Shown here one piece after another: positions 1 through 64,000 of a stretch of 64,000 nt of DNA. The position numbers and the translations under genes were made by a program. This DNA comes from a virus (taxonomy: Duplodnaviria; Caudoviricetes). The notes below the pieces were generated by a model. It searched no databases, was not told the origin of the DNA, and saw nothing but the letters and a program-made list of their open reading frames with translations. The first letter of the stretch is position 1, and each line of letters starts with the position of its first letter. The stretch covers positions 42,643 to 106,642 of IMG/VR virus record IMGVR_UViG_3300046615_000177. One strand, 5' to 3'.

Positions 1-377
1 AGGTCCGATATGCGGCGCTTGGCGTTACCCATCCAGCCCTGCTTCGACTTTGTCAGGTCGTCTACATAGGTCTCATACTCTAAAGTGAATGCCTTCTCGG
101 TGTCCAGATCGTCAACGTTTAGGCCCAGCGCAGCAAATATGTCGGCCATACGCTGAGCGCTGGCTTCCTGAAGCTCTTCGTATAATCCGTCCTCTGCCTG
201 CCCCAGCAACTCGTCTCCGTTACGCTCCCACATGTTGTGCTCGTCGCCCCTGCCCGCTATTACGTTCATAACCTTCGGAAGCTCCATGGCCTGACGGAGA
301 GTAACCAGTATCTGCTCCCGCACTTCAGCGGGAGCTTGTTGGATGTCCTTCGGAAGCTGGATGTTTAGTTTGTTCAT
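1..377 (-). CDS. Partial ORF running off the window (MNKLNIQLPKDIQQ...), probably a head morphogenesis/structural protein
   Basis: Open frame from ATG at 377, ATGA overlap with the preceding gene; two genes downstream of the portal. Confidence 0.6.
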   Translation of the reverse strand, partial: MNKLNIQLPKDIQQAPAEVREQILVTLRQAMELPKVMNVIAGRGDEHNMWERNGDELLGQAEDGLYEELQEASAQRMADIFAALGLNVDDLDTEKAFTLEYETYVDDLTKSKQGWMGNAKRRISD

Positions 378-601
378 AGCGCACCTGCTGGTTCACTTCG
401 GAAGGTATAGCCATTTAGCGACAGGACGTATATAAATCCCGGTAGCTGAGCTGCGGGTACTGTAAATACGATGTCGGTCGCTGCATCCTCTCCATCCAGC
501 ACGTCGTCGATCTCGATGGTGACGACATAGTACTCAGGATGTTCGAGGGCGATAACAGCTTCTGACTCTTGGCTAAATCGGTTGTAGCTCTCCATTCCCA
601 T
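374..601 (-). CDS. Hypothetical protein
   Basis: RBS AAGGGAGG; tight packing with neighbours. Confidence 0.7.
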   Translation of the reverse strand: MGMESYNRFSQESEAVIALEHPEYYVVTIEIDDVLDGEDAATDIVFTVPAAQLPGFIYVLSLNGYTFRSEPAGAL

Positions 602-620
602 GTGTGAACCCTCCCTTGGT

Positions 621-2552
621 TTAGTAGTTATCCCAGCTAATCACGATGTTCAGCGTGGTGCCTTCTTCGTCTTCGGAAGCCAGCGACTTCTTCAGCGGGG
701 CAGGCTTGCCCTTCTGCTTGACCTTTTCCAGTTCCATGTCATGCTTGTGCGCCAGCTTCATCTTCTCCAGCTCTTTCTCGTGCTGATCGTCCGGGTCCGG
801 CTTGTCGTCGCCCTTGGACTTATCAGCCCCATCCTTCGCCTTGTCGCCGTCTGCCTTGGCTGACTTCTCTTGCATCTTGGCAGCGTTATCGGCCTTCAGC
901 TTCTCCATCTTAAGCTGGTGCTCCTGATCGGCCTGCTTCTGTTCCATGGTCTGCTCGTGCTGCTTATCCAGCACTTCGAGTTGCTTGCCGTGCCCGTCAT
1001 CCTGCATCTCCAGCGCTTTACCGTGCTGGTCGTCTGCGGAGGCCTGCTCTGCTTCTGGATCGTCCGGGTCGGCATTCGGGTCTGTCTGCTGCCCCATCCC
1101 GCTCTCTGCCATGTACACCTGAATCAGCGTAGCGTTGGCCGGAGCATTTGCCCACTTCGGAAGCTCTCCGCCGTTCTGCTTTTTGATCTCGTCGATGTCC
1201 ACGTCGTTCTCTGCCCACACCATGGCGACCGTCTTCACACCGGAGTTGATCTGCTTCTCTTGGCGCTCCATCTTCCGGTCCTCGTCGTCTTCGTCCAATC
1301 CCACCCAGTAGAAGGCGTACTGGTCGTCGATCTGATCGACAATCTCGGAATTGAAGGTATCGGAGAGGAAGTTCATCAGTGGAATGAGGCCCTTGTCCTT
1401 GGACTTATCCATCTTCTCTTCGGTGTTGTCAGACTGGCTCATGCCCCCGCTCTTGCTCGTCCAGCTCTTGAATCCTACCTCGTTCGGGTCGATCTGATAG
1501 ACCGCGCACGCGATGTTAAACAGGAACTCCAGAAACTCGTTAAACTGCATGTCTTGGTTGGACTGCTTCAGCGGTGTCCACTGGAACCCGGAGCCTTCCT
1601 TGGAGGCCATGATAGGCACAGCCCACTTTCCGGCAGCACCGCTTGTGAGCTGCTTCCAGTGGCGCTTGAACCCTTCGAGCGTCTTGTCATCATAGCTACC
1701 GACGAAGGACAGAACGCCCTGCGGCAGGTGGCTATGAGTGAAGTATGTCGTATTGTAGCGTACGCCGTTGACGATGCCGCTCACAATCTCCACCAATACC
1801 TCCAGCTCTGACATTCCGAAGTCCGTGGTCATGATGTCGGTGCGCGGGTTACGGATAGCGTAGGCCAACTCTTCCTCTGTGTACTCTGCCACAATCTGAC
1901 CGCTGATACGCTGTACGTAAGCAATGTCCCCGGCTATCTTCTTGCCCCGGTTAGTCATGGGGTCGTACACCACAGGCTCGAACGCATCCGATACAGGCGA
2001 GTTGCTAACTAGCTCAATGGTCGAGCCATCAAGCGCCCACATCTCCGCCAGATTGCCTCCAATGGTTGGCACGGTCTCAATGGTCACCACGTCGAGGGTC
2101 AGCGTGTCGTCCACGATCTTCCGAAGGAAGGTGTTAAAGTTGTCCTTGCGCTTGCGGTTCTTGGCGTAGCCTGTCTTCAGGAAGAACTCTTCAATCTCGT
2201 GGGCCTTCTTGGCCTGCGCCTCCGTCATCTTCTCTCTGGAGTCCTTCAGGCCGATCTTGAATCCGATGTCTCCGTCGAACCGTGGACGCCGTGCATGTCG
2301 GCTGACTTGGTTCTTCCGGGTCAGCAGGATTGCCGCAATCGCCGGGACCTTTGCCATCGCCCGCAGGGTTCCGAATGGTATGATTGACTGCTTCGACCGT
2401 GTACCACCTACACCGTAGCTGTTGGCTGGGTCGATGATGGCTGACTTTGGCTGTGCAGCTTGGCGCTCCTGCTCTTCCTTCTCTGCGGAGAGTGCCTTGT
2501 GAAGCTGCTGGCCGTATGGTGCTTTCTCCCACATCTCTAAAATGTTATCCAC
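621..2552 (-). CDS. Phage portal protein with a long charged, low-complexity C-terminal tail
   Basis: Portal-like segments (NFNTFLRKIVDDTLTLD, IRNPRTD..FGMSELE, DMQFNEFL..IACAVYQIDPNEVG); downstream of the terminase; GTG start after AGGAGG. Confidence 0.9.
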   Translation of the reverse strand: MDNILEMWEKAPYGQQLHKALSAEKEEQERQAAQPKSAIIDPANSYGVGGTRSKQSIIPFGTLRAMAKVPAIAAILLTRKNQVSRHARRPRFDGDIGFKIGLKDSREKMTEAQAKKAHEIEEFFLKTGYAKNRKRKDNFNTFLRKIVDDTLTLDVVTIETVPTIGGNLAEMWALDGSTIELVSNSPVSDAFEPVVYDPMTNRGKKIAGDIAYVQRISGQIVAEYTEEELAYAIRNPRTDIMTTDFGMSELEVLVEIVSGIVNGVRYNTTYFTHSHLPQGVLSFVGSYDDKTLEGFKRHWKQLTSGAAGKWAVPIMASKEGSGFQWTPLKQSNQDMQFNEFLEFLFNIACAVYQIDPNEVGFKSWTSKSGGMSQSDNTEEKMDKSKDKGLIPLMNFLSDTFNSEIVDQIDDQYAFYWVGLDEDDEDRKMERQEKQINSGVKTVAMVWAENDVDIDEIKKQNGGELPKWANAPANATLIQVYMAESGMGQQTDPNADPDDPEAEQASADDQHGKALEMQDDGHGKQLEVLDKQHEQTMEQKQADQEHQLKMEKLKADNAAKMQEKSAKADGDKAKDGADKSKGDDKPDPDDQHEKELEKMKLAHKHDMELEKVKQKGKPAPLKKSLASEDEEGTTLNIVISWDNY

Positions 2553-2581
2553 TGTCCTGTCCTCCTTTTCTCCCCGTATCA

Positions 2582-2623
2582 ACAAAACAAGGGCTTCGGA
2601 AGCCCGTAGACTCCGAAGCCCCT
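2582..2623 (-). terminator. Intrinsic terminator-like hairpin whose stem contains a CTTCSGAAG copy
   Basis: Minus strand GGGGCTTCGGAG-N8-CTTCCGAAGCCCT followed by TGTTTTGTT. Confidence 0.55.
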
Positions 2624-2633
2624 GCTTCAGTGC

Positions 2634-2846
2634 TTAGTGATTTGCCCGACCGTGGATGTGTCCACAACTTGGGCAATGCTTTTCACCAGTCACGGAAGGC
2701 GCACGCTTCGTGCTAGTAATGCCTCTCGGCACCGCCAGCACTCCACAGGCTGCGCATTTCACCTTGGATGGAGACGTGTCTTCCGACTTGTCTGTCATCA
2801 GGCGAGTGGTTCCGTACTGATTACCGCCCTTGCTCGCTTGCGTCAT
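2634..2846 (-). CDS. Small zinc-ribbon protein
   Basis: CAAC...CPSC pairs; RBS present. Confidence 0.6.
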   Translation of the reverse strand: MTQASKGGNQYGTTRLMTDKSEDTSPSKVKCAACGVLAVPRGITSTKRAPSVTGEKHCPSCGHIHGRANH

Positions 2847-2893
2847 ATGAGCACCCCTTTCCGCTTATCGCGCCACTATCATACCAGCAACGG

Positions 2894-3424
2894 TCACACT
2901 TCGGAAGTGTTTTGTTTATGGGCTAAATTCCTTGCCATCACCTTACCACTACATACGCATTTATCAGTGCGGTGCTTGCAGTAGTGAGAGGAGTTACACT
3001 CCGCCGCCCAGTAGGCATCGGACTCTGCTACTTCGGAGAAGCCCATCTTAGCCATGATCATGTCGGAGGTCACTTCTCCCGGATACTCTAACGGGTGAAC
3101 CCAGCATTCCACGAACACGGTCTCACCTACTAATCCCTCCAGTGTCAGTGCAGCGAGCCTGCTGCCTATGCCTCTACCTCGGAAGGCAGGGTGCAGGGCT
3201 ATCACCTTCCAGTCTACGAGACCACTCCCGGCACGCACTGCGATGGAAACACCGACGACTTCAGAACCATCGCCAACTACCCACGCCTGCACCGCTCTGC
3301 TAAGCATGCGCTCTGTGTCTTCCAGCGTGTGCGGGTAGCTAAAGTAAATGTGAGCCTTCAGCAGGGCGTTGATCCCCGCAACGTGGGATGCCGTGGCTGC
3401 ACTAATGTACTCCATCGGAGGCAT
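2894..3424 (-). CDS. GNAT-family acetyltransferase with a Cys-rich C-terminus
   Basis: Acetyl-CoA-binding motif IALHPAFRGRGIGSRL; late KMGF motif. Confidence 0.8.
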   Translation of the reverse strand: MPPMEYISAATASHVAGINALLKAHIYFSYPHTLEDTERMLSRAVQAWVVGDGSEVVGVSIAVRAGSGLVDWKVIALHPAFRGRGIGSRLAALTLEGLVGETVFVECWVHPLEYPGEVTSDMIMAKMGFSEVAESDAYWAAECNSSHYCKHRTDKCVCSGKVMARNLAHKQNTSEV

Positions 3425-3812
3425 CTTCTTTCAGCACGTCCTCGGTATCGAACTTCGGAACCTTGTGAATTACGGCCTCCGCTTTCAGGAAGTAACACCA
3501 CAGCGGCTGCACGGTCTCATACTCCGTAACGAAAGGCCTGCCGTAGTGGTGGGCGTTTACAGGTATGCGCAGGATACCATCCTGCCGGAAGCGAGCCATC
3601 ATGGTGGCGACGTTGGCAGCGCCCCACACGCCTCGGATGTTCTCTGGATTAAACGTCTCAAACTCCTTCATGCCATACACCACGAAGTATTGATCGTCGA
3701 AGAAGTCGGCCGGAGCAGTCACCATCTCGAAAGTCTCCACAGCCTTGCGGTTGTACTGGGCAATCTTCAGAAGGCCATCGCCTCCACCCGGAACGATGTG
3801 GTCACCACTCAT
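3402..3812 (-). CDS. Hypothetical protein
   Basis: ATGA-coupled start (MSGDH) with RBS. Confidence 0.6.
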   Translation of the reverse strand: MSGDHIVPGGGDGLLKIAQYNRKAVETFEMVTAPADFFDDQYFVVYGMKEFETFNPENIRGVWGAANVATMMARFRQDGILRIPVNAHHYGRPFVTEYETVQPLWCYFLKAEAVIHKVPKFDTEDVLKEDASDGVH

Positions 3813-4195
3813 GCTTCCACCTGCTCCCCGTTCAGGAGCTTTTCGAGCTTTCCACACACTTGCGCAGCTCCGTGGGTCAGGCCCTGCACTGCGTAACGAC
3901 GGAACGAGGTAGGATCGGAGCTGCGAGGGGCGTGTGCTCCCCTGCGGTCGCCTATGAGTTCACGCACACCGTCCATCTCTGGGCAAGTCACCGTCAGCAT
4001 GTGGTCTGAGTGGTTGTCTCTTCCGAAGCCTTCCATCTGGGATATCTCATGTATTGCCCGGTCGAACTCTTTACGTACCCGGCCTACGTACTGGCTAACC
4101 GTCTCGTCTGCCACAGTCTCCTGCCAGTCCTCAAATACATGAGTTACTGCGTCCACTGCCTCTTCTCCGTGCGCCTTGACTGTAATTGTGGTCAT
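3809..4195 (-). CDS. Hypothetical protein
   Basis: RBS AAAGGAG; coupled to the next gene. Confidence 0.65.
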   Translation of the reverse strand: MTTITVKAHGEEAVDAVTHVFEDWQETVADETVSQYVGRVRKEFDRAIHEISQMEGFGRDNHSDHMLTVTCPEMDGVRELIGDRRGAHAPRSSDPTSFRRYAVQGLTHGAAQVCGKLEKLLNGEQVEA

Positions 4196-4218
4196 GCATA
4201 CCAGCTCCTTTGTGTTGG

Positions 4219-4956
4219 TTATTTTAGCTCGCCTAGCGTGATGCCGATCTTATCCGCCCACTGGGACACCTTGCCCCGGTAGTTGTTCGGAAGGTCGACG
4301 GTAGCTGTGAAGCTCTTCTTACTCATGTGCTTCTGGTAGACTTGGAAGGCTATTAGCCGTTCCGTGCCGTACCGTTCTACCTTGCCGTCGACTTGCTCAC
4401 TGTGCCCGATGACTATGCCCCGGCTCCGGTCGTCGTGCAGGCGAGTCAGGATTAGCTGAAGGTCGACCGCGCTCCGGGCATTCTGGGCCTCGTCTATGAT
4501 CAGGTAGGTGCGCTTGTTGCGCCCGCGCATGTAAGTATCCGTAACCATTTCGAGCGTGCCCTTGGCGCATAGCTCTGCTACCACTTCAGGCTGCAAGCCA
4601 CACTCGGCCAGCGCCTCGTAGAATGGGGCCATCATAGGCCGTACCTTATCCTCCACGAACCCCGGCAGGTAGCCAAGGTTGCCGCTGCGTGGGTCTGGGA
4701 ATCGCATGTAGGTAATTTGGTCGACTTGACCACTACGAAGCATGTTTAGACCTTCCATGACGGCGACCGTTGTCTTCCCGGTACCTGCGGGGGCGTCGAC
4801 GAAGGTGACGATATGCTTGCGGATAGCCTCCACATACGTCCGCTGATAAACGTCGAGCTTCTTCCACAGCCTGTCTGTGTGCCCGGCGTTCATCAGGGCC
4901 GCTATCGCCTTGTCTTCCTTCGTGGTCTCAACTACGTGTAACTTGGGCTTCGACAT
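4219..4956 (-). CDS. phoH: PhoH-like ATPase
   Basis: APAGTGKT Walker A, LGYLPG, YMRGR, IIDEAQN, LTRL. Confidence 0.9.
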   Translation of the reverse strand: MSKPKLHVVETTKEDKAIAALMNAGHTDRLWKKLDVYQRTYVEAIRKHIVTFVDAPAGTGKTTVAVMEGLNMLRSGQVDQITYMRFPDPRSGNLGYLPGFVEDKVRPMMAPFYEALAECGLQPEVVAELCAKGTLEMVTDTYMRGRNKRTYLIIDEAQNARSAVDLQLILTRLHDDRSRGIVIGHSEQVDGKVERYGTERLIAFQVYQKHMSKKSFTATVDLPNNYRGKVSQWADKIGITLGELK

Positions 4957-4975
4957 GCTGAACCCTCCCAGTGAG

Positions 4976-5344
4976 TTATACTTCTTCCCCTTGCTCCGCT
5001 CTCAGGGCCTTGTCCACCGAATCCCGCAACGCTATGAGCTGTGCAGTGCTCAGCAGCTCCAGCGGAGCGGTATGTGGGATAACCAGTAACCCCAAGTGCG
5101 TACCCGCCTGCTTGTTCATTTCCTGCCATGCCCCTCGAAGGTTGTCCAGCTCCTGCATGGTCATCTCTTGGTTGATGACGTACATACCTTGGCGGGCTAG
5201 AACCTGCGGCTGGATAGTGAAGGTGGTGCTTACCAGCTGCTCCGGCTGCGTAACGGTCGTGACGATAATCGGCGGCAGGTGATGCATGCTGTCTCCCCAT
5301 TCTACTTCCTTGCCCATATTTACCAGCTCCTTTGTCCGCATCAT
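4976..5344 (-). CDS. Hypothetical protein
   Basis: ORF fills the gap in operon orientation. Confidence 0.55.
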   Translation of the reverse strand: MMRTKELVNMGKEVEWGDSMHHLPPIIVTTVTQPEQLVSTTFTIQPQVLARQGMYVINQEMTMQELDNLRGAWQEMNKQAGTHLGLLVIPHTAPLELLSTAQLIALRDSVDKALRAEQGEEV

Positions 5345-5471
5345 ACAACGAAGCCCGCCTGCTGGGAATCCCCAGTTGACGAGCTTCGGAAGTACTACTG
5401 TGCTCCGCCTTGGATGTCCTGCTCTCTTGCCGCCTCCGCCTTATCCTTTACCCACGCCTACCTCCAACTCC

Positions 5472-7292
5472 TTAGTAAAAGAATTCTGACCCACCGTCGT
5501 CGATGACCTTCCGAAGGGCGATAGTCAGGTAGTTCATTGCATGGCCGAAGTGATCTCCGCCCGGTAGTGTGCCTACCCGCTGCTTGATGACTTCCTTCTT
5601 TGTTTTCTCGTCGGTCTCGATGTCCCGGACGAGCACGAGGTTGGTGACGTGCAGGATGAAGGTCTCAAAGAGTGGGTTCTGTGCTACCCACGCCGGGATG
5701 ACAAACCGCCCATCACGGAACATCTTCGCCATGATCATGAGGGTCATGGTGCGGTCTACGCTTACCTTAGCGTCATCCTCGTTCCATACGTCCTCAATGG
5801 TCTTGGTGATGTCCGTCGACAGCGACGGATAGAAGCAGCTGAACACCTTCCCGGGGAAGTCCTGCATCAGCTCCCAGTTACGGTCCTTCCCGTAACCAGC
5901 ATCGAACACTCCACGCCGGGCATCCCACTGGCGCAGCTTCTCGCCTGTCTTGCGAATGTGGGGGTTATCCTTGCGGCCGTCATGCATCTCCGCCTCGTCC
6001 TCCTTGATGTCCCAGATGTCGAGGATGATGATCTTGTCCGGGTTGTCCGGGTGGCGCATGCCGTTGGCTCCCCACGAGCGGTTACCCCAGTCGACGCCTT
6101 GGGCGACGTTGTCTCTTCGGAAGTCGTAGGGGCTTGTCATGCTATTGTCGATACACCGCATGATGTCTCCCCGGCTGACCATGACGTTGTCCCCTAGATA
6201 AGGGCGACCGATGACGTAGTTCTCGAAGAGCTGATCGAGGGCGTAGTCCTCTTTCTTCTTCATGAGCTGGGTAGCGCTTATCCACGGGCATATGAGCTGG
6301 CTGATCTGATAACCCCGGACACCCTTCCGGTAGTCGTACAGCGGACGCCAGAAGCCACGGACACGGGTCTCGTCGCTCACAAACTGGTGACACTTGGTGC
6401 AGACATAGGCGAAGGTGTCGGTCTCCCGGATGAAGCTGTTCGACAGGTGCAGGCCGTGGTTAGCGTTACCGTAGGTATCGCGCCGCAGCTCCACCACACA
6501 CTTCGGAAAGTCGTGGATAAGGGTCATCCAGTGATTACAGTGAGGGCACTTCATGAACCAGTGCTGTTCATCGCTCTTGCTGAAGCTTGCGTTCACGCCT
6601 ACACCCGGCAGCGATGGCGTGGAGATATCCCGCCGCCAGCCGTAGGCCGACGAAGACAGAGTTTCGTTAAACGCTATCATGACGTTAGGGTGCATGCGGT
6701 CGATCTCGTCAAACCGCACCACGTCAACGTCGATACCTTCCCCTGCTCGTGCGGTGTGGCCGGAGCGGAAGAATATCCAATGGTCTGCTCCCATCTTCCG
6801 AAGCCGGACATTGTCGACCGGGTCTTCCCCGGGCTTCTTCTTGCCTGTCACTGCATCGTACCCCATGCGGTCCCGCACATACGGGCTGTCCTTCATAACC
6901 GCATCGACACGAGTCTTCGAGAAGTCCGCTACTTGGTCGAAGGTTGGGAAGACATACGCCTGCTTGGTATAGGGGTGTGTGTCCCCGAACCATAGCAATT
7001 CCCGTACCTCGTTCTCGCTGGCTCCACACTGCCGGGACTTCTGCATGGCCTTATGTGGGTGCTGGTCGTCGAGCGGTTGCTGTAGGAACTGACGCTGCCC
7101 ACGTAGGCCGATACGCCAATCATCGGATGGTATCTCTATCGCCTTCCGAAGGTCGAGCGAGCCATCCTCCCGGAGCTGTTCGAAGCGATAAGGCTTACCC
7201 CGGAGCTGGGTATGGTACTGAGACCATATGCTGGGACGCTTGTTGATCTGATACTGAAGGAGCTGGTCCTGTGTCAGTCCGTCGACAGCCAT
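5472..7292 (-). CDS. terL: Terminase large subunit (GpA/SPO1-Twort-like type)
   Basis: Deviant Walker A KSRQCGASE, Walker B VRFDEID, ISTP coupling motif, CPHC/CTKC zinc site, nuclease GVDWG...DHFGHA. Confidence 0.92.
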   Translation of the reverse strand: MAVDGLTQDQLLQYQINKRPSIWSQYHTQLRGKPYRFEQLREDGSLDLRKAIEIPSDDWRIGLRGQRQFLQQPLDDQHPHKAMQKSRQCGASENEVRELLWFGDTHPYTKQAYVFPTFDQVADFSKTRVDAVMKDSPYVRDRMGYDAVTGKKKPGEDPVDNVRLRKMGADHWIFFRSGHTARAGEGIDVDVVRFDEIDRMHPNVMIAFNETLSSSAYGWRRDISTPSLPGVGVNASFSKSDEQHWFMKCPHCNHWMTLIHDFPKCVVELRRDTYGNANHGLHLSNSFIRETDTFAYVCTKCHQFVSDETRVRGFWRPLYDYRKGVRGYQISQLICPWISATQLMKKKEDYALDQLFENYVIGRPYLGDNVMVSRGDIMRCIDNSMTSPYDFRRDNVAQGVDWGNRSWGANGMRHPDNPDKIIILDIWDIKEDEAEMHDGRKDNPHIRKTGEKLRQWDARRGVFDAGYGKDRNWELMQDFPGKVFSCFYPSLSTDITKTIEDVWNEDDAKVSVDRTMTLMIMAKMFRDGRFVIPAWVAQNPLFETFILHVTNLVLVRDIETDEKTKKEVIKQRVGTLPGGDHFGHAMNYLTIALRKVIDDGGSEFFY

Positions 7293-7774
7293 GGCTTACA
7301 CTCCCCTTCTGGAAGCTGGTAGACCGTCACTACTTGACGCCGCCACATAGCCCCATGTATGTCCCTGATGTACTTTTCTAAGCTCCCCGCCTCCGCCTCG
7401 GTCATCTCACGAGGCTCACATAAACCATCCGGCAGCTTCACGCTACTGAATGGGCTTACTTCCTCGTAGGGGCGCAGCGCTTCCTCGTAGGGGTTAGCTG
7501 CTCCGTTGTATGTGATCGTAGATAGTACCTGCTTCGGTAGCAGCGCCTCCTGTACTACACGGTCAGGCTCTGGCACCCTACTCCCATAGGGTATGCGTGA
7601 TATCACTCTGTCTTCCCACCCCGGGAACAGCGCCTCCGATCTGCCTACTGCGCTGCTCTTAATGATCGTTACCTCTTGCACCGGACGCGGTATATTGCTA
7701 CCGCCTGTCGGTGGCTTGCCTATTAGCCCTCTGTGTTCCGTCGGTTGCATAATTATTCCCCTCCCCATCATCAC
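7274..7774 (-). CDS. Hypothetical protein
   Basis: ORF overlapping the terL start. Confidence 0.5.
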   Translation of the reverse strand: MMMGRGIIMQPTEHRGLIGKPPTGGSNIPRPVQEVTIIKSSAVGRSEALFPGWEDRVISRIPYGSRVPEPDRVVQEALLPKQVLSTITYNGAANPYEEALRPYEEVSPFSSVKLPDGLCEPREMTEAEAGSLEKYIRDIHGAMWRRQVVTVYQLPEGECKPWLSTD

Positions 7775-7810
7775 AAAAAGCTTCGGAAGCCTAGAGCGGC
7801 ACCGAAGCTC
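7775..7810 (-). terminator. Terminator-like hairpin whose stem contains a CTTCSGAAG copy
   Basis: Minus strand AGCTTCGG...CCGAAGCT followed by TTTTGT. Confidence 0.5.
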
Positions 7811-7816
7811 GTATAT

Positions 7817-8077
7817 TTACACCAGCGCTGACCGCTGTATCAGGCTGGGCTTGATCTTATCCCATTCCCGTTGCATGTCCTGCTCGCTCAGCAGGTCCAG
7901 CACCATAACGATGGCGTACCCTGCATGCAGCTTCTTGCAAGCATCCACCTCTGTATACGCCTTGGACACAAGCACTACCTGCGTACCATCATGACGCACA
8001 CACTTGCCGAAGAACTTCGTCGGCTTCTGCTTGACCACCTTCGGAAGTACACTTACCCCATTGTTTCCCACGCTCAA
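7817..8077 (-). CDS. Hypothetical protein
   Basis: ORF in operon orientation. Confidence 0.55.
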   Translation of the reverse strand: MSVGNNGVSVLPKVVKQKPTKFFGKCVRHDGTQVVLVSKAYTEVDACKKLHAGYAIVMVLDLLSEQDMQREWDKIKPSLIQRSALV

Positions 8078-8117
8078 CCGCCTACCCCTCTCGATTTTGC
8101 AGGTATGTCAGGTACCC

Positions 8118-8897
8118 CTACCCGACATCCTTAGTCCCCGTCAGGTTACGAATGATATCGTTCCCCATGGCGTCGAATTCGGCCTCCAGTGCCTTGCGCT
8201 CTTCCTCCGTCTTGGACTTCAGAAGCTCGGACACATCTAAGCTTGCCGTAGTTACAGTACCGCTAAGGTTCGTGTTCTGCTCGACATGCTGCTGCTCGAC
8301 GAACTCGCCTTTCTCTTGGGCGAGCTGCTTCATCCCGGCCAGTACTCCTGTAATCAGGGAGCCGATAGACTTGTCAGTGATTGGTATCAGATCAGCGTTA
8401 TCCACGATCTTCTCGAAGAGCTTACGAGTCAAGCGGGACAGCCCTGCAATACGCTCGCGCTGGCTGGCGAAGCCAGTCTCTAACACGAGGGCGTCTATGT
8501 GCTCCCGGAACTCCGGGTGCTGAAGCCAAGCGTAGATAATGTGCCTGCTGGCAATGCCTACGTCCGGGTCCTCTACTACCTGTGACACGGGAAAGCCCAG
8601 TGCGATAAGCTCTGCCGCCTTCATCCGGCGCTCATTCCACGTCCACACCTTCGGGATGTTAGGAGCGTAGCTGGCGGGCACGGTGATCTTATACTTCTTC
8701 CCCTTGGAGCTGGCAACCTCTAGCGTGATGTACTCCTGAGCTTTCCGATGCAGAAACTCCGGCGTCGCCACTTCGGGTAGTTCCTCCGTCGGTGGCGGCT
8801 CAGGTAATGCGGTTGTTCGTGCGAATTTTAGGTTCTCTGTGCCGGGCACCTGTACTGGCTTGACGGCCTTCTTGATCTGGCTCGTGATGCGGGTCAT
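8118..8897 (-). CDS. Probable terminase small subunit (HTH plus oligomerisation helices)
   Basis: HTH-like KAAELIALG...SRHIIYAWLQHPEF; first gene of the packaging operon, upstream of terL. Confidence 0.6.
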   Translation of the reverse strand: MTRITSQIKKAVKPVQVPGTENLKFARTTALPEPPPTEELPEVATPEFLHRKAQEYITLEVASSKGKKYKITVPASYAPNIPKVWTWNERRMKAAELIALGFPVSQVVEDPDVGIASRHIIYAWLQHPEFREHIDALVLETGFASQRERIAGLSRLTRKLFEKIVDNADLIPITDKSIGSLITGVLAGMKQLAQEKGEFVEQQHVEQNTNLSGTVTTASLDVSELLKSKTEEERKALEAEFDAMGNDIIRNLTGTKDVG

Positions 8898-8928
8898 GCG
8901 CTCACCTCTTTTCGGCCTCTATAGGGCC

Positions 8929-9033
8929 AACTTGTGCATGGTTGTCCATTGTTGTCTATACTTGTAACTACAGTATAGCTTAGTCCCACTAGATTCGACA
9001 AGAAATATCTTCATATTTCGACAACATTCGGCA
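8929..9033 (-). promoter_or_regulatory. Sigma-A-like promoter (TTGTCG-18-TATACT) with Spo0A-box matches and 10-bp repeats
   Basis: TTCGACA at 8994 and 9017, TTCGGCA at 9027 (tandem pair 10 bp apart); ACAA-N6 repeats at 8929-8965. Confidence 0.55.
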
Positions 9034-9099
9034 AGCCATGCAGCACTAAGTCTCTCCAGCCACTTCCGAAGACCTCTCCGACGTATAGCGCTCAGATGC

Positions 9100-9830
9100 C
9101 TCACCCTATCTACGTTCCTGCACAACTTTGCACATATTTACTTCCGAAGCTCAGCTACCAATCCGCCACGACTCCGCTGAGGCTCCACCGCTCTACCTTA
9201 CAAAATTTGACAGTACATTAAAAATAATGCCTTATATAAGAGAGGTCTTTACTCTCCCTTGACTTAACAACTATTTTGGTCCGTCGTTTAATATAGATTT
9301 ATGTACACTATACCCTATGGGGGTATATTTGTAAGATACTAGGAGATGGTAACTACTGGTAGCTGTCTGATAATCAGAGAAATAATCAAACTTTTGCAAA
9401 TTCAGTACGAGTTGGTACGGAATACTCACATGTTTTCATTTTTTATTTTTCAATTTGAAAAAAATATTTTTTATTTTTTGAAAAAAGAAAAAATAATTCG
9501 TGGGGGGAGGGGGGGTATATTTTCTGTGTGACACCCGTTATTCAGTACGTACTCGTACGGAATTGATAAAAGTTGACCGAAAAAGCATTTTTCAGGGGTG
9601 TGGTATGCCGTCGAATCCGTCGAATTTGTCGATTTGGTAGGGGTGGGGGTATACGTCCGGGTAGCCAAGGGTACCCTCATGGGGTATAAAAGGAAAAACC
9701 CCGCCGGGGTGGGCGGGGCATTCTCTGGGGTATATGCGGTTGTGTTCCGTTTGGGGTATGCCTTATATTACCCTGCCTGTTGCCGGATAAACAAGGCCCA
9801 ATATTTCCCTTGTTGTCGATCTTCCGAAGC
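9100..9830. other. AT-rich and G-tract noncoding block: candidate replication origin or packaging site
   Basis: No credible ORF; long A/T runs at 9430-9497; six GGGGTAT copies; two GTACG-N4-(C/G)GTAC sites. Confidence 0.5.
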
Positions 9831-9837
9831 GCGGAGC

Positions 9838-10251
9838 CTATGGTGTAGTAGGTTCGTCGATTGGCGCCGCCGGATTATCCGGGTCTGCATCCACCCAGTC
9901 CGGGTTAGGCTCAGTGCCCAGTACAGTCTCCACTCGTGAGTATGATAGGTATCCGTCAATTAGCGGGCTGAATGCTCCCTCAATTCCGGTGTCTCCCACA
10001 ATAGCATCCCACGCCTCCACGGTTAGTGCGCCTAGTGTAATACGGGCGTTGATGATTGCTGCCGCGCCCTCGGCAACTCTGCCTACCTGTGCCAAGATAG
10101 CAAGGGGTTTCTCCATCAGTGTTAGGTCTGCCCGCGAGTAGAAGCGAATGACCTCCACCGAATCTCCGCTGGCCTTATTCTGGAGTGCAATGGTTTTACG
10201 CTCCGTTGGTTTGCCGACATCCAAAGTCAGCACTGTTGCCACAATTGCCAT
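9838..10251 (-). CDS. Hypothetical protein
   Basis: RBS GGGAGAGGA before MAIVA. Confidence 0.65.
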   Translation of the reverse strand: MAIVATVLTLDVGKPTERKTIALQNKASGDSVEVIRFYSRADLTLMEKPLAILAQVGRVAEGAAAIINARITLGALTVEAWDAIVGDTGIEGAFSPLIDGYLSYSRVETVLGTEPNPDWVDADPDNPAAPIDEPTTP

Positions 10252-10287
10252 GTCTATCCTCTCCCTTCGGAAGCATGATAACACGGG

Positions 10288-11103
10288 TTATCCGCCGACG
10301 TATATAGCGTTTCCCGGGATGTGATCGTCATTCACTGACACCTGTGTTACCGGGATTCCCCTGTAGTGGGTGAGCTTGCCCGCTATTTTCTTATCCGGGT
10401 ATGGTTTTGTGATTTCCGCATATAGTTCGTCGTAAGCGACGTGTCCCAGCACAATAATTGCAGGAGGAAAACCAACCGCCTTCGTGTGTCCTTGTATTTT
10501 ACGCCGCAGCTCTTGCTCCGGCGACCACGAGCTGCCCTTTCCGAAGAATGGGGTTCCCGCAGGTACCGCCGCATCCTCGGTCAGCCCCTCGTAGTATGTT
10601 TTAGGAGTCGGCGCGGGTGGTACCGTTGGCAGGGTATCGTTCATCTCTTGTAGTGCCCTGTGCGTGTGGGTGTCTTCGAATCTCCCGTTCGCAGCGCCTC
10701 CGGCCGTTTCTGTGATCATCTCCCCGTGGAGCGATTTAACCGCAGCGTAGGTAATCATCGTGTCAGAGAATTGCCTAACCGCCGCCTCCCCTTGCGCCAT
10801 ATAATTGGGCGCCTGCCGCAGCTCGGTAGCTTCGTATTTAGCGAACATATGCTCGTATTGCTCAATCTCCGGTGCACTGAATACAGGGACATGGGCATCC
10901 TGCGCCTCGCTCCAGCGCATGAGGTAGCTAGTCTTTTGTACCTGCACAGCTGGTCGTCTGTGCGCCCACATTGCCTTAATTATTTCCTCCTGCGTCGGGT
11001 AGTGGTCGAACGCTCCACAGAAGAGGTTGCCATCTGCTGCTCGCAGCTCAAATACTTCCTTGGTAGTATCCTTGCCGCGCTTGCTCTCATCATTCGTAAT
11101 CAT
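10288..11103 (-). CDS. Hypothetical protein
   Basis: RBS AAAGGAGG; ATGA coupling. Confidence 0.7.
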   Translation of the reverse strand: MITNDESKRGKDTTKEVFELRAADGNLFCGAFDHYPTQEEIIKAMWAHRRPAVQVQKTSYLMRWSEAQDAHVPVFSAPEIEQYEHMFAKYEATELRQAPNYMAQGEAAVRQFSDTMITYAAVKSLHGEMITETAGGAANGRFEDTHTHRALQEMNDTLPTVPPAPTPKTYYEGLTEDAAVPAGTPFFGKGSSWSPEQELRRKIQGHTKAVGFPPAIIVLGHVAYDELYAEITKPYPDKKIAGKLTHYRGIPVTQVSVNDDHIPGNAIYVGG

Positions 11104-11339
11104 TGGTCATGTCCTCCTTTAGTTTGTGGCTCAATGCGGCTGCGCAGCACCGGAGCCTCTTTGTTCATTTGCTCGTAGCGGTTGATTTCCCGCTGCGTGT
11201 TGCTCCCGGAACGTTCCTCCAGCCGTCTGGCATCCCTCATGGGCTGCACGGCGCGGGTGTCCAGCATAATGTTCTGACAATCCCTTGCTCCCTTGTCTGC
11301 GGGCAGCTTGGCTCTTCTCCCTGTCCGCTGCTTGGTCAT
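11100..11339 (-). CDS. Hypothetical basic protein
   Basis: ATGA coupling at both ends. Confidence 0.55.
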   Translation of the reverse strand: MTKQRTGRRAKLPADKGARDCQNIMLDTRAVQPMRDARRLEERSGSNTQREINRYEQMNKEAPVLRSRIEPQTKGGHDQ

Positions 11340-11527
11340 TTGGCGAGCAGGTTGGCTGCTGCCTCTTTGATGGCCTCGATCTGCTCCGCGTCAGATAGCG
11401 CAGCGAACGCCTCAACAACGTCATCCGGCACACTCTCGTATGCACCTTCCAGCTCAACGAGGTTGCTCATAAAGTCGTACTCGCTGTTAGACAGCCAGTC
11501 AATAACAGTCTGCTGGTCATCAGTCAT
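11336..11527 (-). CDS. Hypothetical acidic protein
   Basis: RBS AGGAGA; coupled to the next gene. Confidence 0.65.
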   Translation of the reverse strand: MTDDQQTVIDWLSNSEYDFMSNLVELEGAYESVPDDVVEAFAALSDAEQIEAIKEAAANLLAK

Positions 11528-11546
11528 TTACCACATCTCCTATCTG

Positions 11547-11843
11547 CTAGATGGTCTCTTCCAGCGCCTCTACCGCGCTTCCGAAGTCATCGAATGACTC
11601 CTGTATCTGCCCCAGTGCCTCCTTAAGGCGCTCTAATACTTCCATGCGGCTGTTGTAGGTTTCCAGCCGCTCTGACAGTGTAGCTCCCAGTTCTTCCATG
11701 CTGTCCAAACGGTCAATCTTCTGCTCCAGCTCGTCCGCTAATTCCTCATAAAGCTCAGTCAGCCGTGCTACCTCGTCCAGCGGGAAAGCGGCTGTAAGCG
11801 CCGCCGCCTCCTTGACTGCCTTCTGGGTGTCTTGCTTATTCAT
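11547..11843 (-). CDS. Coiled-coil hypothetical protein
   Basis: Heptad L/E-rich pattern; ATGA coupling. Confidence 0.65.
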   Translation of the reverse strand: MNKQDTQKAVKEAAALTAAFPLDEVARLTELYEELADELEQKIDRLDSMEELGATLSERLETYNSRMEVLERLKEALGQIQESFDDFGSAVEALEETI

Positions 11844-12478
11844 GGCTCATTACTTTCTTCGTATCCGCCCCATACCTTGATGCCCTTGATACCCGGAACC
11901 TCCATTAGCCGCACCGAATCGTATGTTAGCGTAGTCGTTGCACCTGAAGGTACTTTGCCTAGTACTCTGCCTACATCGGCGCGCTTCGATTTCCGATCCA
12001 CGACTTGGTAGGCTTCGGAAGACAGGAACACGAAATCCGGCGTTCTACGTGCAGGAGCACCCGGTGGAAGTGGCTTTGCTCCGTAGATTGCGGCATGCAC
12101 CAGTAGCTCTACATCTGGCGGGGAGTACAGCACGGGATGCTCGTTGCCCATGCGGATAATGAAATCTTCCCGCAGCTCTGCGCGTGGCTCCCAGCAAAAT
12201 GCCTCGACGAGTCTGCGATGCTCCATCTCCGGGTTAAGCTGCTCTGTTACGATAATGGTGCGGCTAATGGAGTCCGTCACGTCATGCTGCTGCGTGCTCA
12301 TGTAGTCCATCTGCACAGCCTCACCGCTTGGGTTTACATAAATTATTGCGAGCACTCGCACGTCATACTGAAGTCTACGCCCTTGGGTGCGAGCCTTCAG
12401 GGTCTGGAACAGCTCACCAACTTTCATGGACTTCGGAAACTCGTAAGGCTTAGGCACAGTGCCTGATTGATCTGTCAT
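11840..12478 (-). CDS. Hypothetical protein
   Basis: RBS AAAGGAGA. Confidence 0.7.
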   Translation of the reverse strand: MTDQSGTVPKPYEFPKSMKVGELFQTLKARTQGRRLQYDVRVLAIIYVNPSGEAVQMDYMSTQQHDVTDSISRTIIVTEQLNPEMEHRRLVEAFCWEPRAELREDFIIRMGNEHPVLYSPPDVELLVHAAIYGAKPLPPGAPARRTPDFVFLSSEAYQVVDRKSKRADVGRVLGKVPSGATTTLTYDSVRLMEVPGIKGIKVWGGYEESNEP

Positions 12479-12508
12479 GGCTTGATCTCTCCTTTAGGTG
12501 TAGTGTAC

Positions 12509-13123
12509 TTACAAGCTAAGCTGCTGCTTTAACGAACGGTTGATAAACTCGGCAGCAAATGCGGCCTGCGCCTCCTGCTGTGGATCAATAGGCTTTCCAC
12601 TCTTACTGATCAGCACGACAACCCCCTGAGTGTCGTCTTCGATACCACCAATGCGGCGCAGGTGGTAAGAGTGGGAAGGGATCGTACCCCATCCGCTATC
12701 GAGGTCAAGCTCACCCGGGTCGCATAGCTTCAGGTACGCGCGGTCTCCTTCAATCGCACTGATCGTGCATTTAACACTATCCGTTCTTAAGAAGTCACTG
12801 ATATCCTCCCCTACACTACTGCCCGAAGGGATACGCTGAAGCCCGCGAGTGACTATTACCTCGGCCGTGTCTGTAATGACGACCGCGCAATCGCTTGACT
12901 GGAACAGGGACTCTGCAATTGTGGAGGCGTGGTCCGCAATATTGCCTACAGTGCTATACCGCCGCATTAGTACAGAACCATCCTTACCCAGCATGATCTC
13001 CAAGGGGTCACCCTCCCGCGCGTGCATAGCGCGGCGGATATCTTTAGGGATTACGACGCGTCCAAGGTCGTCGATACGGCGTACAATCCCTGTAGCTCTC
13101 CATTCATTTGATGCTGTTGACAT
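12509..13123 (-). CDS. spoVT: SpoVT-like transcription regulator (AbrB N-terminal domain plus GAF-like C-terminal domain)
   Basis: ATGIVRRIDDLGRVVIPKDIRR...REGDPLEI closely matches the SpoVT N-terminus; the C-terminal half (AVVITDT..VI; GVVVLISK) fits SpoVT_C. Confidence 0.85.
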   Translation of the reverse strand: MSTASNEWRATGIVRRIDDLGRVVIPKDIRRAMHAREGDPLEIMLGKDGSVLMRRYSTVGNIADHASTIAESLFQSSDCAVVITDTAEVIVTRGLQRIPSGSSVGEDISDFLRTDSVKCTISAIEGDRAYLKLCDPGELDLDSGWGTIPSHSYHLRRIGGIEDDTQGVVVLISKSGKPIDPQQEAQAAFAAEFINRSLKQQLSL

Positions 13124-13278
13124 ATGTGTATCCTCCTCATTTTGGGGCTTACTTAATGCGCTTCGTTTTATATGACAGGGTCATCCGTATCAAGTAGCAG
13201 GCTTCGCGGGCTTCGTGGAATTCTCCCTTGTACGTCTGTTTCACCATGTTACGAAACAGGAACCATAACAGCCTCGCC

Positions 13279-13950
13279 TTATCCCGCATCTTCGCCACCA
13301 TCAGACTTCGGAAGCTCGAATGGGTTAGCTACTAACAGCTTGTGCTCCCAGCTCATGGCGTTGTACGTCTCATGGCATTCCGTGCAATTGCACGAGTTGA
13401 CAATTACTTTTTCTTTTAGGTCATAGTTACCCCTCAGGGTGTCCCCCAGTAGAGCGTCGCATCGGGCGCAGCTTACCTGCGCCATGGATGTGCGGACAAC
13501 GTTGCTGTGCCCCAGTATGGCGCACACCACAGCAGGCGTGCGAGGATCGGATAGGGTCAGGCCAAGCTGCGCCAGCAAGTGCAGGAGCTGGTGACTTCCG
13601 TAGATGCCCGCCTCTTCCTTGACGGTGACGGCCTTGTCATCCCAGTACTCATGCGCGTAGATTTTAGGACTCCGGCCCTCAAACCAGCGGAATGTCGACG
13701 GGTGATGCTCGTTGAAGTACTTAATCGGCAGGTTGTACTCCTTGATGACCTGCTTGGCATCCTCCAGCTTATAGCCTGAGCGGCAGGTCCACAGCACGAA
13801 CTCCGTGTGCGGGTTGGCGGCGAGCTGCCCTTTCATCCGGTCAACCGTGGACTGAATAATGTGGCCTTTGGTAATGTCCGGCCAGCCGCCAGCATAGATG
13901 CAGTCATCGAAGTCGATAGCGATAATGTACAGCGGGTCGCGCTCTTTCAT
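13279..13950 (-). CDS. HAD-superfamily hydrolase fused to a Cys-rich zinc-binding region
   Basis: IAIDFDDCI (motif I), LWTCR (motif II), PK..YWDDKA (motifs III/IV); CARC and CNCTEC. Confidence 0.75.
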   Translation of the reverse strand: MKERDPLYIIAIDFDDCIYAGGWPDITKGHIIQSTVDRMKGQLAANPHTEFVLWTCRSGYKLEDAKQVIKEYNLPIKYFNEHHPSTFRWFEGRSPKIYAHEYWDDKAVTVKEEAGIYGSHQLLHLLAQLGLTLSDPRTPAVVCAILGHSNVVRTSMAQVSCARCDALLGDTLRGNYDLKEKVIVNSCNCTECHETYNAMSWEHKLLVANPFELPKSDGGEDAG

Positions 13951-13978
13951 AGGCTCGTTCCTCGTTTCGTAGTATTTA

Positions 13979-14527
13979 TTAAGGTCTTCGGAAGTTAAGG
14001 GTGTGCTGCGGCCAAGCGCTCCGCGTGGCTTCGGGTTCGTTCTTCTCCCTCCAGCGCCTGTCGAGCTGTTCACATTTCGCCTCCATCGCAGATGCGAGGT
14101 CAATGCCTAAGTAGTCTGCCGCGACTGCGATGTTCCACACCATGTCAGACAGCTCGTACCCGATAAGCCTCAGACGTATGTCGCGCGGCCCATCTTCAAT
14201 GCGGACCCCTTCTAACCGGATAATCTCCTTGGCTACTTCTCCAAGTTCGGAAGTAAGGTGCAGCATGCGGTTCGCTATGGGTACGTCGTACAGACCGTGC
14301 TGCTTGGCTGATTCAGCTACCCGCGCCTGATACTCACTCATTCCATACTTCGGAAGTTCGGCACTGCCACTCTTCGGAAGTACAGTGGGTAAGCAGTCAG
14401 AACAATAGTTGATTACCATGTCCACGCCGTGGGACTCTCCGCATACCTTGCATGTGCCACTTGGCACCGGGTGCCCTACCCATTCGTGCAGAGGCTTGCA
14501 CTTCTCGCAGTTACATATCTCTTTCAT
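13979..14527 (-). CDS. MazG-like nucleotide pyrophosphohydrolase with N-terminal Cys cluster
   Basis: LTSELGEVAKEI...ELSDMVWNIAVAADYLGIDL. Confidence 0.8.
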   Translation of the reverse strand: MKEICNCEKCKPLHEWVGHPVPSGTCKVCGESHGVDMVINYCSDCLPTVLPKSGSAELPKYGMSEYQARVAESAKQHGLYDVPIANRMLHLTSELGEVAKEIIRLEGVRIEDGPRDIRLRLIGYELSDMVWNIAVAADYLGIDLASAMEAKCEQLDRRWREKNEPEATRSAWPQHTLNFRRP

Positions 14528-14682
14528 TCTTGATCGTCCTCCTTTGATTCGTCCGTATTATGTTCGCTGTTGTACAGCCTCTCTGCCCGCTCCCGGGCGT
14601 CGGCCTTGCTGAAGGCAAATACGTTATACTTTTCGCCCTTGTGTATCACGGTGTACACACGCATCGGTAGCCACATGTTCAT
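14524..14682 (-). CDS. Small hypothetical protein (52 aa, below the ORF-track cutoff)
   Basis: MNMWLPMRVYTV...; ATGA overlaps at both ends. Confidence 0.55.
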   Translation of the reverse strand: MNMWLPMRVYTVIHKGEKYNVFAFSKADARERAERLYNSEHNTDESKEDDQE

Positions 14683-14885
14683 AGATCATGTTCCGAAGTG
14701 TAGTGCACAGACTTCTCGCACGAGGGGCACGACGGCGGACAAGAGTAGCTGCTGGTTGTGAAGAACTTCTCCCCACAGTCCTTGTCGTCACACTGGCACT
14801 CGTACAACCGCATGCCCAGCACGTCAATGATGCGGCCGCTTGCTGTGTAGGTAACGTTGGCGGCGTGACTGTGCTTTGTAGTCAT
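14679..14885 (-). CDS. Zinc-ribbon protein
   Basis: YECQCDDKDCG...CPSC. Confidence 0.6.
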   Translation of the reverse strand: MTTKHSHAANVTYTASGRIIDVLGMRLYECQCDDKDCGEKFFTTSSYSCPPSCPSCEKSVHYTSEHDL

Positions 14886-15541
14886 AGATCGTCATCCTCT
14901 CCGATATCCCACATCACCCATGCAGTACGTTTCTGCCCACGGTCGAAGTATTTGAAGTTAGCCGTAATCCACTTAAGCTGCGCCACGGTGGCTCCGCTGA
15001 ATTCGAGGTTAAGCCCGCCCAGCTTTGGGGAGGTAGTAATGATTCCGTCTCCGTCTTCATTCGGGTCAGCCTCACCCCTGTACCGCCGGACGCCGGAGAA
15101 GTAGATGAAGGTGAACTGCTCTTCGAAGGTGTAGTCACGCAGCACCAGCGCATGCTCAGTACTCGCGCATTTCAGGAACACCCCATTTGGCAGCAGTACC
15201 CCGCTGACTCCCATGCCTTCCTCGAATTCGTACTGCGTAGCAAGGTCTGCGCCGCTCAGCGCCTTCTGCTTCATGTACCAATCGGCCAAGCTACGGGGAT
15301 CGGCAGTAAGGCTCATGCCGACTGTCATTCCCCTATTCACCATGTGCACCAGTATGCTTCGGAACTCTTCACCGATTAGCTCCTTAATCTCGTACTCTGC
15401 CGCGACCTCGTCCACAATCTGGGATGCATGGTACTCGCTGTGCATCTTTAAGGCTTCCGCAATCTGATCGTTTGAGAGTCCGAACGCCCCGCCCACTCTG
15501 CGCGGGATAACAGGGTCTTTCTTGTGCTCTTCTTCAGCCAC
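14882..15541 (-). CDS. Hypothetical protein
   Basis: GTG start after GGAGGTG. Confidence 0.65.
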   Translation of the reverse strand: MAEEEHKKDPVIPRRVGGAFGLSNDQIAEALKMHSEYHASQIVDEVAAEYEIKELIGEEFRSILVHMVNRGMTVGMSLTADPRSLADWYMKQKALSGADLATQYEFEEGMGVSGVLLPNGVFLKCASTEHALVLRDYTFEEQFTFIYFSGVRRYRGEADPNEDGDGIITTSPKLGGLNLEFSGATVAQLKWITANFKYFDRGQKRTAWVMWDIGEDDDL

Positions 15542-15833
15542 AGACGGGCACCTCCACCACGGGCACCGGGACGCCCAGCAGCTCTGCGAGGGTGTCATAG
15601 TGAGCCTGCATGTCATCCCGCTGCTGCCGCAGAATAGGTAATCTGTGCTTGGCCCGGTGCTTCAAGGTCTCATACGCCTTGTCCGACCGGAATGGACCGT
15701 TGTCCACAAGGCGCGCTACTTTCTCCATATGCTGAACCTGTGCGTTGAAATTTTTCAGTTGCTCCGCTGCTTCCTTATACGCCCATTGGAGCGAGACGTT
15801 GACCTGCTGTGTTACGTTAATTTGAGTACTCAA
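15534..15833 (-). CDS. Hypothetical coiled-coil protein, possible paralog of the next gene
   Basis: Shares WAY..A..QL and TL(A/S)E(L/A)LG(V/L)P with 15830-16081. Confidence 0.6.
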   Translation of the reverse strand: MSTQINVTQQVNVSLQWAYKEAAEQLKNFNAQVQHMEKVARLVDNGPFRSDKAYETLKHRAKHRLPILRQQRDDMQAHYDTLAELLGVPVPVVEVPVCG

Positions 15834-16081
15834 TGTTGCACCTCCGGTGGTAAGCCTAACGCCTCAGACAGCGTCTTTACGTGGCGGGTTAATTCTGCAT
15901 GCTCTGCGTACAGCTCCGGGAGCTTATCCTCACAGGCTCTACGGTAGGATTCCGATTGCGGCACATGGGGTGTAGGCCGGGCGTTGCTCTCCATCTGTGC
16001 AGTTATGCGCTTGTTCACGCTTAGCTGCGCGACGGCTTGGGTGTACGCCCACAGCATCGCGTCTATAAGCTGTTGTTCCAT
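15830..16081 (-). CDS. Hypothetical coiled-coil protein, possible paralog of the previous gene
   Basis: WAYTQAVAQL...TLSEALGLP. Confidence 0.6.
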   Translation of the reverse strand: MEQQLIDAMLWAYTQAVAQLSVNKRITAQMESNARPTPHVPQSESYRRACEDKLPELYAEHAELTRHVKTLSEALGLPPEVQH

Positions 16082-16329
16082 TCGTCCACCATTTCCCTTC
16101 CTCGGGCGGTCAGTCTGGCTGCAAAGTAGGCCCGGCGACCTGTGCCGTCCGTTACGTCGATGAACTTCGGAAGCTCGTGAGTAGGTATGATTGTAATAGC
16201 TTCCGGGTGCAGCGCCTGCACCTCCCGGAGACGAACGGCTGATGCGTACTCGAACACGGTCGCGCCGTTGTCAATGATGTCCATGCACTCATAGTGATCG
16301 TCGGTTAAAGCGGTGAGTTTTTGGGCCAT
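16063..16329 (-). CDS. Hypothetical protein
   Basis: Overlaps neighbours; LTARGRE wing-like C-terminus. Confidence 0.55.
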   Translation of the reverse strand: MAQKLTALTDDHYECMDIIDNGATVFEYASAVRLREVQALHPEAITIIPTHELPKFIDVTDGTGRRAYFAARLTARGREMVDEWNNSL

Positions 16330-16583
16330 GATTTAATCGTCACCTGCTCTCTTCTGGCCTCGTTGTACTTCTGAAGTACTTCGGGGTCTCCGTAAAGTGT
16401 GAATATTGCCATGCACTGGCGGCAATCCATTCCGACGTGTAGTGTACGATCAGGGGACTCGACGATAATTACGCCGAATTTCCCCTCTCCCGGTTCGGGC
16501 TTGGCCGCCGATGCTGCACGCCCCGGCGAATGATTGCCACAGGTGCAGGTCATGGGACCCATGGTGATGATGTTAGCGTTCAT
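16305..16583 (-). CDS. Hypothetical zinc-binding protein
   Basis: CTCG...CRQC. Confidence 0.55.
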   Translation of the reverse strand: MNANIITMGPMTCTCGNHSPGRAASAAKPEPGEGKFGVIIVESPDRTLHVGMDCRQCMAIFTLYGDPEVLQKYNEARREQVTIKSWPKNSPL

Positions 16584-17326
16584 TGTGCTGCCACCTCTCT
16601 ATGGTTATCAATGTAGCTGTTCACGAACTGCTGTACATACTGGCCGCTCACGTAGCAGGCGATATTCAGGTACGTACCGTTCGCCTCTTTCATTACTGCA
16701 TACGTAACGCCGACTACTTGCCCGCTGTAGTTAAGGATCGGACTGCCGGAGTTTCCGGGGCGCTGCATGATGCTAACCAGCCCCGTAGCAGGGTTCTCGA
16801 TGATCCCTTCGTTGCGGCGCGGGTAAGTGCTACCCATGCTCTCCAGTGGGAATCCCATTGCTGCAACGGGTGTCCCCGGAGCATCGACGCCGAATGCGAA
16901 GGGTGTCACATACTCGCCATCCTTCGCGTCAATCTCAAGCAGCGCTAAGTCTCTTGCAGTATCCACAGCGACGACGTTGGCGCTTATTGCTACTTTGCGG
17001 TGGTCCTTATCTCCGGTGTTGTAGTACAGATTAATGGCCGTCCGGCCATGGATATCTACCACATGACGGTTCGTTACGAGCAGCGTCTTGGTTACAAAGA
17101 ACGCGGTGCCCAGTGTGCTGTCGATGGCGGTAGTCACATCGTCAATAGGTCTCGCGGACATCACATGTACTTCCGCTACGCTACCCCGCAGCGCATCGAG
17201 CGCCGGATAGGCCGCCTCTCCTACGACTGTTCCTGATACGACAGTACCTACGACGGGGTCAGCACATACGGTTTGACCTGCGAGCAGGATAGAGAGCATA
17301 ACGGATAGGATAATTTTCTTAAACAT
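16580..17326 (-). CDS. Secreted trypsin-like (S1C) serine protease
   Basis: Signal peptide MFKKIILSVMLSILLAGQTVCA; catalytic triad motifs TNRHVV, DLALL, PGNSGSP. Confidence 0.88.
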   Translation of the reverse strand: MFKKIILSVMLSILLAGQTVCADPVVGTVVSGTVVGEAAYPALDALRGSVAEVHVMSARPIDDVTTAIDSTLGTAFFVTKTLLVTNRHVVDIHGRTAINLYYNTGDKDHRKVAISANVVAVDTARDLALLEIDAKDGEYVTPFAFGVDAPGTPVAAMGFPLESMGSTYPRRNEGIIENPATGLVSIMQRPGNSGSPILNYSGQVVGVTYAVMKEANGTYLNIACYVSGQYVQQFVNSYIDNHREVAAQ

Positions 17327-17375
17327 GATTCAACATCTCCTTTAGTGGGTATGGCAGGTCTCCCTGCTCATACCC

Positions 17376-17404
17376 ACTATACACAGGCAACTCATGGAAC
17401 TCTT
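17376..17404 (-). promoter_or_regulatory. Class B promoter, copy 1
   Basis: AAGAGTT-CCAT-GAG-TTG-CCTGTG-TATAGT. Confidence 0.75.
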
Positions 17405-17855
17405 ACCAGTTAACGTCATCGGTCATAAACAGGTTGGCCTTATGGGGTGTGTTCGTCTCGTAGAACTCTTCACCCTTATCGTGGCCCCATTTCTTAGCCC
17501 ACGCGCGACTCTTTTCGATGGTTAGCGCCCGGCTGTAGCGGTCGCCGGACTTGCCGCAGTCGTGGCAGTGTGACCGGGTAAAGTACAGTCCGCCGCCTTG
17601 CCATGGCTCGCCGTCTGTCTCTACGTTAGCGTGTGGGCAGTGGCGCTGTAGTGTTTCAAGCTCCCACTGAATAACGCGCCTACTGCCCTCTGCTGCCCGC
17701 TCCTCCATCTTCGCAGCTTCCAGCCGTTCCTCAATCCGCGCCCGTGCAATGCGCAGCTCTTCCGAAGGCAGGGACTTGATGTGTATCGGTAGGTAGGTCG
17801 GAGCTATGCCCCTCCTCAGGTTGATCGGTGTAGGTCCTTGCAATGCCTTTACCAT
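17403..17855 (-). CDS. Hypothetical protein with zinc ribbon
   Basis: CPH...CHDC. Confidence 0.6.
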   Translation of the reverse strand: MVKALQGPTPINLRRGIAPTYLPIHIKSLPSEELRIARARIEERLEAAKMEERAAEGSRRVIQWELETLQRHCPHANVETDGEPWQGGGLYFTRSHCHDCGKSGDRYSRALTIEKSRAWAKKWGHDKGEEFYETNTPHKANLFMTDDVNW

Positions 17856-18220
17856 TGGATCACATCCTTGTTCAAGTCTTTGACCTTCTGAAGTGCGTAC
17901 TCGTGACGCTTCTCGCCCTCACATAGCGTTTTCCAGATCATGGAGCCTTCCACCAGTGCTGCACCATGCTCCGCGAGTAGGTGCGCTTTGACGGCCAAGA
18001 TATGCTCCAGTGTCATCCCGCCCTCATTTGGCGGTTTTAAAGGGGACAGCGTGCGTCCTCGCTTGTCCCGCCATTTGTTGCTTGTAAGTACATCCTCTGT
18101 TCGATCCTCGCGCGACGGCAGGTACGGAGAGCCGCTGCTGTGGAACTTCTTTCCGCTCTTCGAGAACCACTCACCCTGATTCAGGGCGAGGTCCATATAG
18201 TAGTCCGCCATCTCACCCAT
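17849..18220 (-). CDS. Hypothetical protein
   Basis: MGEMADY N-terminus typical of phage proteins; coupled. Confidence 0.65.
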   Translation of the reverse strand: MGEMADYYMDLALNQGEWFSKSGKKFHSSGSPYLPSREDRTEDVLTSNKWRDKRGRTLSPLKPPNEGGMTLEHILAVKAHLLAEHGAALVEGSMIWKTLCEGEKRHEYALQKVKDLNKDVIQW

Positions 18221-18701
18221 TAGCGTCAGCCTTCGGAAGTGCTTCGAGGTCTTCTTGGAGCCTCCGCAGATCGTCTGTGATATCCCGCGTGCGCTGCATA
18301 ATCAGCAGTACCACCGGGACCATATCCGTCTCGAAGGCACTCAGGGCGTTGTACTCGTCCAGCAGCGTGTTAATACCGTCTTGCAGCATAGAGCGCTTGT
18401 ACTCGATATCGCGCTTCGGAAGTATGTACCCTGTGATCTGCCGGATGGCCTGTTTCTTACCTTCTAGCTCTTTCTCCAGCCGCTGGCGCTGCGTCACAAG
18501 ATAGGCACCCTTACGCTCCAGCTCTTCGTTACCTTCGTTTGTGCGAATGAAGTATTGGTGGATGCCGTCCTCGATCATGACCACATCCGGCAGCACCCGC
18601 TTGATGGTCTCGAACCTCTCCTTGGCGAGTTCGAGATTAGCCATCTCAATGCTGTGGAAGGTGCGCAGGCGTTCGATATCATCTATCGCCATAGGGGCCA
18701 T
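18213..18701 (-). CDS. Coiled-coil hypothetical protein
   Basis: RBS AAGGGAGA. Confidence 0.65.
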   Translation of the reverse strand: MAPMAIDDIERLRTFHSIEMANLELAKERFETIKRVLPDVVMIEDGIHQYFIRTNEGNEELERKGAYLVTQRQRLEKELEGKKQAIRQITGYILPKRDIEYKRSMLQDGINTLLDEYNALSAFETDMVPVVLLIMQRTRDITDDLRRLQEDLEALPKADANG

Positions 18702-19083
18702 CTCCCTTGTATCCGCGCGGGCGCATTACCCGACCGCTGGTGGCACCGTACATACTGTCAATCATCCGGTTGGCCCGCGCCTGCACCATACCTTTATGTG
18801 TGGCCGAAATAACAGCTCCTACCATCTGCCCGTAGTTGTTGTTTTCTGGAGGTGAGATCAGCTTGTTAAGGACCTCTTGCAGCTTGGCCGCTCCTTCGTC
18901 ATCTCCCACTGCCTGCATGCTCTCGATGGACTCTTTGGTCATTTCAACCACGCCCTTAATGAGCGGATGGTCTGAAAGTGTGCCTTCTGCCAGCTCGTTA
19001 AGAAGTTGTACCGCTTGCGCGGAGAGGGTGACGGTCAGTGTGCCGTCCTCGTTCAGGGTCCAGCTCTTGCTCTTGTCACTCAT
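18679..19083 (-). CDS. Hypothetical protein
   Basis: RBS AAGGAGA. Confidence 0.65.
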   Translation of the reverse strand: MSDKSKSWTLNEDGTLTVTLSAQAVQLLNELAEGTLSDHPLIKGVVEMTKESIESMQAVGDDEGAAKLQEVLNKLISPPENNNYGQMVGAVISATHKGMVQARANRMIDSMYGATSGRVMRPRGYKGDGPYGDR

Positions 19084-19378
19084 AGTGGATAGTCTCCTTT
19101 GGGGCTTCCGCCCTTAGTTCTGTAGTAGCTTGGATTAGCACCTGTTGCTGCTCTGTCACGGTTAGTAGCCGGAATCGTGGTACTTCATTTCCTTCTGCAT
19201 CCTGCACCGTTGTATGGAAGGACTTCTCGGACCGTACCCATACCTGCGGCTTGTCAACGTGCATATTTTGATACACGACTGTAGCCTCGCCGTCAGCTTC
19301 GCGCTTCGCGTCTGCTATAAGCACCCGATAGTACTCCTTACTCTTATAATGCTGGTACACGCTGCCCGGGTAGATCAT
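19076..19378 (-). CDS. DUF1653-family protein
   Basis: PGSVYQHYK..YRV...VVYQ...WVR...F...PRF. Confidence 0.8.
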   Translation of the reverse strand: MIYPGSVYQHYKSKEYYRVLIADAKREADGEATVVYQNMHVDKPQVWVRSEKSFHTTVQDAEGNEVPRFRLLTVTEQQQVLIQATTELRAEAPKETIHYE

Positions 19379-19998
19379 TAGCCTTTCTCCGGCGCAGAGG
19401 GCGGTGTGGCAGCAGGTGCATTAAAGGACAGCGCGCCGGACATCAGCATGGAACCGATAGCCTTCGTGACCAGCTCTTGCAGCATCCCGTCTACCCGCTT
19501 TTCGTCGAAGTTGGCTGCGACCCGCTCCCTGTACTCCTCAGTCACGTATTGTGGGATAAGCTTCCGAACCTCGACTTCAACGAGCGGCTTCAGGTCGTCG
19601 GTAGCTTTCTGCCACGACTTGCGATAGTCGTCTCCATAATTGCGCACAACTTCCTCAGCCATCGCCCGGATGGTCTGTCCACTACCTGTGTTGAGGCCCG
19701 CCGTTTTCATAGCATTATTGAAGTGTTCCGCAAGGATTTCTGCTCCCCACCCGGAGAACGAACGCTTGTGTCCGTTCCACACGTTAGCCTCGTCTATCTT
19801 AATGGCAGCGTCAATCATCTGCTGCACCTTACGCTCAGCCAGCTTAGTAGCCTGCTCTTCCACCTTAGCTGCGATGTGCGGGTTGTTCAGCCACGCGTCC
19901 AGCATGGCGCTCGCAAGATTTTGCTTGATCTGCGCGGTAGGCAGTTCCCCATGTACGAACCCGATCAGTTCTTCAATGCTCAGTGTAATTTTACCCAT
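19378..19998 (-). CDS. Hypothetical helical protein
   Basis: RBS AAAGGAG. Confidence 0.7.
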   Translation of the reverse strand: MGKITLSIEELIGFVHGELPTAQIKQNLASAMLDAWLNNPHIAAKVEEQATKLAERKVQQMIDAAIKIDEANVWNGHKRSFSGWGAEILAEHFNNAMKTAGLNTGSGQTIRAMAEEVVRNYGDDYRKSWQKATDDLKPLVEVEVRKLIPQYVTEEYRERVAANFDEKRVDGMLQELVTKAIGSMLMSGALSFNAPAATPPSAPEKG

Positions 19999-20056
19999 TA
20001 TTTCCAGCTCCTTTGATTTTGTTTGATGGGCAGGTTGCTACCCTGCCCAGTCTTCG

Positions 20057-20365
20057 CTACTCCAGCTCTTCTTCTCCGTCATCGTCCCAACTACCCGCGC
20101 CTTCGTCCTCTGCCTCTTCCTGCTCTGTCACCCATGTGCGGATGATCTCGCGTTCCCGTTCGCCCGGTTTGAGGCTGCTGTTGAAGCGGTTTACTACGCC
20201 TGCCGCCCGCGCTGTCAGAGCATTACCGACCTCGTCATCGGACAGAGAACCATCATTGATGCTCTCTTCTTCGATCTCCACCAGTACCTCTTCCCACGAA
20301 GCGGAGGCCTCAAGCTCTTTAGTCTTGGACTTCCGAACCTCACCGTGCACTACGAATACCTTCAC
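20057..20365 (-). CDS. Hypothetical acidic protein
   Basis: GTGA-coupled start. Confidence 0.6.
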   Translation of the reverse strand: MKVFVVHGEVRKSKTKELEASASWEEVLVEIEEESINDGSLSDDEVGNALTARAAGVVNRFNSSLKPGEREREIIRTWVTEQEEAEDEGAGSWDDDGEEELE

Positions 20366-20982
20366 TCCTGCCCGCTCCCTTTAGCTTCCACGGTCTCCAT
20401 GGCGCTCTCGATTTCTGTTGCTCCCTCTGCCCCGTCTGAGGCGTCGGCTATCTGCTGCATCTCTTCAGTCAGCATTCCCATGGTGCGCATACCTGCCTTA
20501 TTAAAGGCCTCTTCTAAACTTGCCAGCGTCCTCATGGTATACACTCGGGTCTCCAGCGAACCGCTCAGTCTGTGCATTGCAGTATGAAGGTTCTCAACCT
20601 CTTTAAGTAGCTGCGGGTTGCGCAGCACAAAGCTCTTCAGCGGTGCCGCCATGGATACAAAGTCCTTATGCTCCCGGCGAATCTTGCGATTCTCTTTAAG
20701 CTTCAGAAGTATGCCGTGCGCATCCTTGCGTGGAAAGTCGGCCAGCTCGACCGCGTGGGTCAAGTCTCCATATTCAAGGTCCATCGCATGCACTTGGTCA
20801 TGTGCTGCGTCATGCAGGATCGGTACCTTAACCAGCGCATGGTGCAGCATGTCAATCAGCATCAGAAGCCCACCTGCACCCTTCAGAACCTCGGCGGGTA
20901 TCGCGGTCTTCATTGCCTGCTCTCCCTGCCGCTTACTCTCTACCAGCCTACGTCTTGCCTGCCCCATCTCAATCAGTCCCAT
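20362..20982 (-). CDS. Hypothetical coiled-coil protein
   Basis: Contains DLTHAVEL...RKIRREHKD...Y.MR; overlaps neighbours. Confidence 0.65.
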   Translation of the reverse strand: MGLIEMGQARRRLVESKRQGEQAMKTAIPAEVLKGAGGLLMLIDMLHHALVKVPILHDAAHDQVHAMDLEYGDLTHAVELADFPRKDAHGILLKLKENRKIRREHKDFVSMAAPLKSFVLRNPQLLKEVENLHTAMHRLSGSLETRVYTMRTLASLEEAFNKAGMRTMGMLTEEMQQIADASDGAEGATEIESAMETVEAKGSGQE

Positions 20983-22571
20983 CTATCCAGTTTGTATGAG
21001 GCTGTGCCTGTTGCTGCTGTCACTCGTATAGTAGCGTTAAGTGCCGCGCCACTTTGTAGGCGGATACCACATGCCGACGCTTCTTCGTATCCACCAAGCT
21101 GTGCGTTCTTCGAATACGATTCGATAGTGGAGCGTACTTCCCGAAGCTCGGACTTCAGCGTCTCAGGGAATAGCGCAATCCCTGCGCGTCCGGCGCGGTT
21201 GTCCCTCGCTCCGTCAAGTATGAAGATAACGGCCTTGCCTTGGTGCGCGTTCTCCTCGTACCACATGGACGGCTGATATGTGATGCCTGTTACCTTGCAC
21301 CATCCACTCGTGAGTCCCCATTGAGACGGTGCAGAGCCGCCGCTATATACGTACCAGTTAACTGGGTTGCGGCGTTCCTCTGTATCCCATTGCAGGATAG
21401 GCGGCGCGTCCGCGTTGACAGCGGTCAGGAGCGCGGTGAAGACATCGGTTCCACTACGCACTTGGTACTCGATAACTTCAGCGTTCGGAAGCACGGTCTC
21501 CAAGAACTTACGCCATGTCATAGTGACCGTTGGGAGCGTCATCGCCTTGGCTGGGGTTGGAGCGTCCTTTGCCTTCAAGTGGCCGAACAATCCGCCAGCC
21601 TCTTGCTCGTTCTTCGGAAGTGCAGGCTTCCATATCGTTTCGATCTCGTCCAGCCTTGCGAATCGGCGTTCTAGTGATGGTGCAAGTCCCAGCTTCTCGA
21701 ATATCTTCTCGGCTTGGGCGATGTTCCCGGCGCTCGATGCCGCTTGTGGGCGCTGGTACTGCAATGGGTTCATCTTGGCAGAGAAACGCTTCTTCACGCT
21801 CTCAAACTCCATGCCGGACTGAATGTCGTCGAGCAGGGTCCCGATCATGGAGCTTCTGACGTGGGCGAATCCAGCCGGAGCAGTAGCCACCGCCAGCCAT
21901 ACTGCGTTGTTGCGGGTCTTGAGGTTCTTGACATGCACACTGCTTTCCGCCAGCTTCAGGAACCATTCTGCCACGCCCAGCGTCTTCTCACTACGGTACA
22001 GCACCTCACTCTTTAGAAGCGTGACCGCTTGCTGTATGGTTGGCAGGCTGTACGACTGAATAGCTTCCTGAAGCATCCGATAGTCTTCGCGCTTCTCAGC
22101 CATCTTCTGGCCTGCCGTCATAAGGCGGCTTGTGTACACGGACTTCGGAAGCTGGGTAACAGACATGTGTGTCCATTCGCCTGTCTGCGGTTGTCCCCAT
22201 ACCTTTTCTTCCGACAGGAACACTCCTGTCACCTCGGCCTTCTTGACCGCCTCAATCACTGCATTCACGGACGGCAGGAAGAACGTTGGCGCGTTCAAGT
22301 CCCACATGACAGGCTTTATCGTACTGTCCGCCCCGATGGTCACCAGTCCGCCGAAGCGGTTGACGAAGTTCGCGCAGGCCCGGCAGGTGTAGTACTGTCG
22401 AGCTTCGGCGGGCAGGTTGTGTAGGAACAGCTCGAACAGGTTGCCCGCGTCTGTTGTAAACAGGCGTGTTCCCTCCATTACGTTCGCGCTGTAGTTGTGC
22501 CTAACAGCCTGCTCCAGCGCCGGATAGTTGTGGTTGTTCTCATTAGGGGCCGTCCCCGTAGTCATTGTCAT
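20973..22571 (-). CDS. Large hypothetical phage protein (532 aa, CRAC motif)
   Basis: Long ORF with RBS; no confident family assignment. Confidence 0.8.
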   Translation of the reverse strand: MTMTTGTAPNENNHNYPALEQAVRHNYSANVMEGTRLFTTDAGNLFELFLHNLPAEARQYYTCRACANFVNRFGGLVTIGADSTIKPVMWDLNAPTFFLPSVNAVIEAVKKAEVTGVFLSEEKVWGQPQTGEWTHMSVTQLPKSVYTSRLMTAGQKMAEKREDYRMLQEAIQSYSLPTIQQAVTLLKSEVLYRSEKTLGVAEWFLKLAESSVHVKNLKTRNNAVWLAVATAPAGFAHVRSSMIGTLLDDIQSGMEFESVKKRFSAKMNPLQYQRPQAASSAGNIAQAEKIFEKLGLAPSLERRFARLDEIETIWKPALPKNEQEAGGLFGHLKAKDAPTPAKAMTLPTVTMTWRKFLETVLPNAEVIEYQVRSGTDVFTALLTAVNADAPPILQWDTEERRNPVNWYVYSGGSAPSQWGLTSGWCKVTGITYQPSMWYEENAHQGKAVIFILDGARDNRAGRAGIALFPETLKSELREVRSTIESYSKNAQLGGYEEASACGIRLQSGAALNATIRVTAATGTASYKLDRWD

Positions 22572-22575
22572 TGGT

Positions 22576-22719
22576 TTAATTCACTCCCTGTTCGTAGTCA
22601 ATATCGAACTCATACATCTGCGGCAAGTACTGCCGCTTAATCACCAGCCATGCACACCCGCTCTCATGGTGTGCCATAACGAATACGATCTGATAAGGCT
22701 CGCCGCGCACGTTGACCAT
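22576..22719 (-). CDS. Small hypothetical protein (47 aa)
   Basis: RBS AGGGAGG before MVNVRGEPY. Confidence 0.5.
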   Translation of the reverse strand: MVNVRGEPYQIVFVMAHHESGCAWLVIKRQYLPQMYEFDIDYEQGVN

Positions 22720-22820
22720 GCCGCCCTCCCTATACCTACCCCAGCGTTCCAAGATGGATACGCTAGGAATGTAGGTGAAGGCGGGATCGTACGGCCTAAA
22801 GCGTTGGTGCTCGGTGTCCT

Positions 22821-23699
22821 CTACTTTGGGGAGGGTGGAGCCGGGCGCGGTCTACTAACTGGAGGTGCAGGCTGTGTACTCCGTTCATCTATGGTCTGCT
22901 CCGCCCCTTGTGACACCGGAGCCGGGACAGCCTTACCCATCACCTGCTGCTGGAACGGCCTGCCCACATTGGTACGCTTGGTAGCCTTCCCGTTAGCACT
23001 GTGATAGATCGTCTCATGGCCTTGGGGCTTCAGCATGACACCTTGTGGATACGATCCCGCCATGGGTTCCCCGTACTGGCGCTTGTAGCCCAGTATATTG
23101 ATATAAGGTGTAACGTCTTCCTGCTCATGCATAATCATCAGCAGGTCAACCAGTGCCATGGTGTCCTCCATCGCGGAGTGAGCACCTTCGAGCGATACCC
23201 CATAATGTGCGGCCATCGCTGTCAGCTTGTGACTACCCTTCGGAACCCGGTCACGCGCAATGGTTAACGGGCATATGATGTCGATAAATTCGAGATCACC
23301 GAAGTGGCCCAGCTGGCGCTCCAGCATATTCTTCAGCACCGTGTAATCAAAGTTGGCGTTATAAGCGACCAGCACCGGGTCCTCTGCCGTCTCTTCTGGC
23401 TCGTTCTCTGCCCCCAGTATCATGTCCCATAAGATGCTTGCCGCTTTGTATTCTGCCATACCCTTCAGAAGGTCGGCGCGGCTATGATGTCCGTTCTCCA
23501 GCGCCTGCGACCAGCCCGTTTCCGGGTGGTCGTCTGGGTTATAGTAAATCAGGGTGTTAAACATGCTAGTGACTTCTCCGTCTACTACCCGGACGGCGCA
23601 CACCTCCACAGGTCTCTGCGCCATCAGATCGAGCTTACCGTCTGGGGTCTGCGCCCCATTGGTTTCAAAGTCGAGGAAGAGCATTGTCCGTAAGGTCAT
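22821..23699 (-). CDS. DEDDh 3'-5' exonuclease (DnaQ/Pol III epsilon-like)
   Basis: ExoI FLDFETNG, ExoII VAYNANFD, ExoIII AHSAMEDT. Confidence 0.88.
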   Translation of the reverse strand: MTLRTMLFLDFETNGAQTPDGKLDLMAQRPVEVCAVRVVDGEVTSMFNTLIYYNPDDHPETGWSQALENGHHSRADLLKGMAEYKAASILWDMILGAENEPEETAEDPVLVAYNANFDYTVLKNMLERQLGHFGDLEFIDIICPLTIARDRVPKGSHKLTAMAAHYGVSLEGAHSAMEDTMALVDLLMIMHEQEDVTPYINILGYKRQYGEPMAGSYPQGVMLKPQGHETIYHSANGKATKRTNVGRPFQQQVMGKAVPAPVSQGAEQTIDERSTQPAPPVSRPRPAPPSPK

Positions 23700-23986
23700 T
23701 AGCTTTCGGCCTCCTCGGTTAGATGCAAATATGGCATAGCGACGGGAGGTTTTGGTGCAGGAGCTAAAATGTACCGGGTGTAGCTCAATTCTTGAAGTTC
23801 TCTCTGCGCCTGTTCCTGCTCTTGTTTCAGCAGCTTAATACCCCTCTTAACAGCTGGATCATCGCTCTCGCCGCCGTTGCGTAGTGCTTCGATGGCTGTG
23901 CCCCAGTCTCGCACGTTTTCCTGCGCCCGGATAATACAGTCTGCGATATACTCACCACGAAGGGATGCGGATGGCATGCTACTCAT
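23699..23986 (-). CDS. Hypothetical protein
   Basis: Start MSSMPS after GGAGG. Confidence 0.6.
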   Translation of the reverse strand: MSSMPSASLRGEYIADCIIRAQENVRDWGTAIEALRNGGESDDPAVKRGIKLLKQEQEQAQRELQELSYTRYILAPAPKPPVAMPYLHLTEEAES

Positions 23987-24308
23987 TGTCTTCAACCTCC
24001 TTGTCCTCAATTTGATCGTACACAATATAATTGTCGTCCTCTCCAAGTACGTAGCGGACGCCATCTTTGACGTAGCCCCTGCACCACTTGACGAAAAGGT
24101 CGCGCGGTACGCCGCTGGTGTGGCGGCAGTTCGGGGTAGTGTTGTACAGTACATACATCCATGTGGTCGCTACGATGTGGCGGCGACGCACTCCGCCGTT
24201 GTGAAACTCGGTAACCCCTTCATCCACTAGCTTAGCGAGCTGGGGCCAGCTCAGGCTTTTAAGTTTGCGACGTGCACTCTCTGCTGCGTTCTTTTGGGTG
24301 GCGGTCAT
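23979..24308 (-). CDS. Hypothetical protein
   Basis: ATGA coupling. Confidence 0.6.
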   Translation of the reverse strand: MTATQKNAAESARRKLKSLSWPQLAKLVDEGVTEFHNGGVRRRHIVATTWMYVLYNTTPNCRHTSGVPRDLFVKWCRGYVKDGVRYVLGEDDNYIVYDQIEDKEVEDNE

Positions 24309-24634
24309 TTCGATCTACCCACTTCCGAAGTAGGTGGCGGAGGCGGCTCAATGCCTAACGCGATGCGCAATCTCCGGGTCGCTACGTCTACCCGGTATGT
24401 CGCGATGTTCATATCGTCGATTGCTACGTTGATGTAGGCGGACTCTGCTTGGTCGAAGTTCTTCTCAGCTCGCCGGAGTTCCCGGTTGGCCTCAAAGAAT
24501 TCAATCTGCGCGTCCATGATCCCGTCGTGCGCCGGATTTTTGCCCTTCGGAAGGTCGGACAATGCTCCGATTTTTGCCTTGTGCTGATCAATACCGAACA
24601 GCCCCGCCATGCTACCGAAAACGCCTTTTACCAT
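24305..24634 (-). CDS. YaaL/DUF2508-like protein
   Basis: ELRRAEKNFDQA..YINVAI..MNIA..R pattern. Confidence 0.5.
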   Translation of the reverse strand: MVKGVFGSMAGLFGIDQHKAKIGALSDLPKGKNPAHDGIMDAQIEFFEANRELRRAEKNFDQAESAYINVAIDDMNIATYRVDVATRRLRIALGIEPPPPPTSEVGRSK

Positions 24635-24660
24635 ATTCCCAATCCCCTCACGTTGTTGTT

Positions 24661-25287
24661 TTAGCAGGAGCCGTTAAGTAGACTCACATCTGCTGATAAA
24701 TGGATAATTGCCGGAAGATTCGCATTCGTCTTTTCGACGAAGTCAATTGTCGATACCCCCAGAGCCTGTAAATGCTCCAGAGCCTGCTTGCCGCTTGCTG
24801 CCGTGTCAATCACGTTATTAAGCTCGTTCTTCAGCTTGTGGACATCCTTCTTATCCTTAAGCAGCTTCTGAAGTGCGGCGTCCTTCTGAAGCTTGTGGAT
24901 AAGGTTACCCACCTCTTCGTTACCATAGGATACGTACTCCCCGCCGCTCTCGATGGTGTTAATGGCCCGGTGGCTCAGCGCATTCCTAACGGTGCCAAAC
25001 AGGTGAGCAGTCATCTTGCGGGTGTCTGAGATGTCCTGCACAACGCCGCTGTAATTTGTGGTGCTGTTCATGAGCTTCTGAAGCTGCTCAGTCAACCCAC
25101 TGTCGAACTTGTGCATGATGTCCTTTCCGTGAGTTGGGATGTCACCGATCAGCCCACGGATGATGCGGTTCAGCTCCTCGTGGAAATGCTCCTTGTAGTA
25201 GGCCTCGACCTGCTTCGTCAGATTCTCCCGGCTACGTGTGGACAGCATTTCGACAAAATCCCGCACGTCTTGCTTTCTGATTGCCAT
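24661..25287 (-). CDS. Hypothetical protein
   Basis: RBS GAGGGAG; first gene after a sigma-A promoter. Confidence 0.7.
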   Translation of the reverse strand: MAIRKQDVRDFVEMLSTRSRENLTKQVEAYYKEHFHEELNRIIRGLIGDIPTHGKDIMHKFDSGLTEQLQKLMNSTTNYSGVVQDISDTRKMTAHLFGTVRNALSHRAINTIESGGEYVSYGNEEVGNLIHKLQKDAALQKLLKDKKDVHKLKNELNNVIDTAASGKQALEHLQALGVSTIDFVEKTNANLPAIIHLSADVSLLNGSC

Positions 25288-25316
25288 TTTTACCGCTCCC
25301 TCTTAGTGTCAGTTGG

Positions 25317-25380
25317 TGTCGAACGCTCTCAGTATACAACAAGTTTGCACAAGTGTAAACAAGTTTCGACAAGTTTCTTC
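25317..25380 (-). promoter_or_regulatory. Sigma-A promoter TTTACA-17-TATACT (25331-25359) within a 10-bp repeat/Spo0A-box array
   Basis: ACAAGTTTGC ACAAGTGTAA ACAAGTTTCG ACAAGTTTCT; TGTCGAA at 25317, TTCGACA at 25365. Confidence 0.75.
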
Positions 25381-25455
25381 AACGAGGGTATACAAGATTC
25401 GACTTTCCACAGGGTACAAAAAGGCGCGGACCACAATCTCCCGCGCCAGTCTTGC

Positions 25456-25752
25456 TTATTCTGAATCTGCGACTTCCACTTCCATGTCCGGCAGGCTCTC
25501 CATTACCTTCATATAGGCGGCGGAGAACCGCGCCTGTGCGTCCAGCTTCTGCTCCAGCTCGTTGGCGAGCACGCTGCGCACGCGCTCCGGCGCGCTGTAC
25601 TTCAGAGGCACGTCAGGAGCCTCCCCCAGTAACCACTGAAGATACAAAACTTCGTCCTTCAGCAGCTCACTCTCTGCCTGCACCTGCTTAACTGTGAATA
25701 CTGCCACATTACCCACTCCTTCCCTCCCGTTCTGGCTGACCAGTGATGCCAT
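25456..25752 (-). CDS. Hypothetical protein
   Basis: ORF followed by a terminator-like hairpin at 25418-25447; start uncertain. Confidence 0.55.
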   Translation of the reverse strand: MASLVSQNGREGVGNVAVFTVKQVQAESELLKDEVLYLQWLLGEAPDVPLKYSAPERVRSVLANELEQKLDAQARFSAAYMKVMESLPDMEVEVADSE

Positions 25753-25789
25753 CTAGAACTATGCAGGTGTGGAGCGCTGGTGTCAATCT

Positions 25790-26023
25790 CTACATGACAG
25801 TACGCATGTATGCGTTGATGCCGACGACCTTGCATAAGCAGGTAATCTCATTCGGCTCAATATCCATAACTTCCCAGTACACCGCTTCCTGCTCAGGCAC
25901 GTTTCCTGCGCTTCGGAAGACCTTGCCTACGAACAAAACCTCTTTACCTAGTATGGTCAGCCTGTGCTCGTCGCCCATCTCGTATACTGTAGCAGAATTC
26001 TCGCTCTCACCCATCCCAATCAT
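25790..26023 (-). CDS. Hypothetical protein
   Basis: RBS; operon orientation. Confidence 0.5.
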   Translation of the reverse strand: MIGMGESENSATVYEMGDEHRLTILGKEVLFVGKVFRSAGNVPEQEAVYWEVMDIEPNEITCLCKVVGINAYMRTVM

Positions 26024-26027
26024 CTCC

Positions 26028-26501
26028 CTATAAGTTGTATGCCATCACTTCTTCAGCGCCGCGAGCCACTAGCACTCCCGGGAGGGCGCACAGGCCCAAG
26101 GCAGCGAGCCGCCCGGACATCATGTCGTCCTGCTGCCGCCAGTACGCTACATCGGCAGCGGTGCCCATCTGCGTGACCTCGATGTACGATCCGTATCCGG
26201 TATTAACGCACACTACCTCAATGCACACAACACCGCTGAACTTCCGAAGGAAGGCAGTGTTCGGTCCGTCCCACTCCGGCAGGTCAACCAGCTCCTGAAC
26301 CCGGACAAGCTTGGACACACCCAGTTCCCATAGTCCAGCTGTGCGCTCCCCAAACAAGGCATACGCAAGGTTACGCGCCCGCCATCCGTTCAGCGGAAGC
26401 ACCTGCGTTTCTACGCCAGTCCCCGTATGGCGGACCCCTGTTGCTTTGCCTACCTCCGTGTCCACACGCACCAGCTCGTACCCGTATTTTAAGTTGATCA
26501 T
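26028..26501 (-). CDS. Hypothetical protein
   Basis: RBS AAGGGAG; ATGA coupling. Confidence 0.65.
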   Translation of the reverse strand: MINLKYGYELVRVDTEVGKATGVRHTGTGVETQVLPLNGWRARNLAYALFGERTAGLWELGVSKLVRVQELVDLPEWDGPNTAFLRKFSGVVCIEVVCVNTGYGSYIEVTQMGTAADVAYWRQQDDMMSGRLAALGLCALPGVLVARGAEEVMAYNL

Positions 26502-26725
26502 TTTGCAACTCTCCCTTGTCTTTGTGTTGGCAGTACCTTAACGCCGTGCGAAGCTAACAGCGCCGCATCTGTGGCACGAGCAAACGGTATAAACTCTTCG
26601 AAGGTCATCGGTTTCTTCCGATTGTTACTATACTTCCGAAGCTTACACTCATATGATCTGTACCTACCTGCTAGGAATCCAAAGTTACCGGAGTACCTTG
26701 GCCTCCATGCTCGTTTCTCGCTCAT
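26498..26725 (-). CDS. Hypothetical basic protein
   Basis: Coupled at both ends. Confidence 0.55.
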   Translation of the reverse strand: MSEKRAWRPRYSGNFGFLAGRYRSYECKLRKYSNNRKKPMTFEEFIPFARATDAALLASHGVKVLPTQRQGRVAK

Positions 26726-26895
26726 TACGAATTTCTCCGCCAGTTTATAATAACATCCATCATACCCTCTTCTGCGGCGCGACGGGTTTTAAATTCCCCT
26801 CTTGTCTCTGCACCGTCGGTAATAGTGAAGTAGGATTCCCCGGACTCATTCGGCCAGCGCGACGGAACAACGGAAAAGCTTTGTACATCAGACAC
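26725..26895 (-). CDS. Small hypothetical protein (56 aa)
   Basis: GTG after AAGGAGA; ...GEFKTRRAAEE...; TAATG coupling. Confidence 0.5.
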   Translation of the reverse strand: MSDVQSFSVVPSRWPNESGESYFTITDGAETRGEFKTRRAAEEGMMDVIINWRRNS

Positions 26896-26982
26896 ACTAT
26901 CATCTCCTTAGTTTTATTTGGGGTATCCTCCCCAAGTCAAAGGCCAAGCTATTGACTCCGCTTGGCCTTATCCTTCGTTAGG

Positions 26983-27417
26983 CTACCCGACGATCCGGGA
27001 CTCACTAATTATTACTTCAAACTCCTTGCCTTCGTCTTTCCGCTGAAAGCGCGCGGTACCACTAGATAAATGGTCAGCTATTACCATATTCTCGATAATA
27101 TCCAGCTCGCGCGCCTGCGCTGTGTCGAAGGCCTTAGACACCGCTGTCCGGTAATCCCTTGCTTCCCCTACCGAAAGGAAGCCCTCCGTAGGGCACACAG
27201 TGAAGGTCTTACCATTGGCCGGAATGTGGATGGCAACTAGGTAAATCAGCGGCGTACCCCTGTTCGGGTCGTACTGATTGGAGTATGTGAACATATTCCA
27301 CTTATCTGGGCTGTCAATCAGGCGGGTGTTCCACCATTCCATGGTGGCCTTGCTGAACCAGTGATGGCCGGAAGCCTTATCGTTTCTCTTCATCGCTGCA
27401 AAAGTCATCTTTTTCAT
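26983..27417 (-). CDS. Hypothetical protein
   Basis: Start MKKMTF after AAAGGGGA; downstream of a class B promoter. Confidence 0.7.
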   Translation of the reverse strand: MKKMTFAAMKRNDKASGHHWFSKATMEWWNTRLIDSPDKWNMFTYSNQYDPNRGTPLIYLVAIHIPANGKTFTVCPTEGFLSVGEARDYRTAVSKAFDTAQARELDIIENMVIADHLSSGTARFQRKDEGKEFEVIISESRIVG

Positions 27418-27468
27418 TGTCAGTTCCCCTTTGGTTTTTGGTTTGGAAGCTCCCGCTCCCTCATATTC

Positions 27469-27497
27469 AATATACACAGGTTTCTCGTATAACTATT
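27469..27497 (-). promoter_or_regulatory. Class B promoter, copy 2
   Basis: AATAGTT-ATAC-GAG-AAA-CCTGTG-TATATT. Confidence 0.7.
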
Positions 27498-27521
27498 ATG
27501 GACTTCCGAAGAGCACCCGGC

Positions 27522-27731
27522 TTATACCGCTTTAGCTGGGCGTACTGCATCTAGGTGTGTGGTGGGGTTGCTGTGTACTCCGTTGCAGAATCCTACGTTG
27601 TACGCTTGGTCGCCATACGTGCGCCATCCCGTTCTCATGATCTGCTCTTCAGAACCCGGAGTAGGTTTGTGCAGCTTACCGCAGAGGGCGCACCAGTACG
27701 AACGCCCTGCTGTTCCGAATTCTTCCTGCAT
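27522..27731 (-). CDS. Small zinc-binding hypothetical protein
   Basis: CALC...C...H; RBS AAGGAGGA. Confidence 0.6.
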   Translation of the reverse strand: MQEEFGTAGRSYWCALCGKLHKPTPGSEEQIMRTGWRTYGDQAYNVGFCNGVHSNPTTHLDAVRPAKAV

Positions 27732-27802
27732 TGTTCTATCCTCCTTCCTTTCACGGATTAAAGAGGGGAGGGCAGCACGTCTGCCACCCGTCGCTCTTTG
27801 TG

Positions 27803-28282
27803 TTAAGGCTTCATTAGCTGGTAAAACCCTCTCTTACCTGCGTTCTCCAGTAGACCGCTACGGACAATGTGGTTATGAGCACTCGCGTAGTTATTCCACT
27901 TGAACCCGCTTGACTCCATCCGGGTGCGTATGTGGCTAAACTCCAGCGGACGTCCAGCGTCCCGCATAACCGCCCGTAGGGTGTCGTCGAAGTTCAGCCG
28001 CTCGGTAGCGCTCATTCTGCCACTAACCTCAACGGTTGTCGTGGTAGAGTACACCGTGCGTACCATATTGCGCTCGTCGAAGCGTGCCCACATATCATGC
28101 TCCATGATCAGTTCCGCGCGCTCCAGCTTCAGAGCCTCCAGCTCCTTGGTGATCTCCAGCATACGGTCGTCTACTTCATACATCCGGTGCTGAATAGCTT
28201 GGTTACGCTTGGAGATGATGTCGTTTGCTGTGACTACTGGAATATCCGAAATCAGGTCGTTGAGGTTGTTCATTTGTGGCAT
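27803..28282 (-). CDS. Rok-like nucleoid-associated repressor (short form)
   Basis: N-terminal coiled coil (RNQAIQHRM..VD...LERAELI...FDE) plus a C-terminal winged helix ending KRGFYQL, resembling the RGHY-type end of Rok as recalled. Confidence 0.6.
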   Translation of the reverse strand: MPQMNNLNDLISDIPVVTANDIISKRNQAIQHRMYEVDDRMLEITKELEALKLERAELIMEHDMWARFDERNMVRTVYSTTTTVEVSGRMSATERLNFDDTLRAVMRDAGRPLEFSHIRTRMESSGFKWNNYASAHNHIVRSGLLENAGKRGFYQLMKP

Positions 28283-28340
28283 GTTTATGCCCTCCTTAGA
28301 TTTGTTTTGGGAGCGGTAGGTATCCGCTCCCCTCATATAT

Positions 28341-28369
28341 AACATACACAGGTAACTCTCGGAACTCTT
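28341..28369 (-). promoter_or_regulatory. Class B promoter, copy 3
   Basis: AAGAGTT-CCGA-GAG-TTA-CCTGTG-TATGTT. Confidence 0.75.
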
Positions 28370-28404
28370 GTGGCACTAATGCTATCACTTTATGGTGAAT
28401 TTTG

Positions 28405-29139
28405 TTAAATGTCAATACTGTCACCCGAATTTTGTCGTTCTTGACGGTATGCCTCGTTGTCCAGTTCAACGCTGCGCGCTTCTCGGCAGTACTCGTCATC
28501 CTCCAGCTTACCACTGCCTACACAGTAGTTTGTGCAGGTGCAGGCAGACTCGCAGGGTGCTTCATCCTCGACGCTCTGTATCATCCAGCCATCGCGCCGC
28601 AGTGCTCGCAACGCCGTATGATATTCTTCGTCCTTCGGAAGTGTACGAGGATACAGATGGTCAAAGAAGAATCCAAAGTCGTTACGGTCGTGCACCTTGT
28701 AGTTGCTAACAGTCTGCATAATGGAATCGTACTTCTCGCGCACGGCGGCAATCACCGGGTTCTTCAGCGCCTCTGTAACTCTCACATCTTCCGGGACCAG
28801 CGTGCTAGGTACAAGACTAAACCTCATTAGGTGCGCGTAATTGTGCGCCCCGTCAAGAGTCTGGGAGACCCCGACGTAAGCTTCCTTTCCTTGATGCAGT
28901 CCGTGGTACTGTAAAAGCCACTTCCGAAGTGGGGCAGCAGCGTCCAGTGCATTGTGCATGAAGTTACGGTGCCGTCTCCGGGAACCCAAAGCTGCGGAAA
29001 TCGCGCGTTTGTCGGTCGCTACGCCGTACACAAGCTTCCAGTAGGTCAGCCATATTTCAACGCACTCGCGGCGTTGCTCTTGCGTCATGTCCGTTACACT
29101 GTAGGGCAAATGTCTAATCTGATCATAGGGTGGTTTCAT
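28405..29139 (-). CDS. Hypothetical protein with C-terminal Cys cluster
   Basis: RBS AAAGGAGA; CESACTCTNYC. Confidence 0.7.
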   Translation of the reverse strand: MKPPYDQIRHLPYSVTDMTQEQRRECVEIWLTYWKLVYGVATDKRAISAALGSRRRHRNFMHNALDAAAPLRKWLLQYHGLHQGKEAYVGVSQTLDGAHNYAHLMRFSLVPSTLVPEDVRVTEALKNPVIAAVREKYDSIMQTVSNYKVHDRNDFGFFFDHLYPRTLPKDEEYHTALRALRRDGWMIQSVEDEAPCESACTCTNYCVGSGKLEDDEYCREARSVELDNEAYRQERQNSGDSIDI

Positions 29140-29165
29140 AGTAATCTCTCCTTTTGGGTTATGTA

Positions 29166-29204
29166 GCGATAAGGCCGAAGCTTCGGAAGCCCCGGCCTTA
29201 TCGC
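29166..29204. terminator. Strong hairpin with a CTTCGGAAG copy in its loop
   Basis: GCGATAAGGCCG ... CGGCCTTATCGC 12-bp inverted repeat just after a stop codon. Confidence 0.55.
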
Positions 29205-29834
29205 TTATTTGTAGAAATTTGTATAGAAACGGGCGTTAGGGCTGAAGACGAAACCAGATTCTTCAGCATGCCGGGTAAGTGCCTGATCTTCCACGATCTC
29301 GAACTCATGGTCAAGGGATAGCTGCTTTTGCCATAGCTTCGCGTACTCTTCTGCTGCCTTTAAGGTCTTGAACTTCTCAATAAGCCCATGACCTGCGGGC
29401 ATCCCCTTGTACTTGTCCTTCACGTAGCTGTAGTTCGCGTACCCTCCATTGACCTCATGCGGGGTCTCTCCCAGCGTTGTGTGGGTGCCCTGCACGTGGA
29501 CCTCATACCTGTAGCTTTTCAGGTCGTCACGGTCCCATACATAGGTCTTAAAATGATAGGCGGATGTTTGAAGCTCCCACATCGCCAGCATTTTTGCGTT
29601 GCGGGCCTCCGCGCCTCCTTCTACCCATGCCCCTACCTTCAGGTACCTAGCCATCCCTGCCAGCTTGTTCATCCGGGTAATGCGCCGGAGGTGGTTGTCC
29701 TCCACCTTCTTAAGCTCAGCAATCCGCTCCGTTAGCTCCCGGCGCTCGTCGGTGGCCTGCTGCGCCATCCGCAGCTCCATATCCATAGCTTCTTGATACG
29801 AGACCTTTCGGGTCGCACGTTTAACTTGGTTCAT
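29205..29834 (-). CDS. Hypothetical protein
   Basis: Start MNQVK after AAGGAGA. Confidence 0.7.
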   Translation of the reverse strand: MNQVKRATRKVSYQEAMDMELRMAQQATDERRELTERIAELKKVEDNHLRRITRMNKLAGMARYLKVGAWVEGGAEARNAKMLAMWELQTSAYHFKTYVWDRDDLKSYRYEVHVQGTHTTLGETPHEVNGGYANYSYVKDKYKGMPAGHGLIEKFKTLKAAEEYAKLWQKQLSLDHEFEIVEDQALTRHAEESGFVFSPNARFYTNFYK

Positions 29835-29974
29835 TATTATCGTCTCCTTGTATAGGTTTTTAGCGGTTGGGAATGCTGTGTACTGGGCGCCTGTACGGTC
29901 ACCAGTGATACCCATCGGTGCGCCCATTGTCTCTCCTTGGGGAGCCGCCTTTGGTCTGGGTGGCTCCGCTTTGC

Positions 29975-30181
29975 TTACTTCTGAAGTGGTCCCTTTACGA
30001 ACACATACCGCAGCACGAACCTGCGCACCTTCATATACAATCTTCCGCTGGTGGTCTTAATCTCTATATCGCCGTCACCATTAAAGTCGGGGTGGTCAGA
30101 GGCACCCACGACGCAGCAGTACTTTCCGTGCTCCATGTAGTCCTCGTCTACACACTGCCAAAAGCTGCCCGATTGGATCAT
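29975..30181 (-). CDS. Small hypothetical protein
   Basis: ATGA coupling. Confidence 0.55.
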   Translation of the reverse strand: MIQSGSFWQCVDEDYMEHGKYCCVVGASDHPDFNGDGDIEIKTTSGRLYMKVRRFVLRYVFVKGPLQK

Positions 30182-30651
30182 AGTTCTTCTTCGGAAGCCC
30201 GCATCGGTTCGTACTCCACCACTCCGGCTGCAACCAACTCGTCGCGGCGGAGCACATATTCCCTGAAATAGCCGTCCATCGCTGCTGCGGCCTCCGGTTC
30301 GGCGGCACGCATCGTCTCGATATACATGCGAAGCAGCTCGTTCAGTCCCTTTAGCCGCCCTTGCTCGTACGTATCACATTCGGAAAATCCTCTCACCCGG
30401 TTAACAGGCAGTTGCATTTCCCGGCCGTAGTAGTCCGTACCGATCAGGCAGTACACCTTGCCGTGGTATGGAAGGTCCACTTCCTGCATTTCTGTGATAG
30501 CGAACTCCCGTACCGTCGACTGCGCGGTCAGGAGCACCATGCCCATGTCCCGCTGTGCTTTCGGCATATAACCATAGGTGCCTTCCATGGTGATGTCGAG
30601 CACCCGGTTAACCATCGTTGCCGCCCGTACTTTTCCGTTTTCGATAATCAT
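30178..30651 (-). CDS. Hypothetical protein
   Basis: ATGA coupling. Confidence 0.65.
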   Translation of the reverse strand: MIIENGKVRAATMVNRVLDITMEGTYGYMPKAQRDMGMVLLTAQSTVREFAITEMQEVDLPYHGKVYCLIGTDYYGREMQLPVNRVRGFSECDTYEQGRLKGLNELLRMYIETMRAAEPEAAAAMDGYFREYVLRRDELVAAGVVEYEPMRASEEEL

Positions 30652-30857
30652 TTGTCATCGCTCCTACTTTCGATTTTTACGGTCAGGCCTAGCTCTTCTA
30701 GTACCTTATCCAGTGTGTCAATGTTGTAGTTGCTACCGTTCAGTATGCGGTGAATTTGCGGGTGATCCCATCCCAGATTAGCAGCCAGTCCCCGCTTGGA
30801 CAGGCCTTTCGAGAGAAGGGCAGATTCGATAGCCGCCGCGAACTGCTGCTTTAGCAT
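30648..30857 (-). CDS. XRE-family helix-turn-helix protein
   Basis: GLSKRGLAANLGWDHPQIHRILNG..NIDTLDKV..LG. Confidence 0.85.
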   Translation of the reverse strand: MLKQQFAAAIESALLSKGLSKRGLAANLGWDHPQIHRILNGSNYNIDTLDKVLEELGLTVKIESRSDDK

Positions 30858-31306
30858 GGCGGCTGGTCTTCCGACATGCGCTTCTCGTAATCGAGAATTT
30901 CCTCGTACGTCAGCCACTCCGGCTTATGGCCTTCGGGGAACGAGTCGTGAAGCTCTTTCATTTTCTCAATCTGTCCCTCTACGGTACCTGCCCATAGCTG
31001 AGAAACAGCTCGATTCCCATTCCCTAGGAAGTACTTACAGTCACCTTGCAGCCTATCCAGCAGCATATAGCTAAATCTGTATGGACTCTCTTCATATTTG
31101 GTCTTGAAGACTACCACCAGCTCGCTCTTGATGGGAGTACAAGGCTCGCCGTCAAACTCCCCATTGCTGCTACTGTACAGATCGGGAGTACTCCCATCCG
31201 ATAGGTCCTTCCATAGGTTGCCGTTTTCGAGGCACTTATACACGGGTCTATCCCAATCATCCTTACCGATAAACTCCATTGTTCTTACGTTCGTTGCAGC
31301 TTCCAT
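30851..31306 (-). CDS. LPD11 (large polyvalent protein-associated domain 11) protein
   Basis: YMLLDRLQGDCKYFLGNGNR...LWAG...QIEKMKEL...KPEWLT. Confidence 0.8.
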   Translation of the reverse strand: MEAATNVRTMEFIGKDDWDRPVYKCLENGNLWKDLSDGSTPDLYSSSNGEFDGEPCTPIKSELVVVFKTKYEESPYRFSYMLLDRLQGDCKYFLGNGNRAVSQLWAGTVEGQIEKMKELHDSFPEGHKPEWLTYEEILDYEKRMSEDQPPC

Positions 31307-31395
31307 TCTCAGCATCTCCCTTAGTTTTGTTTGGGGTAGGCTCCCCAAGTCAGGCCCGGAACCTTTGCAAGCGCTCCGAACCGTCCTTCGATAGC

Positions 31396-32031
31396 TTACT
31401 GCAATGGTCTCGCCAGCTCTTCCTTGATAAATGCGTGCCAGTCCGTAGGCCGGAGCCACGTCAGCATGATACTGCCGCGTTCTTCCAATGCCTTTACATG
31501 GTCGTCCCACTTCCGAAGTTCTCCATAAAAGAACTTCGAATTCCAGAACGCCTTTAGCTCCTTCAGGTTGGACACCTGATTCGTGATTCGCTCGATCGAC
31601 TTATGTGTCTCGGTGAACAGCTCTACGAGAAAGAGGGTATCCTTCTGGGTTGTAGGATCAGAGAAGATGACATTCGCGTCCGCCTCGTTCGGGTCATCCT
31701 TTCGCAGGATGAACCGAATACTTGACTTACCTCTTGTGTACCTGACTTCCGGGCAGTCAAAGGTGTCATTATGAATACTCTCTATGATGGAACCTTTGGC
31801 TACCGGAAACTCATTGGTCTTCCATTTGAAGCTCCGCACCTGCCGCTCTGCCTCCCGTAGGAGCTTCATGCCGTCCCCGTCCTTCTGAAGGGTGAAGGTG
31901 TCCAGCAGCTTCTTCTCCCCGGTCAGAGGGTTGATCGCGTGGGCATCCCACGTCGACCGTCCCTCCGTGTTTGTTCCTGCGACAAGCTCTCCAACAATAA
32001 CTCCGGCTTTTGCGACGATCATTTTCATCAT
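31396..32031 (-). CDS. Hypothetical protein
   Basis: Start MMKMI after AGGGAG; downstream of a class B promoter. Confidence 0.7.
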   Translation of the reverse strand: MMKMIVAKAGVIVGELVAGTNTEGRSTWDAHAINPLTGEKKLLDTFTLQKDGDGMKLLREAERQVRSFKWKTNEFPVAKGSIIESIHNDTFDCPEVRYTRGKSSIRFILRKDDPNEADANVIFSDPTTQKDTLFLVELFTETHKSIERITNQVSNLKELKAFWNSKFFYGELRKWDDHVKALEERGSIMLTWLRPTDWHAFIKEELARPLQ

Positions 32032-32079
32032 GCTCCCTATATTTGTGATAGGGGCGGAGGGTACCGCCCCTTCATTTTC

Positions 32080-32108
32080 ATTATACACAGGTTTCTCGTA
32101 AAACTCTT
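32080..32108 (-). promoter_or_regulatory. Class B promoter, copy 4
   Basis: AAGAGTT-TTAC-GAG-AAA-CCTGTG-TATAAT. Confidence 0.75.
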
Positions 32109-32128
32109 AGTGTCCCAAGGCTTGCGGC

Positions 32129-32275
32129 TTAAAGCACGTCGCCCCAAGTTTTTCCGTGCTTGGCGTTCAGCCAGTCTCCCAGATCGGAGAACCACATATC
32201 GAGTGCGGGGTCGTAGAAGCCTTCTTGCTTGTCGTGTACCAGCGTGTCCATATCTCTCATAACCTTTGCATCCAT
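32129..32275 (-). CDS. Small acidic/aromatic protein (48 aa)
   Basis: MDAKVMRDMD...WGDVL after TAGGAG; lies between class B promoters 5 and 4. Confidence 0.6.
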   Translation of the reverse strand: MDAKVMRDMDTLVHDKQEGFYDPALDMWFSDLGDWLNAKHGKTWGDVL

Positions 32276-32321
32276 CAGTACCAGCTCCTAAATAATATTT
32301 GGGGTTCCTCCCCTCATTCAC

Positions 32322-32350
32322 ACTATACACAGGCCTCTCACAGAACTCTT
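32322..32350 (-). promoter_or_regulatory. Class B promoter, copy 5
   Basis: AAGAGTT-CTGT-GAG-AGG-CCTGTG-TATAGT. Confidence 0.75.
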
Positions 32351-32548
32351 TTGCGTCATATCCGGCTCTATCGGGTAGTGTTCTTGTACAACGGCAAAAG
32401 GAAGGAGGCCGCGCCAATGTTCCCGCAAAGGCTGCGCCTATACCTAGCCCTGTTTGGCACTGGTTACGCCACTATCGCCATCTATCTACTCACCCGTGTA
32501 TAAAGCACCGTCCAGTTGGGCATAACTACTAGCGACGACTATTTATAG

Positions 32549-32585
32549 AAAAGCCACGACTTCCGAAGGGGAGGCCGTGGCTTTT
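32549..32585. terminator. Bidirectional terminator-like hairpin containing a CTTCCGAAG copy
   Basis: AAAAGCCACG ... CGTGGCTTTT. Confidence 0.6.
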
Positions 32586-32590
32586 CGTCG

Positions 32591-32914
32591 TTACCGGGAA
32601 CGGGTGTCTTGATAGCGCGGCTCTGTCCGGTTCTGCTTACGGCCATTCGTATACAGCCGATCAGGAGCCGGAGGGATAGCCGCAATCTTGGCCTCCTGTT
32701 TGGTCAGGTGCTCGGTCAGGTAGTAGGAGAGGGCAAGCCCGATGATAAAGTCCCGGTCTACCGGGTCCTTATCCGTCGCTTGGTCCGTCTCGTTGCGGAT
32801 GTAGATCAGCGTTTCGAGTGCCATGTAGAGTTGGGCAGGGAGGATAACCTGCATTTTCACGGAGTGCCGATCCCGGTAGAGCGCGCCGACCATCTTACCA
32901 AAAATGTTGCTCAT
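32591..32914 (-). CDS. Possible ribbon-helix-helix protein
   Basis: KMQVILPAQLY strand-helix pattern; coupled to the upstream RHH gene. Confidence 0.5.
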   Translation of the reverse strand: MSNIFGKMVGALYRDRHSVKMQVILPAQLYMALETLIYIRNETDQATDKDPVDRDFIIGLALSYYLTEHLTKQEAKIAAIPPAPDRLYTNGRKQNRTEPRYQDTRSR

Positions 32915-33201
32915 TACACAAACCTCCCTGTCCGCACGGTAGCCGAATCGACCACGTAGTAGCCACGAGTTACGTCGCGCGGGAATTTATTCTGCATAAG
33001 GGCGTGGAAACCATCGCTAGTGCTCGCATACAGAATCGCCTCGTTGTACGTAACGTTTAGGGAAACATTATGGCGAAACGATAGGGCGTCGATCTCATTG
33101 TGAAGCGTCGCGTCGATGCGCAGCGGAAATCTGTGCTTCTTCTTGCTGCTGACATTGACAGGCTGTTGCCCCTTTCCTCTTCTCGTTTTAGCCACTCTCA
33201 A
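32914..33201 (-). CDS. Ribbon-helix-helix (Arc-like) DNA-binding protein
   Basis: KHRFPLRIDATLHNEIDALS...SLN. Confidence 0.7.
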   Translation of the reverse strand: MRVAKTRRGKGQQPVNVSSKKKHRFPLRIDATLHNEIDALSFRHNVSLNVTYNEAILYASTSDGFHALMQNKFPRDVTRGYYVVDSATVRTGRFV

Positions 33202-33310
33202 CCCTCCCTTTTGGTGGTAATGCTCGATGTCATGATGTCATGGCGTCACTTTTTGGCTGCGAGTAGGGACCGATAGCTGAATATCGCTGGCTACCGACCA
33301 CTACCGCTAA

Positions 33311-34423
33311 CTATCGGCGGTAGCGAGACAGGATGTCGGCCACACCCTGCTTCGCGCTTGGCACTCCTGCGGCCTGTAGTGCCCTCTGCCGGGGCTTGCT
33401 GGTTTGAACCGTCTTAGGCTTGTACTCTTCCTCTTCTCGCGTGTCCGGGGAGCCTGCGGCCTCTATCCGGGCGTCGATCTGCTCGAACCGGGTTTTAGGG
33501 AACGGTAGGCCTGTCAGCACGGTCAGGATGCGCCCGCCGTTGTCCTCGTGATAGTAGCCTTCAAACAGGTCAATAGGCGCCCTTCCGAAGGGGCTGAAGA
33601 TCGTAGCTGCATCGAAATGGTTCATAAGGGACTCCTGCCCATCGTAGATAAGCGCTGCCTTGGTAACGCGGTCGTACTCAATGGTGGAGAATATGGAGGA
33701 CGTCCAAGAGCTTTGTATGGTGCCTGCAATGCCCTCTGGCGTGATGTCCGTTTTTCCCCGGGATACCTTGGCAATCTCCGCCTCTGCGATAACCCCAATC
33801 CCCGGCTGGCTGAATAGCGTCGCGAGGTCGGTACGGTCAAAGTTACCGTTCCGGCTCTCCTTCTCCGTGAAGGCGTTCAGATCGAACAGAAAAGAGCTAA
33901 AGCGCTCGTTTGTCTCCCGGTACTGGGCGTTCTTTCCGCCGCTAATCTTGTCATTGTCTACGGGCAGTATGCATACGCCAAGCTTCAGAAGCTCGGACAT
34001 CGTCGCACTGGTATTCGCCTGACTGACAGGGGCCTCCGTTCCGCACGGCAAGATAGGTACAGCCACGAACACCTTATCTTGCATAAGCTCCGCCAGCAGG
34101 TCGAGCAGAATCGGGGCCATCCCTGCCCCGGAGCCGCCGCCCGTAGCAAAAGGCACGAAGATCAGGCGGTAAGACGGGCTTCCGAAGTTCTCCTGCACGA
34201 ACTGGTACACCATGTCATAGTGCTCTGCCATCAGGGTAATTGCCAGCTCACGATCATGTCCTACGCCCTCTGAACCCGGCACCTTCAGCTTGTGCTTTAC
34301 ACTGGCCGCGCTGTTGAGGTCGCGCTGTGAGAAGTTGATAGCTGCGGCGTGGATGCCCAGCAGGCTCGCCTCGTTGGCGATGTTTCCGCCTGCTCCGCCC
34401 AACCCTAAAACTGCGATTGTCAT
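33311..34423 (-). CDS. tubZ: TubZ/FtsZ-family tubulin-like GTPase
   Basis: VLGLGGAGGNIA, AAIN, GVGHD, signature GGGSGAG, VDND, T7 loop NFDRTDL. Confidence 0.88.
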   Translation of the reverse strand: MTIAVLGLGGAGGNIANEASLLGIHAAAINFSQRDLNSAASVKHKLKVPGSEGVGHDRELAITLMAEHYDMVYQFVQENFGSPSYRLIFVPFATGGGSGAGMAPILLDLLAELMQDKVFVAVPILPCGTEAPVSQANTSATMSELLKLGVCILPVDNDKISGGKNAQYRETNERFSSFLFDLNAFTEKESRNGNFDRTDLATLFSQPGIGVIAEAEIAKVSRGKTDITPEGIAGTIQSSWTSSIFSTIEYDRVTKAALIYDGQESLMNHFDAATIFSPFGRAPIDLFEGYYHEDNGGRILTVLTGLPFPKTRFEQIDARIEAAGSPDTREEEEYKPKTVQTSKPRQRALQAAGVPSAKQGVADILSRYRR

Positions 34424-34424
34424 A

Positions 34425-34721
34425 TTAGTTTCCCTCCACCATGGATAGAATTTTCTGGAGCGCCGTCTGGCCGTACAAAGTGATGAACATTCCGTGCTCT
34501 TTGGAGTCCGTACGGAGCACGATAAACTGAAGTGCTGTAAGCCTTGCTACGGACTTCCGAAGGATAGCCTCTGATAGCTTCCCCTTCGTCATCGCTGTGC
34601 GATACGGTACGGCCTTGAACTTGGCCGTGGCGTCCTCGTCGAGCAGAACGCCAAGCAGTTGGGTGTCCTCCGTGGTTAAGCTGGCTATCACCTCGTCAAA
34701 ATAACTGGCAACTTCTGTCAT
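34425..34721 (-). CDS. Winged-helix protein, candidate TubR adaptor
   Basis: LSEAILRKSVARL...ITLYG wHTH pattern; directly upstream of tubZ. Confidence 0.55.
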   Translation of the reverse strand: MTEVASYFDEVIASLTTEDTQLLGVLLDEDATAKFKAVPYRTAMTKGKLSEAILRKSVARLTALQFIVLRTDSKEHGMFITLYGQTALQKILSMVEGN

Positions 34722-34807
34722 CCGGGTTCCTCCCTTGATATTTGGCGGGCGGTGAATATCACGTCCGATAATTAAGTATACGTGGCTATCGAGGTTTTAG
34801 ACCAAAA

Positions 34808-34840
34808 TAAAAACGCCCAGTCTATGCGAGACTAGGCGCT
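34808..34840 (-). terminator. Intrinsic terminator after the sigma factor gene
   Basis: AGCGCCTAGTCT-CGCAT-AGACTGGGCGTT followed by a T-rich run. Confidence 0.7.
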
Positions 34841-34844
34841 TCGA

Positions 34845-36095
34845 TCAGAGTTGTTCGAGGTGGACATGAAAGCGATAAGACTCCCCTTCCTGCATCTGGG
34901 AACCCAATACGTGGACAAAGGATTCAATAGCAGAGATATCCACTCGGTCGAGCGTCAAGGTGATCGCTGGCCTGCGCGCTTTAACTGGAGTCTCTGCCCG
35001 TTCGATCAGCATGCTGTCCTCAGTGGTTACTGCCTCCGTGTTCGGCTCCAGTGCGGGCGGGTGTGCTGCTCGCGCTTTGGCTGGCGTCGCATGTACTTCC
35101 TCTGCTTCTGGATTAGCAGGCGCTTCCGCTGACTGGTGTGTTACACGTACTTCGGAAGCCTGCTCCGACGGTGGGACAACCGTAATGGCAGGAGACGGTT
35201 TCCGCTTAAACCGATCTTCCAGCCGCCGCTGCTCTTCGGAGGTCAAGGTCCGCAGGAAGGCCTCCACCCTTGGCTGGATAGCATCGTCTGCTGACACGCC
35301 CAGCATCTTGCCGTTGTCGTACTTTTGGCGGTGCTTACCTACCATTACCCCGGAGCAGCCTACAATATTTGCTATCTGCCCATTGTTTAGGGCCGTCGTT
35401 TCAAAAATGTGCTTCAGGTGCCCCTTGTTGATCGTCGCCATCTTTACCACTTTCCCCTCTGTTTGGGTTGCGCTCCCCTTCGCGCATGCGATACTGTGCA
35501 GCTTCTTTTTTATGCGGGCCATTGTACGAGAGATGTAGGACTGTGATAATCTCAGCTCTTCTCCTATCTCCGCCATACTCTTACTCTCCCCGTAGTACAT
35601 CCGCAGGATTGCAGCTTCACGAGGGTTAGCCCCTCGGAAGAACGCGTCCAATACCTCTTGGGCAGCAGCGATGTGCTCTTTACGTGCGTCTGCTTCTGGG
35701 TCCCCTGCGGCGATTACATCTGACAGCGTTAACGCGTCGCCATCGAAGTTAATATGTAGTGGGTCGTCCAAGCTGCTGGTCGTTCCTGTGAACTTCTTCC
35801 CCTTCCGAAGGAACATCAAAATCTCATTCTCCATACACCGGGAGCTATAAGTGGCAAACTTTACGCCTCTAGCAAGCTCAAATGTGTTGTAGGCCTTCAC
35901 GAACCCCACTTGCGCCAAGCCGATAAGATCGTCTAAGGGGTGCCCTGAGTTTACAAATTTCTGAGCTACGAAAAGGAGTAGGCGGTAGTTATGGGCAAAA
36001 TATAAATCCTTGGCGTGGGTGTATCCACCCTTTGCGCGCTTCAGAAGCTCGTAGTTCTCCTCTTCCGGTAAGGCCGGGAGCGCCGCTACTGCCAT
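34845..36095 (-). CDS. Sporulation-type (SigE/SigK-like) sigma factor with a ~200-aa C-terminal extension
   Basis: HNYRLL..VAQKF, DDLI...GFVKAY.TF, KFATYSSRCMENEILMFLRK, region 4 EIGEELRLSQSYISR. Confidence 0.88.
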   Translation of the reverse strand: MAVAALPALPEEENYELLKRAKGGYTHAKDLYFAHNYRLLLFVAQKFVNSGHPLDDLIGLAQVGFVKAYNTFELARGVKFATYSSRCMENEILMFLRKGKKFTGTTSSLDDPLHINFDGDALTLSDVIAAGDPEADARKEHIAAAQEVLDAFFRGANPREAAILRMYYGESKSMAEIGEELRLSQSYISRTMARIKKKLHSIACAKGSATQTEGKVVKMATINKGHLKHIFETTALNNGQIANIVGCSGVMVGKHRQKYDNGKMLGVSADDAIQPRVEAFLRTLTSEEQRRLEDRFKRKPSPAITVVPPSEQASEVRVTHQSAEAPANPEAEEVHATPAKARAAHPPALEPNTEAVTTEDSMLIERAETPVKARRPAITLTLDRVDISAIESFVHVLGSQMQEGESYRFHVHLEQL

Positions 36096-36181
36096 AGTTT
36101 TCCACTCCTTGTGCATACACAAAAGCCCACAGGTTTCCGGCGTGCTCATTGGTTATCTGTAGGCTCTTAGGTGTGTGGTGC

Positions 36182-36523
36182 TTAGTGTGTTGGTGCGTTT
36201 ACGATCCAGCAGTGGCCGGAGGTATCTACGAATAAGTCATGACGGTCCGGGTCAAATTCCTCCAGCGGTGTTCCCAGCAGCGCAAGCGCTCCGCCCATCG
36301 TATAGGCGTACCCTTGGTACAGAGCATCGAAGTCCTGAATGAGTGCGTCGATCTGCTCCTTCTTCAGCTGGAGCTTTGCCATGGTCTCCCGGACAGCCAT
36401 GGCATCACCCTTCGGAAGCTTACCTACGTACTTGCCGTTCTCAGTACACTTTAGGTCGTCAGTAACAGAGCGAGTGTCTATCCGGCGACGAGTGAACAGG
36501 TCGTATACGTTGTTCTTACTCAT
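36182..36523 (-). CDS. Hypothetical protein
   Basis: Overlaps the upstream stop codon. Confidence 0.6.
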   Translation of the reverse strand: MSKNNVYDLFTRRRIDTRSVTDDLKCTENGKYVGKLPKGDAMAVRETMAKLQLKKEQIDALIQDFDALYQGYAYTMGGALALLGTPLEEFDPDRHDLFVDTSGHCWIVNAPTH

Positions 36524-36998
36524 GAGGTGTTCCGATCTTCAGCGCGTCTGCGGCGACGTTCTGGATACGCGATATCTTCCAGCGAATCTCCCGAAGCTGT
36601 ACCTCCAGCTCGGATATCCGCAGGTTGGCGCTGTAAAGGTCTGTATACCCCTCTCCCGGCGTTGGTGGAGTAGGCTGATCCTCACGGAAGGTGTAGTTAG
36701 GCTTCGCTGGACGTACAGGGCGCGGCTGCGCGGTGTACTCCGCCCGGAATGATCCCTTTTGTGGGAGGCAAGCCCCCCACCATTGACGGAACTGTGTCCG
36801 GCCCCAGCTTGTGTACTTCCTCCGCTCGCTCTCAATCTCAAAATTCCGACATATCTGTCCGAAGGCTTGCTGCTCGTCCAGATCGTCAAATAGATGCGCC
36901 ATCCCTACGATGGCCTGCATACCCAACAATAGGGACTTAGTCGAATGCACTGTCCTCTGCTCGATTATCGCGTCAAGCTGGCTTACCGCTCTATCCAT
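36516..36998 (-). CDS. Hypothetical protein
   Basis: RBS GAGGTG. Confidence 0.65.
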   Translation of the reverse strand: MDRAVSQLDAIIEQRTVHSTKSLLLGMQAIVGMAHLFDDLDEQQAFGQICRNFEIESERRKYTSWGRTQFRQWWGACLPQKGSFRAEYTAQPRPVRPAKPNYTFREDQPTPPTPGEGYTDLYSANLRISELEVQLREIRWKISRIQNVAADALKIGTPHE

Positions 36999-37179
36999 CG
37001 GATTTCACCTCTTCCGTCTTTTGAGAGTAAGGGGTCTTGTGCTGCTCCCCGTCGTCAGTGGGGCGGGCATAGTATGCCTCCCACGCCTTGCGGTGCTGTA
37101 TCCTCCGGTTGATAGACGCACCCATAATTGCGAACGCTATCGAGAGCACCATTACAGCGTCAGTTATATTGCTACCCAT
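36991..37179 (-). CDS. Small single-pass membrane protein
   Basis: Hydrophobic AVMVLSIAFAIMGASI followed by basic residues. Confidence 0.55.
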   Translation of the reverse strand: MGSNITDAVMVLSIAFAIMGASINRRIQHRKAWEAYYARPTDDGEQHKTPYSQKTEEVKSDG

Positions 37180-38464
37180 CACTACCGACCTCCACTTCCC
37201 ACAAACAATCTGCGGCGTTCTTGTCATCCCGGAAGCGTTCGAATTGCGGGTGCCGGAACATACCTTTCTCCGTACGCTCCATAGCGCTGACTTCGATGAC
37301 TTGACCCTTCAAGTCCTCGATCAGGTCTGTGAACATATCCCGGACGCCGTCGTCCATTCCAGAGCAGGTGCCTGCCTCTACCAGCTCACGTACGCCCTCT
37401 GCATTCTCCTTGTAGAGGCCGAACACAATGGAGCCAATCCATCCGTGGTAGAAGAACCTGCTGATTGGCCGGATGGTATCCCAGTCTGCGTGCTTATACG
37501 CTTCCTCAGAGCCAGACAGCTCCGCTTTGCTGCCGTTCGCATACTGCCAGTACTTCCACGTCGCTAGTTCCGAAGTCTTTCCCTTGTGCTCGACTTCCGG
37601 TGGTAGGGTTCCCAGCACGATAACATCCGCGAATATCTTACCCTTCACCCGGTACCAGTACTTTTGCGGGCGTTTGTCACACTGGTAGTCGCTGTTGATA
37701 TTCTTAAATACGATACCCTCTTCACCGTTCTCCTCTGCCCACTTCAGAAGGGCGCGCTTGGCGCTCTCGCCCTCAAACGGGCTGGAGATGTGGATGTAGT
37801 CTTCGGAGCTGGTGCCCTCAATGTTCTGCTCGTAGAACTTTTCCAGCGCATCGCGGCGTACCGTCCACGGCTGCTTCCGAAGGTCATTACCATTCTCGTC
37901 ATAGGTCATTTCAAACAGCATGTAGTGTACCGGGCCATGGTCCGCTCGAAGGAAGGCGGCACTATCTTTGTCGATCTTGATCTCCGGGTCTTCTTCCTGC
38001 TCCTTCCACAGCCACATACCTGCGTCCTCGTTAAAATCGTAAATACCGAATCCTTGGCGCATACGCGCCTTCCACCCGTCGCACCCCATGATGCTGGTAA
38101 CATGGTTGGACTTCTTTTGCGGGTAGTACACTTCGCCCTCCACGATCATCCTCGGCCACGCCTTTAGGGCGTTTTGGAGGTGAGGAACGTTGTCCGTCTT
38201 CTCGACGGGCATTCCCAGCGTCTCCGGCTTTTTCTTGTTCTCACTCTTCTTGCGGCTAAAGAATCTGCCGCCGATACTGGTATAGCGGTTGCCGTCGCGC
38301 TTCAGCTCTGCGATGTAGGTATCATCTGCAAACATCTTATCAACCTTGCCGTCGGAGTTGTTCACGTTCATAGGGATGTACGGGACATCCCACCCGAACT
38401 GCTGCATTAGCTGCTTCATCTCTTCGGCCACTCCCTTCCCCCGATCGGCTCTGTAGGTTTCCAA
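37172..38464 (-). CDS. lig: ATP-dependent DNA ligase
   Basis: Motif I ELKRDGNR, VEGEV, EGIVFK, RHPQFERFRDDK. Confidence 0.9.
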   Translation of the reverse strand: METYRADRGKGVAEEMKQLMQQFGWDVPYIPMNVNNSDGKVDKMFADDTYIAELKRDGNRYTSIGGRFFSRKKSENKKKPETLGMPVEKTDNVPHLQNALKAWPRMIVEGEVYYPQKKSNHVTSIMGCDGWKARMRQGFGIYDFNEDAGMWLWKEQEEDPEIKIDKDSAAFLRADHGPVHYMLFEMTYDENGNDLRKQPWTVRRDALEKFYEQNIEGTSSEDYIHISSPFEGESAKRALLKWAEENGEEGIVFKNINSDYQCDKRPQKYWYRVKGKIFADVIVLGTLPPEVEHKGKTSELATWKYWQYANGSKAELSGSEEAYKHADWDTIRPISRFFYHGWIGSIVFGLYKENAEGVRELVEAGTCSGMDDGVRDMFTDLIEDLKGQVIEVSAMERTEKGMFRHPQFERFRDDKNAADCLWEVEVGSDG

Positions 38465-38913
38465 TCATCCCCCGGCCTACGCCGCCCTTCCGGCGCTAGC
38501 ACATTAATAAACATGCCACCACGGTACTCTGCCGGAACGTCAATCGCTGGGTAAAAGGCATCGGCTGAGACGGTAACTATCGTGTACTTTACGCCGTTAC
38601 CAAGGAACTTCCGAAGTACTCGTTTCGGGATAAGCTTAATCCAGCGCATCTTCTTAGGGTCTTGTGTCCATACAGTCAGCAGCTGCTCCTTTAGCGCCTC
38701 CACCCAGTTCTCCGGGTACCGAACTTTTACGGCGTGGTCTACCCGGTGCTTAGCTATCAGAGACACCAATTGGTAGGCGACGCGGTCCGGTTCCTCCTGA
38801 GCGCTTATGACCATGTTGCGAATCCCTTCAGGATACTTCTTTGCGTAGGTAGTAGCAGCCTGCCGTACTACGTCCAGCCTTATCATCCTCTGCTCATAGG
38901 TGTCGTGGCTCAT
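38416..38913 (-). CDS. Hypothetical protein
   Basis: RBS TAGGAG. Confidence 0.65.
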   Translation of the reverse strand: MSHDTYEQRMIRLDVVRQAATTYAKKYPEGIRNMVISAQEEPDRVAYQLVSLIAKHRVDHAVKVRYPENWVEALKEQLLTVWTQDPKKMRWIKLIPKRVLRKFLGNGVKYTIVTVSADAFYPAIDVPAEYRGGMFINVLAPEGRRRPGDDWKPTEPIGGREWPKR

Positions 38914-38974
38914 TTTACCAGCTCCTAAGTAATGGTGAAGGCTTCCAAACTTCGGAAGCCCTCCCGGTAGTATC

Positions 38975-40522
38975 CTACAGCTTGATGACCTTGTTAACGT
39001 GCCCGCAGAAGGTGCACTTCTTCGTCAGCCCCGGACCAAGTTTCTGGTAGGTGACTTCCTTTTTACAGTTCGTGCAGGTGATCGCCTTCTGACCGTCGAC
39101 GATACGCTCTTCCGCCTCCACCGCTGGGGTAGGCGCTCCCAGTATAAGCTCCCCGGTAGCCGTGAACATATCCTTGGCTCCGTTCATGGCCGTCTTCTCA
39201 GCTTCGGAAGCCGTGAGCGTTGCCTGTGCCGATGGGGAAAGGTCTGTGCCTGCTTCAGGTGCCTCGTCTACGAGGAACTTGGTATAATCCAGCGCTCCGA
39301 TGTCTACCAGTTGCAGGAATCCATCCTGATCTACACCCTTCGGAACCTTGCGGCTGTCGATACGGATAAGGGATACCTGCCCAGCATTGTCGTCCTCGAA
39401 GCTCCACACCAGCTCTTCAGGGCACGATACCCAAGCGGCGGCTGGACGTACAGCCAGCCCGTTTGTCTGCGGGTTCCAGCAATGGTCGTAGTACTCACAG
39501 TACTGTGGCTGGTTATCTCGGTGCCCCCACGAGCACGGGAATCCGTCTGGCTTGTCAGAGCAGCGGTCCGGTACCAGTCGAGCGATAGCGGCGAGGTCGC
39601 CTTCAGCATCGGCCTTCTGAAGTTCTTCGACTACGCTCCACAGCCGGGAGATGCGAGGCACTACACCTTCACGGGTGTCGTCTCCGTAAAATCTGCCGCT
39701 GTCAATCTTGATGCGCACAACGTCCGGGGCCATCTCACCGTGCAGCTCAGTTTCCCAGTCCAGTTCCACACCGTCGTAGAAGTCCGTCCACAGAATCTGC
39801 ACTTCCACCGTGTCGTTGTTGTCCTTCGACTCAATGTAGATCGAGCCATATGGTGTTCCCAGCATGTACATGTAGAAACTGATCTGATCAACGTAGCCAG
39901 TAATCTTCGATACGTCGCGCTTATTCTTGATGTCCTTAAACCCGTATGGGTTCATGGTCTTGATATCGGCCACCATTGTGCGCGGCTGGTAAGTATCCAG
40001 CGGTGTGACCACACCGCCCTCGATGGAGAACAGCCCAATCTGCTGCCCGTACTCAGGATCGAGGTCAACCACAATTTCCCATTCCCCAGTGTCCTCATTA
40101 CGCACGGACTCCACTTTAGCCTTGCCTGTCGCGTGTGCGCGGATGATGTTCAGGTCAAGCTCCCCATCGTAGTGCCCGGCCCACTCCCACGGAAACTCCT
40201 TCAAATATTCATCGTTCTTCGAGGATAGCCGCCGCTCCATGGAAACCAGCACGCCCATCTCTTCCCATGCCCGCTGAAAGCGCTCGTGCACGAAGTCGCC
40301 GTTCTCCAGTTGGCGGAGGTTCTTAGCTGCCTTGCCGACCTTCGGAAGGTGGTGACCGAAGAAGCTGTACACAATCTTGCGGTCGTCGCTGCCCAGTTCG
40401 GAAGCCCGAAAGAACTTCTTTGCTCCGTTGTTCGATCCTGTCATGTCGGTGTACTGTGCCTTTACGTTTTCCTTGTGTTCCCGCTTAGCCACCTGAAATG
40501 AATCCATAGCACTTGATAACAC
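38975..40522 (-). CDS. PD-(D/E)XK (Cas4-like/recombination) nuclease with C-terminal zinc ribbon
   Basis: G.FVHE.FQ, GHYDG, VADIKT, QISFY; C-terminal Cys clusters. Confidence 0.7.
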   Translation of the reverse strand: MLSSAMDSFQVAKREHKENVKAQYTDMTGSNNGAKKFFRASELGSDDRKIVYSFFGHHLPKVGKAAKNLRQLENGDFVHERFQRAWEEMGVLVSMERRLSSKNDEYLKEFPWEWAGHYDGELDLNIIRAHATGKAKVESVRNEDTGEWEIVVDLDPEYGQQIGLFSIEGGVVTPLDTYQPRTMVADIKTMNPYGFKDIKNKRDVSKITGYVDQISFYMYMLGTPYGSIYIESKDNNDTVEVQILWTDFYDGVELDWETELHGEMAPDVVRIKIDSGRFYGDDTREGVVPRISRLWSVVEELQKADAEGDLAAIARLVPDRCSDKPDGFPCSWGHRDNQPQYCEYYDHCWNPQTNGLAVRPAAAWVSCPEELVWSFEDDNAGQVSLIRIDSRKVPKGVDQDGFLQLVDIGALDYTKFLVDEAPEAGTDLSPSAQATLTASEAEKTAMNGAKDMFTATGELILGAPTPAVEAEERIVDGQKAITCTNCKKEVTYQKLGPGLTKKCTFCGHVNKVIKL

Positions 40523-40537
40523 TGATAACCAGCCCCT

Positions 40538-40657
40538 TGTCGAATAAAGTAGAATTGTGTTAGTTCGTACTTTATTCTACCTTCAGCCTGTACAAGTGTC
40601 AACAAGTTTTTACAAGTTTGAACAACTTTCGACAAAGAAAAGACGACTCTTGTCGAA
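40538..40657 (-). promoter_or_regulatory. Sigma-A promoter TTGACA-17-TAGAAT (40574-40602) with a 10-bp repeat/Spo0A-box array
   Basis: ACAAGTGTCA ACAAGTTTTT ACAAGTTTGA ACAACTTTCG ACAA; perfect boxes at 40538, 40628, 40651. Confidence 0.78.
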
Positions 40658-40679
40658 TCGTCTCCCTTAGTGCGGTATG

Positions 40680-41036
40680 CTATTTTAAGTAGTACGTTTC
40701 CAGCGCATCTATCGCGCTCTCTGCTAACTTCCGTACCCTACCAAATTCCTCGCTAAGTGCGACAACAAGATTACCTTTAATTGCCTCAACGCCGTCGAAC
40801 ACCCATACATGAGCAGAAGCGCTGCGTGTACTTTGTACGTTTAGTACAATCTCGCCCACGCTGTCCTTCGGAATGTTCCGGGAGCGCTTAGGTGCATCGT
40901 TACAAGTCTCTCGAACCATGTAGCTCTTAGGCGTGTCGTTAGTCACGGTGTACTCGGTAACATTAGCTGACACCTCTTGGTCTGATCCTCCCGTGTACAC
41001 CACAACTACCCTAAACAGTTTGGTGGGCGATGTCAT
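40680..41036 (-). CDS. Hypothetical protein
   Basis: ATGA-coupled to dut. Confidence 0.6.
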   Translation of the reverse strand: MTSPTKLFRVVVVYTGGSDQEVSANVTEYTVTNDTPKSYMVRETCNDAPKRSRNIPKDSVGEIVLNVQSTRSASAHVWVFDGVEAIKGNLVVALSEEFGRVRKLAESAIDALETYYLK

Positions 41037-41761
41037 CCTTGCACCCCCGTACTTCCGAAGCCGTCTGTTCCACGGTCGGTGTCCGTACTGACCTTTCCTT
41101 CAACGATCTCCAGCGGGCGGATGACCTCCACCAGCACGAGCTGCGCAATACGATCACCCTTCCGAATCAGGTAGGTGCCGTGTGCGTTGGCTGTGAAGTT
41201 CCCAGTGAATATGTGCCCGCCGTCGATGGCCCGAACGTACGAGCTGGTCATCTTGTGCAGCTCGACCCGTGTCACCGCGTTGGTGTCGTCATCCCGCTCA
41301 TGCTCGACTTCGAACTCCGCCCATGCGTTGTTGTCTATGATGATCTTCAACTCACCTCGGAAGGTGTTGTCGATAGTGCCCGGCGCATTGCTCACCCGGA
41401 GGGCAGACTTCGCGCTTACACCGGAACGCGGGCGTGCCTGCATCTCCCAGCGGTACCCCAGCTCGTGGAACGGGTGGCGCGGAATAGCCACCAGCAAGCC
41501 CAGCGGAATCAGCGCTGTCTCACCCGGTGTCAGCATGATATCCTCCACCGCATACACGTCCATGCCGCTGTCTCCATCCTTTGCGTACTTCGGAAGTACT
41601 GCATCAGGGTGGATGCGTTCGAACGTGAGGCGGGTCATCACCGGAACGACCTTACCATCACCATACCCAGCAAGCCGCGAACCCTGCGCCTTCAGCTCTC
41701 TATAGTAACCTGTCTCTCTACCACTCTCGTTGAAGTACATTGTTCCGTTATCTTCGTACAT
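41033..41761 (-). CDS. dut: Trimeric dUTPase with an internal insertion
   Basis: GDSGMDV, RPRSG, APGTIDNTFRGE, GDRIAQL, RGTDGFGSTG. Confidence 0.92.
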   Translation of the reverse strand: MYEDNGTMYFNESGRETGYYRELKAQGSRLAGYGDGKVVPVMTRLTFERIHPDAVLPKYAKDGDSGMDVYAVEDIMLTPGETALIPLGLLVAIPRHPFHELGYRWEMQARPRSGVSAKSALRVSNAPGTIDNTFRGELKIIIDNNAWAEFEVEHERDDDTNAVTRVELHKMTSSYVRAIDGGHIFTGNFTANAHGTYLIRKGDRIAQLVLVEVIRPLEIVEGKVSTDTDRGTDGFGSTGVQG

Positions 41762-41816
41762 TGCTACCAGCTCCTTTTAATATTGGGAGCCAAGGAAGGC
41801 TCCCGTATGAGTACTC

Positions 41817-44207
41817 TTATCTAATTGGGCATGCGCCGCTTTCGCAGTCTGCCCCTTCCAGCTCTACTTCCTGCCCGTGGTCGAACTTCCGAAGGATGTC
41901 CATATCGAAGTCGGACATCGCCGCCACCAGCTCGTCGTATCGTTCTGGGTTCTGCTCGTAAGGTGCGAGCTGATAGGACCCTCCGTCCTTCGCAAGGAAG
42001 GAGACTCCGACAAAGTCGTTCCAGTTGGTGTGCACGATCCCGGAAGCTACCATCCACTCTGAAGGGTCCAGCACGATAGTATTCGAGCTGTTGTGGTCGG
42101 TGTAGTGTGCTTGGAACCGGAAGTAGTTATCAAACTGCTGGTACACATCAACGTCCTGCTCGGTCAGCTTAGCCTCCGACTTAATAGGGAAGTCAACAAC
42201 CAGCGTCCGGGCGTTAGACAGCTTCTCAGCGTCCGTATCCCCTTCTGTACCCACTTCCGGCGACACTGTCCAGCCTGCATGCTCCTGCACAGCCTTCGCC
42301 AGCGGGTCAACTGAGTTGATGCGGATACGGCGTACGCCCTTCCGAACCTTGGCGAAGTGCAATCCGCTCGATCCTGCACCTAGTACCAACGTCAGCGTGC
42401 CCTCTGGCTTCACGGTAGTGACCAGCAACGGTGTAGGAACGCGCAGCTCACGGGCGTACGCTTCCGCCGTTACGTTAGCGGTCTCCCGCAGGTCATGCAG
42501 CAGGTCCGCTTCAGTCTCTTCAGAAGCTCCAATCTCGCCCATAGCATCCTTCCACCCGGTTAGACTCACGCCCAGCAGGACGTCCTGCTTCTGGCGCGCA
42601 TCCCAGTTCGGAAGTTCGAGGGTAACCAGCGTCATCCGAAGCCCCGCCCGCGTAGATAGTATCTGCGCGTCGATCAGTCCTTCGTAGTCCAGCCTACCAT
42701 TCTGCACGAACGCTTTGACGTTGATGGTAGTCAGGTTGCACACACCCTTGCTATACAGGTCAATCTCGCCGCACGGGTTCACCCCAAGGTAGTAGGCCAG
42801 AGCGAGGATCGCTTCCTCTGTTGGCTCCACGCCCAGACGGTTCAGGCGGCGGATAGCCAGCTCCCGGAGGTTGACGAAGCCCGGCTCGCCTTCCTTCTGC
42901 ATGACCTCGAATAGGAAGTCGAGGAAGCTCTGCTCTGGCTGGTGCAGGAATCCGATAGAGTTATTCGACATCCGGCGGTGGTGCAGGGCACGCTCTTCGT
43001 TGCAGGGGTACGGGTAGTACTCGATACCCTGTCTTGCAGCGTAGGCGATAGCTACATCTACATCTGGGGTCTTCAAGCGTACGCTGCCCTTATCGTCCTT
43101 GACGACATACCACTTCACGGCCAGTGTGTCCCAAAACGCAGGTACCGGAATACCCAGCGCTTCCATGCGGCCACGGAGATACTCATGATGGGCGAATCCT
43201 TCCTCGCCCCATATACCGTTAATGCCGTACTTGGCAAAGATGAATTCCCAATCATCGGCAGCACCAAGGGCAATTTCTGCCGTTCTGCGCACGCCTCCAA
43301 CTACAACGTTATAGCCGATCAGGTTGCACATATCCACCACATGAATGGGGCGCACCTTCACGTACCCATTACCGACATCCTCCAGCGGGGCGAGGAACGG
43401 GTCGATTTGGTTGTTCAGGACTTTCATAAAGCCCTCGAACATCTCCATCAGCGGGATGTGCCCGGACGCAGTGCCTCCGAACGTTTTCAGCGCCTCCCCG
43501 TTAGGGCGCACCCAGTCATAGTTGAAGACGATGGTCTTGATACTTGCGTATTGCGCTTCGGTCAGTATTTGTAAGAACTTCCGAAGTGCATCCACCCATC
43601 CTTCCTTGCTGTCACCCACTCGGATATAGGCTGTTGTTAACACGGCCTGTGTGATAAGGTCGGTCTTATCCTCGCGGTCCCACTTCGGAACTGGTTCATA
43701 GGAGTCATGCACGACCTTCACGTTGCTGCGGATTGGGGCAAGTTTCGCTGCCATTTCCGGGATGCTCTTAAATCCGACGCCCGTACCTACGAGCAGCAGG
43801 TAGAAGGCTTCCGCGAGGTCTTCCCACGTTTCGGTGATCGTAAAGGAGCAGTTGAAGTTCGCCAGCGGGTACTTGTCAGCTACGCCGTTCTCGGCTCCAC
43901 CTACCCACATTGTGCGCCCAGATAGGGCCTGCTTCAGCCCGAACATGTTGTCAAACAACATCCGAAGCTCTTTGCGCATGCGTTCGCGCGGGATCGGAAG
44001 GCCAAGCTTCAGGCGGTGCTTCATTTCAAGTCCTACGCTGTATGTTGAAGCCCGCAGCACTGTCTCCCGGAAGAATTCCCGGCGCTTCTCGCGTGGTAAC
44101 GGACGTGAATATGTTCTGAGGTACGTAAACTTTCCAATAGGTGTCATATGGTCCGGGAACTCCGGGTATTTCGCGACTTCCTCGGCTGACAGTTCGATAT
44201 CTTTCAT
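41817..44207 (-). CDS. nrdJ: Class II (adenosylcobalamin-dependent, monomeric RTPR-type) ribonucleotide reductase
   Basis: RTYSR, NFNC, VVVGGVRRTAEI, NPCGEI, CNL, VKPEGT, C-terminal CESGACPIR. Confidence 0.92.
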   Translation of the reverse strand: MKDIELSAEEVAKYPEFPDHMTPIGKFTYLRTYSRPLPREKRREFFRETVLRASTYSVGLEMKHRLKLGLPIPRERMRKELRMLFDNMFGLKQALSGRTMWVGGAENGVADKYPLANFNCSFTITETWEDLAEAFYLLLVGTGVGFKSIPEMAAKLAPIRSNVKVVHDSYEPVPKWDREDKTDLITQAVLTTAYIRVGDSKEGWVDALRKFLQILTEAQYASIKTIVFNYDWVRPNGEALKTFGGTASGHIPLMEMFEGFMKVLNNQIDPFLAPLEDVGNGYVKVRPIHVVDMCNLIGYNVVVGGVRRTAEIALGAADDWEFIFAKYGINGIWGEEGFAHHEYLRGRMEALGIPVPAFWDTLAVKWYVVKDDKGSVRLKTPDVDVAIAYAARQGIEYYPYPCNEERALHHRRMSNNSIGFLHQPEQSFLDFLFEVMQKEGEPGFVNLRELAIRRLNRLGVEPTEEAILALAYYLGVNPCGEIDLYSKGVCNLTTINVKAFVQNGRLDYEGLIDAQILSTRAGLRMTLVTLELPNWDARQKQDVLLGVSLTGWKDAMGEIGASEETEADLLHDLRETANVTAEAYARELRVPTPLLVTTVKPEGTLTLVLGAGSSGLHFAKVRKGVRRIRINSVDPLAKAVQEHAGWTVSPEVGTEGDTDAEKLSNARTLVVDFPIKSEAKLTEQDVDVYQQFDNYFRFQAHYTDHNSSNTIVLDPSEWMVASGIVHTNWNDFVGVSFLAKDGGSYQLAPYEQNPERYDELVAAMSDFDMDILRKFDHGQEVELEGADCESGACPIR

Positions 44208-44229
44208 GGTTGTTCCCCCAGTGTGTAGG

Positions 44230-44748
44230 CTACCTTCTCGCTAGTAGCTCGAAGGTGCATAACCCAATCGCCGCACTATCCCAAACGTGATCAGGTTGAC
44301 GCGCCAACATAACACGGGACTCAGGAAGACGCTGCATGACGTAGTGCTGGACCTGCGCTTTGTTGGCTCTTCCGGCCTTCAGAAGCGTACGTTTCCAGAA
44401 TGCATTCTCATACACCGCCGTTTCTAGGCCCAGCTCCCGACCTACCATGCGGAAGTGCTCTGTTAACCACGACATTTCTTTATAGGTCTTGCCCACGAGC
44501 TTACCCTGCTCGGTAAAATCCTCAATGGCAATATGCGTCGAGTGGCAGTTTGTGGCAAGGGTCCGCAAGCTCTCCCCCAGTGAGTCGATGCGCTCACGAA
44601 CTTCGGCGGTGCCTCCTTGCTCCTTAGCGGTCTTCAGAAGTCCATAGCGTTCCAGCCTCACCCTACGGGTTGTGGGATCACCTACAAGTAGTGAATACCC
44701 AGTATTGGCCGTACCGGGGTCAAGCCCTATAATGCGGACCGTGCTCAT
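44230..44748 (-). CDS. ruvC: RuvC-like Holliday junction resolvase
   Basis: IIGLDPGTANTG, IAIED, ANKAQV, DHVWDSAAIG. Confidence 0.88.
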   Translation of the reverse strand: MSTVRIIGLDPGTANTGYSLLVGDPTTRRVRLERYGLLKTAKEQGGTAEVRERIDSLGESLRTLATNCHSTHIAIEDFTEQGKLVGKTYKEMSWLTEHFRMVGRELGLETAVYENAFWKRTLLKAGRANKAQVQHYVMQRLPESRVMLARQPDHVWDSAAIGLCTFELLARR

Positions 44749-45371
44749 TTGAACCGCCCCGGCAAGCGCTTCAGGGTAACATCCAGCAGGTTGGCCGTCA
44801 CTACTGCCATAGGGCGATTAGCAACCACCTTCACGAACCGCTCGTCTGTCTGTGCCAGTTGGAGCATACCATCATTGATCTTCTTGAAGAAGGCGTCTCC
44901 CAGCCTCTCGAATCGGTCGTCGTTCGGAACCTTACGGTGGCTCTCGCCTGTCAGCACAAAGGTTAGATCAGGCATCAATGCACCCGTAGTGGCTTGGTGG
45001 AGCCGCAGGAGAAACGCTTTCCGCCAGCCGCGTCCGTGCCCTTGGTAGACCGTTGTGCTATCGACATAGCGGTCGCATACGACGATCTTCCCGGCCATTA
45101 TCGCAGGCTTCAAGACTTCTTTGTAGTGCTGTGCACGGTCTGCCATGATGATGAACAGCTCTGCCGCATTGGAAATGTCGCGCGCCGGGTCAAGGTACAG
45201 CTCCCGTAGCTTCTGCCCCAGCTCTGTACCTCCTGTCTCCCTTGTCCATACCGCGTCGTACCCACGCTTCCGAAGCTCTTCTACAAGAAGGTGGGACTGT
45301 GTAGTTCCACCCAGTCCTTCCACGGTCTTCTCAAAGGTGATGAAAAACCCTTTGCGCTCGCTGGCTCTCAT
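44745..45371 (-). CDS. tmk: Thymidylate kinase-like protein with a deviant P-loop
   Basis: [38 protein letters not shown]; P-loop reads EGLGGTT. Confidence 0.85.
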
Positions 45372-46222
45372 ACGCTAACTTCCCCTTTAATGGCAGGATG
45401 CGGGTCGTACCCGGTCAGCACGAAGTCTTCATACACGAAGTCGTCAATGCACTTCACGTCCGGGTTAAGAATCATACGCGGGCGTAGTCTAGGGTACCGC
45501 AGAATCTGCTCGCTGACCTGCGGAAGGTGGTTCGTGTAGATATGAGCATCACCGATGGTGTGGACAAGTTCTCCCGGCTCCAGATCGGTCACCTGCGCTA
45601 TCATCATCGTAAGCAGGGCAGCAGAGGCGATATTGAATGGAAGCCCAAGGAACACATCCGCCGACCGCTGGTACACCTGACACGACAGCCGTCCGTCTGC
45701 TACGTAGAACTGATAAAGCACATGGCATGGCGGGAGTTTCATCTGCGAAAGCTCAGCCACGTTCCAAGCGTCGATGATCATGCGGCGGCTATCCGGGTTT
45801 ACCTTGATCTGCTCGATGACGTCTGCTACTTGGTCGATCTCGAAGCGCCGGAATCGGCTCGTGTAGCCTCGCGGCGAGTCATGGAACGTGAAGCTGCTGG
45901 ATACTGGTTCGTACGCCGGGTACCTTCTCCACTGACTTCCATAGACAGGCCCAAGCTCTCCGTTCTCGTCAGCCCATGCATCCCAGATTGTAACGCCGTT
46001 CTCCTTCAGGTACTTAATGTTTGTCTCACCCTTTAGGAACCACAGCAGCTCATGGACAATCGACTTCAGGTGCACCTTCTTGGTGGTGACTAGTGGGAAA
46101 CCATCCCGCAGGTCGAAACGTAGATGCCGCCCAAACACAGATAGTGTGCCTGTCCCTGTGCGGTCTTCTTTCTTCGTACCGTCCTTCAAAATCTGGCGGC
46201 ACAGCTCGACGTATTGACGCAT
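45368..46222 (-). CDS. thyA: Thymidylate synthase ThyA
   Basis: [45 protein letters not shown]. Confidence 0.96.
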
Positions 46223-46388
46223 ATTGCCAGCTCCTTAATTTTTTGCCCCACCATTCTAGCATCGGGCTTTTCGTTTTGTCTTCCCTAAAGAAATGTACTT
46301 CCGAAGCTTCTACTATCGTTAAGTAAGCGCTCCGTATGAATCGGAAGGCCTTCGCCCCGTTCCCGCAGCTACAGCCTTCCGAAGCTCG

Positions 46389-46739
46389 TCACTCGAAGTG
46401 ATAGAACGGCTCGTCGATGTCTTCTTGAATAAAGACCACACCATGAGATAGCCTTATGTTGCGCACGACAGGAGCGTAGGCTGGAACCAGTGCTCGCAGC
46501 TCTTCCCGCTGATAAAACCCTTCAATACGAGAAAGATGCCCGATAATCTCCGGGTTGACGACCAGTGTCTTAGGAGTCTGCCCTGTCCAGTGGTAGTATG
46601 ACAGGTTATGATTCTCCATCTCGTGAAAGAAAAAGTCCAGTTGGTTGGCGGCCGATTCCTGCGCTTTGGCAATCAGCTTATCTACAATGCTCTGCGATTC
46701 GACTTTACCCATGATGTCGCTCACGTTATATTCATCCAC
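46389..46739 (-). CDS. Hypothetical protein
   Basis: GTG after AAGGGAG. Confidence 0.6.
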   Translation of the reverse strand: MDEYNVSDIMGKVESQSIVDKLIAKAQESAANQLDFFFHEMENHNLSYYHWTGQTPKTLVVNPEIIGHLSRIEGFYQREELRALVPAYAPVVRNIRLSHGVVFIQEDIDEPFYHFE

Positions 46740-46884
46740 GCTGTACCGCTCCCTTCCGAAGCATATCTCCTATAGCGTCAGCAGCTTCGCTGTACCCCAT
46801 TTGGCTCTTAAGCATCTCTTCCTTGCCGGGCACCCAGCGATACCCGAACTGCCGCATCCATTCACTAAACGTCTTTGTCTCCAT
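46732..46884 (-). CDS. Small hypothetical protein (50 aa)
   Basis: Strong RBS AAGGAGGTGA before METKTFSEW. Confidence 0.6.
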   Translation of the reverse strand: METKTFSEWMRQFGYRWVPGKEEMLKSQMGYSEAADAIGDMLRKGAVQRG

Positions 46885-46898
46885 TAGCTTTCACCTCC

Positions 46899-47111
46899 TT
46901 AGAGCTTATTCACTTTGCGGAACAGGTGGTGCGCAGGAAGGCCCTCACTTCGGAAGGTCGCCCTGCACTGCTTCATCTGCTCCGTTTCCCCTACATACAT
47001 CCATCCGACCTGAAAGCCAGAGGTACGAGAGATGTCGAGCCGTATTTCCAGCCCGAAGTCCTTTGCTCTCTTGACGAAGTCACCTGTGTGTACCAGCTTG
47101 TAGGGTTCCAT
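46899..47111 (-). CDS. Hypothetical protein
   Basis: Abuts the polymerase stop codon. Confidence 0.5.
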   Translation of the reverse strand: MEPYKLVHTGDFVKRAKDFGLEIRLDISRTSGFQVGWMYVGETEQMKQCRATFRSEGLPAHHLFRKVNKL

Positions 47112-50100
47112 CTATGCCACCTTGATTCCGGCCAGCTCATACATATGCATGTATGGCTCGATCATCTCGTAGGTCACGTCCATGGCTTCCTTCTTGACCT
47201 TCTTAGGCTTCACGTATGGATTGCCGTGCTCGTCCCATTTCAGGTCTAGGGCAGTGTCCCACGTTGCCCCAATAGCAGGCTCGGCTACAATCGGCATGAT
47301 GTCGCTAAAGCCGTCAATAGGGCGCTCCATAACCTCCTGAATAAACATAGCTGCCTCAACCGCATGCTCTACAGGGGCCTGCCCCTGAAGCTCGTCATGA
47401 ATCTGCATATGCATCGAAAGTGCTGGACAACGGTGCTGCTCCTTACGGATGTTGACCATCGCCAGTGCGATGATGTCGGCCGCAGAGCCTTGGATAGGTG
47501 TGTTCATACAGATGTTCTCTGCCTTCTGCCGCACCCACTGGTTACTATCATTGATATGAGGCACTGGGCGGCGATGGTTGAACATCGTAGTTACATAGCC
47601 ATTCTTACGAGCAAAGGAAATCATCTCGTCGGCGTACTCTCGCACTCCCGGGAACGTCGCCATGTAGTCCGCGATGAATTTTTTGGCTTGGGCGACAGTC
47701 ATGCCCATTGCGGGGTCCTTCGCTAGTCCAAACTCTGTCATACCGAACACGATTCCGAAGTTGACCTTCTTGGCGCGGTACCGATGGGACTTGAACAACT
47801 CTTTGACCTCTTCCAACAGGCAGGCCAGCTTGAACACCCGGTGCGCTACCCAAGCATGCAGGTCTCCCCCGGAAGCGAGGGTATTGATCATACCCATCTC
47901 CCGGGCAAACCACGCCAGCACCTTCAGCTCAATCTGCGCGTAGTCAGCTCCGATGTAGAACACGTGGCCGGACAGCTTTTGCTTGACGATGAAGTGCCAC
48001 GTCTTGGCGGTGAAATCGTTCAGCTTGTCCGGCGTGATGATCTCTCCGCCTGCAAATAGCTGCTCGGTCTTCTCCTTATCCGCCAGCAGAATGCGCTTGT
48101 CCGGCAGAATAATCTCCCCGGAAGGCGGAAGGAACGGTGCTACGAAGACCGACCGGATGCCCATAGGGTCATTATCGGGGCGCGGGATATTCTGAAGGTT
48201 CGGTTTCTTTGACGACAGCCTCCATGTGTTGACAAGGTTCAGTGCGGTATGGAGCCTGTCCGTGTCTGTCCGGCAGAATGGGAGCATTCCGTTAACGTAC
48301 GTCGAGTTGATCTTGTCGTACTTGGACTTCTCCTTCAGAATCTTCATGAATGGGCTATCACCGTCGTAGTTCTCAATGAAGCGGTCGACGGTCTCCGCGT
48401 TTGTCGTCGGAAGGCCAGAGTCTCCGCGCTGCACTCCCTCCAGCGGGAACTTCAGAATGTGGTAAAACAGCCACTGCCGATGCCCCGGACTCGCCCAGTT
48501 GAACGGTTTACCCTCCTTGATGAACAGGGAGATAGGCGCTTTACTGCGTTCACCCTTCTTACGTCCCTCACCCATTGGGTACTCTCCGGCAGGTACAATG
48601 ACGTTCTCGCGGCCCAACTCTTCGTCGTATACGACCTCAGCATGCGGAACAATCTCGATCAGCTCGTCGTTCAGAAGGCTCTCCAGCCCTTTGATACCTG
48701 CGTCCGTGCTCGCATTTGGGTCGCCCTTCAGCGCCTTCATTGCTACCTGCTTCAAGGCGAACAGTCTATCGCGGCTGACGTGCCACCCAGTTAGTTCGTA
48801 CTCTGCCAGCACCATCATGCGCGGCACGTCAAGTTCGAACATGACCTCCATAACACCCGTCGCTTCAGCCAATGGCAGTAGGTAGTAGTAGAGTCCCAGC
48901 GCCCAGTCGGAGTCGGACGCGCCATAGTCAATAGAGTGCTTATCTACAGGAAGCTCATTGAACGTCCGGCTGCGGGAGTGCTTTGATACCTTGGCTTTTT
49001 TCTGGCCTTTTTTAGCCCCGGATTTGTAGTGGCCCATAGACTCCTCCCAGTACTCCGTGGTCCACTCATGCTTTCCGACCGTATCCTTAAAACTCTTAAT
49101 CTCGTCGATGCTCAGTAGCCCATGCACCATACCGTGCTCGTCGGCCAGCAGCGCCTTAGTTGCAGGCTTCAAACCTACCCGAACCTCGTAGGACTCACCG
49201 TCGAACTCGGTGTTTTCGGGCAGGGCCAGCAGCTTCACCATCAGCATGGTGTCCACTACCTTATGCTTCAAGGCTTTGTGGAAAAAGTCGATCCCGTGCG
49301 TCAGGCTCCACTGGTACTCTGCCTTGATGTTGTGGGCAATCAGCAGGATGTCCGGGTCTTCAAGCAGCGGCTTCAGGAAGATGCTACGCAGCTCCTGCCA
49401 GTCCCAATTGGCCCCGTAGTTGTCATGCCTGATCGGTAGATAGACCGCAAACTTCAGCTTCCATGTGAAGGAAACCCCGACGATGTAGTGGTCCTGCGGG
49501 TCTGTCGTATCGTCGTCGGGGTCTCCGTTGGTTTCATAGTCGAACGCCATAACTTGATGGAGGATGATCTGCGCTTTGTAGTACATCAGCGCCTCTCGGT
49601 CATTCTTTCCTACTGCGATGTAACCGTCCGGGATCGGCTCGGCCAATACGTTGTGACCGCCCTTCAGAAGTGCCTCAGCCTGCGAGGGGTTAAGCTTGGC
49701 AGGCTTTACAGGTGCCCCGGGAGGTACCGGACGTGACGGTCTTGGCGGTATACCCATCGCTTTTGCAGAGTTGTCGTACGCCTGCTGCGACGATAGCTTG
49801 TTGACAACTTCCTGCGCACCCTGCTGCGTGGCCGTAGTGATAATGTCCGCTACCGGGCTTCTGAAGCTGTCTACCTGTGCCCTCACGGCCTCCAGCGCCT
49901 GATCGTTCACGGCTTCCTGCCGCATTCCCGGAGGAACAGGACGCTTCGGTCTTTGTGGCCTCGCAGGAGCCGCTGTGGTGGCTTGTGGTGGTGCTGGCTC
50001 CGCCTTTACCGACACTTCACCCTGCGGCGTCCATATCGTCGCTGGCGCGGGTGCTGGTGGCACTGGCCGGGTGACCATTGCCGGAGTGTTCTTCCGATTT

Positions 50101-50489
50101 ACCCCTATACCGTCCGTGGATAGCACAGACTCACCGGGCTGTCTACCACTACGCTGCGCGGCGATCTTGGCCTGCGCGTCTCTTAAACTCAATGCTACCA
50201 GCTCCTTGTTGTTCCTTAGTTCGACCAAAACATCTCCGTGGCACGCCTCTGGCTTACAGAAGCACCCCAGCACCTTACCGTCTAGCTCTCCGGCCAGCAG
50301 CGCCTCCAGCAGTGGTATCTGGGTCAATATCCATTCCCGGTACCTCTGGATGGATTCTGCACGGGTTTTTACCCGGTAGAGGGCCAGCGTGCCGGACGTA
50401 TGTGAGAAGGGGTTACCCCACTTGCTACCGCGTCCGATGTACACGTCGTACACTGCACCGAAGTGCCGCTTATTGACGACCTGCTTCAC
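47112..50489 (-). CDS. polA: Family A DNA polymerase with N-terminal DUF4326 domain, Pro-rich linker and 3'-5' exonuclease
   Basis: DUF4326 YIGRGSKWGNPF...LGCFCKP.CHGDVL; exonuclease AFDYET/AHN; RLSSKKPNLQNIP, motif A ADYAQIEL, motif B R.RAKKVNFG, motif C QIHDEL. Confidence 0.93.
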   Translation of the reverse strand: MKQVVNKRHFGAVYDVYIGRGSKWGNPFSHTSGTLALYRVKTRAESIQRYREWILTQIPLLEALLAGELDGKVLGCFCKPEACHGDVLVELRNNKELVALSLRDAQAKIAAQRSGRQPGESVLSTDGIGVNRKNTPAMVTRPVPPAPAPATIWTPQGEVSVKAEPAPPQATTAAPARPQRPKRPVPPGMRQEAVNDQALEAVRAQVDSFRSPVADIITTATQQGAQEVVNKLSSQQAYDNSAKAMGIPPRPSRPVPPGAPVKPAKLNPSQAEALLKGGHNVLAEPIPDGYIAVGKNDREALMYYKAQIILHQVMAFDYETNGDPDDDTTDPQDHYIVGVSFTWKLKFAVYLPIRHDNYGANWDWQELRSIFLKPLLEDPDILLIAHNIKAEYQWSLTHGIDFFHKALKHKVVDTMLMVKLLALPENTEFDGESYEVRVGLKPATKALLADEHGMVHGLLSIDEIKSFKDTVGKHEWTTEYWEESMGHYKSGAKKGQKKAKVSKHSRSRTFNELPVDKHSIDYGASDSDWALGLYYYLLPLAEATGVMEVMFELDVPRMMVLAEYELTGWHVSRDRLFALKQVAMKALKGDPNASTDAGIKGLESLLNDELIEIVPHAEVVYDEELGRENVIVPAGEYPMGEGRKKGERSKAPISLFIKEGKPFNWASPGHRQWLFYHILKFPLEGVQRGDSGLPTTNAETVDRFIENYDGDSPFMKILKEKSKYDKINSTYVNGMLPFCRTDTDRLHTALNLVNTWRLSSKKPNLQNIPRPDNDPMGIRSVFVAPFLPPSGEIILPDKRILLADKEKTEQLFAGGEIITPDKLNDFTAKTWHFIVKQKLSGHVFYIGADYAQIELKVLAWFAREMGMINTLASGGDLHAWVAHRVFKLACLLEEVKELFKSHRYRAKKVNFGIVFGMTEFGLAKDPAMGMTVAQAKKFIADYMATFPGVREYADEMISFARKNGYVTTMFNHRRPVPHINDSNQWVRQKAENICMNTPIQGSAADIIALAMVNIRKEQHRCPALSMHMQIHDELQGQAPVEHAVEAAMFIQEVMERPIDGFSDIMPIVAEPAIGATWDTALDLKWDEHGNPYVKPKKVKKEAMDVTYEMIEPYMHMYELAGIKVA

Positions 50490-50583
50490 TTCCGGGGTGC
50501 ACGGATGATGTGCTTCACCGGGTGGCCTCCGATATGAGTCAGCTTCAGGGGATCATCTAGGCTACGAATAACTTGTGTGATAG

Positions 50584-50952
50584 TCATCCCTTCACCTCCG
50601 TATCGTGAACTTCGGATTCAGGGTAGTACTTCATGTGCAGCGGGCGGTCAAGGAAGCGCTGGTACAGCTCGTCGATATGCTGCTGCTTGGCGAGCGCCTG
50701 ACCCGCAGCATCTATGGACCCTGCTGCGAAGGCATCTGCAATGTACCGCCCTGTTAAGATGCGGCACTCTGTGTACCTACGACCGACTTCAATAATGCGC
50801 TTAGTAGTAAGCTCTGCGCTGCGCATAAGCGCCAGCAGTACACTCTCTTCAGCATAGTAAGCGTGGGAGGCTTTAGGTAAGGACACTTCAGCCATCCATA
50901 GAGCGTGCCGCTCTTTTTCGGTTATCCACATGCTACTCACACACCTTCTCAA
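50584..50952 (-). CDS. Hypothetical protein
   Basis: Overlaps neighbours; start uncertain. Confidence 0.55.
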   Translation of the reverse strand: MRRCVSSMWITEKERHALWMAEVSLPKASHAYYAEESVLLALMRSAELTTKRIIEVGRRYTECRILTGRYIADAFAAGSIDAAGQALAKQQHIDELYQRFLDRPLHMKYYPESEVHDTEVKG

Positions 50953-51310
50953 TGAATTTTTCGTGCAGCTCGTCCATGCGTCCCGTAGCTATGTAGTACT
51001 TTTTGGACTCCCGCCGGACAAGGCCATATTCCTTAAACTTCCGAAGCCTCTGAAGCACAGGCTTGTCTGCGCATCCCAGCGATTGGTAGATGTCGTCGGC
51101 GGTGCATATACCTACTTCGACAAGGTACTCTACCAATCGACGGGTCAGGTCTTTGCTCTCCCGCCTGTTGGTCGGGTGAAGCGCCATCTTAATACTTAAA
51201 ACGTCAGGGATCGACAATGGCTGAAGCTCTTTGTGCTGGCTGTGTATTGCTCTCAGCCGCTCGGCCTTGTCGCGGTACTCCGCCAGTATTTGTTGCGGCG
51301 ATTTGGTCAT
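50933..51310 (-). CDS. Winged-helix DNA-binding protein
   Basis: TADDIYQSLG...VLQRLRKFKEYGLVRR...YY. Confidence 0.75.
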   Translation of the reverse strand: MTKSPQQILAEYRDKAERLRAIHSQHKELQPLSIPDVLSIKMALHPTNRRESKDLTRRLVEYLVEVGICTADDIYQSLGCADKPVLQRLRKFKEYGLVRRESKKYYIATGRMDELHEKFIEKVCE

Positions 51311-51326
51311 ATTGCCCTCCTGTACA

Positions 51327-51429
51327 CAGTACGAGTTCGTACTGACTTACGACAAGTATAGACAAGTTTGCACAACTTTGCAATAGAAAAACGCCGAAAA
51401 ATGTCGAATTTTCCGGCGTTCATGTCGAA
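51327..51429 (-). promoter_or_regulatory. Sigma-A promoter TTGCAA-17-TATACT (51355-51383) with 10-bp repeats, Spo0A boxes and a downstream palindromic operator
   Basis: CAGTACG-AGTT-CGTACTG at 51327-51344; TGTCGAA at 51402 and 51423. Confidence 0.75.
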
Positions 51430-51456
51430 CCTTGTATTTTAGTGTCCCATGGGCGG

Positions 51457-51738
51457 TCACTGCTCCCTGCTGGGTAGGCGCTCATGGGCGGCGCGACGCC
51501 AAGCTCGCCTGTTGGCCTCGTGGTCGCCCGCCCCTTTTGTGTTCTCTCTGTGTACTTCGGAAGCCAGTGCCCTTACGTTCAGCCATCCGGGATTCAGATC
51601 GTCCACACAGACAACAAGAATCTCCACCAGTCTTCCGAACACCCGGTCTGAGCGCATGGACGATACTACATAGCCCACGAACCCTTCTCCCGCAAATAGG
51701 TCTTGCTGCGTATTAAAGCTCACCTCTTCTACCTTCAT
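51457..51738 (-). CDS. Hypothetical protein
   Basis: RBS AAGGAG. Confidence 0.55.
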   Translation of the reverse strand: MKVEEVSFNTQQDLFAGEGFVGYVVSSMRSDRVFGRLVEILVVCVDDLNPGWLNVRALASEVHRENTKGAGDHEANRRAWRRAAHERLPSREQ

Positions 51739-51741
51739 CAG

Positions 51742-52053
51742 CTACTCCTTTCGGATAGCGGCTTCGTACATAGCCGTAGCTGCCTGTACGAGAGTTCCCA
51801 GTTTTTCGATCTCGCTCATTGCAACGACCATGCCTACACGTTCGGTATGGTAATCCTGCGGGAGCTTCTCCAATATCAGGGAAGCTACCTGATCGGTTAC
51901 CTTCACCATCTTACGTGCGGCGCTGATAAATTCGTCAGTTAAGTCCTGCATCTCTACCCTCTCCTCTCGTAGCTGCGGGAGGTGAAACTGGGTGCGCCAC
52001 CGCTCAATCAGCGACGCGCTCAGCTCTGCCTTTAAACGGTCGAAGCAGTTCAT
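51742..52053 (-). CDS. Hypothetical protein
   Basis: ATGA-coupled to the primase-helicase. Confidence 0.6.
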   Translation of the reverse strand: MNCFDRLKAELSASLIERWRTQFHLPQLREERVEMQDLTDEFISAARKMVKVTDQVASLILEKLPQDYHTERVGMVVAMSEIEKLGTLVQAATAMYEAAIRKE

Positions 52054-55000
52054 GAGTTTAAGAACTCTATGAACTTCGGAAGCTTACGAAGACCTTCGCG
52101 AGTCCGGCTGATCATCGAATGTTTGGTCAGGATTGCAAGCCGGGCATTAACCTGCCCTCGCTCGTATCCCAGCATGTCAATGATCTCATTCGGCTTCAGA
52201 ATCTCGTTGCGGCGGAACAACTCCAAGATTTCAGTAGACACCGCAGCGTTGTCACTGAAGTCAATGTCGTGAAGCTCCTTGGCGACGGTCTTACGGTCTT
52301 CCTCAGTCAGCTCTGTCTCGCCCTGACTCTTAGCGCTATAGGTGTCAAGCCGGGCGTTCTTGTTGTCGTACACGACCTGCAAGAATTCGGCTGCGTAGTC
52401 CACATGCTCCGGCTGCACCATAACGTTCTCGTGCGTGTCGTCTGCCGAATGCACAAGAGCGGCCAGTGCGATAGCTAAGCGGCATATCTTCTTCCGAAGG
52501 TCGGAAGGCTCCATCAGCGGTATATCTTGGGCGTATCCATACTTAGTCCCCAGCAGGTCTGCAAAGTGCAGTACGCGCTTCATGGCAGGCTTGGTGATCA
52601 CAATCTGATCGGCCTTCCGGCTCCACGCCCATAGGATGCTGTTGCGCATGGTCTCCGAAGAGATGATCTGTGTCCGCTTGGTCTCGTCCTGCTCAGAGTT
52701 AAGCACGGACTTCGGAACATCGCCGGACTGAAGGAATACGGCCAAGTCCAGACGGCGTATATCTGCCGGGCTTGCGAACAGTGACTTTAGCGCCTCCACC
52801 CCATGAGTAAAGGACGACAGCGTACGTGCCCGGGTAGGGTTAGTGAGCAGCAGCAGGCGTACTCGTGCGTTAGTTTCTGTATCCATCCCGGCCCGGTTAA
52901 CCTTCAGAACGCCAGTGGTGCGAGCTTCCGTGATCTTCCCAAAGTCATCCGGTGGCATCTCGGAGAACTCGTCCAAGGCCATCAGGCGGCGGTCAGACAG
53001 AGGGTAGCTTCCCCACTTAATGAACCAGCGCTCTCCGATCTGCTCCAGCATATAGACCAGCCCGGTACGGCTGGACCCTTCGCCGGAGGTCATATTCCCA
53101 AGGCCACAAAACTCCATAATATTACTTACGAGCTGCGTCTTAGCCTGCCCAGAGTCTCCGACGAAGATTGTCTCCATCCATCCGCGCTTTTCGAGCTGCC
53201 CCTGAAAATAGTAGTTCAGGCAGGAGTGGTACGTCATTAAGGCGGCAAGATGGGCCTCGAAGCGCTCCCGAACCAATGTGACATTACCCACAAGGTCCTC
53301 AATAATCAGCGACACCCGGTCATCCAGCGTCTCGCCCGGAGCCTTCTGAAACACCTTGAAGCTCTCCACCACTTCCGGCGTCAGGCCGAACTTGGAGATG
53401 CTGTCTTCTTTAGGCTCGTGCTTCTGAGTCAGGATCGTCGCCATCGCATTCCGGGGATGACTGTATACGTAGCCCTCAATTTGGTAATGCTGGTTAGCCA
53501 TAGGGATAGCGTCCGGCTTACCTACAGCGTAAATCTTCCGGCTGACATACTCATTGCCCTCTCCGTCCACTTCGGAAGCTGTACCGTCCATGCTCTTCAC
53601 GGTATTGATACGCTCCGCCATCGGAACGACCAGCAGCTCGGTCACATTCTCTGTCTCGATCACGTCCGCGTTCACCTTCTTGCAGGCGGCATGGCTATGG
53701 GTGAACAGGATACCCCGAACATTGTTGTCCGGTTGGTTGGTGGCCTCAATCAGGAAGCGTTCGTTCTCATGGAACTCCTTCTCCATAATGCCGCCGTAGT
53801 CGTGCAGGATGCAGTCTTTTTCACAAAATGGCTCATGAGCGCATACGTACCGCACCTTTTTGGGCACAATGTAGGGTGTATCCATCTTGCCACTAATATG
53901 CGCGTCAAATGCTACCTTCTTGCCTGTGAAGTAGGCATCCGCTGTACGGGATAGATGCATGAATTCTGAAGGCTCGCGGTCAATAGCGTGATCCTCGTGA
54001 GCAGGGCAGGCGCGTCCGGCGCAGGGGATAATCTCATAGTCCCGTCCTTTGCGCTCCCCGTGCAGGCTGCGAATAAAGGCGCACCCGAAGTGGTAGCGGT
54101 CATCCTGATACACGGTCTTAACGCATGATATGGTAGAGGCGCGGACTTCCGAAGACGCCGAAGAAGTCATGGACTTCGGAATCTTGTCGGACCACTTGGT
54201 CAGGATGTCGATAGTCTCTCCGATTGGGGTACCAATATCCTTATAGTAGGACGACAGGGCCATAGTCGCCTTGTTCCGGTCCCCGTTCTTCAGGATGCCG
54301 CGCTCCAATACGAACAGCACGCACATAGGTACGCCTTCCATCTGGGAGAGTACTTCGTCCTTCAGGGTCACCCGGTCGGCTTGCAGCTTCTCCGTGTCAA
54401 GGAAGGCGTTCCAGTTCTTAAAGAACCATTCCTTCGCCAGATCGTTGACCTCATACTCGACCATCTCTGGAGGCCAAAGGTCTGCACGCGGGGACTTGGC
54501 TAAGCCGTCGATGGGGTCTATAACCTTCCGAAGGTCGCCCTTCAGCTCTTCGTGGAACAGCTCGATCTTGAACTGACCACTTTTGTGGTGGATGGAATTG
54601 ATCATCCGTAGCTGGCGCCCATGCCCATAAATGGAACCCGTGTCCAAGGAACGAAGTCCCAGTTGTGATTCGAGGTAAACCGCGATAAACTTGAACACAC
54701 GGTGAAGGTTTCGATCAGGCTGGATGTCTAGTACCACAGGGTTTACGAGGACATGGAAGCCCTTGGAACCGCTGAAGTACACTCTAATCTCGTCCTCGGT
54801 CATTCCGAAGCGCTCCATGAAGAAGTGAATGATCCTCACGGCGTCGGCGCGGCTGGCCTCGATGTTTTTCAACCATACGAGCTGCTTCAGCTCTGGGTTG
54901 TTTTCTGCCATCTCGTTCAGCTCTCTGCATATATCGTCAGGCATAGGGATGCCAATTTCTGCATTGTATATACTCGCTTTGATGGCCGGAGTAACGTACG

Positions 55001-55329
55001 GCTCCAGCTCAGAAAGAACGATCAGCCCTTCCTCGATCAGGCCGGGTGTGGGTGGAGTTTTTGCGAAGTCCTTCGATAACAGCCGCTGGCTGTCAATGTC
55101 GAAGAATAGAGGGGCATACATGGTTTCGCCGCCGCCCTCTTGCTTAACCTTGTTGCTGTAGGTCTGGACGGTGTTGAACACGTTGAAGTTGTTGTGCTGG
55201 TTACGGAAGTCGTCAATTTTGTCTACCTCAACCCGGACCCATTTGGTGCGGTGTCCTGTGGAGGGGTTAATGTGAAAGCAGTCTACAAACTTGAAGTCAC
55301 TGAGTGTCGCTTTCTTACCCTTTGCCATT
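52050..55329 (-). CDS. AEP primase fused to an MCM-like AAA+ helicase
   Basis: AEP motifs LFFDID, FSGSKGFH; PriCT-like GDRN; MCM-like GDSGQAKT, TSGEGSSRTGL, ALDEF, IRRLDL; C-terminal wHTH; start MAKGKK after AGGGGG. Confidence 0.85.
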
Positions 55330-55515
55330 ATTGCGTTCCCCCTGTTGCAGGTGTATCCCTCCGTAGGAGCCGTATTCGCCACTTGTCTGCGGGAAGCTAT
55401 GCCAAGCTTCCGAAGCATATGCGTTCGCTTTCGCGATGACGTTCTGCTCGCTGACGTCTGTTGTGGCTGTCTTGCTCCATGCCGAAGAACCACCCGAAGT
55501 GTACATCATAAAGTG

Positions 55516-55546
55516 ATAAAAATTAAAGCCCTGATTAACAGGGCTT
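55516..55546 (-). terminator. Intrinsic terminator downstream of the ncRNA candidate
   Basis: AAGCCCTG-TTAAT-CAGGGCTT followed by TAATTTTT. Confidence 0.65.
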
Positions 55547-55591
55547 CGGAAGTTCATAAATTATGTGGGTGCAGGTCACGCTCCTGCACGC

Positions 55592-55800
55592 GTGGTAGGG
55601 TAGGCGCGTAGCGGCGCCTCGTTTTACGTCTCGTCCGATTTGCCGTCCTCTGCTAGTCTACGCCGCCGTACTATTTCAACGGGCCTAACATCTACGTCGC
55701 ATCACCAAGCTTCGCGGTAGTCTCGAAAGACTCCGCCTTCGGTCTCGCCTGCCCGTTTAGGGACTCTAGCCCATGAGTACCAGTCGAGTTCCCCTACCAC
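55592..55800 (-). ncRNA. Candidate ~210-nt multi-stem noncoding RNA
   Basis: Ends pair (GTGGTAGGG/CCCTACCAC); internal AACGGGC/GCCCGTT helix, UUCG-capped hairpin and AGGCGC/GCGCCT hairpin; no ORF; downstream terminator. Confidence 0.6.
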
Positions 55801-55846
55801 TGATTATATCTTCTCCCGATACCCCACGATGAATGATAGCAGTATG

Positions 55847-56569
55847 CTACTTGGCGGACCGGATGTTAAGCGGCTGCCCGTCTACAAGGCTGAACGCCTC
55901 GAAGTCGACGCGGCTGTAACGGTCCTTGACCTTGTTCTCATGCCGGGAGATAGTCATACGCGTCCATACCTGACTTACACCAAGGCCCGCCTTCAGAAGG
56001 TTCTTCACGTAGTCGATAAACTGCATCGCGCTCGTAGTCGACAGCGAGATGGTGTACTCTACAGGCTCGTCTCCTTCTTCCTCACCCTGCTCCAGCCAAC
56101 GGACTTCAAACTTCAACTTGTAGTTGTCGTTCAGCTTCGTGTCGGAGTTGTTAAACACCTTTGCGTCGGGGTTGGTCTCGTCTACCCACTGGTAGAACCG
56201 CTTGCCGTAGCTCACAACGATGTCGATGTTTGTGGCAGTTGTGTTCGTTCCCTTATACAGGAAATCGGAACCGTCCACGCTGACGAAGTTCCCGGTATTA
56301 CCCATGCCGTCAATGTTCTCCAAGACTCCTGCGTTCATGTCTTGGATGCTACCCGATACCGCGACTGCGGTCTGCACAGGCGGTGTAACGGAAGGTGCTG
56401 GGGTTGCTGCTGGGGTAGCAGCTTGCGGTGTAACTACGGATGGTGCTGGTGTTGCTGCTGGTGCTGGTGCTGGTGTTGCTGCTGGTGTAGCAGCTTGCGG
56501 GTTAACTTCTGCGGGGGCTGCTGGTGCAGTTCCTCCTACTGGTCCGGGTCTAGTGGCTCTCAATCCCAT
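55847..56569 (-). CDS. Probable single-stranded DNA-binding/recombination protein with a Pro/Ala/Thr-repeat N-terminus
   Basis: Located in the replication cluster; beta-rich core; PQAATPAATPAP occurs twice. Confidence 0.5.
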   Translation of the reverse strand: MGLRATRPGPVGGTAPAAPAEVNPQAATPAATPAPAPAATPAPSVVTPQAATPAATPAPSVTPPVQTAVAVSGSIQDMNAGVLENIDGMGNTGNFVSVDGSDFLYKGTNTTATNIDIVVSYGKRFYQWVDETNPDAKVFNNSDTKLNDNYKLKFEVRWLEQGEEEGDEPVEYTISLSTTSAMQFIDYVKNLLKAGLGVSQVWTRMTISRHENKVKDRYSRVDFEAFSLVDGQPLNIRSAK

Positions 56570-56638
56570 TGTGGGTGCCCTCCTTGGGGTCAGGTATATT
56601 TTGCTGGGTGCTGATCACAGGTCGCGTGGTGCTTACCC

Positions 56639-56781
56639 GTTCAGTACAGCTACAAGTGTCCGGCCAGCCAGCATGCACGGTGCTCCACCCTTCCGAAGGC
56701 GATGCGGTTGCGTAGCTGCGGATAATGCCGGGCACTTCTAGCTGTACTGAACTTCGCCGCCATGTAGTGACGAAGTTCAGT
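56639..56781 (-). promoter_or_regulatory. Structured leader with two mutually exclusive hairpins
   Basis: Inverted repeats 56639-56652/56739-56752 and 56746-56756/56771-56781 overlap. Confidence 0.55.
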
Positions 56782-56784
56782 GGC

Positions 56785-57045
56785 CTACATCAGCAGGCCT
56801 TGCTTCCGAAGGAAGTCATCAAGGGCGGTAATGGTGAACCGCCGCATCTCGTTCTTCCCGTTCGGGTTGGTATCTACATAAGGGATGTCGTTCTCCCTGA
56901 TGACGCGATAGAAGGTGTGTCTGCTCTTACATGGATAGCCTTTTTCGGATAGGTACTCCATTGCTTCAGACATGGATACCAGTCGATTAGGCTGCTCCGG
57001 TGGTGCTACTTTAGGTGTAGGACGTTTCTGCCTGAATTGCATCAC
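56785..57045 (-). CDS. Excisionase-like (HTH_17/MerR-type) DNA-binding protein
   Basis: VSMSEAMEYL...SRHTFYRVIRENDIP...RRF...LDDFL. Confidence 0.8.
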   Translation of the reverse strand: MMQFRQKRPTPKVAPPEQPNRLVSMSEAMEYLSEKGYPCKSRHTFYRVIRENDIPYVDTNPNGKNEMRRFTITALDDFLRKQGLLM

Positions 57046-57091
57046 TTTTGTTCAGCTCCTTTCGTGGTGTGCGCTCCATGTCACTGTACCC

Positions 57092-57165
57092 ATCTTAGTA
57101 CAAGTTTATACATGTGTCAACAACTTTGCACAAATTTCCTCAAATTTCGACACCAGCATTCGACA
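57092..57165 (-). promoter_or_regulatory. Sigma-A promoter TTGACA-17-TAAGAT (57092-57120) with a 10-bp repeat/Spo0A-box array
   Basis: ACAAGTTTAT ACATGTGTCA ACAACTTTGC ACAAATTTCC TCAAATTTCG ACA; TTCGACA at 57146 and 57159. Confidence 0.78.
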
Positions 57166-57200
57166 TCATTTGCCCGCCAAAAATCCAGCAACGGCGGGAG

Positions 57201-57455
57201 CTACCGCCCCCAGCGCTGGTTAGGATTCACGATCAGCGTACTTTTAAGCTCCTGCACCCTTACGTCAGAGTACATACGGTCACATTTGACCCTCGTAGGA
57301 AGGAACACGGCAGACTCAAGGACACGCTTCTGAAGCATCTCCTTGGCCTGCTCAACATCATAGCTGTAGCTGTTGGTCTCGTCGATTTCGACAAGTACCT
57401 CGATGGTCAGGGCAACGGTGGCCTTCTTCCCGGTATACTGTAGTGGGTTATCCAT
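57201..57455 (-). CDS. Hypothetical protein
   Basis: RBS AGGGAGG. Confidence 0.6.
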   Translation of the reverse strand: MDNPLQYTGKKATVALTIEVLVEIDETNSYSYDVEQAKEMLQKRVLESAVFLPTRVKCDRMYSDVRVQELKSTLIVNPNQRWGR

Positions 57456-57466
57456 ACTAGGCCTCC

Positions 57467-59485
57467 CTATATCAGTTCGATCAGTTCCTTCAGCGTGAAC
57501 AGTTTGGCGAAAGCTTCGTCTGATTCGTCCACGATAGCGTTGAACACCTCACGCTTCCGCTCCAGTATATCGCGCTTCTTCTCTTCATAGCTGTTGACCG
57601 TCGTCATGGTGATCGCAGTGACCCCTGTGGTGTTCCCGGAGCGATGGCCCCGCGATAGCACCTGCTCCATCTTCTGCGGGTTAAACAGTTCGTCGAAGCA
57701 TATGACGTACCGGGCGTTGTACAAGTCAAGGCCGTAGTTTCCAGCGGTGGTCATCAGCACACATTGCAGGTTGCCCGTTTGTCCCCAAGTATAGTCTTGG
57801 AACCCCTGACGGACCCGTTCGAAGTCTGCTGCCTTAGTCCCGCCTTTGATGTAACCTACTGCGGACTTCGGAAGTATACCCTCCCTATCCAGCCAGTCAT
57901 ACAGAATGTCAGTCATCTCCCGGTACTGTGAGAACAGGATGAACTTATTCGACTGGATGTTGAGGTCAAGCAGGATATCCTTCAGAAGTGTGAGCTTTCC
58001 ACTGTCCTCCGGTAGATCAGGATTCTCAAATAGCTTCCGAAGCAGCGCAGGAGAGTCCACGCACTGCTGCACGCGGGTGATCTGTACGAGGGCTTCAATG
58101 TACGTAAACTCTCCGGTCTGCGCACTCTCGATAATGCCTTGTTTAATATCGCCGTAGAGCTTCTTCTGAAGGGGCGTCATATGAACGTCGTAATTCACAC
58201 GCTCCAGCGGCGGCAAGTCCGGTAGCGCCTCCGCTTTGGTCATGCGTATCATGATCGGTGCAATACGCTCCCGCAGCTCTCCCATCATCTGCGGCTTTGG
58301 CGCAATGGGGTTATTAAAAAAGTCCAGCTCCGCGTAGCGCTCTATGAACTTCGGATAGCTGCCCAACAGTCCCGGACGACAGAAGTCCACAAGGCTCCAT
58401 AGCTCTTGTATGTTGTTCTCCAGCGGAGTTCCTGTGCCCAGCACCTTACGCCCCGCAGGCGCTAGGCTTGTCAACAACGCCTTTGTCGTCTCGGAGGTGG
58501 GGTTCTTGATACGGTGGGCTTCGTCCAAGACTACCATCCACCTGTCGGTTATCGTTGGTATGATCTTCGGAAGATCGAACGTAGCTACAAACTCCGGCTT
58601 CTTCGAACCACGCACAGTGAACCCCTTGCGGCTATTGAACCCTGCGTAGTCCAGCATGTCCCGTGTGGCGTTACGCTTCACCCTTGCATTGGACTCTGCC
58701 TTGTTCAGCCGGAGGGCGTGGGCCTGCCGGAATCCGGCGAATACGTCAACCTCTTCCTCAGTCAGGTACCGGACATGAGTGTGCCCCTGTGACGCTGTGT
58801 CGTATCGGAACAGCTCGTAGTTCATAATCGTCACGTCAACTCCGAACTCGTGCTGCTGGTACTGCACCTCACGCAGGCTCCGCCCATCCAGCTTCTCGAC
58901 GGTGCCATCATCCCATGTCACTGTCTCCGCCTTGTCGCCATCAATAACGACCCATCCCAAAGTGGTGAACTTCTGAACCTCCTTGGCCCAAGTAGCATAC
59001 TTCAGTGGTGAAGGGGATACGATCATGAGCTTGTCGACAACGCCCAGCGACTTAAGCTTCAGGAACCATGCCAGCGATGTGATGGACTTTCCTAGCCCCA
59101 TGTCGAAGGCGAGGATACCTCCTTCGTGCCGTGCGAGGGTCATGAGGAAGTTAGCGCCTACCTGCTGGTACCGCCGCAGGCTACCTTTCAGCCCTTGGAT
59201 GCTTTCCGGTTCGACCGTATGGAAATCCGTAGACTTAGCAGCGATTGCTGCCTGCTGCCTGTTGGTAACGGCTTGGTGGGCCTGCTTGACCCCTTCCGAA
59301 ACAATCAGGGAAGGGAAGATGCGTAGCGCATCCGGCACCGACTCTATGGGCAGCTCCCAGCGCCGTAGCTTCTTCTCCCATTTATGGCCGGGCATTGCCT
59401 TGATCAGGTCTTTGTAAGGGAAGGTGTTTCCGTGGAAGTAGACCATCCGGGGATCGTCGGTAGGCTGCAAGCTGACGGCGCTCAT
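57467..59485 (-). CDS. SNF2-family superfamily 2 helicase
   Basis: LRRYQ, DMGLGKS, LDEAH, TGTPLEN, SGK, LFSQY, GLDL, QVLSRGHR. Confidence 0.9.
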   Translation of the reverse strand: MSAVSLQPTDDPRMVYFHGNTFPYKDLIKAMPGHKWEKKLRRWELPIESVPDALRIFPSLIVSEGVKQAHQAVTNRQQAAIAAKSTDFHTVEPESIQGLKGSLRRYQQVGANFLMTLARHEGGILAFDMGLGKSITSLAWFLKLKSLGVVDKLMIVSPSPLKYATWAKEVQKFTTLGWVVIDGDKAETVTWDDGTVEKLDGRSLREVQYQQHEFGVDVTIMNYELFRYDTASQGHTHVRYLTEEEVDVFAGFRQAHALRLNKAESNARVKRNATRDMLDYAGFNSRKGFTVRGSKKPEFVATFDLPKIIPTITDRWMVVLDEAHRIKNPTSETTKALLTSLAPAGRKVLGTGTPLENNIQELWSLVDFCRPGLLGSYPKFIERYAELDFFNNPIAPKPQMMGELRERIAPIMIRMTKAEALPDLPPLERVNYDVHMTPLQKKLYGDIKQGIIESAQTGEFTYIEALVQITRVQQCVDSPALLRKLFENPDLPEDSGKLTLLKDILLDLNIQSNKFILFSQYREMTDILYDWLDREGILPKSAVGYIKGGTKAADFERVRQGFQDYTWGQTGNLQCVLMTTAGNYGLDLYNARYVICFDELFNPQKMEQVLSRGHRSGNTTGVTAITMTTVNSYEEKKRDILERKREVFNAIVDESDEAFAKLFTLKELIELI

Positions 59486-59922
59486 TCCTGCGCGTCCTTC
59501 TTGGCGTACTCTGGCAAAAGGTGAGCTACAGTAAGCTCGGCAATCTTCCGAAGTCCTTCGTCATCTACCGTGCTCCAATCAATACGCTCGATCTCCTTCA
59601 GCATCGCACGCCGGGCCTTCCATTGGTAGTGCGCATCGGTAAAGGGGTATAGGTAGGCGTAGTATGGTCCGCCAAGCTGCCGTCCCCCGGCAGTAAACAG
59701 CTCACCATCTTCGGTGCGCACCATGCCTTTAGGGGTTATCTTTTTAACTTTAGTCACGTGGGGGTTATGGTCTGATCTGTTTCTTCCTCTGTAGTACACC
59801 TCTACTCCGGGCGTAAGAGAAGCGAACCACGTCACATACGCCTCTTTCACCTCGGCAAACTCCGGGCTTCTCATGCTCGCTGTCGCGTAGGGGTGCTGCG
59901 GGAAATCATTTGGGCTAGTCAT
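59482..59922 (-). CDS. Hypothetical protein
   Basis: Start MTSPN after AAAGGAG. Confidence 0.65.
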   Translation of the reverse strand: MTSPNDFPQHPYATASMRSPEFAEVKEAYVTWFASLTPGVEVYYRGRNRSDHNPHVTKVKKITPKGMVRTEDGELFTAGGRQLGGPYYAYLYPFTDAHYQWKARRAMLKEIERIDWSTVDDEGLRKIAELTVAHLLPEYAKKDAQE

Positions 59923-59946
59923 CACTAATCGACTCCTTTCCCCAGC

Positions 59947-59992
59947 ATAATACCACAAATATGCACAAGTTTCTACAACTTTCGACAAGTTG
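59947..59992 (-). promoter_or_regulatory. Extended -10 sigma-A-like promoter with a 10-bp repeat/Spo0A-box array
   Basis: ACAAATATGC ACAAGTTTCT ACAACTTTCG ACAAGTTGAG; TTCGACA at 59981; TG-N-TATTAT. Confidence 0.65.
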
Positions 59993-60016
59993 AGGCAAAT
60001 AAAAAAGGGTCAGGCG

Positions 60017-60334
60017 TCAGCCTAACCCTCCACTCATTCCTTCGATGTACTGCTGTGTTCCCATAATGTCCGGCCTATTCTGTCCCATCATCTCAACTCT
60101 CCACACGTACGTGCGACTAACTACGTCGAAAGTGGTGCGCTCGTCTATCCTAAAGCCACTATCTGCGCTCTGGTCCTCTACAGGCTCCAGCACGTTTGAG
60201 AGTACATAGCCTGTCGGAATCTCCTGCTGTAGCCTTCCGATGATGTACGGAGGCATCATGTCACTGTCGCTCTGCTTCGCCAAATGGAGCCTCACCCATG
60301 GCGGGGATGTTTCCTGTGGTCCTTCCTGTGTCAT
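60017..60334 (-). CDS. Hypothetical protein
   Basis: Start MTQEG after AAGGGAAG. Confidence 0.5.
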   Translation of the reverse strand: MTQEGPQETSPPWVRLHLAKQSDSDMMPPYIIGRLQQEIPTGYVLSNVLEPVEDQSADSGFRIDERTTFDVVSRTYVWRVEMMGQNRPDIMGTQQYIEGMSGGLG

Positions 60335-60722
60335 AAACGATCTTCCCTTCTGAAGTAAGTGCCGGGGAGCGCCCGACCAGCGTAAGCATCCATTCCAAGA
60401 AGTCCGGGTCTCCTTGCTCCAGCCCGTACTTATTCTGGATGAACAGCATCTCCTGCGTGTACTTATCGCGGTCAACCTGCTCGTCTTGGGACGTCTTCGG
60501 AACCCTTCCGAACAGCCGCATCATGAACTCATTGTACGCAGTGTTAATGCGGTTGTCCATCTTCTTCCTGTCCTCGATCTCCACGTATATCACACCTTCC
60601 GAAGCTCGTCTTATGGTTAAGGTGGTGGATGGTAGTCCCCGAATGGCGATGTGTGCTGTAACAGTATCCTCTGTCAGTCGCATCGTGTGGCTTGATGTCC
60701 CAGTCACAATAATTTCTGGCAT
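60261..60722 (-). CDS. Hypothetical protein
   Basis: TAATG coupling with the upstream gene. Confidence 0.55.
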   Translation of the reverse strand: MPEIIVTGTSSHTMRLTEDTVTAHIAIRGLPSTTLTIRRASEGVIYVEIEDRKKMDNRINTAYNEFMMRLFGRVPKTSQDEQVDRDKYTQEMLFIQNKYGLEQGDPDFLEWMLTLVGRSPALTSEGKIVYDTGRTTGNIPAMGEAPFGEAERQ

Positions 60723-61438
60723 TACACATCCACATCCCATAGTTTATTTGCGCCTCGATTGTAAAAGTCCTTCGTCGAGATGCCGCATCCAATACACTTA
60801 TCACTACCCACGTAGGTGAAGTTCTCAAACACCATCCAGTCTGCGCAGTAGCAGCACCATAGCACTGCTCCCCGGTGCACGTACGCAGGCTTGCTCGTCG
60901 AAGATGGGGCCTCCTGTACAACTTTCCTGCTGTAGGCATCCTTCCGAAGTAAGGGAACAAACAGGTCAACCCGGTGCGTGTTCAGGCGCTGCCACAGCGC
61001 GTGCCGCTCCGCGATGTTCATCTCGCGGAACTGCGCCATGCTTACCTGTTCGGCTTCCGGGATCGGATGACTTCGTCGAGGTTCACCTGCTGTGGCGCTG
61101 CTCCGGGTGGGAACAGTAGCGACCGCAGCTTCCGGCTCCGCTCCAGCTTCTCCTTGGATTGCGTGGTTAACTTCCTGCCTTTGCGCTTCATCCTCTACCT
61201 CCTTCGGAAGTGTAGCTACAGGTGGTGCCGGGCGCTTCGGGGGCGCTGGTCTTGCTGGGCGGGCAGGCACCGAACCTAGCAGATCGGTCGTGGGCCGCGC
61301 CACAATACTACCTGTGGTCGGTGCGGTTAAAGGTGAAGTCATCGGTGGCGCCGGACGTCTCGGCGGTGTAGGTCGAACTACTGTCATAAGTGTTTCCCCC
61401 ATTGAACGAATTTTCGATATGAACGTTGACTTCCGCAT
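60722..61438 (-). CDS. Pro/Arg-rich protein with a C-terminal zinc finger
   Basis: WCCYC...KCIGCGIS..DF; RPAPP repeats; start uncertain. Confidence 0.65.
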   Translation of the reverse strand: MRKSTFISKIRSMGETLMTVVRPTPPRRPAPPMTSPLTAPTTGSIVARPTTDLLGSVPARPARPAPPKRPAPPVATLPKEVEDEAQRQEVNHAIQGEAGAEPEAAVATVPTRSSATAGEPRRSHPIPEAEQVSMAQFREMNIAERHALWQRLNTHRVDLFVPLLRKDAYSRKVVQEAPSSTSKPAYVHRGAVLWCCYCADWMVFENFTYVGSDKCIGCGISTKDFYNRGANKLWDVDV

Positions 61439-61537
61439 TGGTCTCGGAACTGCGACCGCTCCCCAGCATGTCGCGCAGACCCGATATCATCAGCCTCATA
61501 CAAAGGTACGCCGTGAGGCACATTATCATGAACCCGA

Positions 61538-61978
61538 TCACAGCCCTAAAACCTTGCGACGGAACTCGTCAATCGCTTCTCTCGCCATCTTCCGCTGGTT
61601 TCGTGTGCTGGCTGTGCCCTCATATTCTTTGGCGTCTGTCTCCCGTATAGTGTTCGTGGATGGTGCCCATCGCAGTATTTCGGTTCCACGGTACAGGAAA
61701 TGATAATCGCCACGAGTCCCGGGAGGTGTAGGCTCCCCATTGACCTCTGTAATGTTCGCCAACTTCACCTCGATGTTGCCGCGTTCAGCCCGGTACCCGA
61801 TTAGGGTCTCCACCATCATCCGCGCTCTTGACTTCCGAAGCGTGATTCCCTTGGCTTCGTGAGGAAACTTCATGAAGTACTCCCACGCCAGTGCCTGCGC
61901 CTTGGCCTCCCCTACCATGTCTGCTATGTCCTCGCGCTTCGTGCCGTAAACGTTTGAAAATGGTGTATTCTCTTCCAT
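61538..61978 (-). CDS. Hypothetical protein
   Basis: RBS AAGGAG. Confidence 0.65.
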   Translation of the reverse strand: MEENTPFSNVYGTKREDIADMVGEAKAQALAWEYFMKFPHEAKGITLRKSRARMMVETLIGYRAERGNIEVKLANITEVNGEPTPPGTRGDYHFLYRGTEILRWAPSTNTIRETDAKEYEGTASTRNQRKMAREAIDEFRRKVLGL

Positions 61979-62044
61979 CGGTAATCCGCTCCTTGGTCTG
62001 GTTTAAGATAACCCGCACCGTAGTCGGTGCGGGCCTCATTTGGT

Positions 62045-63745
62045 CTACTCTGGCAGCTTAAAGGTGCCAGCATTAAAGTCGATGCTGTATTTCGTAATCT
62101 TACGGGTTAGCGACGTATATGGTATGCCCAGCAGCTCTCCCGCCTTACGGATGCTCCCGGCCTTTGCGTAGGCGTCGATGACGGCCTGCGGGTCGAACTC
62201 GTCGACCGGGACAGGTGCGGGTGGAACTGCCGTTGGCACAGGCTGTGCAGCCGGGAACTGTACGACGTTATCTTTCTTAGCGGCCTTACCAGCTGCTACC
62301 CGCGATTTCCTCCCTGACTCCACCTCTTGGGTAGCAGGAGGCTCCTGCTGGGTGATTACAGCCTTCGTCGACGGCGTCTCAACTAGCGGTGGCGTTTCTG
62401 CCTGCGGCGCTGTAGGCGGTGCCAGTGGCTTCTTCTTGCTGGACCTACTCGCAGACTTCGGAACATCCGGCATTGTGTAGGCAACCCAGTAGCGATGCCC
62501 CCAAGCGTAGGCGTTGTGCCCCTTCTGATACACGCCCTGCTCCAGTACTAAAGGGTGTTCTTCTGGGACGTCGCGGTCGCTCAGCTCCGCAACGAATTTA
62601 TCCTTCAGGGACTTTTTAGGGAACCGGACAAACTCTCCAAACTTCCCAGTCATCTCGTCCATGATCGCGTCCTGCCCCGGCTTCTCCACGTGAGAGAGCT
62701 TAACCTCAATGGTCTTAGCGTTTGGCCGCTGCTTATCCATCAGCACCAGCTTCCCAGAGCGTCCCTCTGATATACATTTCTGGCAGACGAACATGTCCAG
62801 CACATCCAGCCGGGTAGAGTAGATCGTGATCGGATACTTGTTGGTAGCTCTGCACCCACAAGCAAACTTGTGATTATAGCTCTGTGGCTCCGGCATGTTA
62901 GCCGGGTTACCTGTGCAGTTCGGACCATTGGCCGGGATGTTCACAATCGCGGCGTACAGCCGGAACTCGTTATTGTGGGTTTCCTTCGGCCGACGGCGCT
63001 GAAGTTCGGACTCGAATACAATCGCCTTGGATTCCGGGTCGATCTTCGGAATCTTGGTCATCTTCAGCTCTTCATCCTTAGCTCCCCGTTTGGCGTAGGC
63101 TACCTCGTCCTGCCATTGGTGAATCATCTCGTGCCGAAGTGTTTCAAAAATGCGCCCGTCCTCGTTAAGAGCTACAAAGTTTTGGTTGAACTTGATGTGC
63201 TGGTCGACCGCCATCGGGTCGCCTTCGTAGGTGTAGTTTCCCAGCGTCCGATTGTCCATCTTGTCGATGGTGATTACGGGAGTTGATAGTGCACCCTCGA
63301 AGAATGTTTCGTTGTATTCTGCGTGCTTCTCGTACAGCATGGCAATGAATTTATTCTTCCTCGACAGCAGCGTCCGCAGGGCTTCCTTCACCCGCTCCTT
63401 GGAGACTTCGATGATTTCCTGCTCCGCATCCTGACTATCCGGTTCTGCGCCATCCTCTGGCGCCCAATCGTCCGCTTCTCTCAGCCGCTCCGCTTCTGTT
63501 TTTATGAACGCCCTCAGCTCGTCTACCCATGCCTTACCTGCGTTGCGGCGGTCAACTCCGTACGCCTTGTTATACTGGATACCGGAGATAGTAGCCACCT
63601 CGTAGGTGCCCTCTTCGATCTTGTAGCCCAGTTCGAGCGCCTGCTGAAGCACCTCGGCCTGCTTTTGGGTGATAACGGGAGTGTTTAGCTCCGGTGTGAA
63701 CGGCTTCTTAGCGGTGGTACTCGCTTGCGATTTAATTTTAACCAT
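62045..63745 (-). CDS. SprT-like zinc metalloprotease with a C-terminal helix-turn-helix
   Basis: YNETFF.GAL, LG.Y, TLRHEMIHQWQ, H...F; C-terminal GSIRKAGELLGIPYTSLTRKI. Confidence 0.8.
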   Translation of the reverse strand: MVKIKSQASTTAKKPFTPELNTPVITQKQAEVLQQALELGYKIEEGTYEVATISGIQYNKAYGVDRRNAGKAWVDELRAFIKTEAERLREADDWAPEDGAEPDSQDAEQEIIEVSKERVKEALRTLLSRKNKFIAMLYEKHAEYNETFFEGALSTPVITIDKMDNRTLGNYTYEGDPMAVDQHIKFNQNFVALNEDGRIFETLRHEMIHQWQDEVAYAKRGAKDEELKMTKIPKIDPESKAIVFESELQRRRPKETHNNEFRLYAAIVNIPANGPNCTGNPANMPEPQSYNHKFACGCRATNKYPITIYSTRLDVLDMFVCQKCISEGRSGKLVLMDKQRPNAKTIEVKLSHVEKPGQDAIMDEMTGKFGEFVRFPKKSLKDKFVAELSDRDVPEEHPLVLEQGVYQKGHNAYAWGHRYWVAYTMPDVPKSASRSSKKKPLAPPTAPQAETPPLVETPSTKAVITQQEPPATQEVESGRKSRVAAGKAAKKDNVVQFPAAQPVPTAVPPAPVPVDEFDPQAVIDAYAKAGSIRKAGELLGIPYTSLTRKITKYSIDFNAGTFKLPE

Positions 63746-63824
63746 CGGTGTACCCAGCTCCTTCAAGTTTGTTTAGGGCTTCCCCTAGTGGCACTAACAT
63801 TGTACTTCCGAAGAACATGCCAAC

Positions 63825-63860
63825 AGTATACAACTTTACACAAGATTGCACAACAACTTC
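63825..63860 (-). promoter_or_regulatory. Sigma-A-like promoter (TTGTGC-17-TATACT, extended -10) with 10-bp ACAA repeats
   Basis: ACAACTTTAC ACAAGATTGC ACAAC; no perfect Spo0A box at this site. Confidence 0.55.
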
Positions 63861-63904
63861 CAGCATATTACATATATCGACGGTGGGTGCTAAAATTCAA
63901 TAAA

Positions 63905-64000
63905 TTCCGCAACTTTTGCGAATTCCGTACGAGTACGTACTGAATTCTCAGTGGCTCACGAAAATTAGACCCCCCCTCCCTCCCCGCAATTTTTTTTAAA
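63905..64000 (-). repeat. Inverted imperfect copy of the 9480-9575 element
   Basis: 63921-63945 is the exact reverse complement of 9540-9564; the flanking A-tract, G-tract and AAAAGTTG are also conserved. Confidence 0.8.

Follow-up and report, generated by a model that had tools for sequence, protein, structure and literature searches.

Highly iterated palindromes have been found chiefly in cyanobacterial chromosomes. In cyanobacteria, HIP1 (GCGATCGC) and alternate palindromes of this type have been described (Elhai 2015, PMC4390886). The bias of one-mismatch variants of HIP1 to the outermost bases is read by Elhai as a sign of an enzyme-driven process, and the sections of that paper drawn on here offer only a model for the origin and role of such palindromes (PMC4390886). 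The phage word CTTC-N-GAAG described in this study resembles HIP1 in being a short exact palindrome spread genome-wide, coding DNA included, at about kilobase or higher density, in the bias of its deviations to the first and last base, and in that related lineages have the word, another palindrome or none. It differs from HIP1 in belonging to a phage and not to a cellular chromosome, in that the sampled candidate host class is without the word, in having no conserved cognate methyltransferase, and in its odd length with a free centre base.

The sites of the ParB-parS, Noc-NBS and KorB-OB systems are 14-16 bp long and number tens per replicon. Like these arrays, which serve a protein in marking or organising the DNA, the phage sites are dispersed and palindromic, but they measure 9 bp and reach 150-190 copies; unlike in the ParB and KorB systems, the sole ParB_N-like match is sub-threshold, lies in g36 and does not track the sites. 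Chi hotspots are asymmetric, orientation-dependent and host-enriched, whereas the present word is palindromic and unenriched in the genomes searched. The stoperators of Cluster A mycobacteriophages are described as asymmetric, transcription-oriented sites, 20-30 per genome, to which the immunity repressor binds (Mavrich and Hatfull 2019, PMC6550527). As reported for stoperators, one word is repeated over the phage genome, mostly away from promoters and with variants between related phages (PMC6550527). In contrast to them, CTTC-N-GAAG is a perfect palindrome with a balanced centre, has 79-191 copies and lies largely within genes in all frames, and a link to a repressor is not known for it. On the protein side, ArdC, a protein of mobile elements that acts against host restriction, combines a DNA-binding domain with a Spartan/IrrE-like metalloprotease domain (Gonzalez-Montes et al. 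2020, PMC7213743). ArdC binds ssDNA non-specifically, its antirestriction did not need protease activity, and the parts of that report used here describe no sequence-specific DNA word for Spartan or ArdC (PMC7213743). The phage protein g128 is similar to Spartan and SprT proteins in its HExxH motif, its conserved cysteines and its best, though borderline, fold match, the SprT domain of human Spartan; it differs from Spartan and ArdC by an additional alpha/beta domain and by an HTH at the C-terminus. A full-text literature search for both 9-mers found no published description of the CTTC-N-GAAG motif, the matches listed being primer-type, and the literature found on highly iterated palindromes in phages concerned, by title and abstract, cyanobacteria or general topics only.

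Abundance, geometry and placement of the word

The whole stretch of DNA analysed here (the window, 64 kb) contains 84 copies of CTTCSGAAG, the first at position 273 and the last at 63805-63813 (Table 1), whereas 100 dinucleotide shuffles gave 0.58 on average and never more than 3. CTTCWGAAG occurs 25 times against 0.44 expected. The first-pass annotation had claimed about 84 and about 25 copies of the two forms; both counts were exact, as were the coordinates of the 84, and its balance of about 41 to 43 between the two orientations was also recovered (on the plus strand, 41 copies with G and 43 with C at the centre; genome-wide, 81 G and 70 C). In the whole genome of the uncultured phage (G000, 106,642 bp), 151 S-centred and 40 W-centred copies were found, and CTTCSGAAG leads all 9-mers by a wide margin. 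What is conserved is the unit CTTC-N-GAAG, present 191 times in G000 or about once per 560-600 bp. Observed versus expected numbers are 191/9.8 in G000, 133/15.1 in G001, 134/6.5 in G002, 161/15.7 in G003 and 79/4.8 in G005, and the preferred centre base varies between these lineages. The geometry is strictly 4-1-4, the everted form and other spacings being at background level. One-mismatch variants pile up at the outermost base: position-1 variants number 45-90 per genome, with 30, 28, 44 and 43 copies of C1>G, versus 1-11 for each inner-position variant. In G001 the 8-mer CTTCGAAG (68 versus 35.9 expected) was set aside as a composition effect.

Table 1. Position and character of the word array and of the associated gene block in the window
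Feature	Position	Strand	Remarks
Dispersed CTTC-N-GAAG array	273..63813	.	84 C/G-centred and 25 A/T-centred copies in the window; in all frames and between genes
g128, 573 aa	62045..63766	-	SprT-like core and HTH; candidate reader or effector of the motif
g127, 146 aa	61538..61978	-	No known family; always adjoins g128, with identical presence/absence pattern
g126, 238 aa	60722..61438	-	No known family; between g125 and g127

The S-centred sites of G000 fall into the three CDS frames as 66/37/19, and another 29 lie outside called CDSs, in agreement with the earlier statement that several frames are used; the peptides encoded across the sites are LRK, LPK, xSEx and xF[GR]S. On the sense strand the centre shows no overall bias in CDSs (56 G versus 66 C). 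Density is even across core, semi-core and lineage-specific genes (one per 573-643 bp), no enrichment or depletion was detected gene by gene, and the density is doubled in non-coding DNA. Spacing is more even than random in three of five genomes. The first-pass annotation had placed six sites in intergenic hairpins. All six are outside called genes, but a hairpin was recognised at only some of them when the unfolded sequence context was inspected by eye: the sites at 2594 and 7781 are within short stems, those at 29181 and 32560 are in loops of larger inverted repeats, and 38950 and 56690 have no obvious hairpin. No palindrome extension was found around 22 of 29 intergenic sites. The 'DTRs' of 30-127 bp, which may be assembly overlaps, contain no sites.

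Selection on the word

The enrichment survives codon-preserving shuffles, the control that the first-pass annotation had called for. S-centred sites in CDSs number 120, whereas 100 synonymous shuffles left 9.2 and codon permutation about 1.5; because the ORF caller probably mis-called some plus-strand ORFs, the shuffle test was redone with minus-strand gene calls only. The tripeptide LRK is found 43 times versus 8.5 times (maximum 17) in residue-shuffled proteins, and 93% of its copies are spelled CTT-CGG-AAG where codon usage predicts 4.3%, so that the proposed excess of CTT-CSG-AAG at L-[PR]-K tripeptides is borne out. LPK, LQK and LLK behave like LRK, the over-use of LRK and LPK is about 5-fold, and the pattern holds in all five genomes.

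Orthologous positions give the same picture. In kin with about 50% amino acid identity to G000, 16/62, 15/51 and 18/49 of the G000 sites recur in codon-aligned position, against an expectation of about 0.06. Where the residues spanned by a site are unchanged, 13/16, 11/12 and 14/14 motif windows are conserved at the nucleotide level versus 11-19% of other windows, and in each pair 3-4 more sites are kept despite a changed protein, including flips of the centre between C and G. The 12 sequencing runs listed with the phage, none of them from RNA, are available as contigs, in which, as is to be expected of contigs, no molecule ends or nicks at the sites were seen. Among the sequence differences, none of the 40 listed (of 788) falls into the 12 motif sites of window positions 1-5553, a comparison without power since only about 0.8 would be expected. 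Judging from these alignments, purifying selection evidently acts on the word itself, which is apparently kept even at the cost of altered proteins. Shuffles, LRK codons and orthologous sites agree on a genuine, phage-specific signal that the genes carry in their DNA, as had been suspected at the outset. Base composition, codon usage and, judging by the genomes searched, host ancestry do not produce the word, and we are highly confident that it is a selected DNA-level site.

Related phages and candidate host chromosomes

A check of related phages, as the first-pass annotation had suggested, found CTTC-N-GAAG in five further lineages with GC contents of 43-57% and only background in one sister lineage. 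This motif-less lineage is represented by G424, G425 and G426, which hold 2, 2 and 1 copies and are 71% identical to G000 in TerL and 64% in MCM. In the MCM tree the G424 group joins the motif-bearing G005 (support 94/99; 94% bootstrap for the grouping), the tree being rooted by midpoint only and with the distant relative G427 on a long branch. None of the 16 sites common to G005 and other motif-bearing phages is kept in the G424 group, and no other iterated palindrome was found in G424. We read this lineage as a natural loss in which the word would have decayed. A metagenome scan with MCM found no additional motif-less lineage. G427 is without a CTTC-N-GAAG array and has 94 copies of GGGCGCCC versus 16.5 expected; the one-mismatch variants of GGGCGCCC in G427 are also biased to the first and last base. 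No homologue of g128 or SprT was found in G427. Since its GGGCGCCC array is kept all the same, such arrays do not depend on a g128-type protein in this group.

Host chromosomes, which the earlier note had named as a possible source of the motif, show the word at background level both in 29 genomes of the family and in 401 Bacilli genomes from across the class, the densest with about one copy per 20 kb. For G010 the counts were 26 copies of the word and 20 of the control word. Enrichment over the control, even mild, was found in none of the roughly 430 Bacilli genomes searched, and in these host-class chromosomes the density of the word is lower than in the phage by a factor of at least 30. For these genomes, with their background counts, a host-derived motif is ruled out. 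Among 185,579 species genomes no TerL relatives were found; the sole RNR relative (56%) lies on a 5.3-kb contig of Thermoflavimicrobium dichotomicum. No tRNA genes were found in the phage.

The gene block g126-g128

The first-pass annotation had proposed to correlate the word with gene content. When the G000 genes that tblastn detects in three or more of four motif-bearing kin were screened for co-variation, only g126-g128 and the small gene g8 (three of four kin) were missing from G424, G425 and G427. One further co-varying candidate, g21, was rejected as an antisense artefact of the ORF caller. The three genes form a contiguous block of early genes (window 60722-63766) which is missing from the G424 group at an internal syntenic position, and the absence was also seen by profile search with a positive control. 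g127 and g128 are present in 6/6 motif-rich lineages covering that position; g128 occurs in every motif-rich lineage and was not found in G424, G425 and G427. g126 was detected in three of four motif-bearing kin and in none of three motif-less genomes. The association between genes and motif rests on two evolutionary events only: of 40 core genes, 4 are missing in the G424 lineage and 13 are undetected in G427, so that about 1.3 core genes would be expected to match the pattern by chance.

For g127 no Pfam, PHROG or NCBIfam match was found. g128 matches the SprT-like family PF10263 with 34.4 bits (cut-off 25.6) and HTH_50 at its C-terminus. HExxH and conserved cysteines lie in its conserved core, approximately residues 114-440, and HEMIHQ varies little or not at all across 32 sequences. 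Behind the SprT-like part lie the additional alpha/beta domain, a linker of low complexity and, at the C-terminus, an HTH of the Fis/TyrR type, which matches the TyrR homologue 1g2h (E 0.03). The AF2 model of g128 has a mean pLDDT of 82.7. In a Foldseek search with the core, human Spartan was the best match (6mdw, probability 1.00, borderline E 1.3e-3), followed by a second Spartan structure (6mdx, probability 0.99, borderline E 3.5e-3); the matches span 198-205 columns, with low TM-scores of 0.27 (query) and 0.45 (target). The front part of the modelled core appears to resemble the SprT domain of Spartan, and the core is presumably a DNA-dependent zinc protease. The G005 orthologue is without the HTH, yet 79 sites are kept in G005. 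No relatives of g128 were found among 50,697 cultured-phage records. We tentatively regard g126-g128 as the reader or effector of the word, an assignment that we hold at clearly less than even confidence.

Other candidate readers

Several DNA-binding proteins had been put forward as binders by the first-pass annotation. The wHTH protein g116 (125 aa), strongly conserved and with weak similarity to the ArsR/MarR/Fur type, and the 86-aa protein g121, which matches HTH_17 (E 2e-5), are disfavoured as readers because the motif-less G424 and G427 have homologues of both; in the case of g116 the family scan saw the gene only within the clade, and tblastn then added the homologues in G424 and G427. 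No match to RHH_1 was found in five phages. A ParB_N match in the virion polyvalent protein g36 is present in 5/5 phages, sub-threshold in all (E 1.8e-5 to 0.014), and g36 homologues also occur in the motif-less G424 (41%) and G427 (28%). Conserved small ORFs of 30-59 aa were not found on the coding strand. A protein with a ProQ-C-like domain is encoded nearby (weak match, E 0.006).

Discussion

The best reading of these data is that the phage chromosome is marked over its whole length by a protein acting through CTTC-N-GAAG, which points to an undescribed phage self-marking system. The reader is probably encoded by the phage. Our overall best explanation, to which we give slightly less than an even chance, is a selected mark on phage dsDNA that is read by a phage factor, with g126-g128 as the best candidate. 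The 4-1-4 symmetry is too compact for a classical HTH dimer and suggests a two-fold symmetric reader that would clasp about 9 bp. We propose that CTTC-N-GAAG would be a dsDNA recognition word, maintained along the entire chromosome by natural selection, and that its sites, a few hundred base pairs apart, would direct the g126-g128 module to the DNA of the phage itself. The module would thereby act on phage DNA and not on the host chromosome, where the word is rarer; stripping host proteins from the incoming or replicating genome is one conceivable action. After loss of the module, the sites would be unselected and decay. A more specific version appears doubtful to us, namely that an early Spartan-like, DNA-dependent protease module g126-g128, addressed by about 190 sites, might clear or inactivate host defence or nucleoid factors on phage DNA only, and that relatives might have exchanged both reader and word (G427, with GGGCGCCC) or given up the system (the G424 lineage). 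Self-marking may also protect from a nuclease or serve packaging, as considered in the first-pass annotation.

These phages offer a compact and tractable highly iterated palindrome in a genome of about 100 kb, and selection on the word is so strong that it distorts the proteome. Among the relatives the word has been kept, replaced by another palindrome or lost, and since the loss coincides with that of three adjacent genes, only a few testable proteins come into question. A Spartan-like module that proved to be the reader would, as far as found, represent the first sequence-addressed protease system on a viral genome, and a new strategy against the host; otherwise, the clade would still be a natural experiment on making, keeping and erasing genome-wide DNA words. 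In practice, such words can separate these phages from host DNA in metagenomes.

A process of the HIP1 type, in which an enzyme-driven biased repair or modification makes and maintains the palindrome and the sites need no function, is in our view unlikely. The concentration of mismatches at the first and last base, in CTTC-N-GAAG as well as in GGGCGCCC, is as Elhai reports for HIP1, and lineages with different palindromes resemble the 'alternate HIPs' of the same paper (PMC4390886). Lineage-specific genes are as dense in sites as core genes, as expected of a genome-wide drive, and site decay follows loss of the gene block, which could itself be the drive. Against this, the cognate methyltransferase, the defining correlate for Elhai, is not conserved: the DNA-methyltransferase families PF00145, PF02086, PF02384 and PF05869 are found in 0/5 phages and PF01555 in 1/5, and neither PF00145 nor PF01555 was found in G427, so that the methylation/repair origin suggested by the first-pass annotation is unsupported as far as a phage methylase would drive it. 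A host-encoded drive should mark host chromosomes too, and none of those searched shows the word. The even spacing in three of five genomes and the doubled non-coding density suggest selection on placement. Equally improbable, in our estimate, is that a host protein with few chromosomal sites (a regulator, a nucleoid or a segregation factor) reads the word and is recruited or soaked up by the phage. The 10-100 chance copies of a 9-bp word in a host genome would be enough for a regulon; but the word is kept in phages that span 43-57% GC and probably have different hosts, it vanishes in a lineage differing by loss of phage genes, the distant relative G427 uses a quite different word, and not even mild enrichment over the control is seen in the searched host genomes.

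We consider it more improbable still that another conserved DNA-binding protein of the phage (g116, g121 or the ParB/Srx-like part of the polyvalent protein) reads the word and that the correlation with g126-g128 is coincidental. The conservation of the g116 wHTH, the HTH_17 match of g121, the ParB_N-like stretch in all five phages and the expected chance matches among core genes speak for it, and the homologues of g116, g121 and g36 in the motif-less G424 and G427 speak against it. Very unlikely is an element at the RNA level, with transcripts carrying CUUC-N-GAAG for an RNA-binding protein or RNase. The first-pass annotation had dismissed an mRNA element because of the G/C balance of the centre; this argument is weak because a palindrome yields the identical RNA word from either transcribed strand, and an RNA element is compatible with the balance and could find a partner in the ProQ-C-like protein. 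The objections are that exact reverse-complement symmetry is without rationale for a single-stranded RNA site, that a 4-bp stem cannot close over a loop of 1 nt, that the sense-strand centre is unbiased, and that the sites are densest outside CDSs. The dispersed centromere of the TubZ/TubR-like cassette, which had been suggested as a role of the sites, has a negligible probability and would be at most a secondary use in this one phage. The idea fails because the four full-length motif-bearing kin G001, G002, G003 and G005, in which tblastn gave no hit (E<=1e-3) to TubZ or the TubR-like gene, hold 133, 134, 161 and 79 sites, at densities similar to that of G000 or slightly below it; the TubR-like ORF of G000 has no family match. 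The TubZ gene of G000 itself is genuine (Pfam Tubulin, E 5.6e-14), and its nearest relatives are TubZs of Priestia, Clostridium and Bacillus plasmids with 40%.

Results

Exactly 84 copies of CTTCSGAAG (C/G centre; shuffle mean 0.58, maximum 3) and 25 copies of CTTCWGAAG (A/T centre; 0.44 in shuffles) are present in the window, which confirms the approximate counts of 84 and 25 in the first-pass annotation. The whole genome holds 151 and 40 copies, respectively, and the word is by far its commonest 9-mer. The codon-preserving shuffle proposed in that annotation as a refutation test left the enrichment standing: in 100 synonymous-codon shuffles of the minus-strand gene calls, 120 sites in coding sequences (CDSs) compared with 9.2, and for CTTC-N-GAAG 160 compared with 16.0. 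With cruder gene calls the outcome was alike in four genomes, and codon permutation left ~1.5 sites. Sites in CDSs occupy all three frames and use both centre bases, the bases flanking the 9-mer are almost uninformative, and few one-mismatch variants occur except at the outermost C/G pair. Enrichment is confined to the 4-1-4 geometry: half-sites spaced by 0, 2, 3 or 4 bases, like the everted form GAAG-N-CTTC, stayed at background counts. Site density is one per 573 bp in core genes, one per 604 bp in semi-core genes and one per 643 bp in lineage-specific genes, and is doubled outside CDSs (one per 296 bp). Site spacing is more regular than random in three of five genomes, and no orthologous gene was found to be consistently spared of or enriched in sites.

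Four near-complete relatives, spanning 42.7%–57.1% GC, carry 133, 134, 161 and 79 copies of CTTC-N-GAAG compared with 5–16 expected; in one of them, G005 (43% GC), the A/T-centred form outnumbers the C/G-centred form by 50 to 29. The motif-bearing relatives share ~50% amino-acid identity with the studied phage and 55–60% nucleotide identity in codon alignments. In these alignments, 16 of 62, 15 of 51 and 18 of 49 sites of the studied phage lie at the exactly matching position in the relative compared; independent site sets would give ~0.06. As a matched control, windows with identical spanned amino acids were scored for the eight specified nucleotides: all eight were retained in 13 of 16, 11 of 12 and 14 of 14 motif windows and in 11–19% of ordinary windows. 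Three to four sites per genome pair persist despite protein change, including C/G centre flips that swap Arg and Pro. The proteome itself is distorted by the word. LRK tripeptides occur 43 times, whereas residue shuffling of the proteins gives 8.5 (at most 17 in 200 shuffles), and 93% of them are written in motif codons, compared with 4.3% expected from codon usage; LPK, LQK and LLK display the same overuse and codon bias, in relatives too. These comparisons make it very probable that CTTC-N-GAAG is selected as a DNA-level site.

A scan with the HTH_17 protein (g121) found a lineage that lacks the motif, G424, G425 and G426. A tblastn comparison places G424 and G425 in this phage group (TerL 71%, MCM 64% and PolA 53% identity to the studied phage), and G426 has an identical MCM helicase. 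CTTC-N-GAAG occurs 2, 2 and 1 times in the three contigs (controls: 2, 1 and 0), and no other iterated palindrome was found in G424 or G425. In an MCM tree, rooted at the midpoint only, the G424 lineage joins the motif-bearing G005 (support 94/99) within the motif-bearing set, and the complete genome of a distant relative, G427 (MCM 44%), falls outside on a long branch. Of the G005 sites, 40 fall in genes whose alignment with G424 has no gaps, and 16 of these share a column with at least one of the studied genome (G000) and its relatives G001–G003. None of these 16 is retained in G424, which has 1–6 mismatches at those columns. Given the MCM tree, the absence of sites in G424 reads as decay of ancestral sites.

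Among the genes of the studied phage, g21, g127 and g128 were matched in all four motif-bearing relatives and absent from G424, G425 and G427; g8 and g126 displayed the same absence and were matched in three of the four. Because g21 proved to be an antisense artefact, the contiguous genes g126, g127 and g128 remain, together with the small g8. All five motif-bearing genomes keep the order g128-g127-(g126)-g125...g123. The g125 homologue of G424 and G425 lies inside the contig, with nothing akin to g126–g128 after it; a 570-aa ORF near this homologue is unrelated. Near the expected position, these two genomes encode RepA_N and HTH_36/DnaD-like proteins instead. A g128 profile search matched G001, G002 and G005 at E≤1e-175 and found no match in G427 or G424. 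A full-length g128 homologue occurs at 11 IMG/VR loci, from about six lineages, and every one has 0.66–1.83 sites per kb; a locus of another phage with the SprT domain only has zero. At MCM-anchored loci, g127 and g128 occur in all six motif-rich lineages whose flank covers the position and in neither of two motif-less ones. We regard g126–g128 as a candidate module that may be tied to the word, in an association based on two events, with ~1.3 core genes expected to fit the presence/absence pattern by chance.

The g128 protein combines a Pfam SprT-like domain with a C-terminal HTH_50. Its family comprises 41 clusters with 43–72% identity, the fullest name being "predicted SprT family Zn-dependent metalloprotease", and across 32 members HEMIHQ and five cysteines show little or no variation; no relative was found in cultured phages. 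An AlphaFold2 model of the core (mean pLDDT 82.7) has as top Foldseek matches the SprT domain of human Spartan (6mdw/6mdx, probability 1.00/0.99), with borderline E-values, and the HTH weakly resembles TyrR/Fis-type domains (E 0.03). The g128 of G005 has no HTH, yet that phage carries 79 sites. For g126 and g127 no known family was matched. As far as described in PMC7213743, Spartan and IrrE are metalloproteases that bind DNA, and in plasmid-borne ArdC, which counteracts a type I restriction system, a Spartan/IrrE-like metalloprotease domain is joined to one that binds DNA.

G427 (L221–L226, a 111,151-bp record) has an iterated palindrome of its own, GGGCGCCC, with 94 copies compared with 16.5 expected and 0–1 copies in seven other genomes. 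As with CTTC-N-GAAG, the one-mismatch variants of this palindrome fall mostly on the outermost base. A search of G427 for an SprT-like gene found none, so the upkeep of palindromes in this phage group does not always depend on a g128 relative. Neither of the two methyltransferase families searched there (C5 and N4/N6) was found, and the early region has no recognisable family besides an amidase.

Coordinates of the features discussed in the text
Feature	Record	Position	Strand
g126–g128, adjacent early genes	window	60722-63766	-
Class II ribonucleotide reductase	window	41817-44207	-
Family-A DNA polymerase	window	47112-50489	-
Stretch 3' of tape-measure-like gene, left of window	genome (L139)	13600-15370	
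Giant head-module gene	L140	10198-17163	-
Giant head-module gene	L169	438-3923	-
MCM primase-helicase frame of G003	L129	15079-18519	
N6_N4 methyltransferase of G001	G001:C1	40152-40787	

Discussion

A motif inherited from the host would be enriched in the host chromosome, a condition named in the first-pass annotation. In the Bacilli genome that served as anchor (G010, 3.9 Mb), there are 26 copies of the word compared with 20 of a reversed-word control; 29 genomes of its family have 9–76 copies each, following the control, and none of 401 genomes sampled evenly over its class exceeds 125 copies (reached in 7.1 Mb), the densest having ~1 per 20 kb. These background counts rule out a host-derived motif for the genomes searched, the true host perhaps being outside the set. 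A dispersed centromere for the TubR/TubZ cassette, as had been suggested, is ruled out as the explanation across the group, since tblastn at E≤1e-3 matched neither TubZ nor the neighbouring TubR-like ORF in the motif-bearing G001, G002, G003 and G005. The proposal of a HIP1-type phage methylase found no support: of five DNA-methyltransferase Pfam families searched in five genomes, four occur in none and one in G001 only. Finally, two proteins put forward as binders, the wHTH g116 and the HTH_17 g121, also occur in motif-less genomes, as does a polyvalent protein with a sub-threshold ParB_N-like match.

The array resembles cyanobacterial HIP, as far as described in PMC4390886, in its iteration, its edge-biased variants and its alternate words between lineages, but differs from it with respect to both methyltransferase and host chromosome. 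With the stoperators, as portrayed in PMC6550527, it shares a phage-wide word, here a putative binding word; unlike them, the word is a symmetric one with five to ten times as many copies, which lie largely within genes. We file the array as a phage-borne, methylase-independent highly iterated palindrome, for which nature offers a lineage that has lost it and the analysis a few candidate genes.

Phage genome and further observations

The window is the right-hand 64 kb of one 106,642-bp phage contig (GC 54.8%) and encodes a gpA-type large terminase, portal, family-A DNA polymerase, MCM-type primase-helicase, class II ribonucleotide reductase (RNR), tubulin homologue, sigma factor and SNF2 helicases. 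Terminase identity to the IMG/VR relatives is 69–79%; the closest cultured phages are SPO1-like Herelleviridae, at only ~31%. The primase-helicase has its closest relatives in Bacillus phages (~37%), and TubZ in plasmids of Priestia, Clostridium and Bacillus (40%). The host is likely a member of the Bacillota, with rhizosphere Bacillales as candidates. The best matches of the RNR are in a Bacillus phage (54%) and on a Thermoflavimicrobium contig (56%); as it shares just 22–25% identity with the RNRs of G001 and G003, these values suggest that this phage acquired it independently.

The family-A DNA polymerase begins with an N-terminal DUF4326 (E 2.7e-18), followed by exonuclease and polymerase domains. 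In G003, a translation check of the MCM primase-helicase frame revealed one in-frame stop codon that a sequencing error, recoding or a split gene could explain. The 1.7 kb 3' of the tape-measure-like gene lack a long minus-strand ORF, and their short plus-strand ORFs are conserved at the protein level in G002 and G003; a gene that was mis-called or carries a frameshift may lie there. Two giant genes belong to the head module immediately left of the window and are conserved in every relative, motif-less genomes included. The product of one (2321 aa) has an SNF2 helicase domain and a faint match to sigma-70 region 3; that of the other is a polyvalent protein of 1161 aa in which LPD1 is accompanied by a CLCA_X-like region and, below threshold, a ParB/Srx-like segment.

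TTCGAA is scarce in the studied genome (20 compared with 46 expected), as is CTTCGAAG (3 compared with 10.8). In G001, the sole relative with an N6_N4 methyltransferase, TTCGAA is not avoided (187 compared with 194.6), and this contrast may reflect restriction avoidance versus self-methylation. In G424 and G425 (L188–L196), the frequent word AGCCTCTG is strand-biased (41 copies, 33 on one strand); since its sense-strand form includes AGAGG, it looks like conserved ribosome-binding-site context rather than a dispersed signal.
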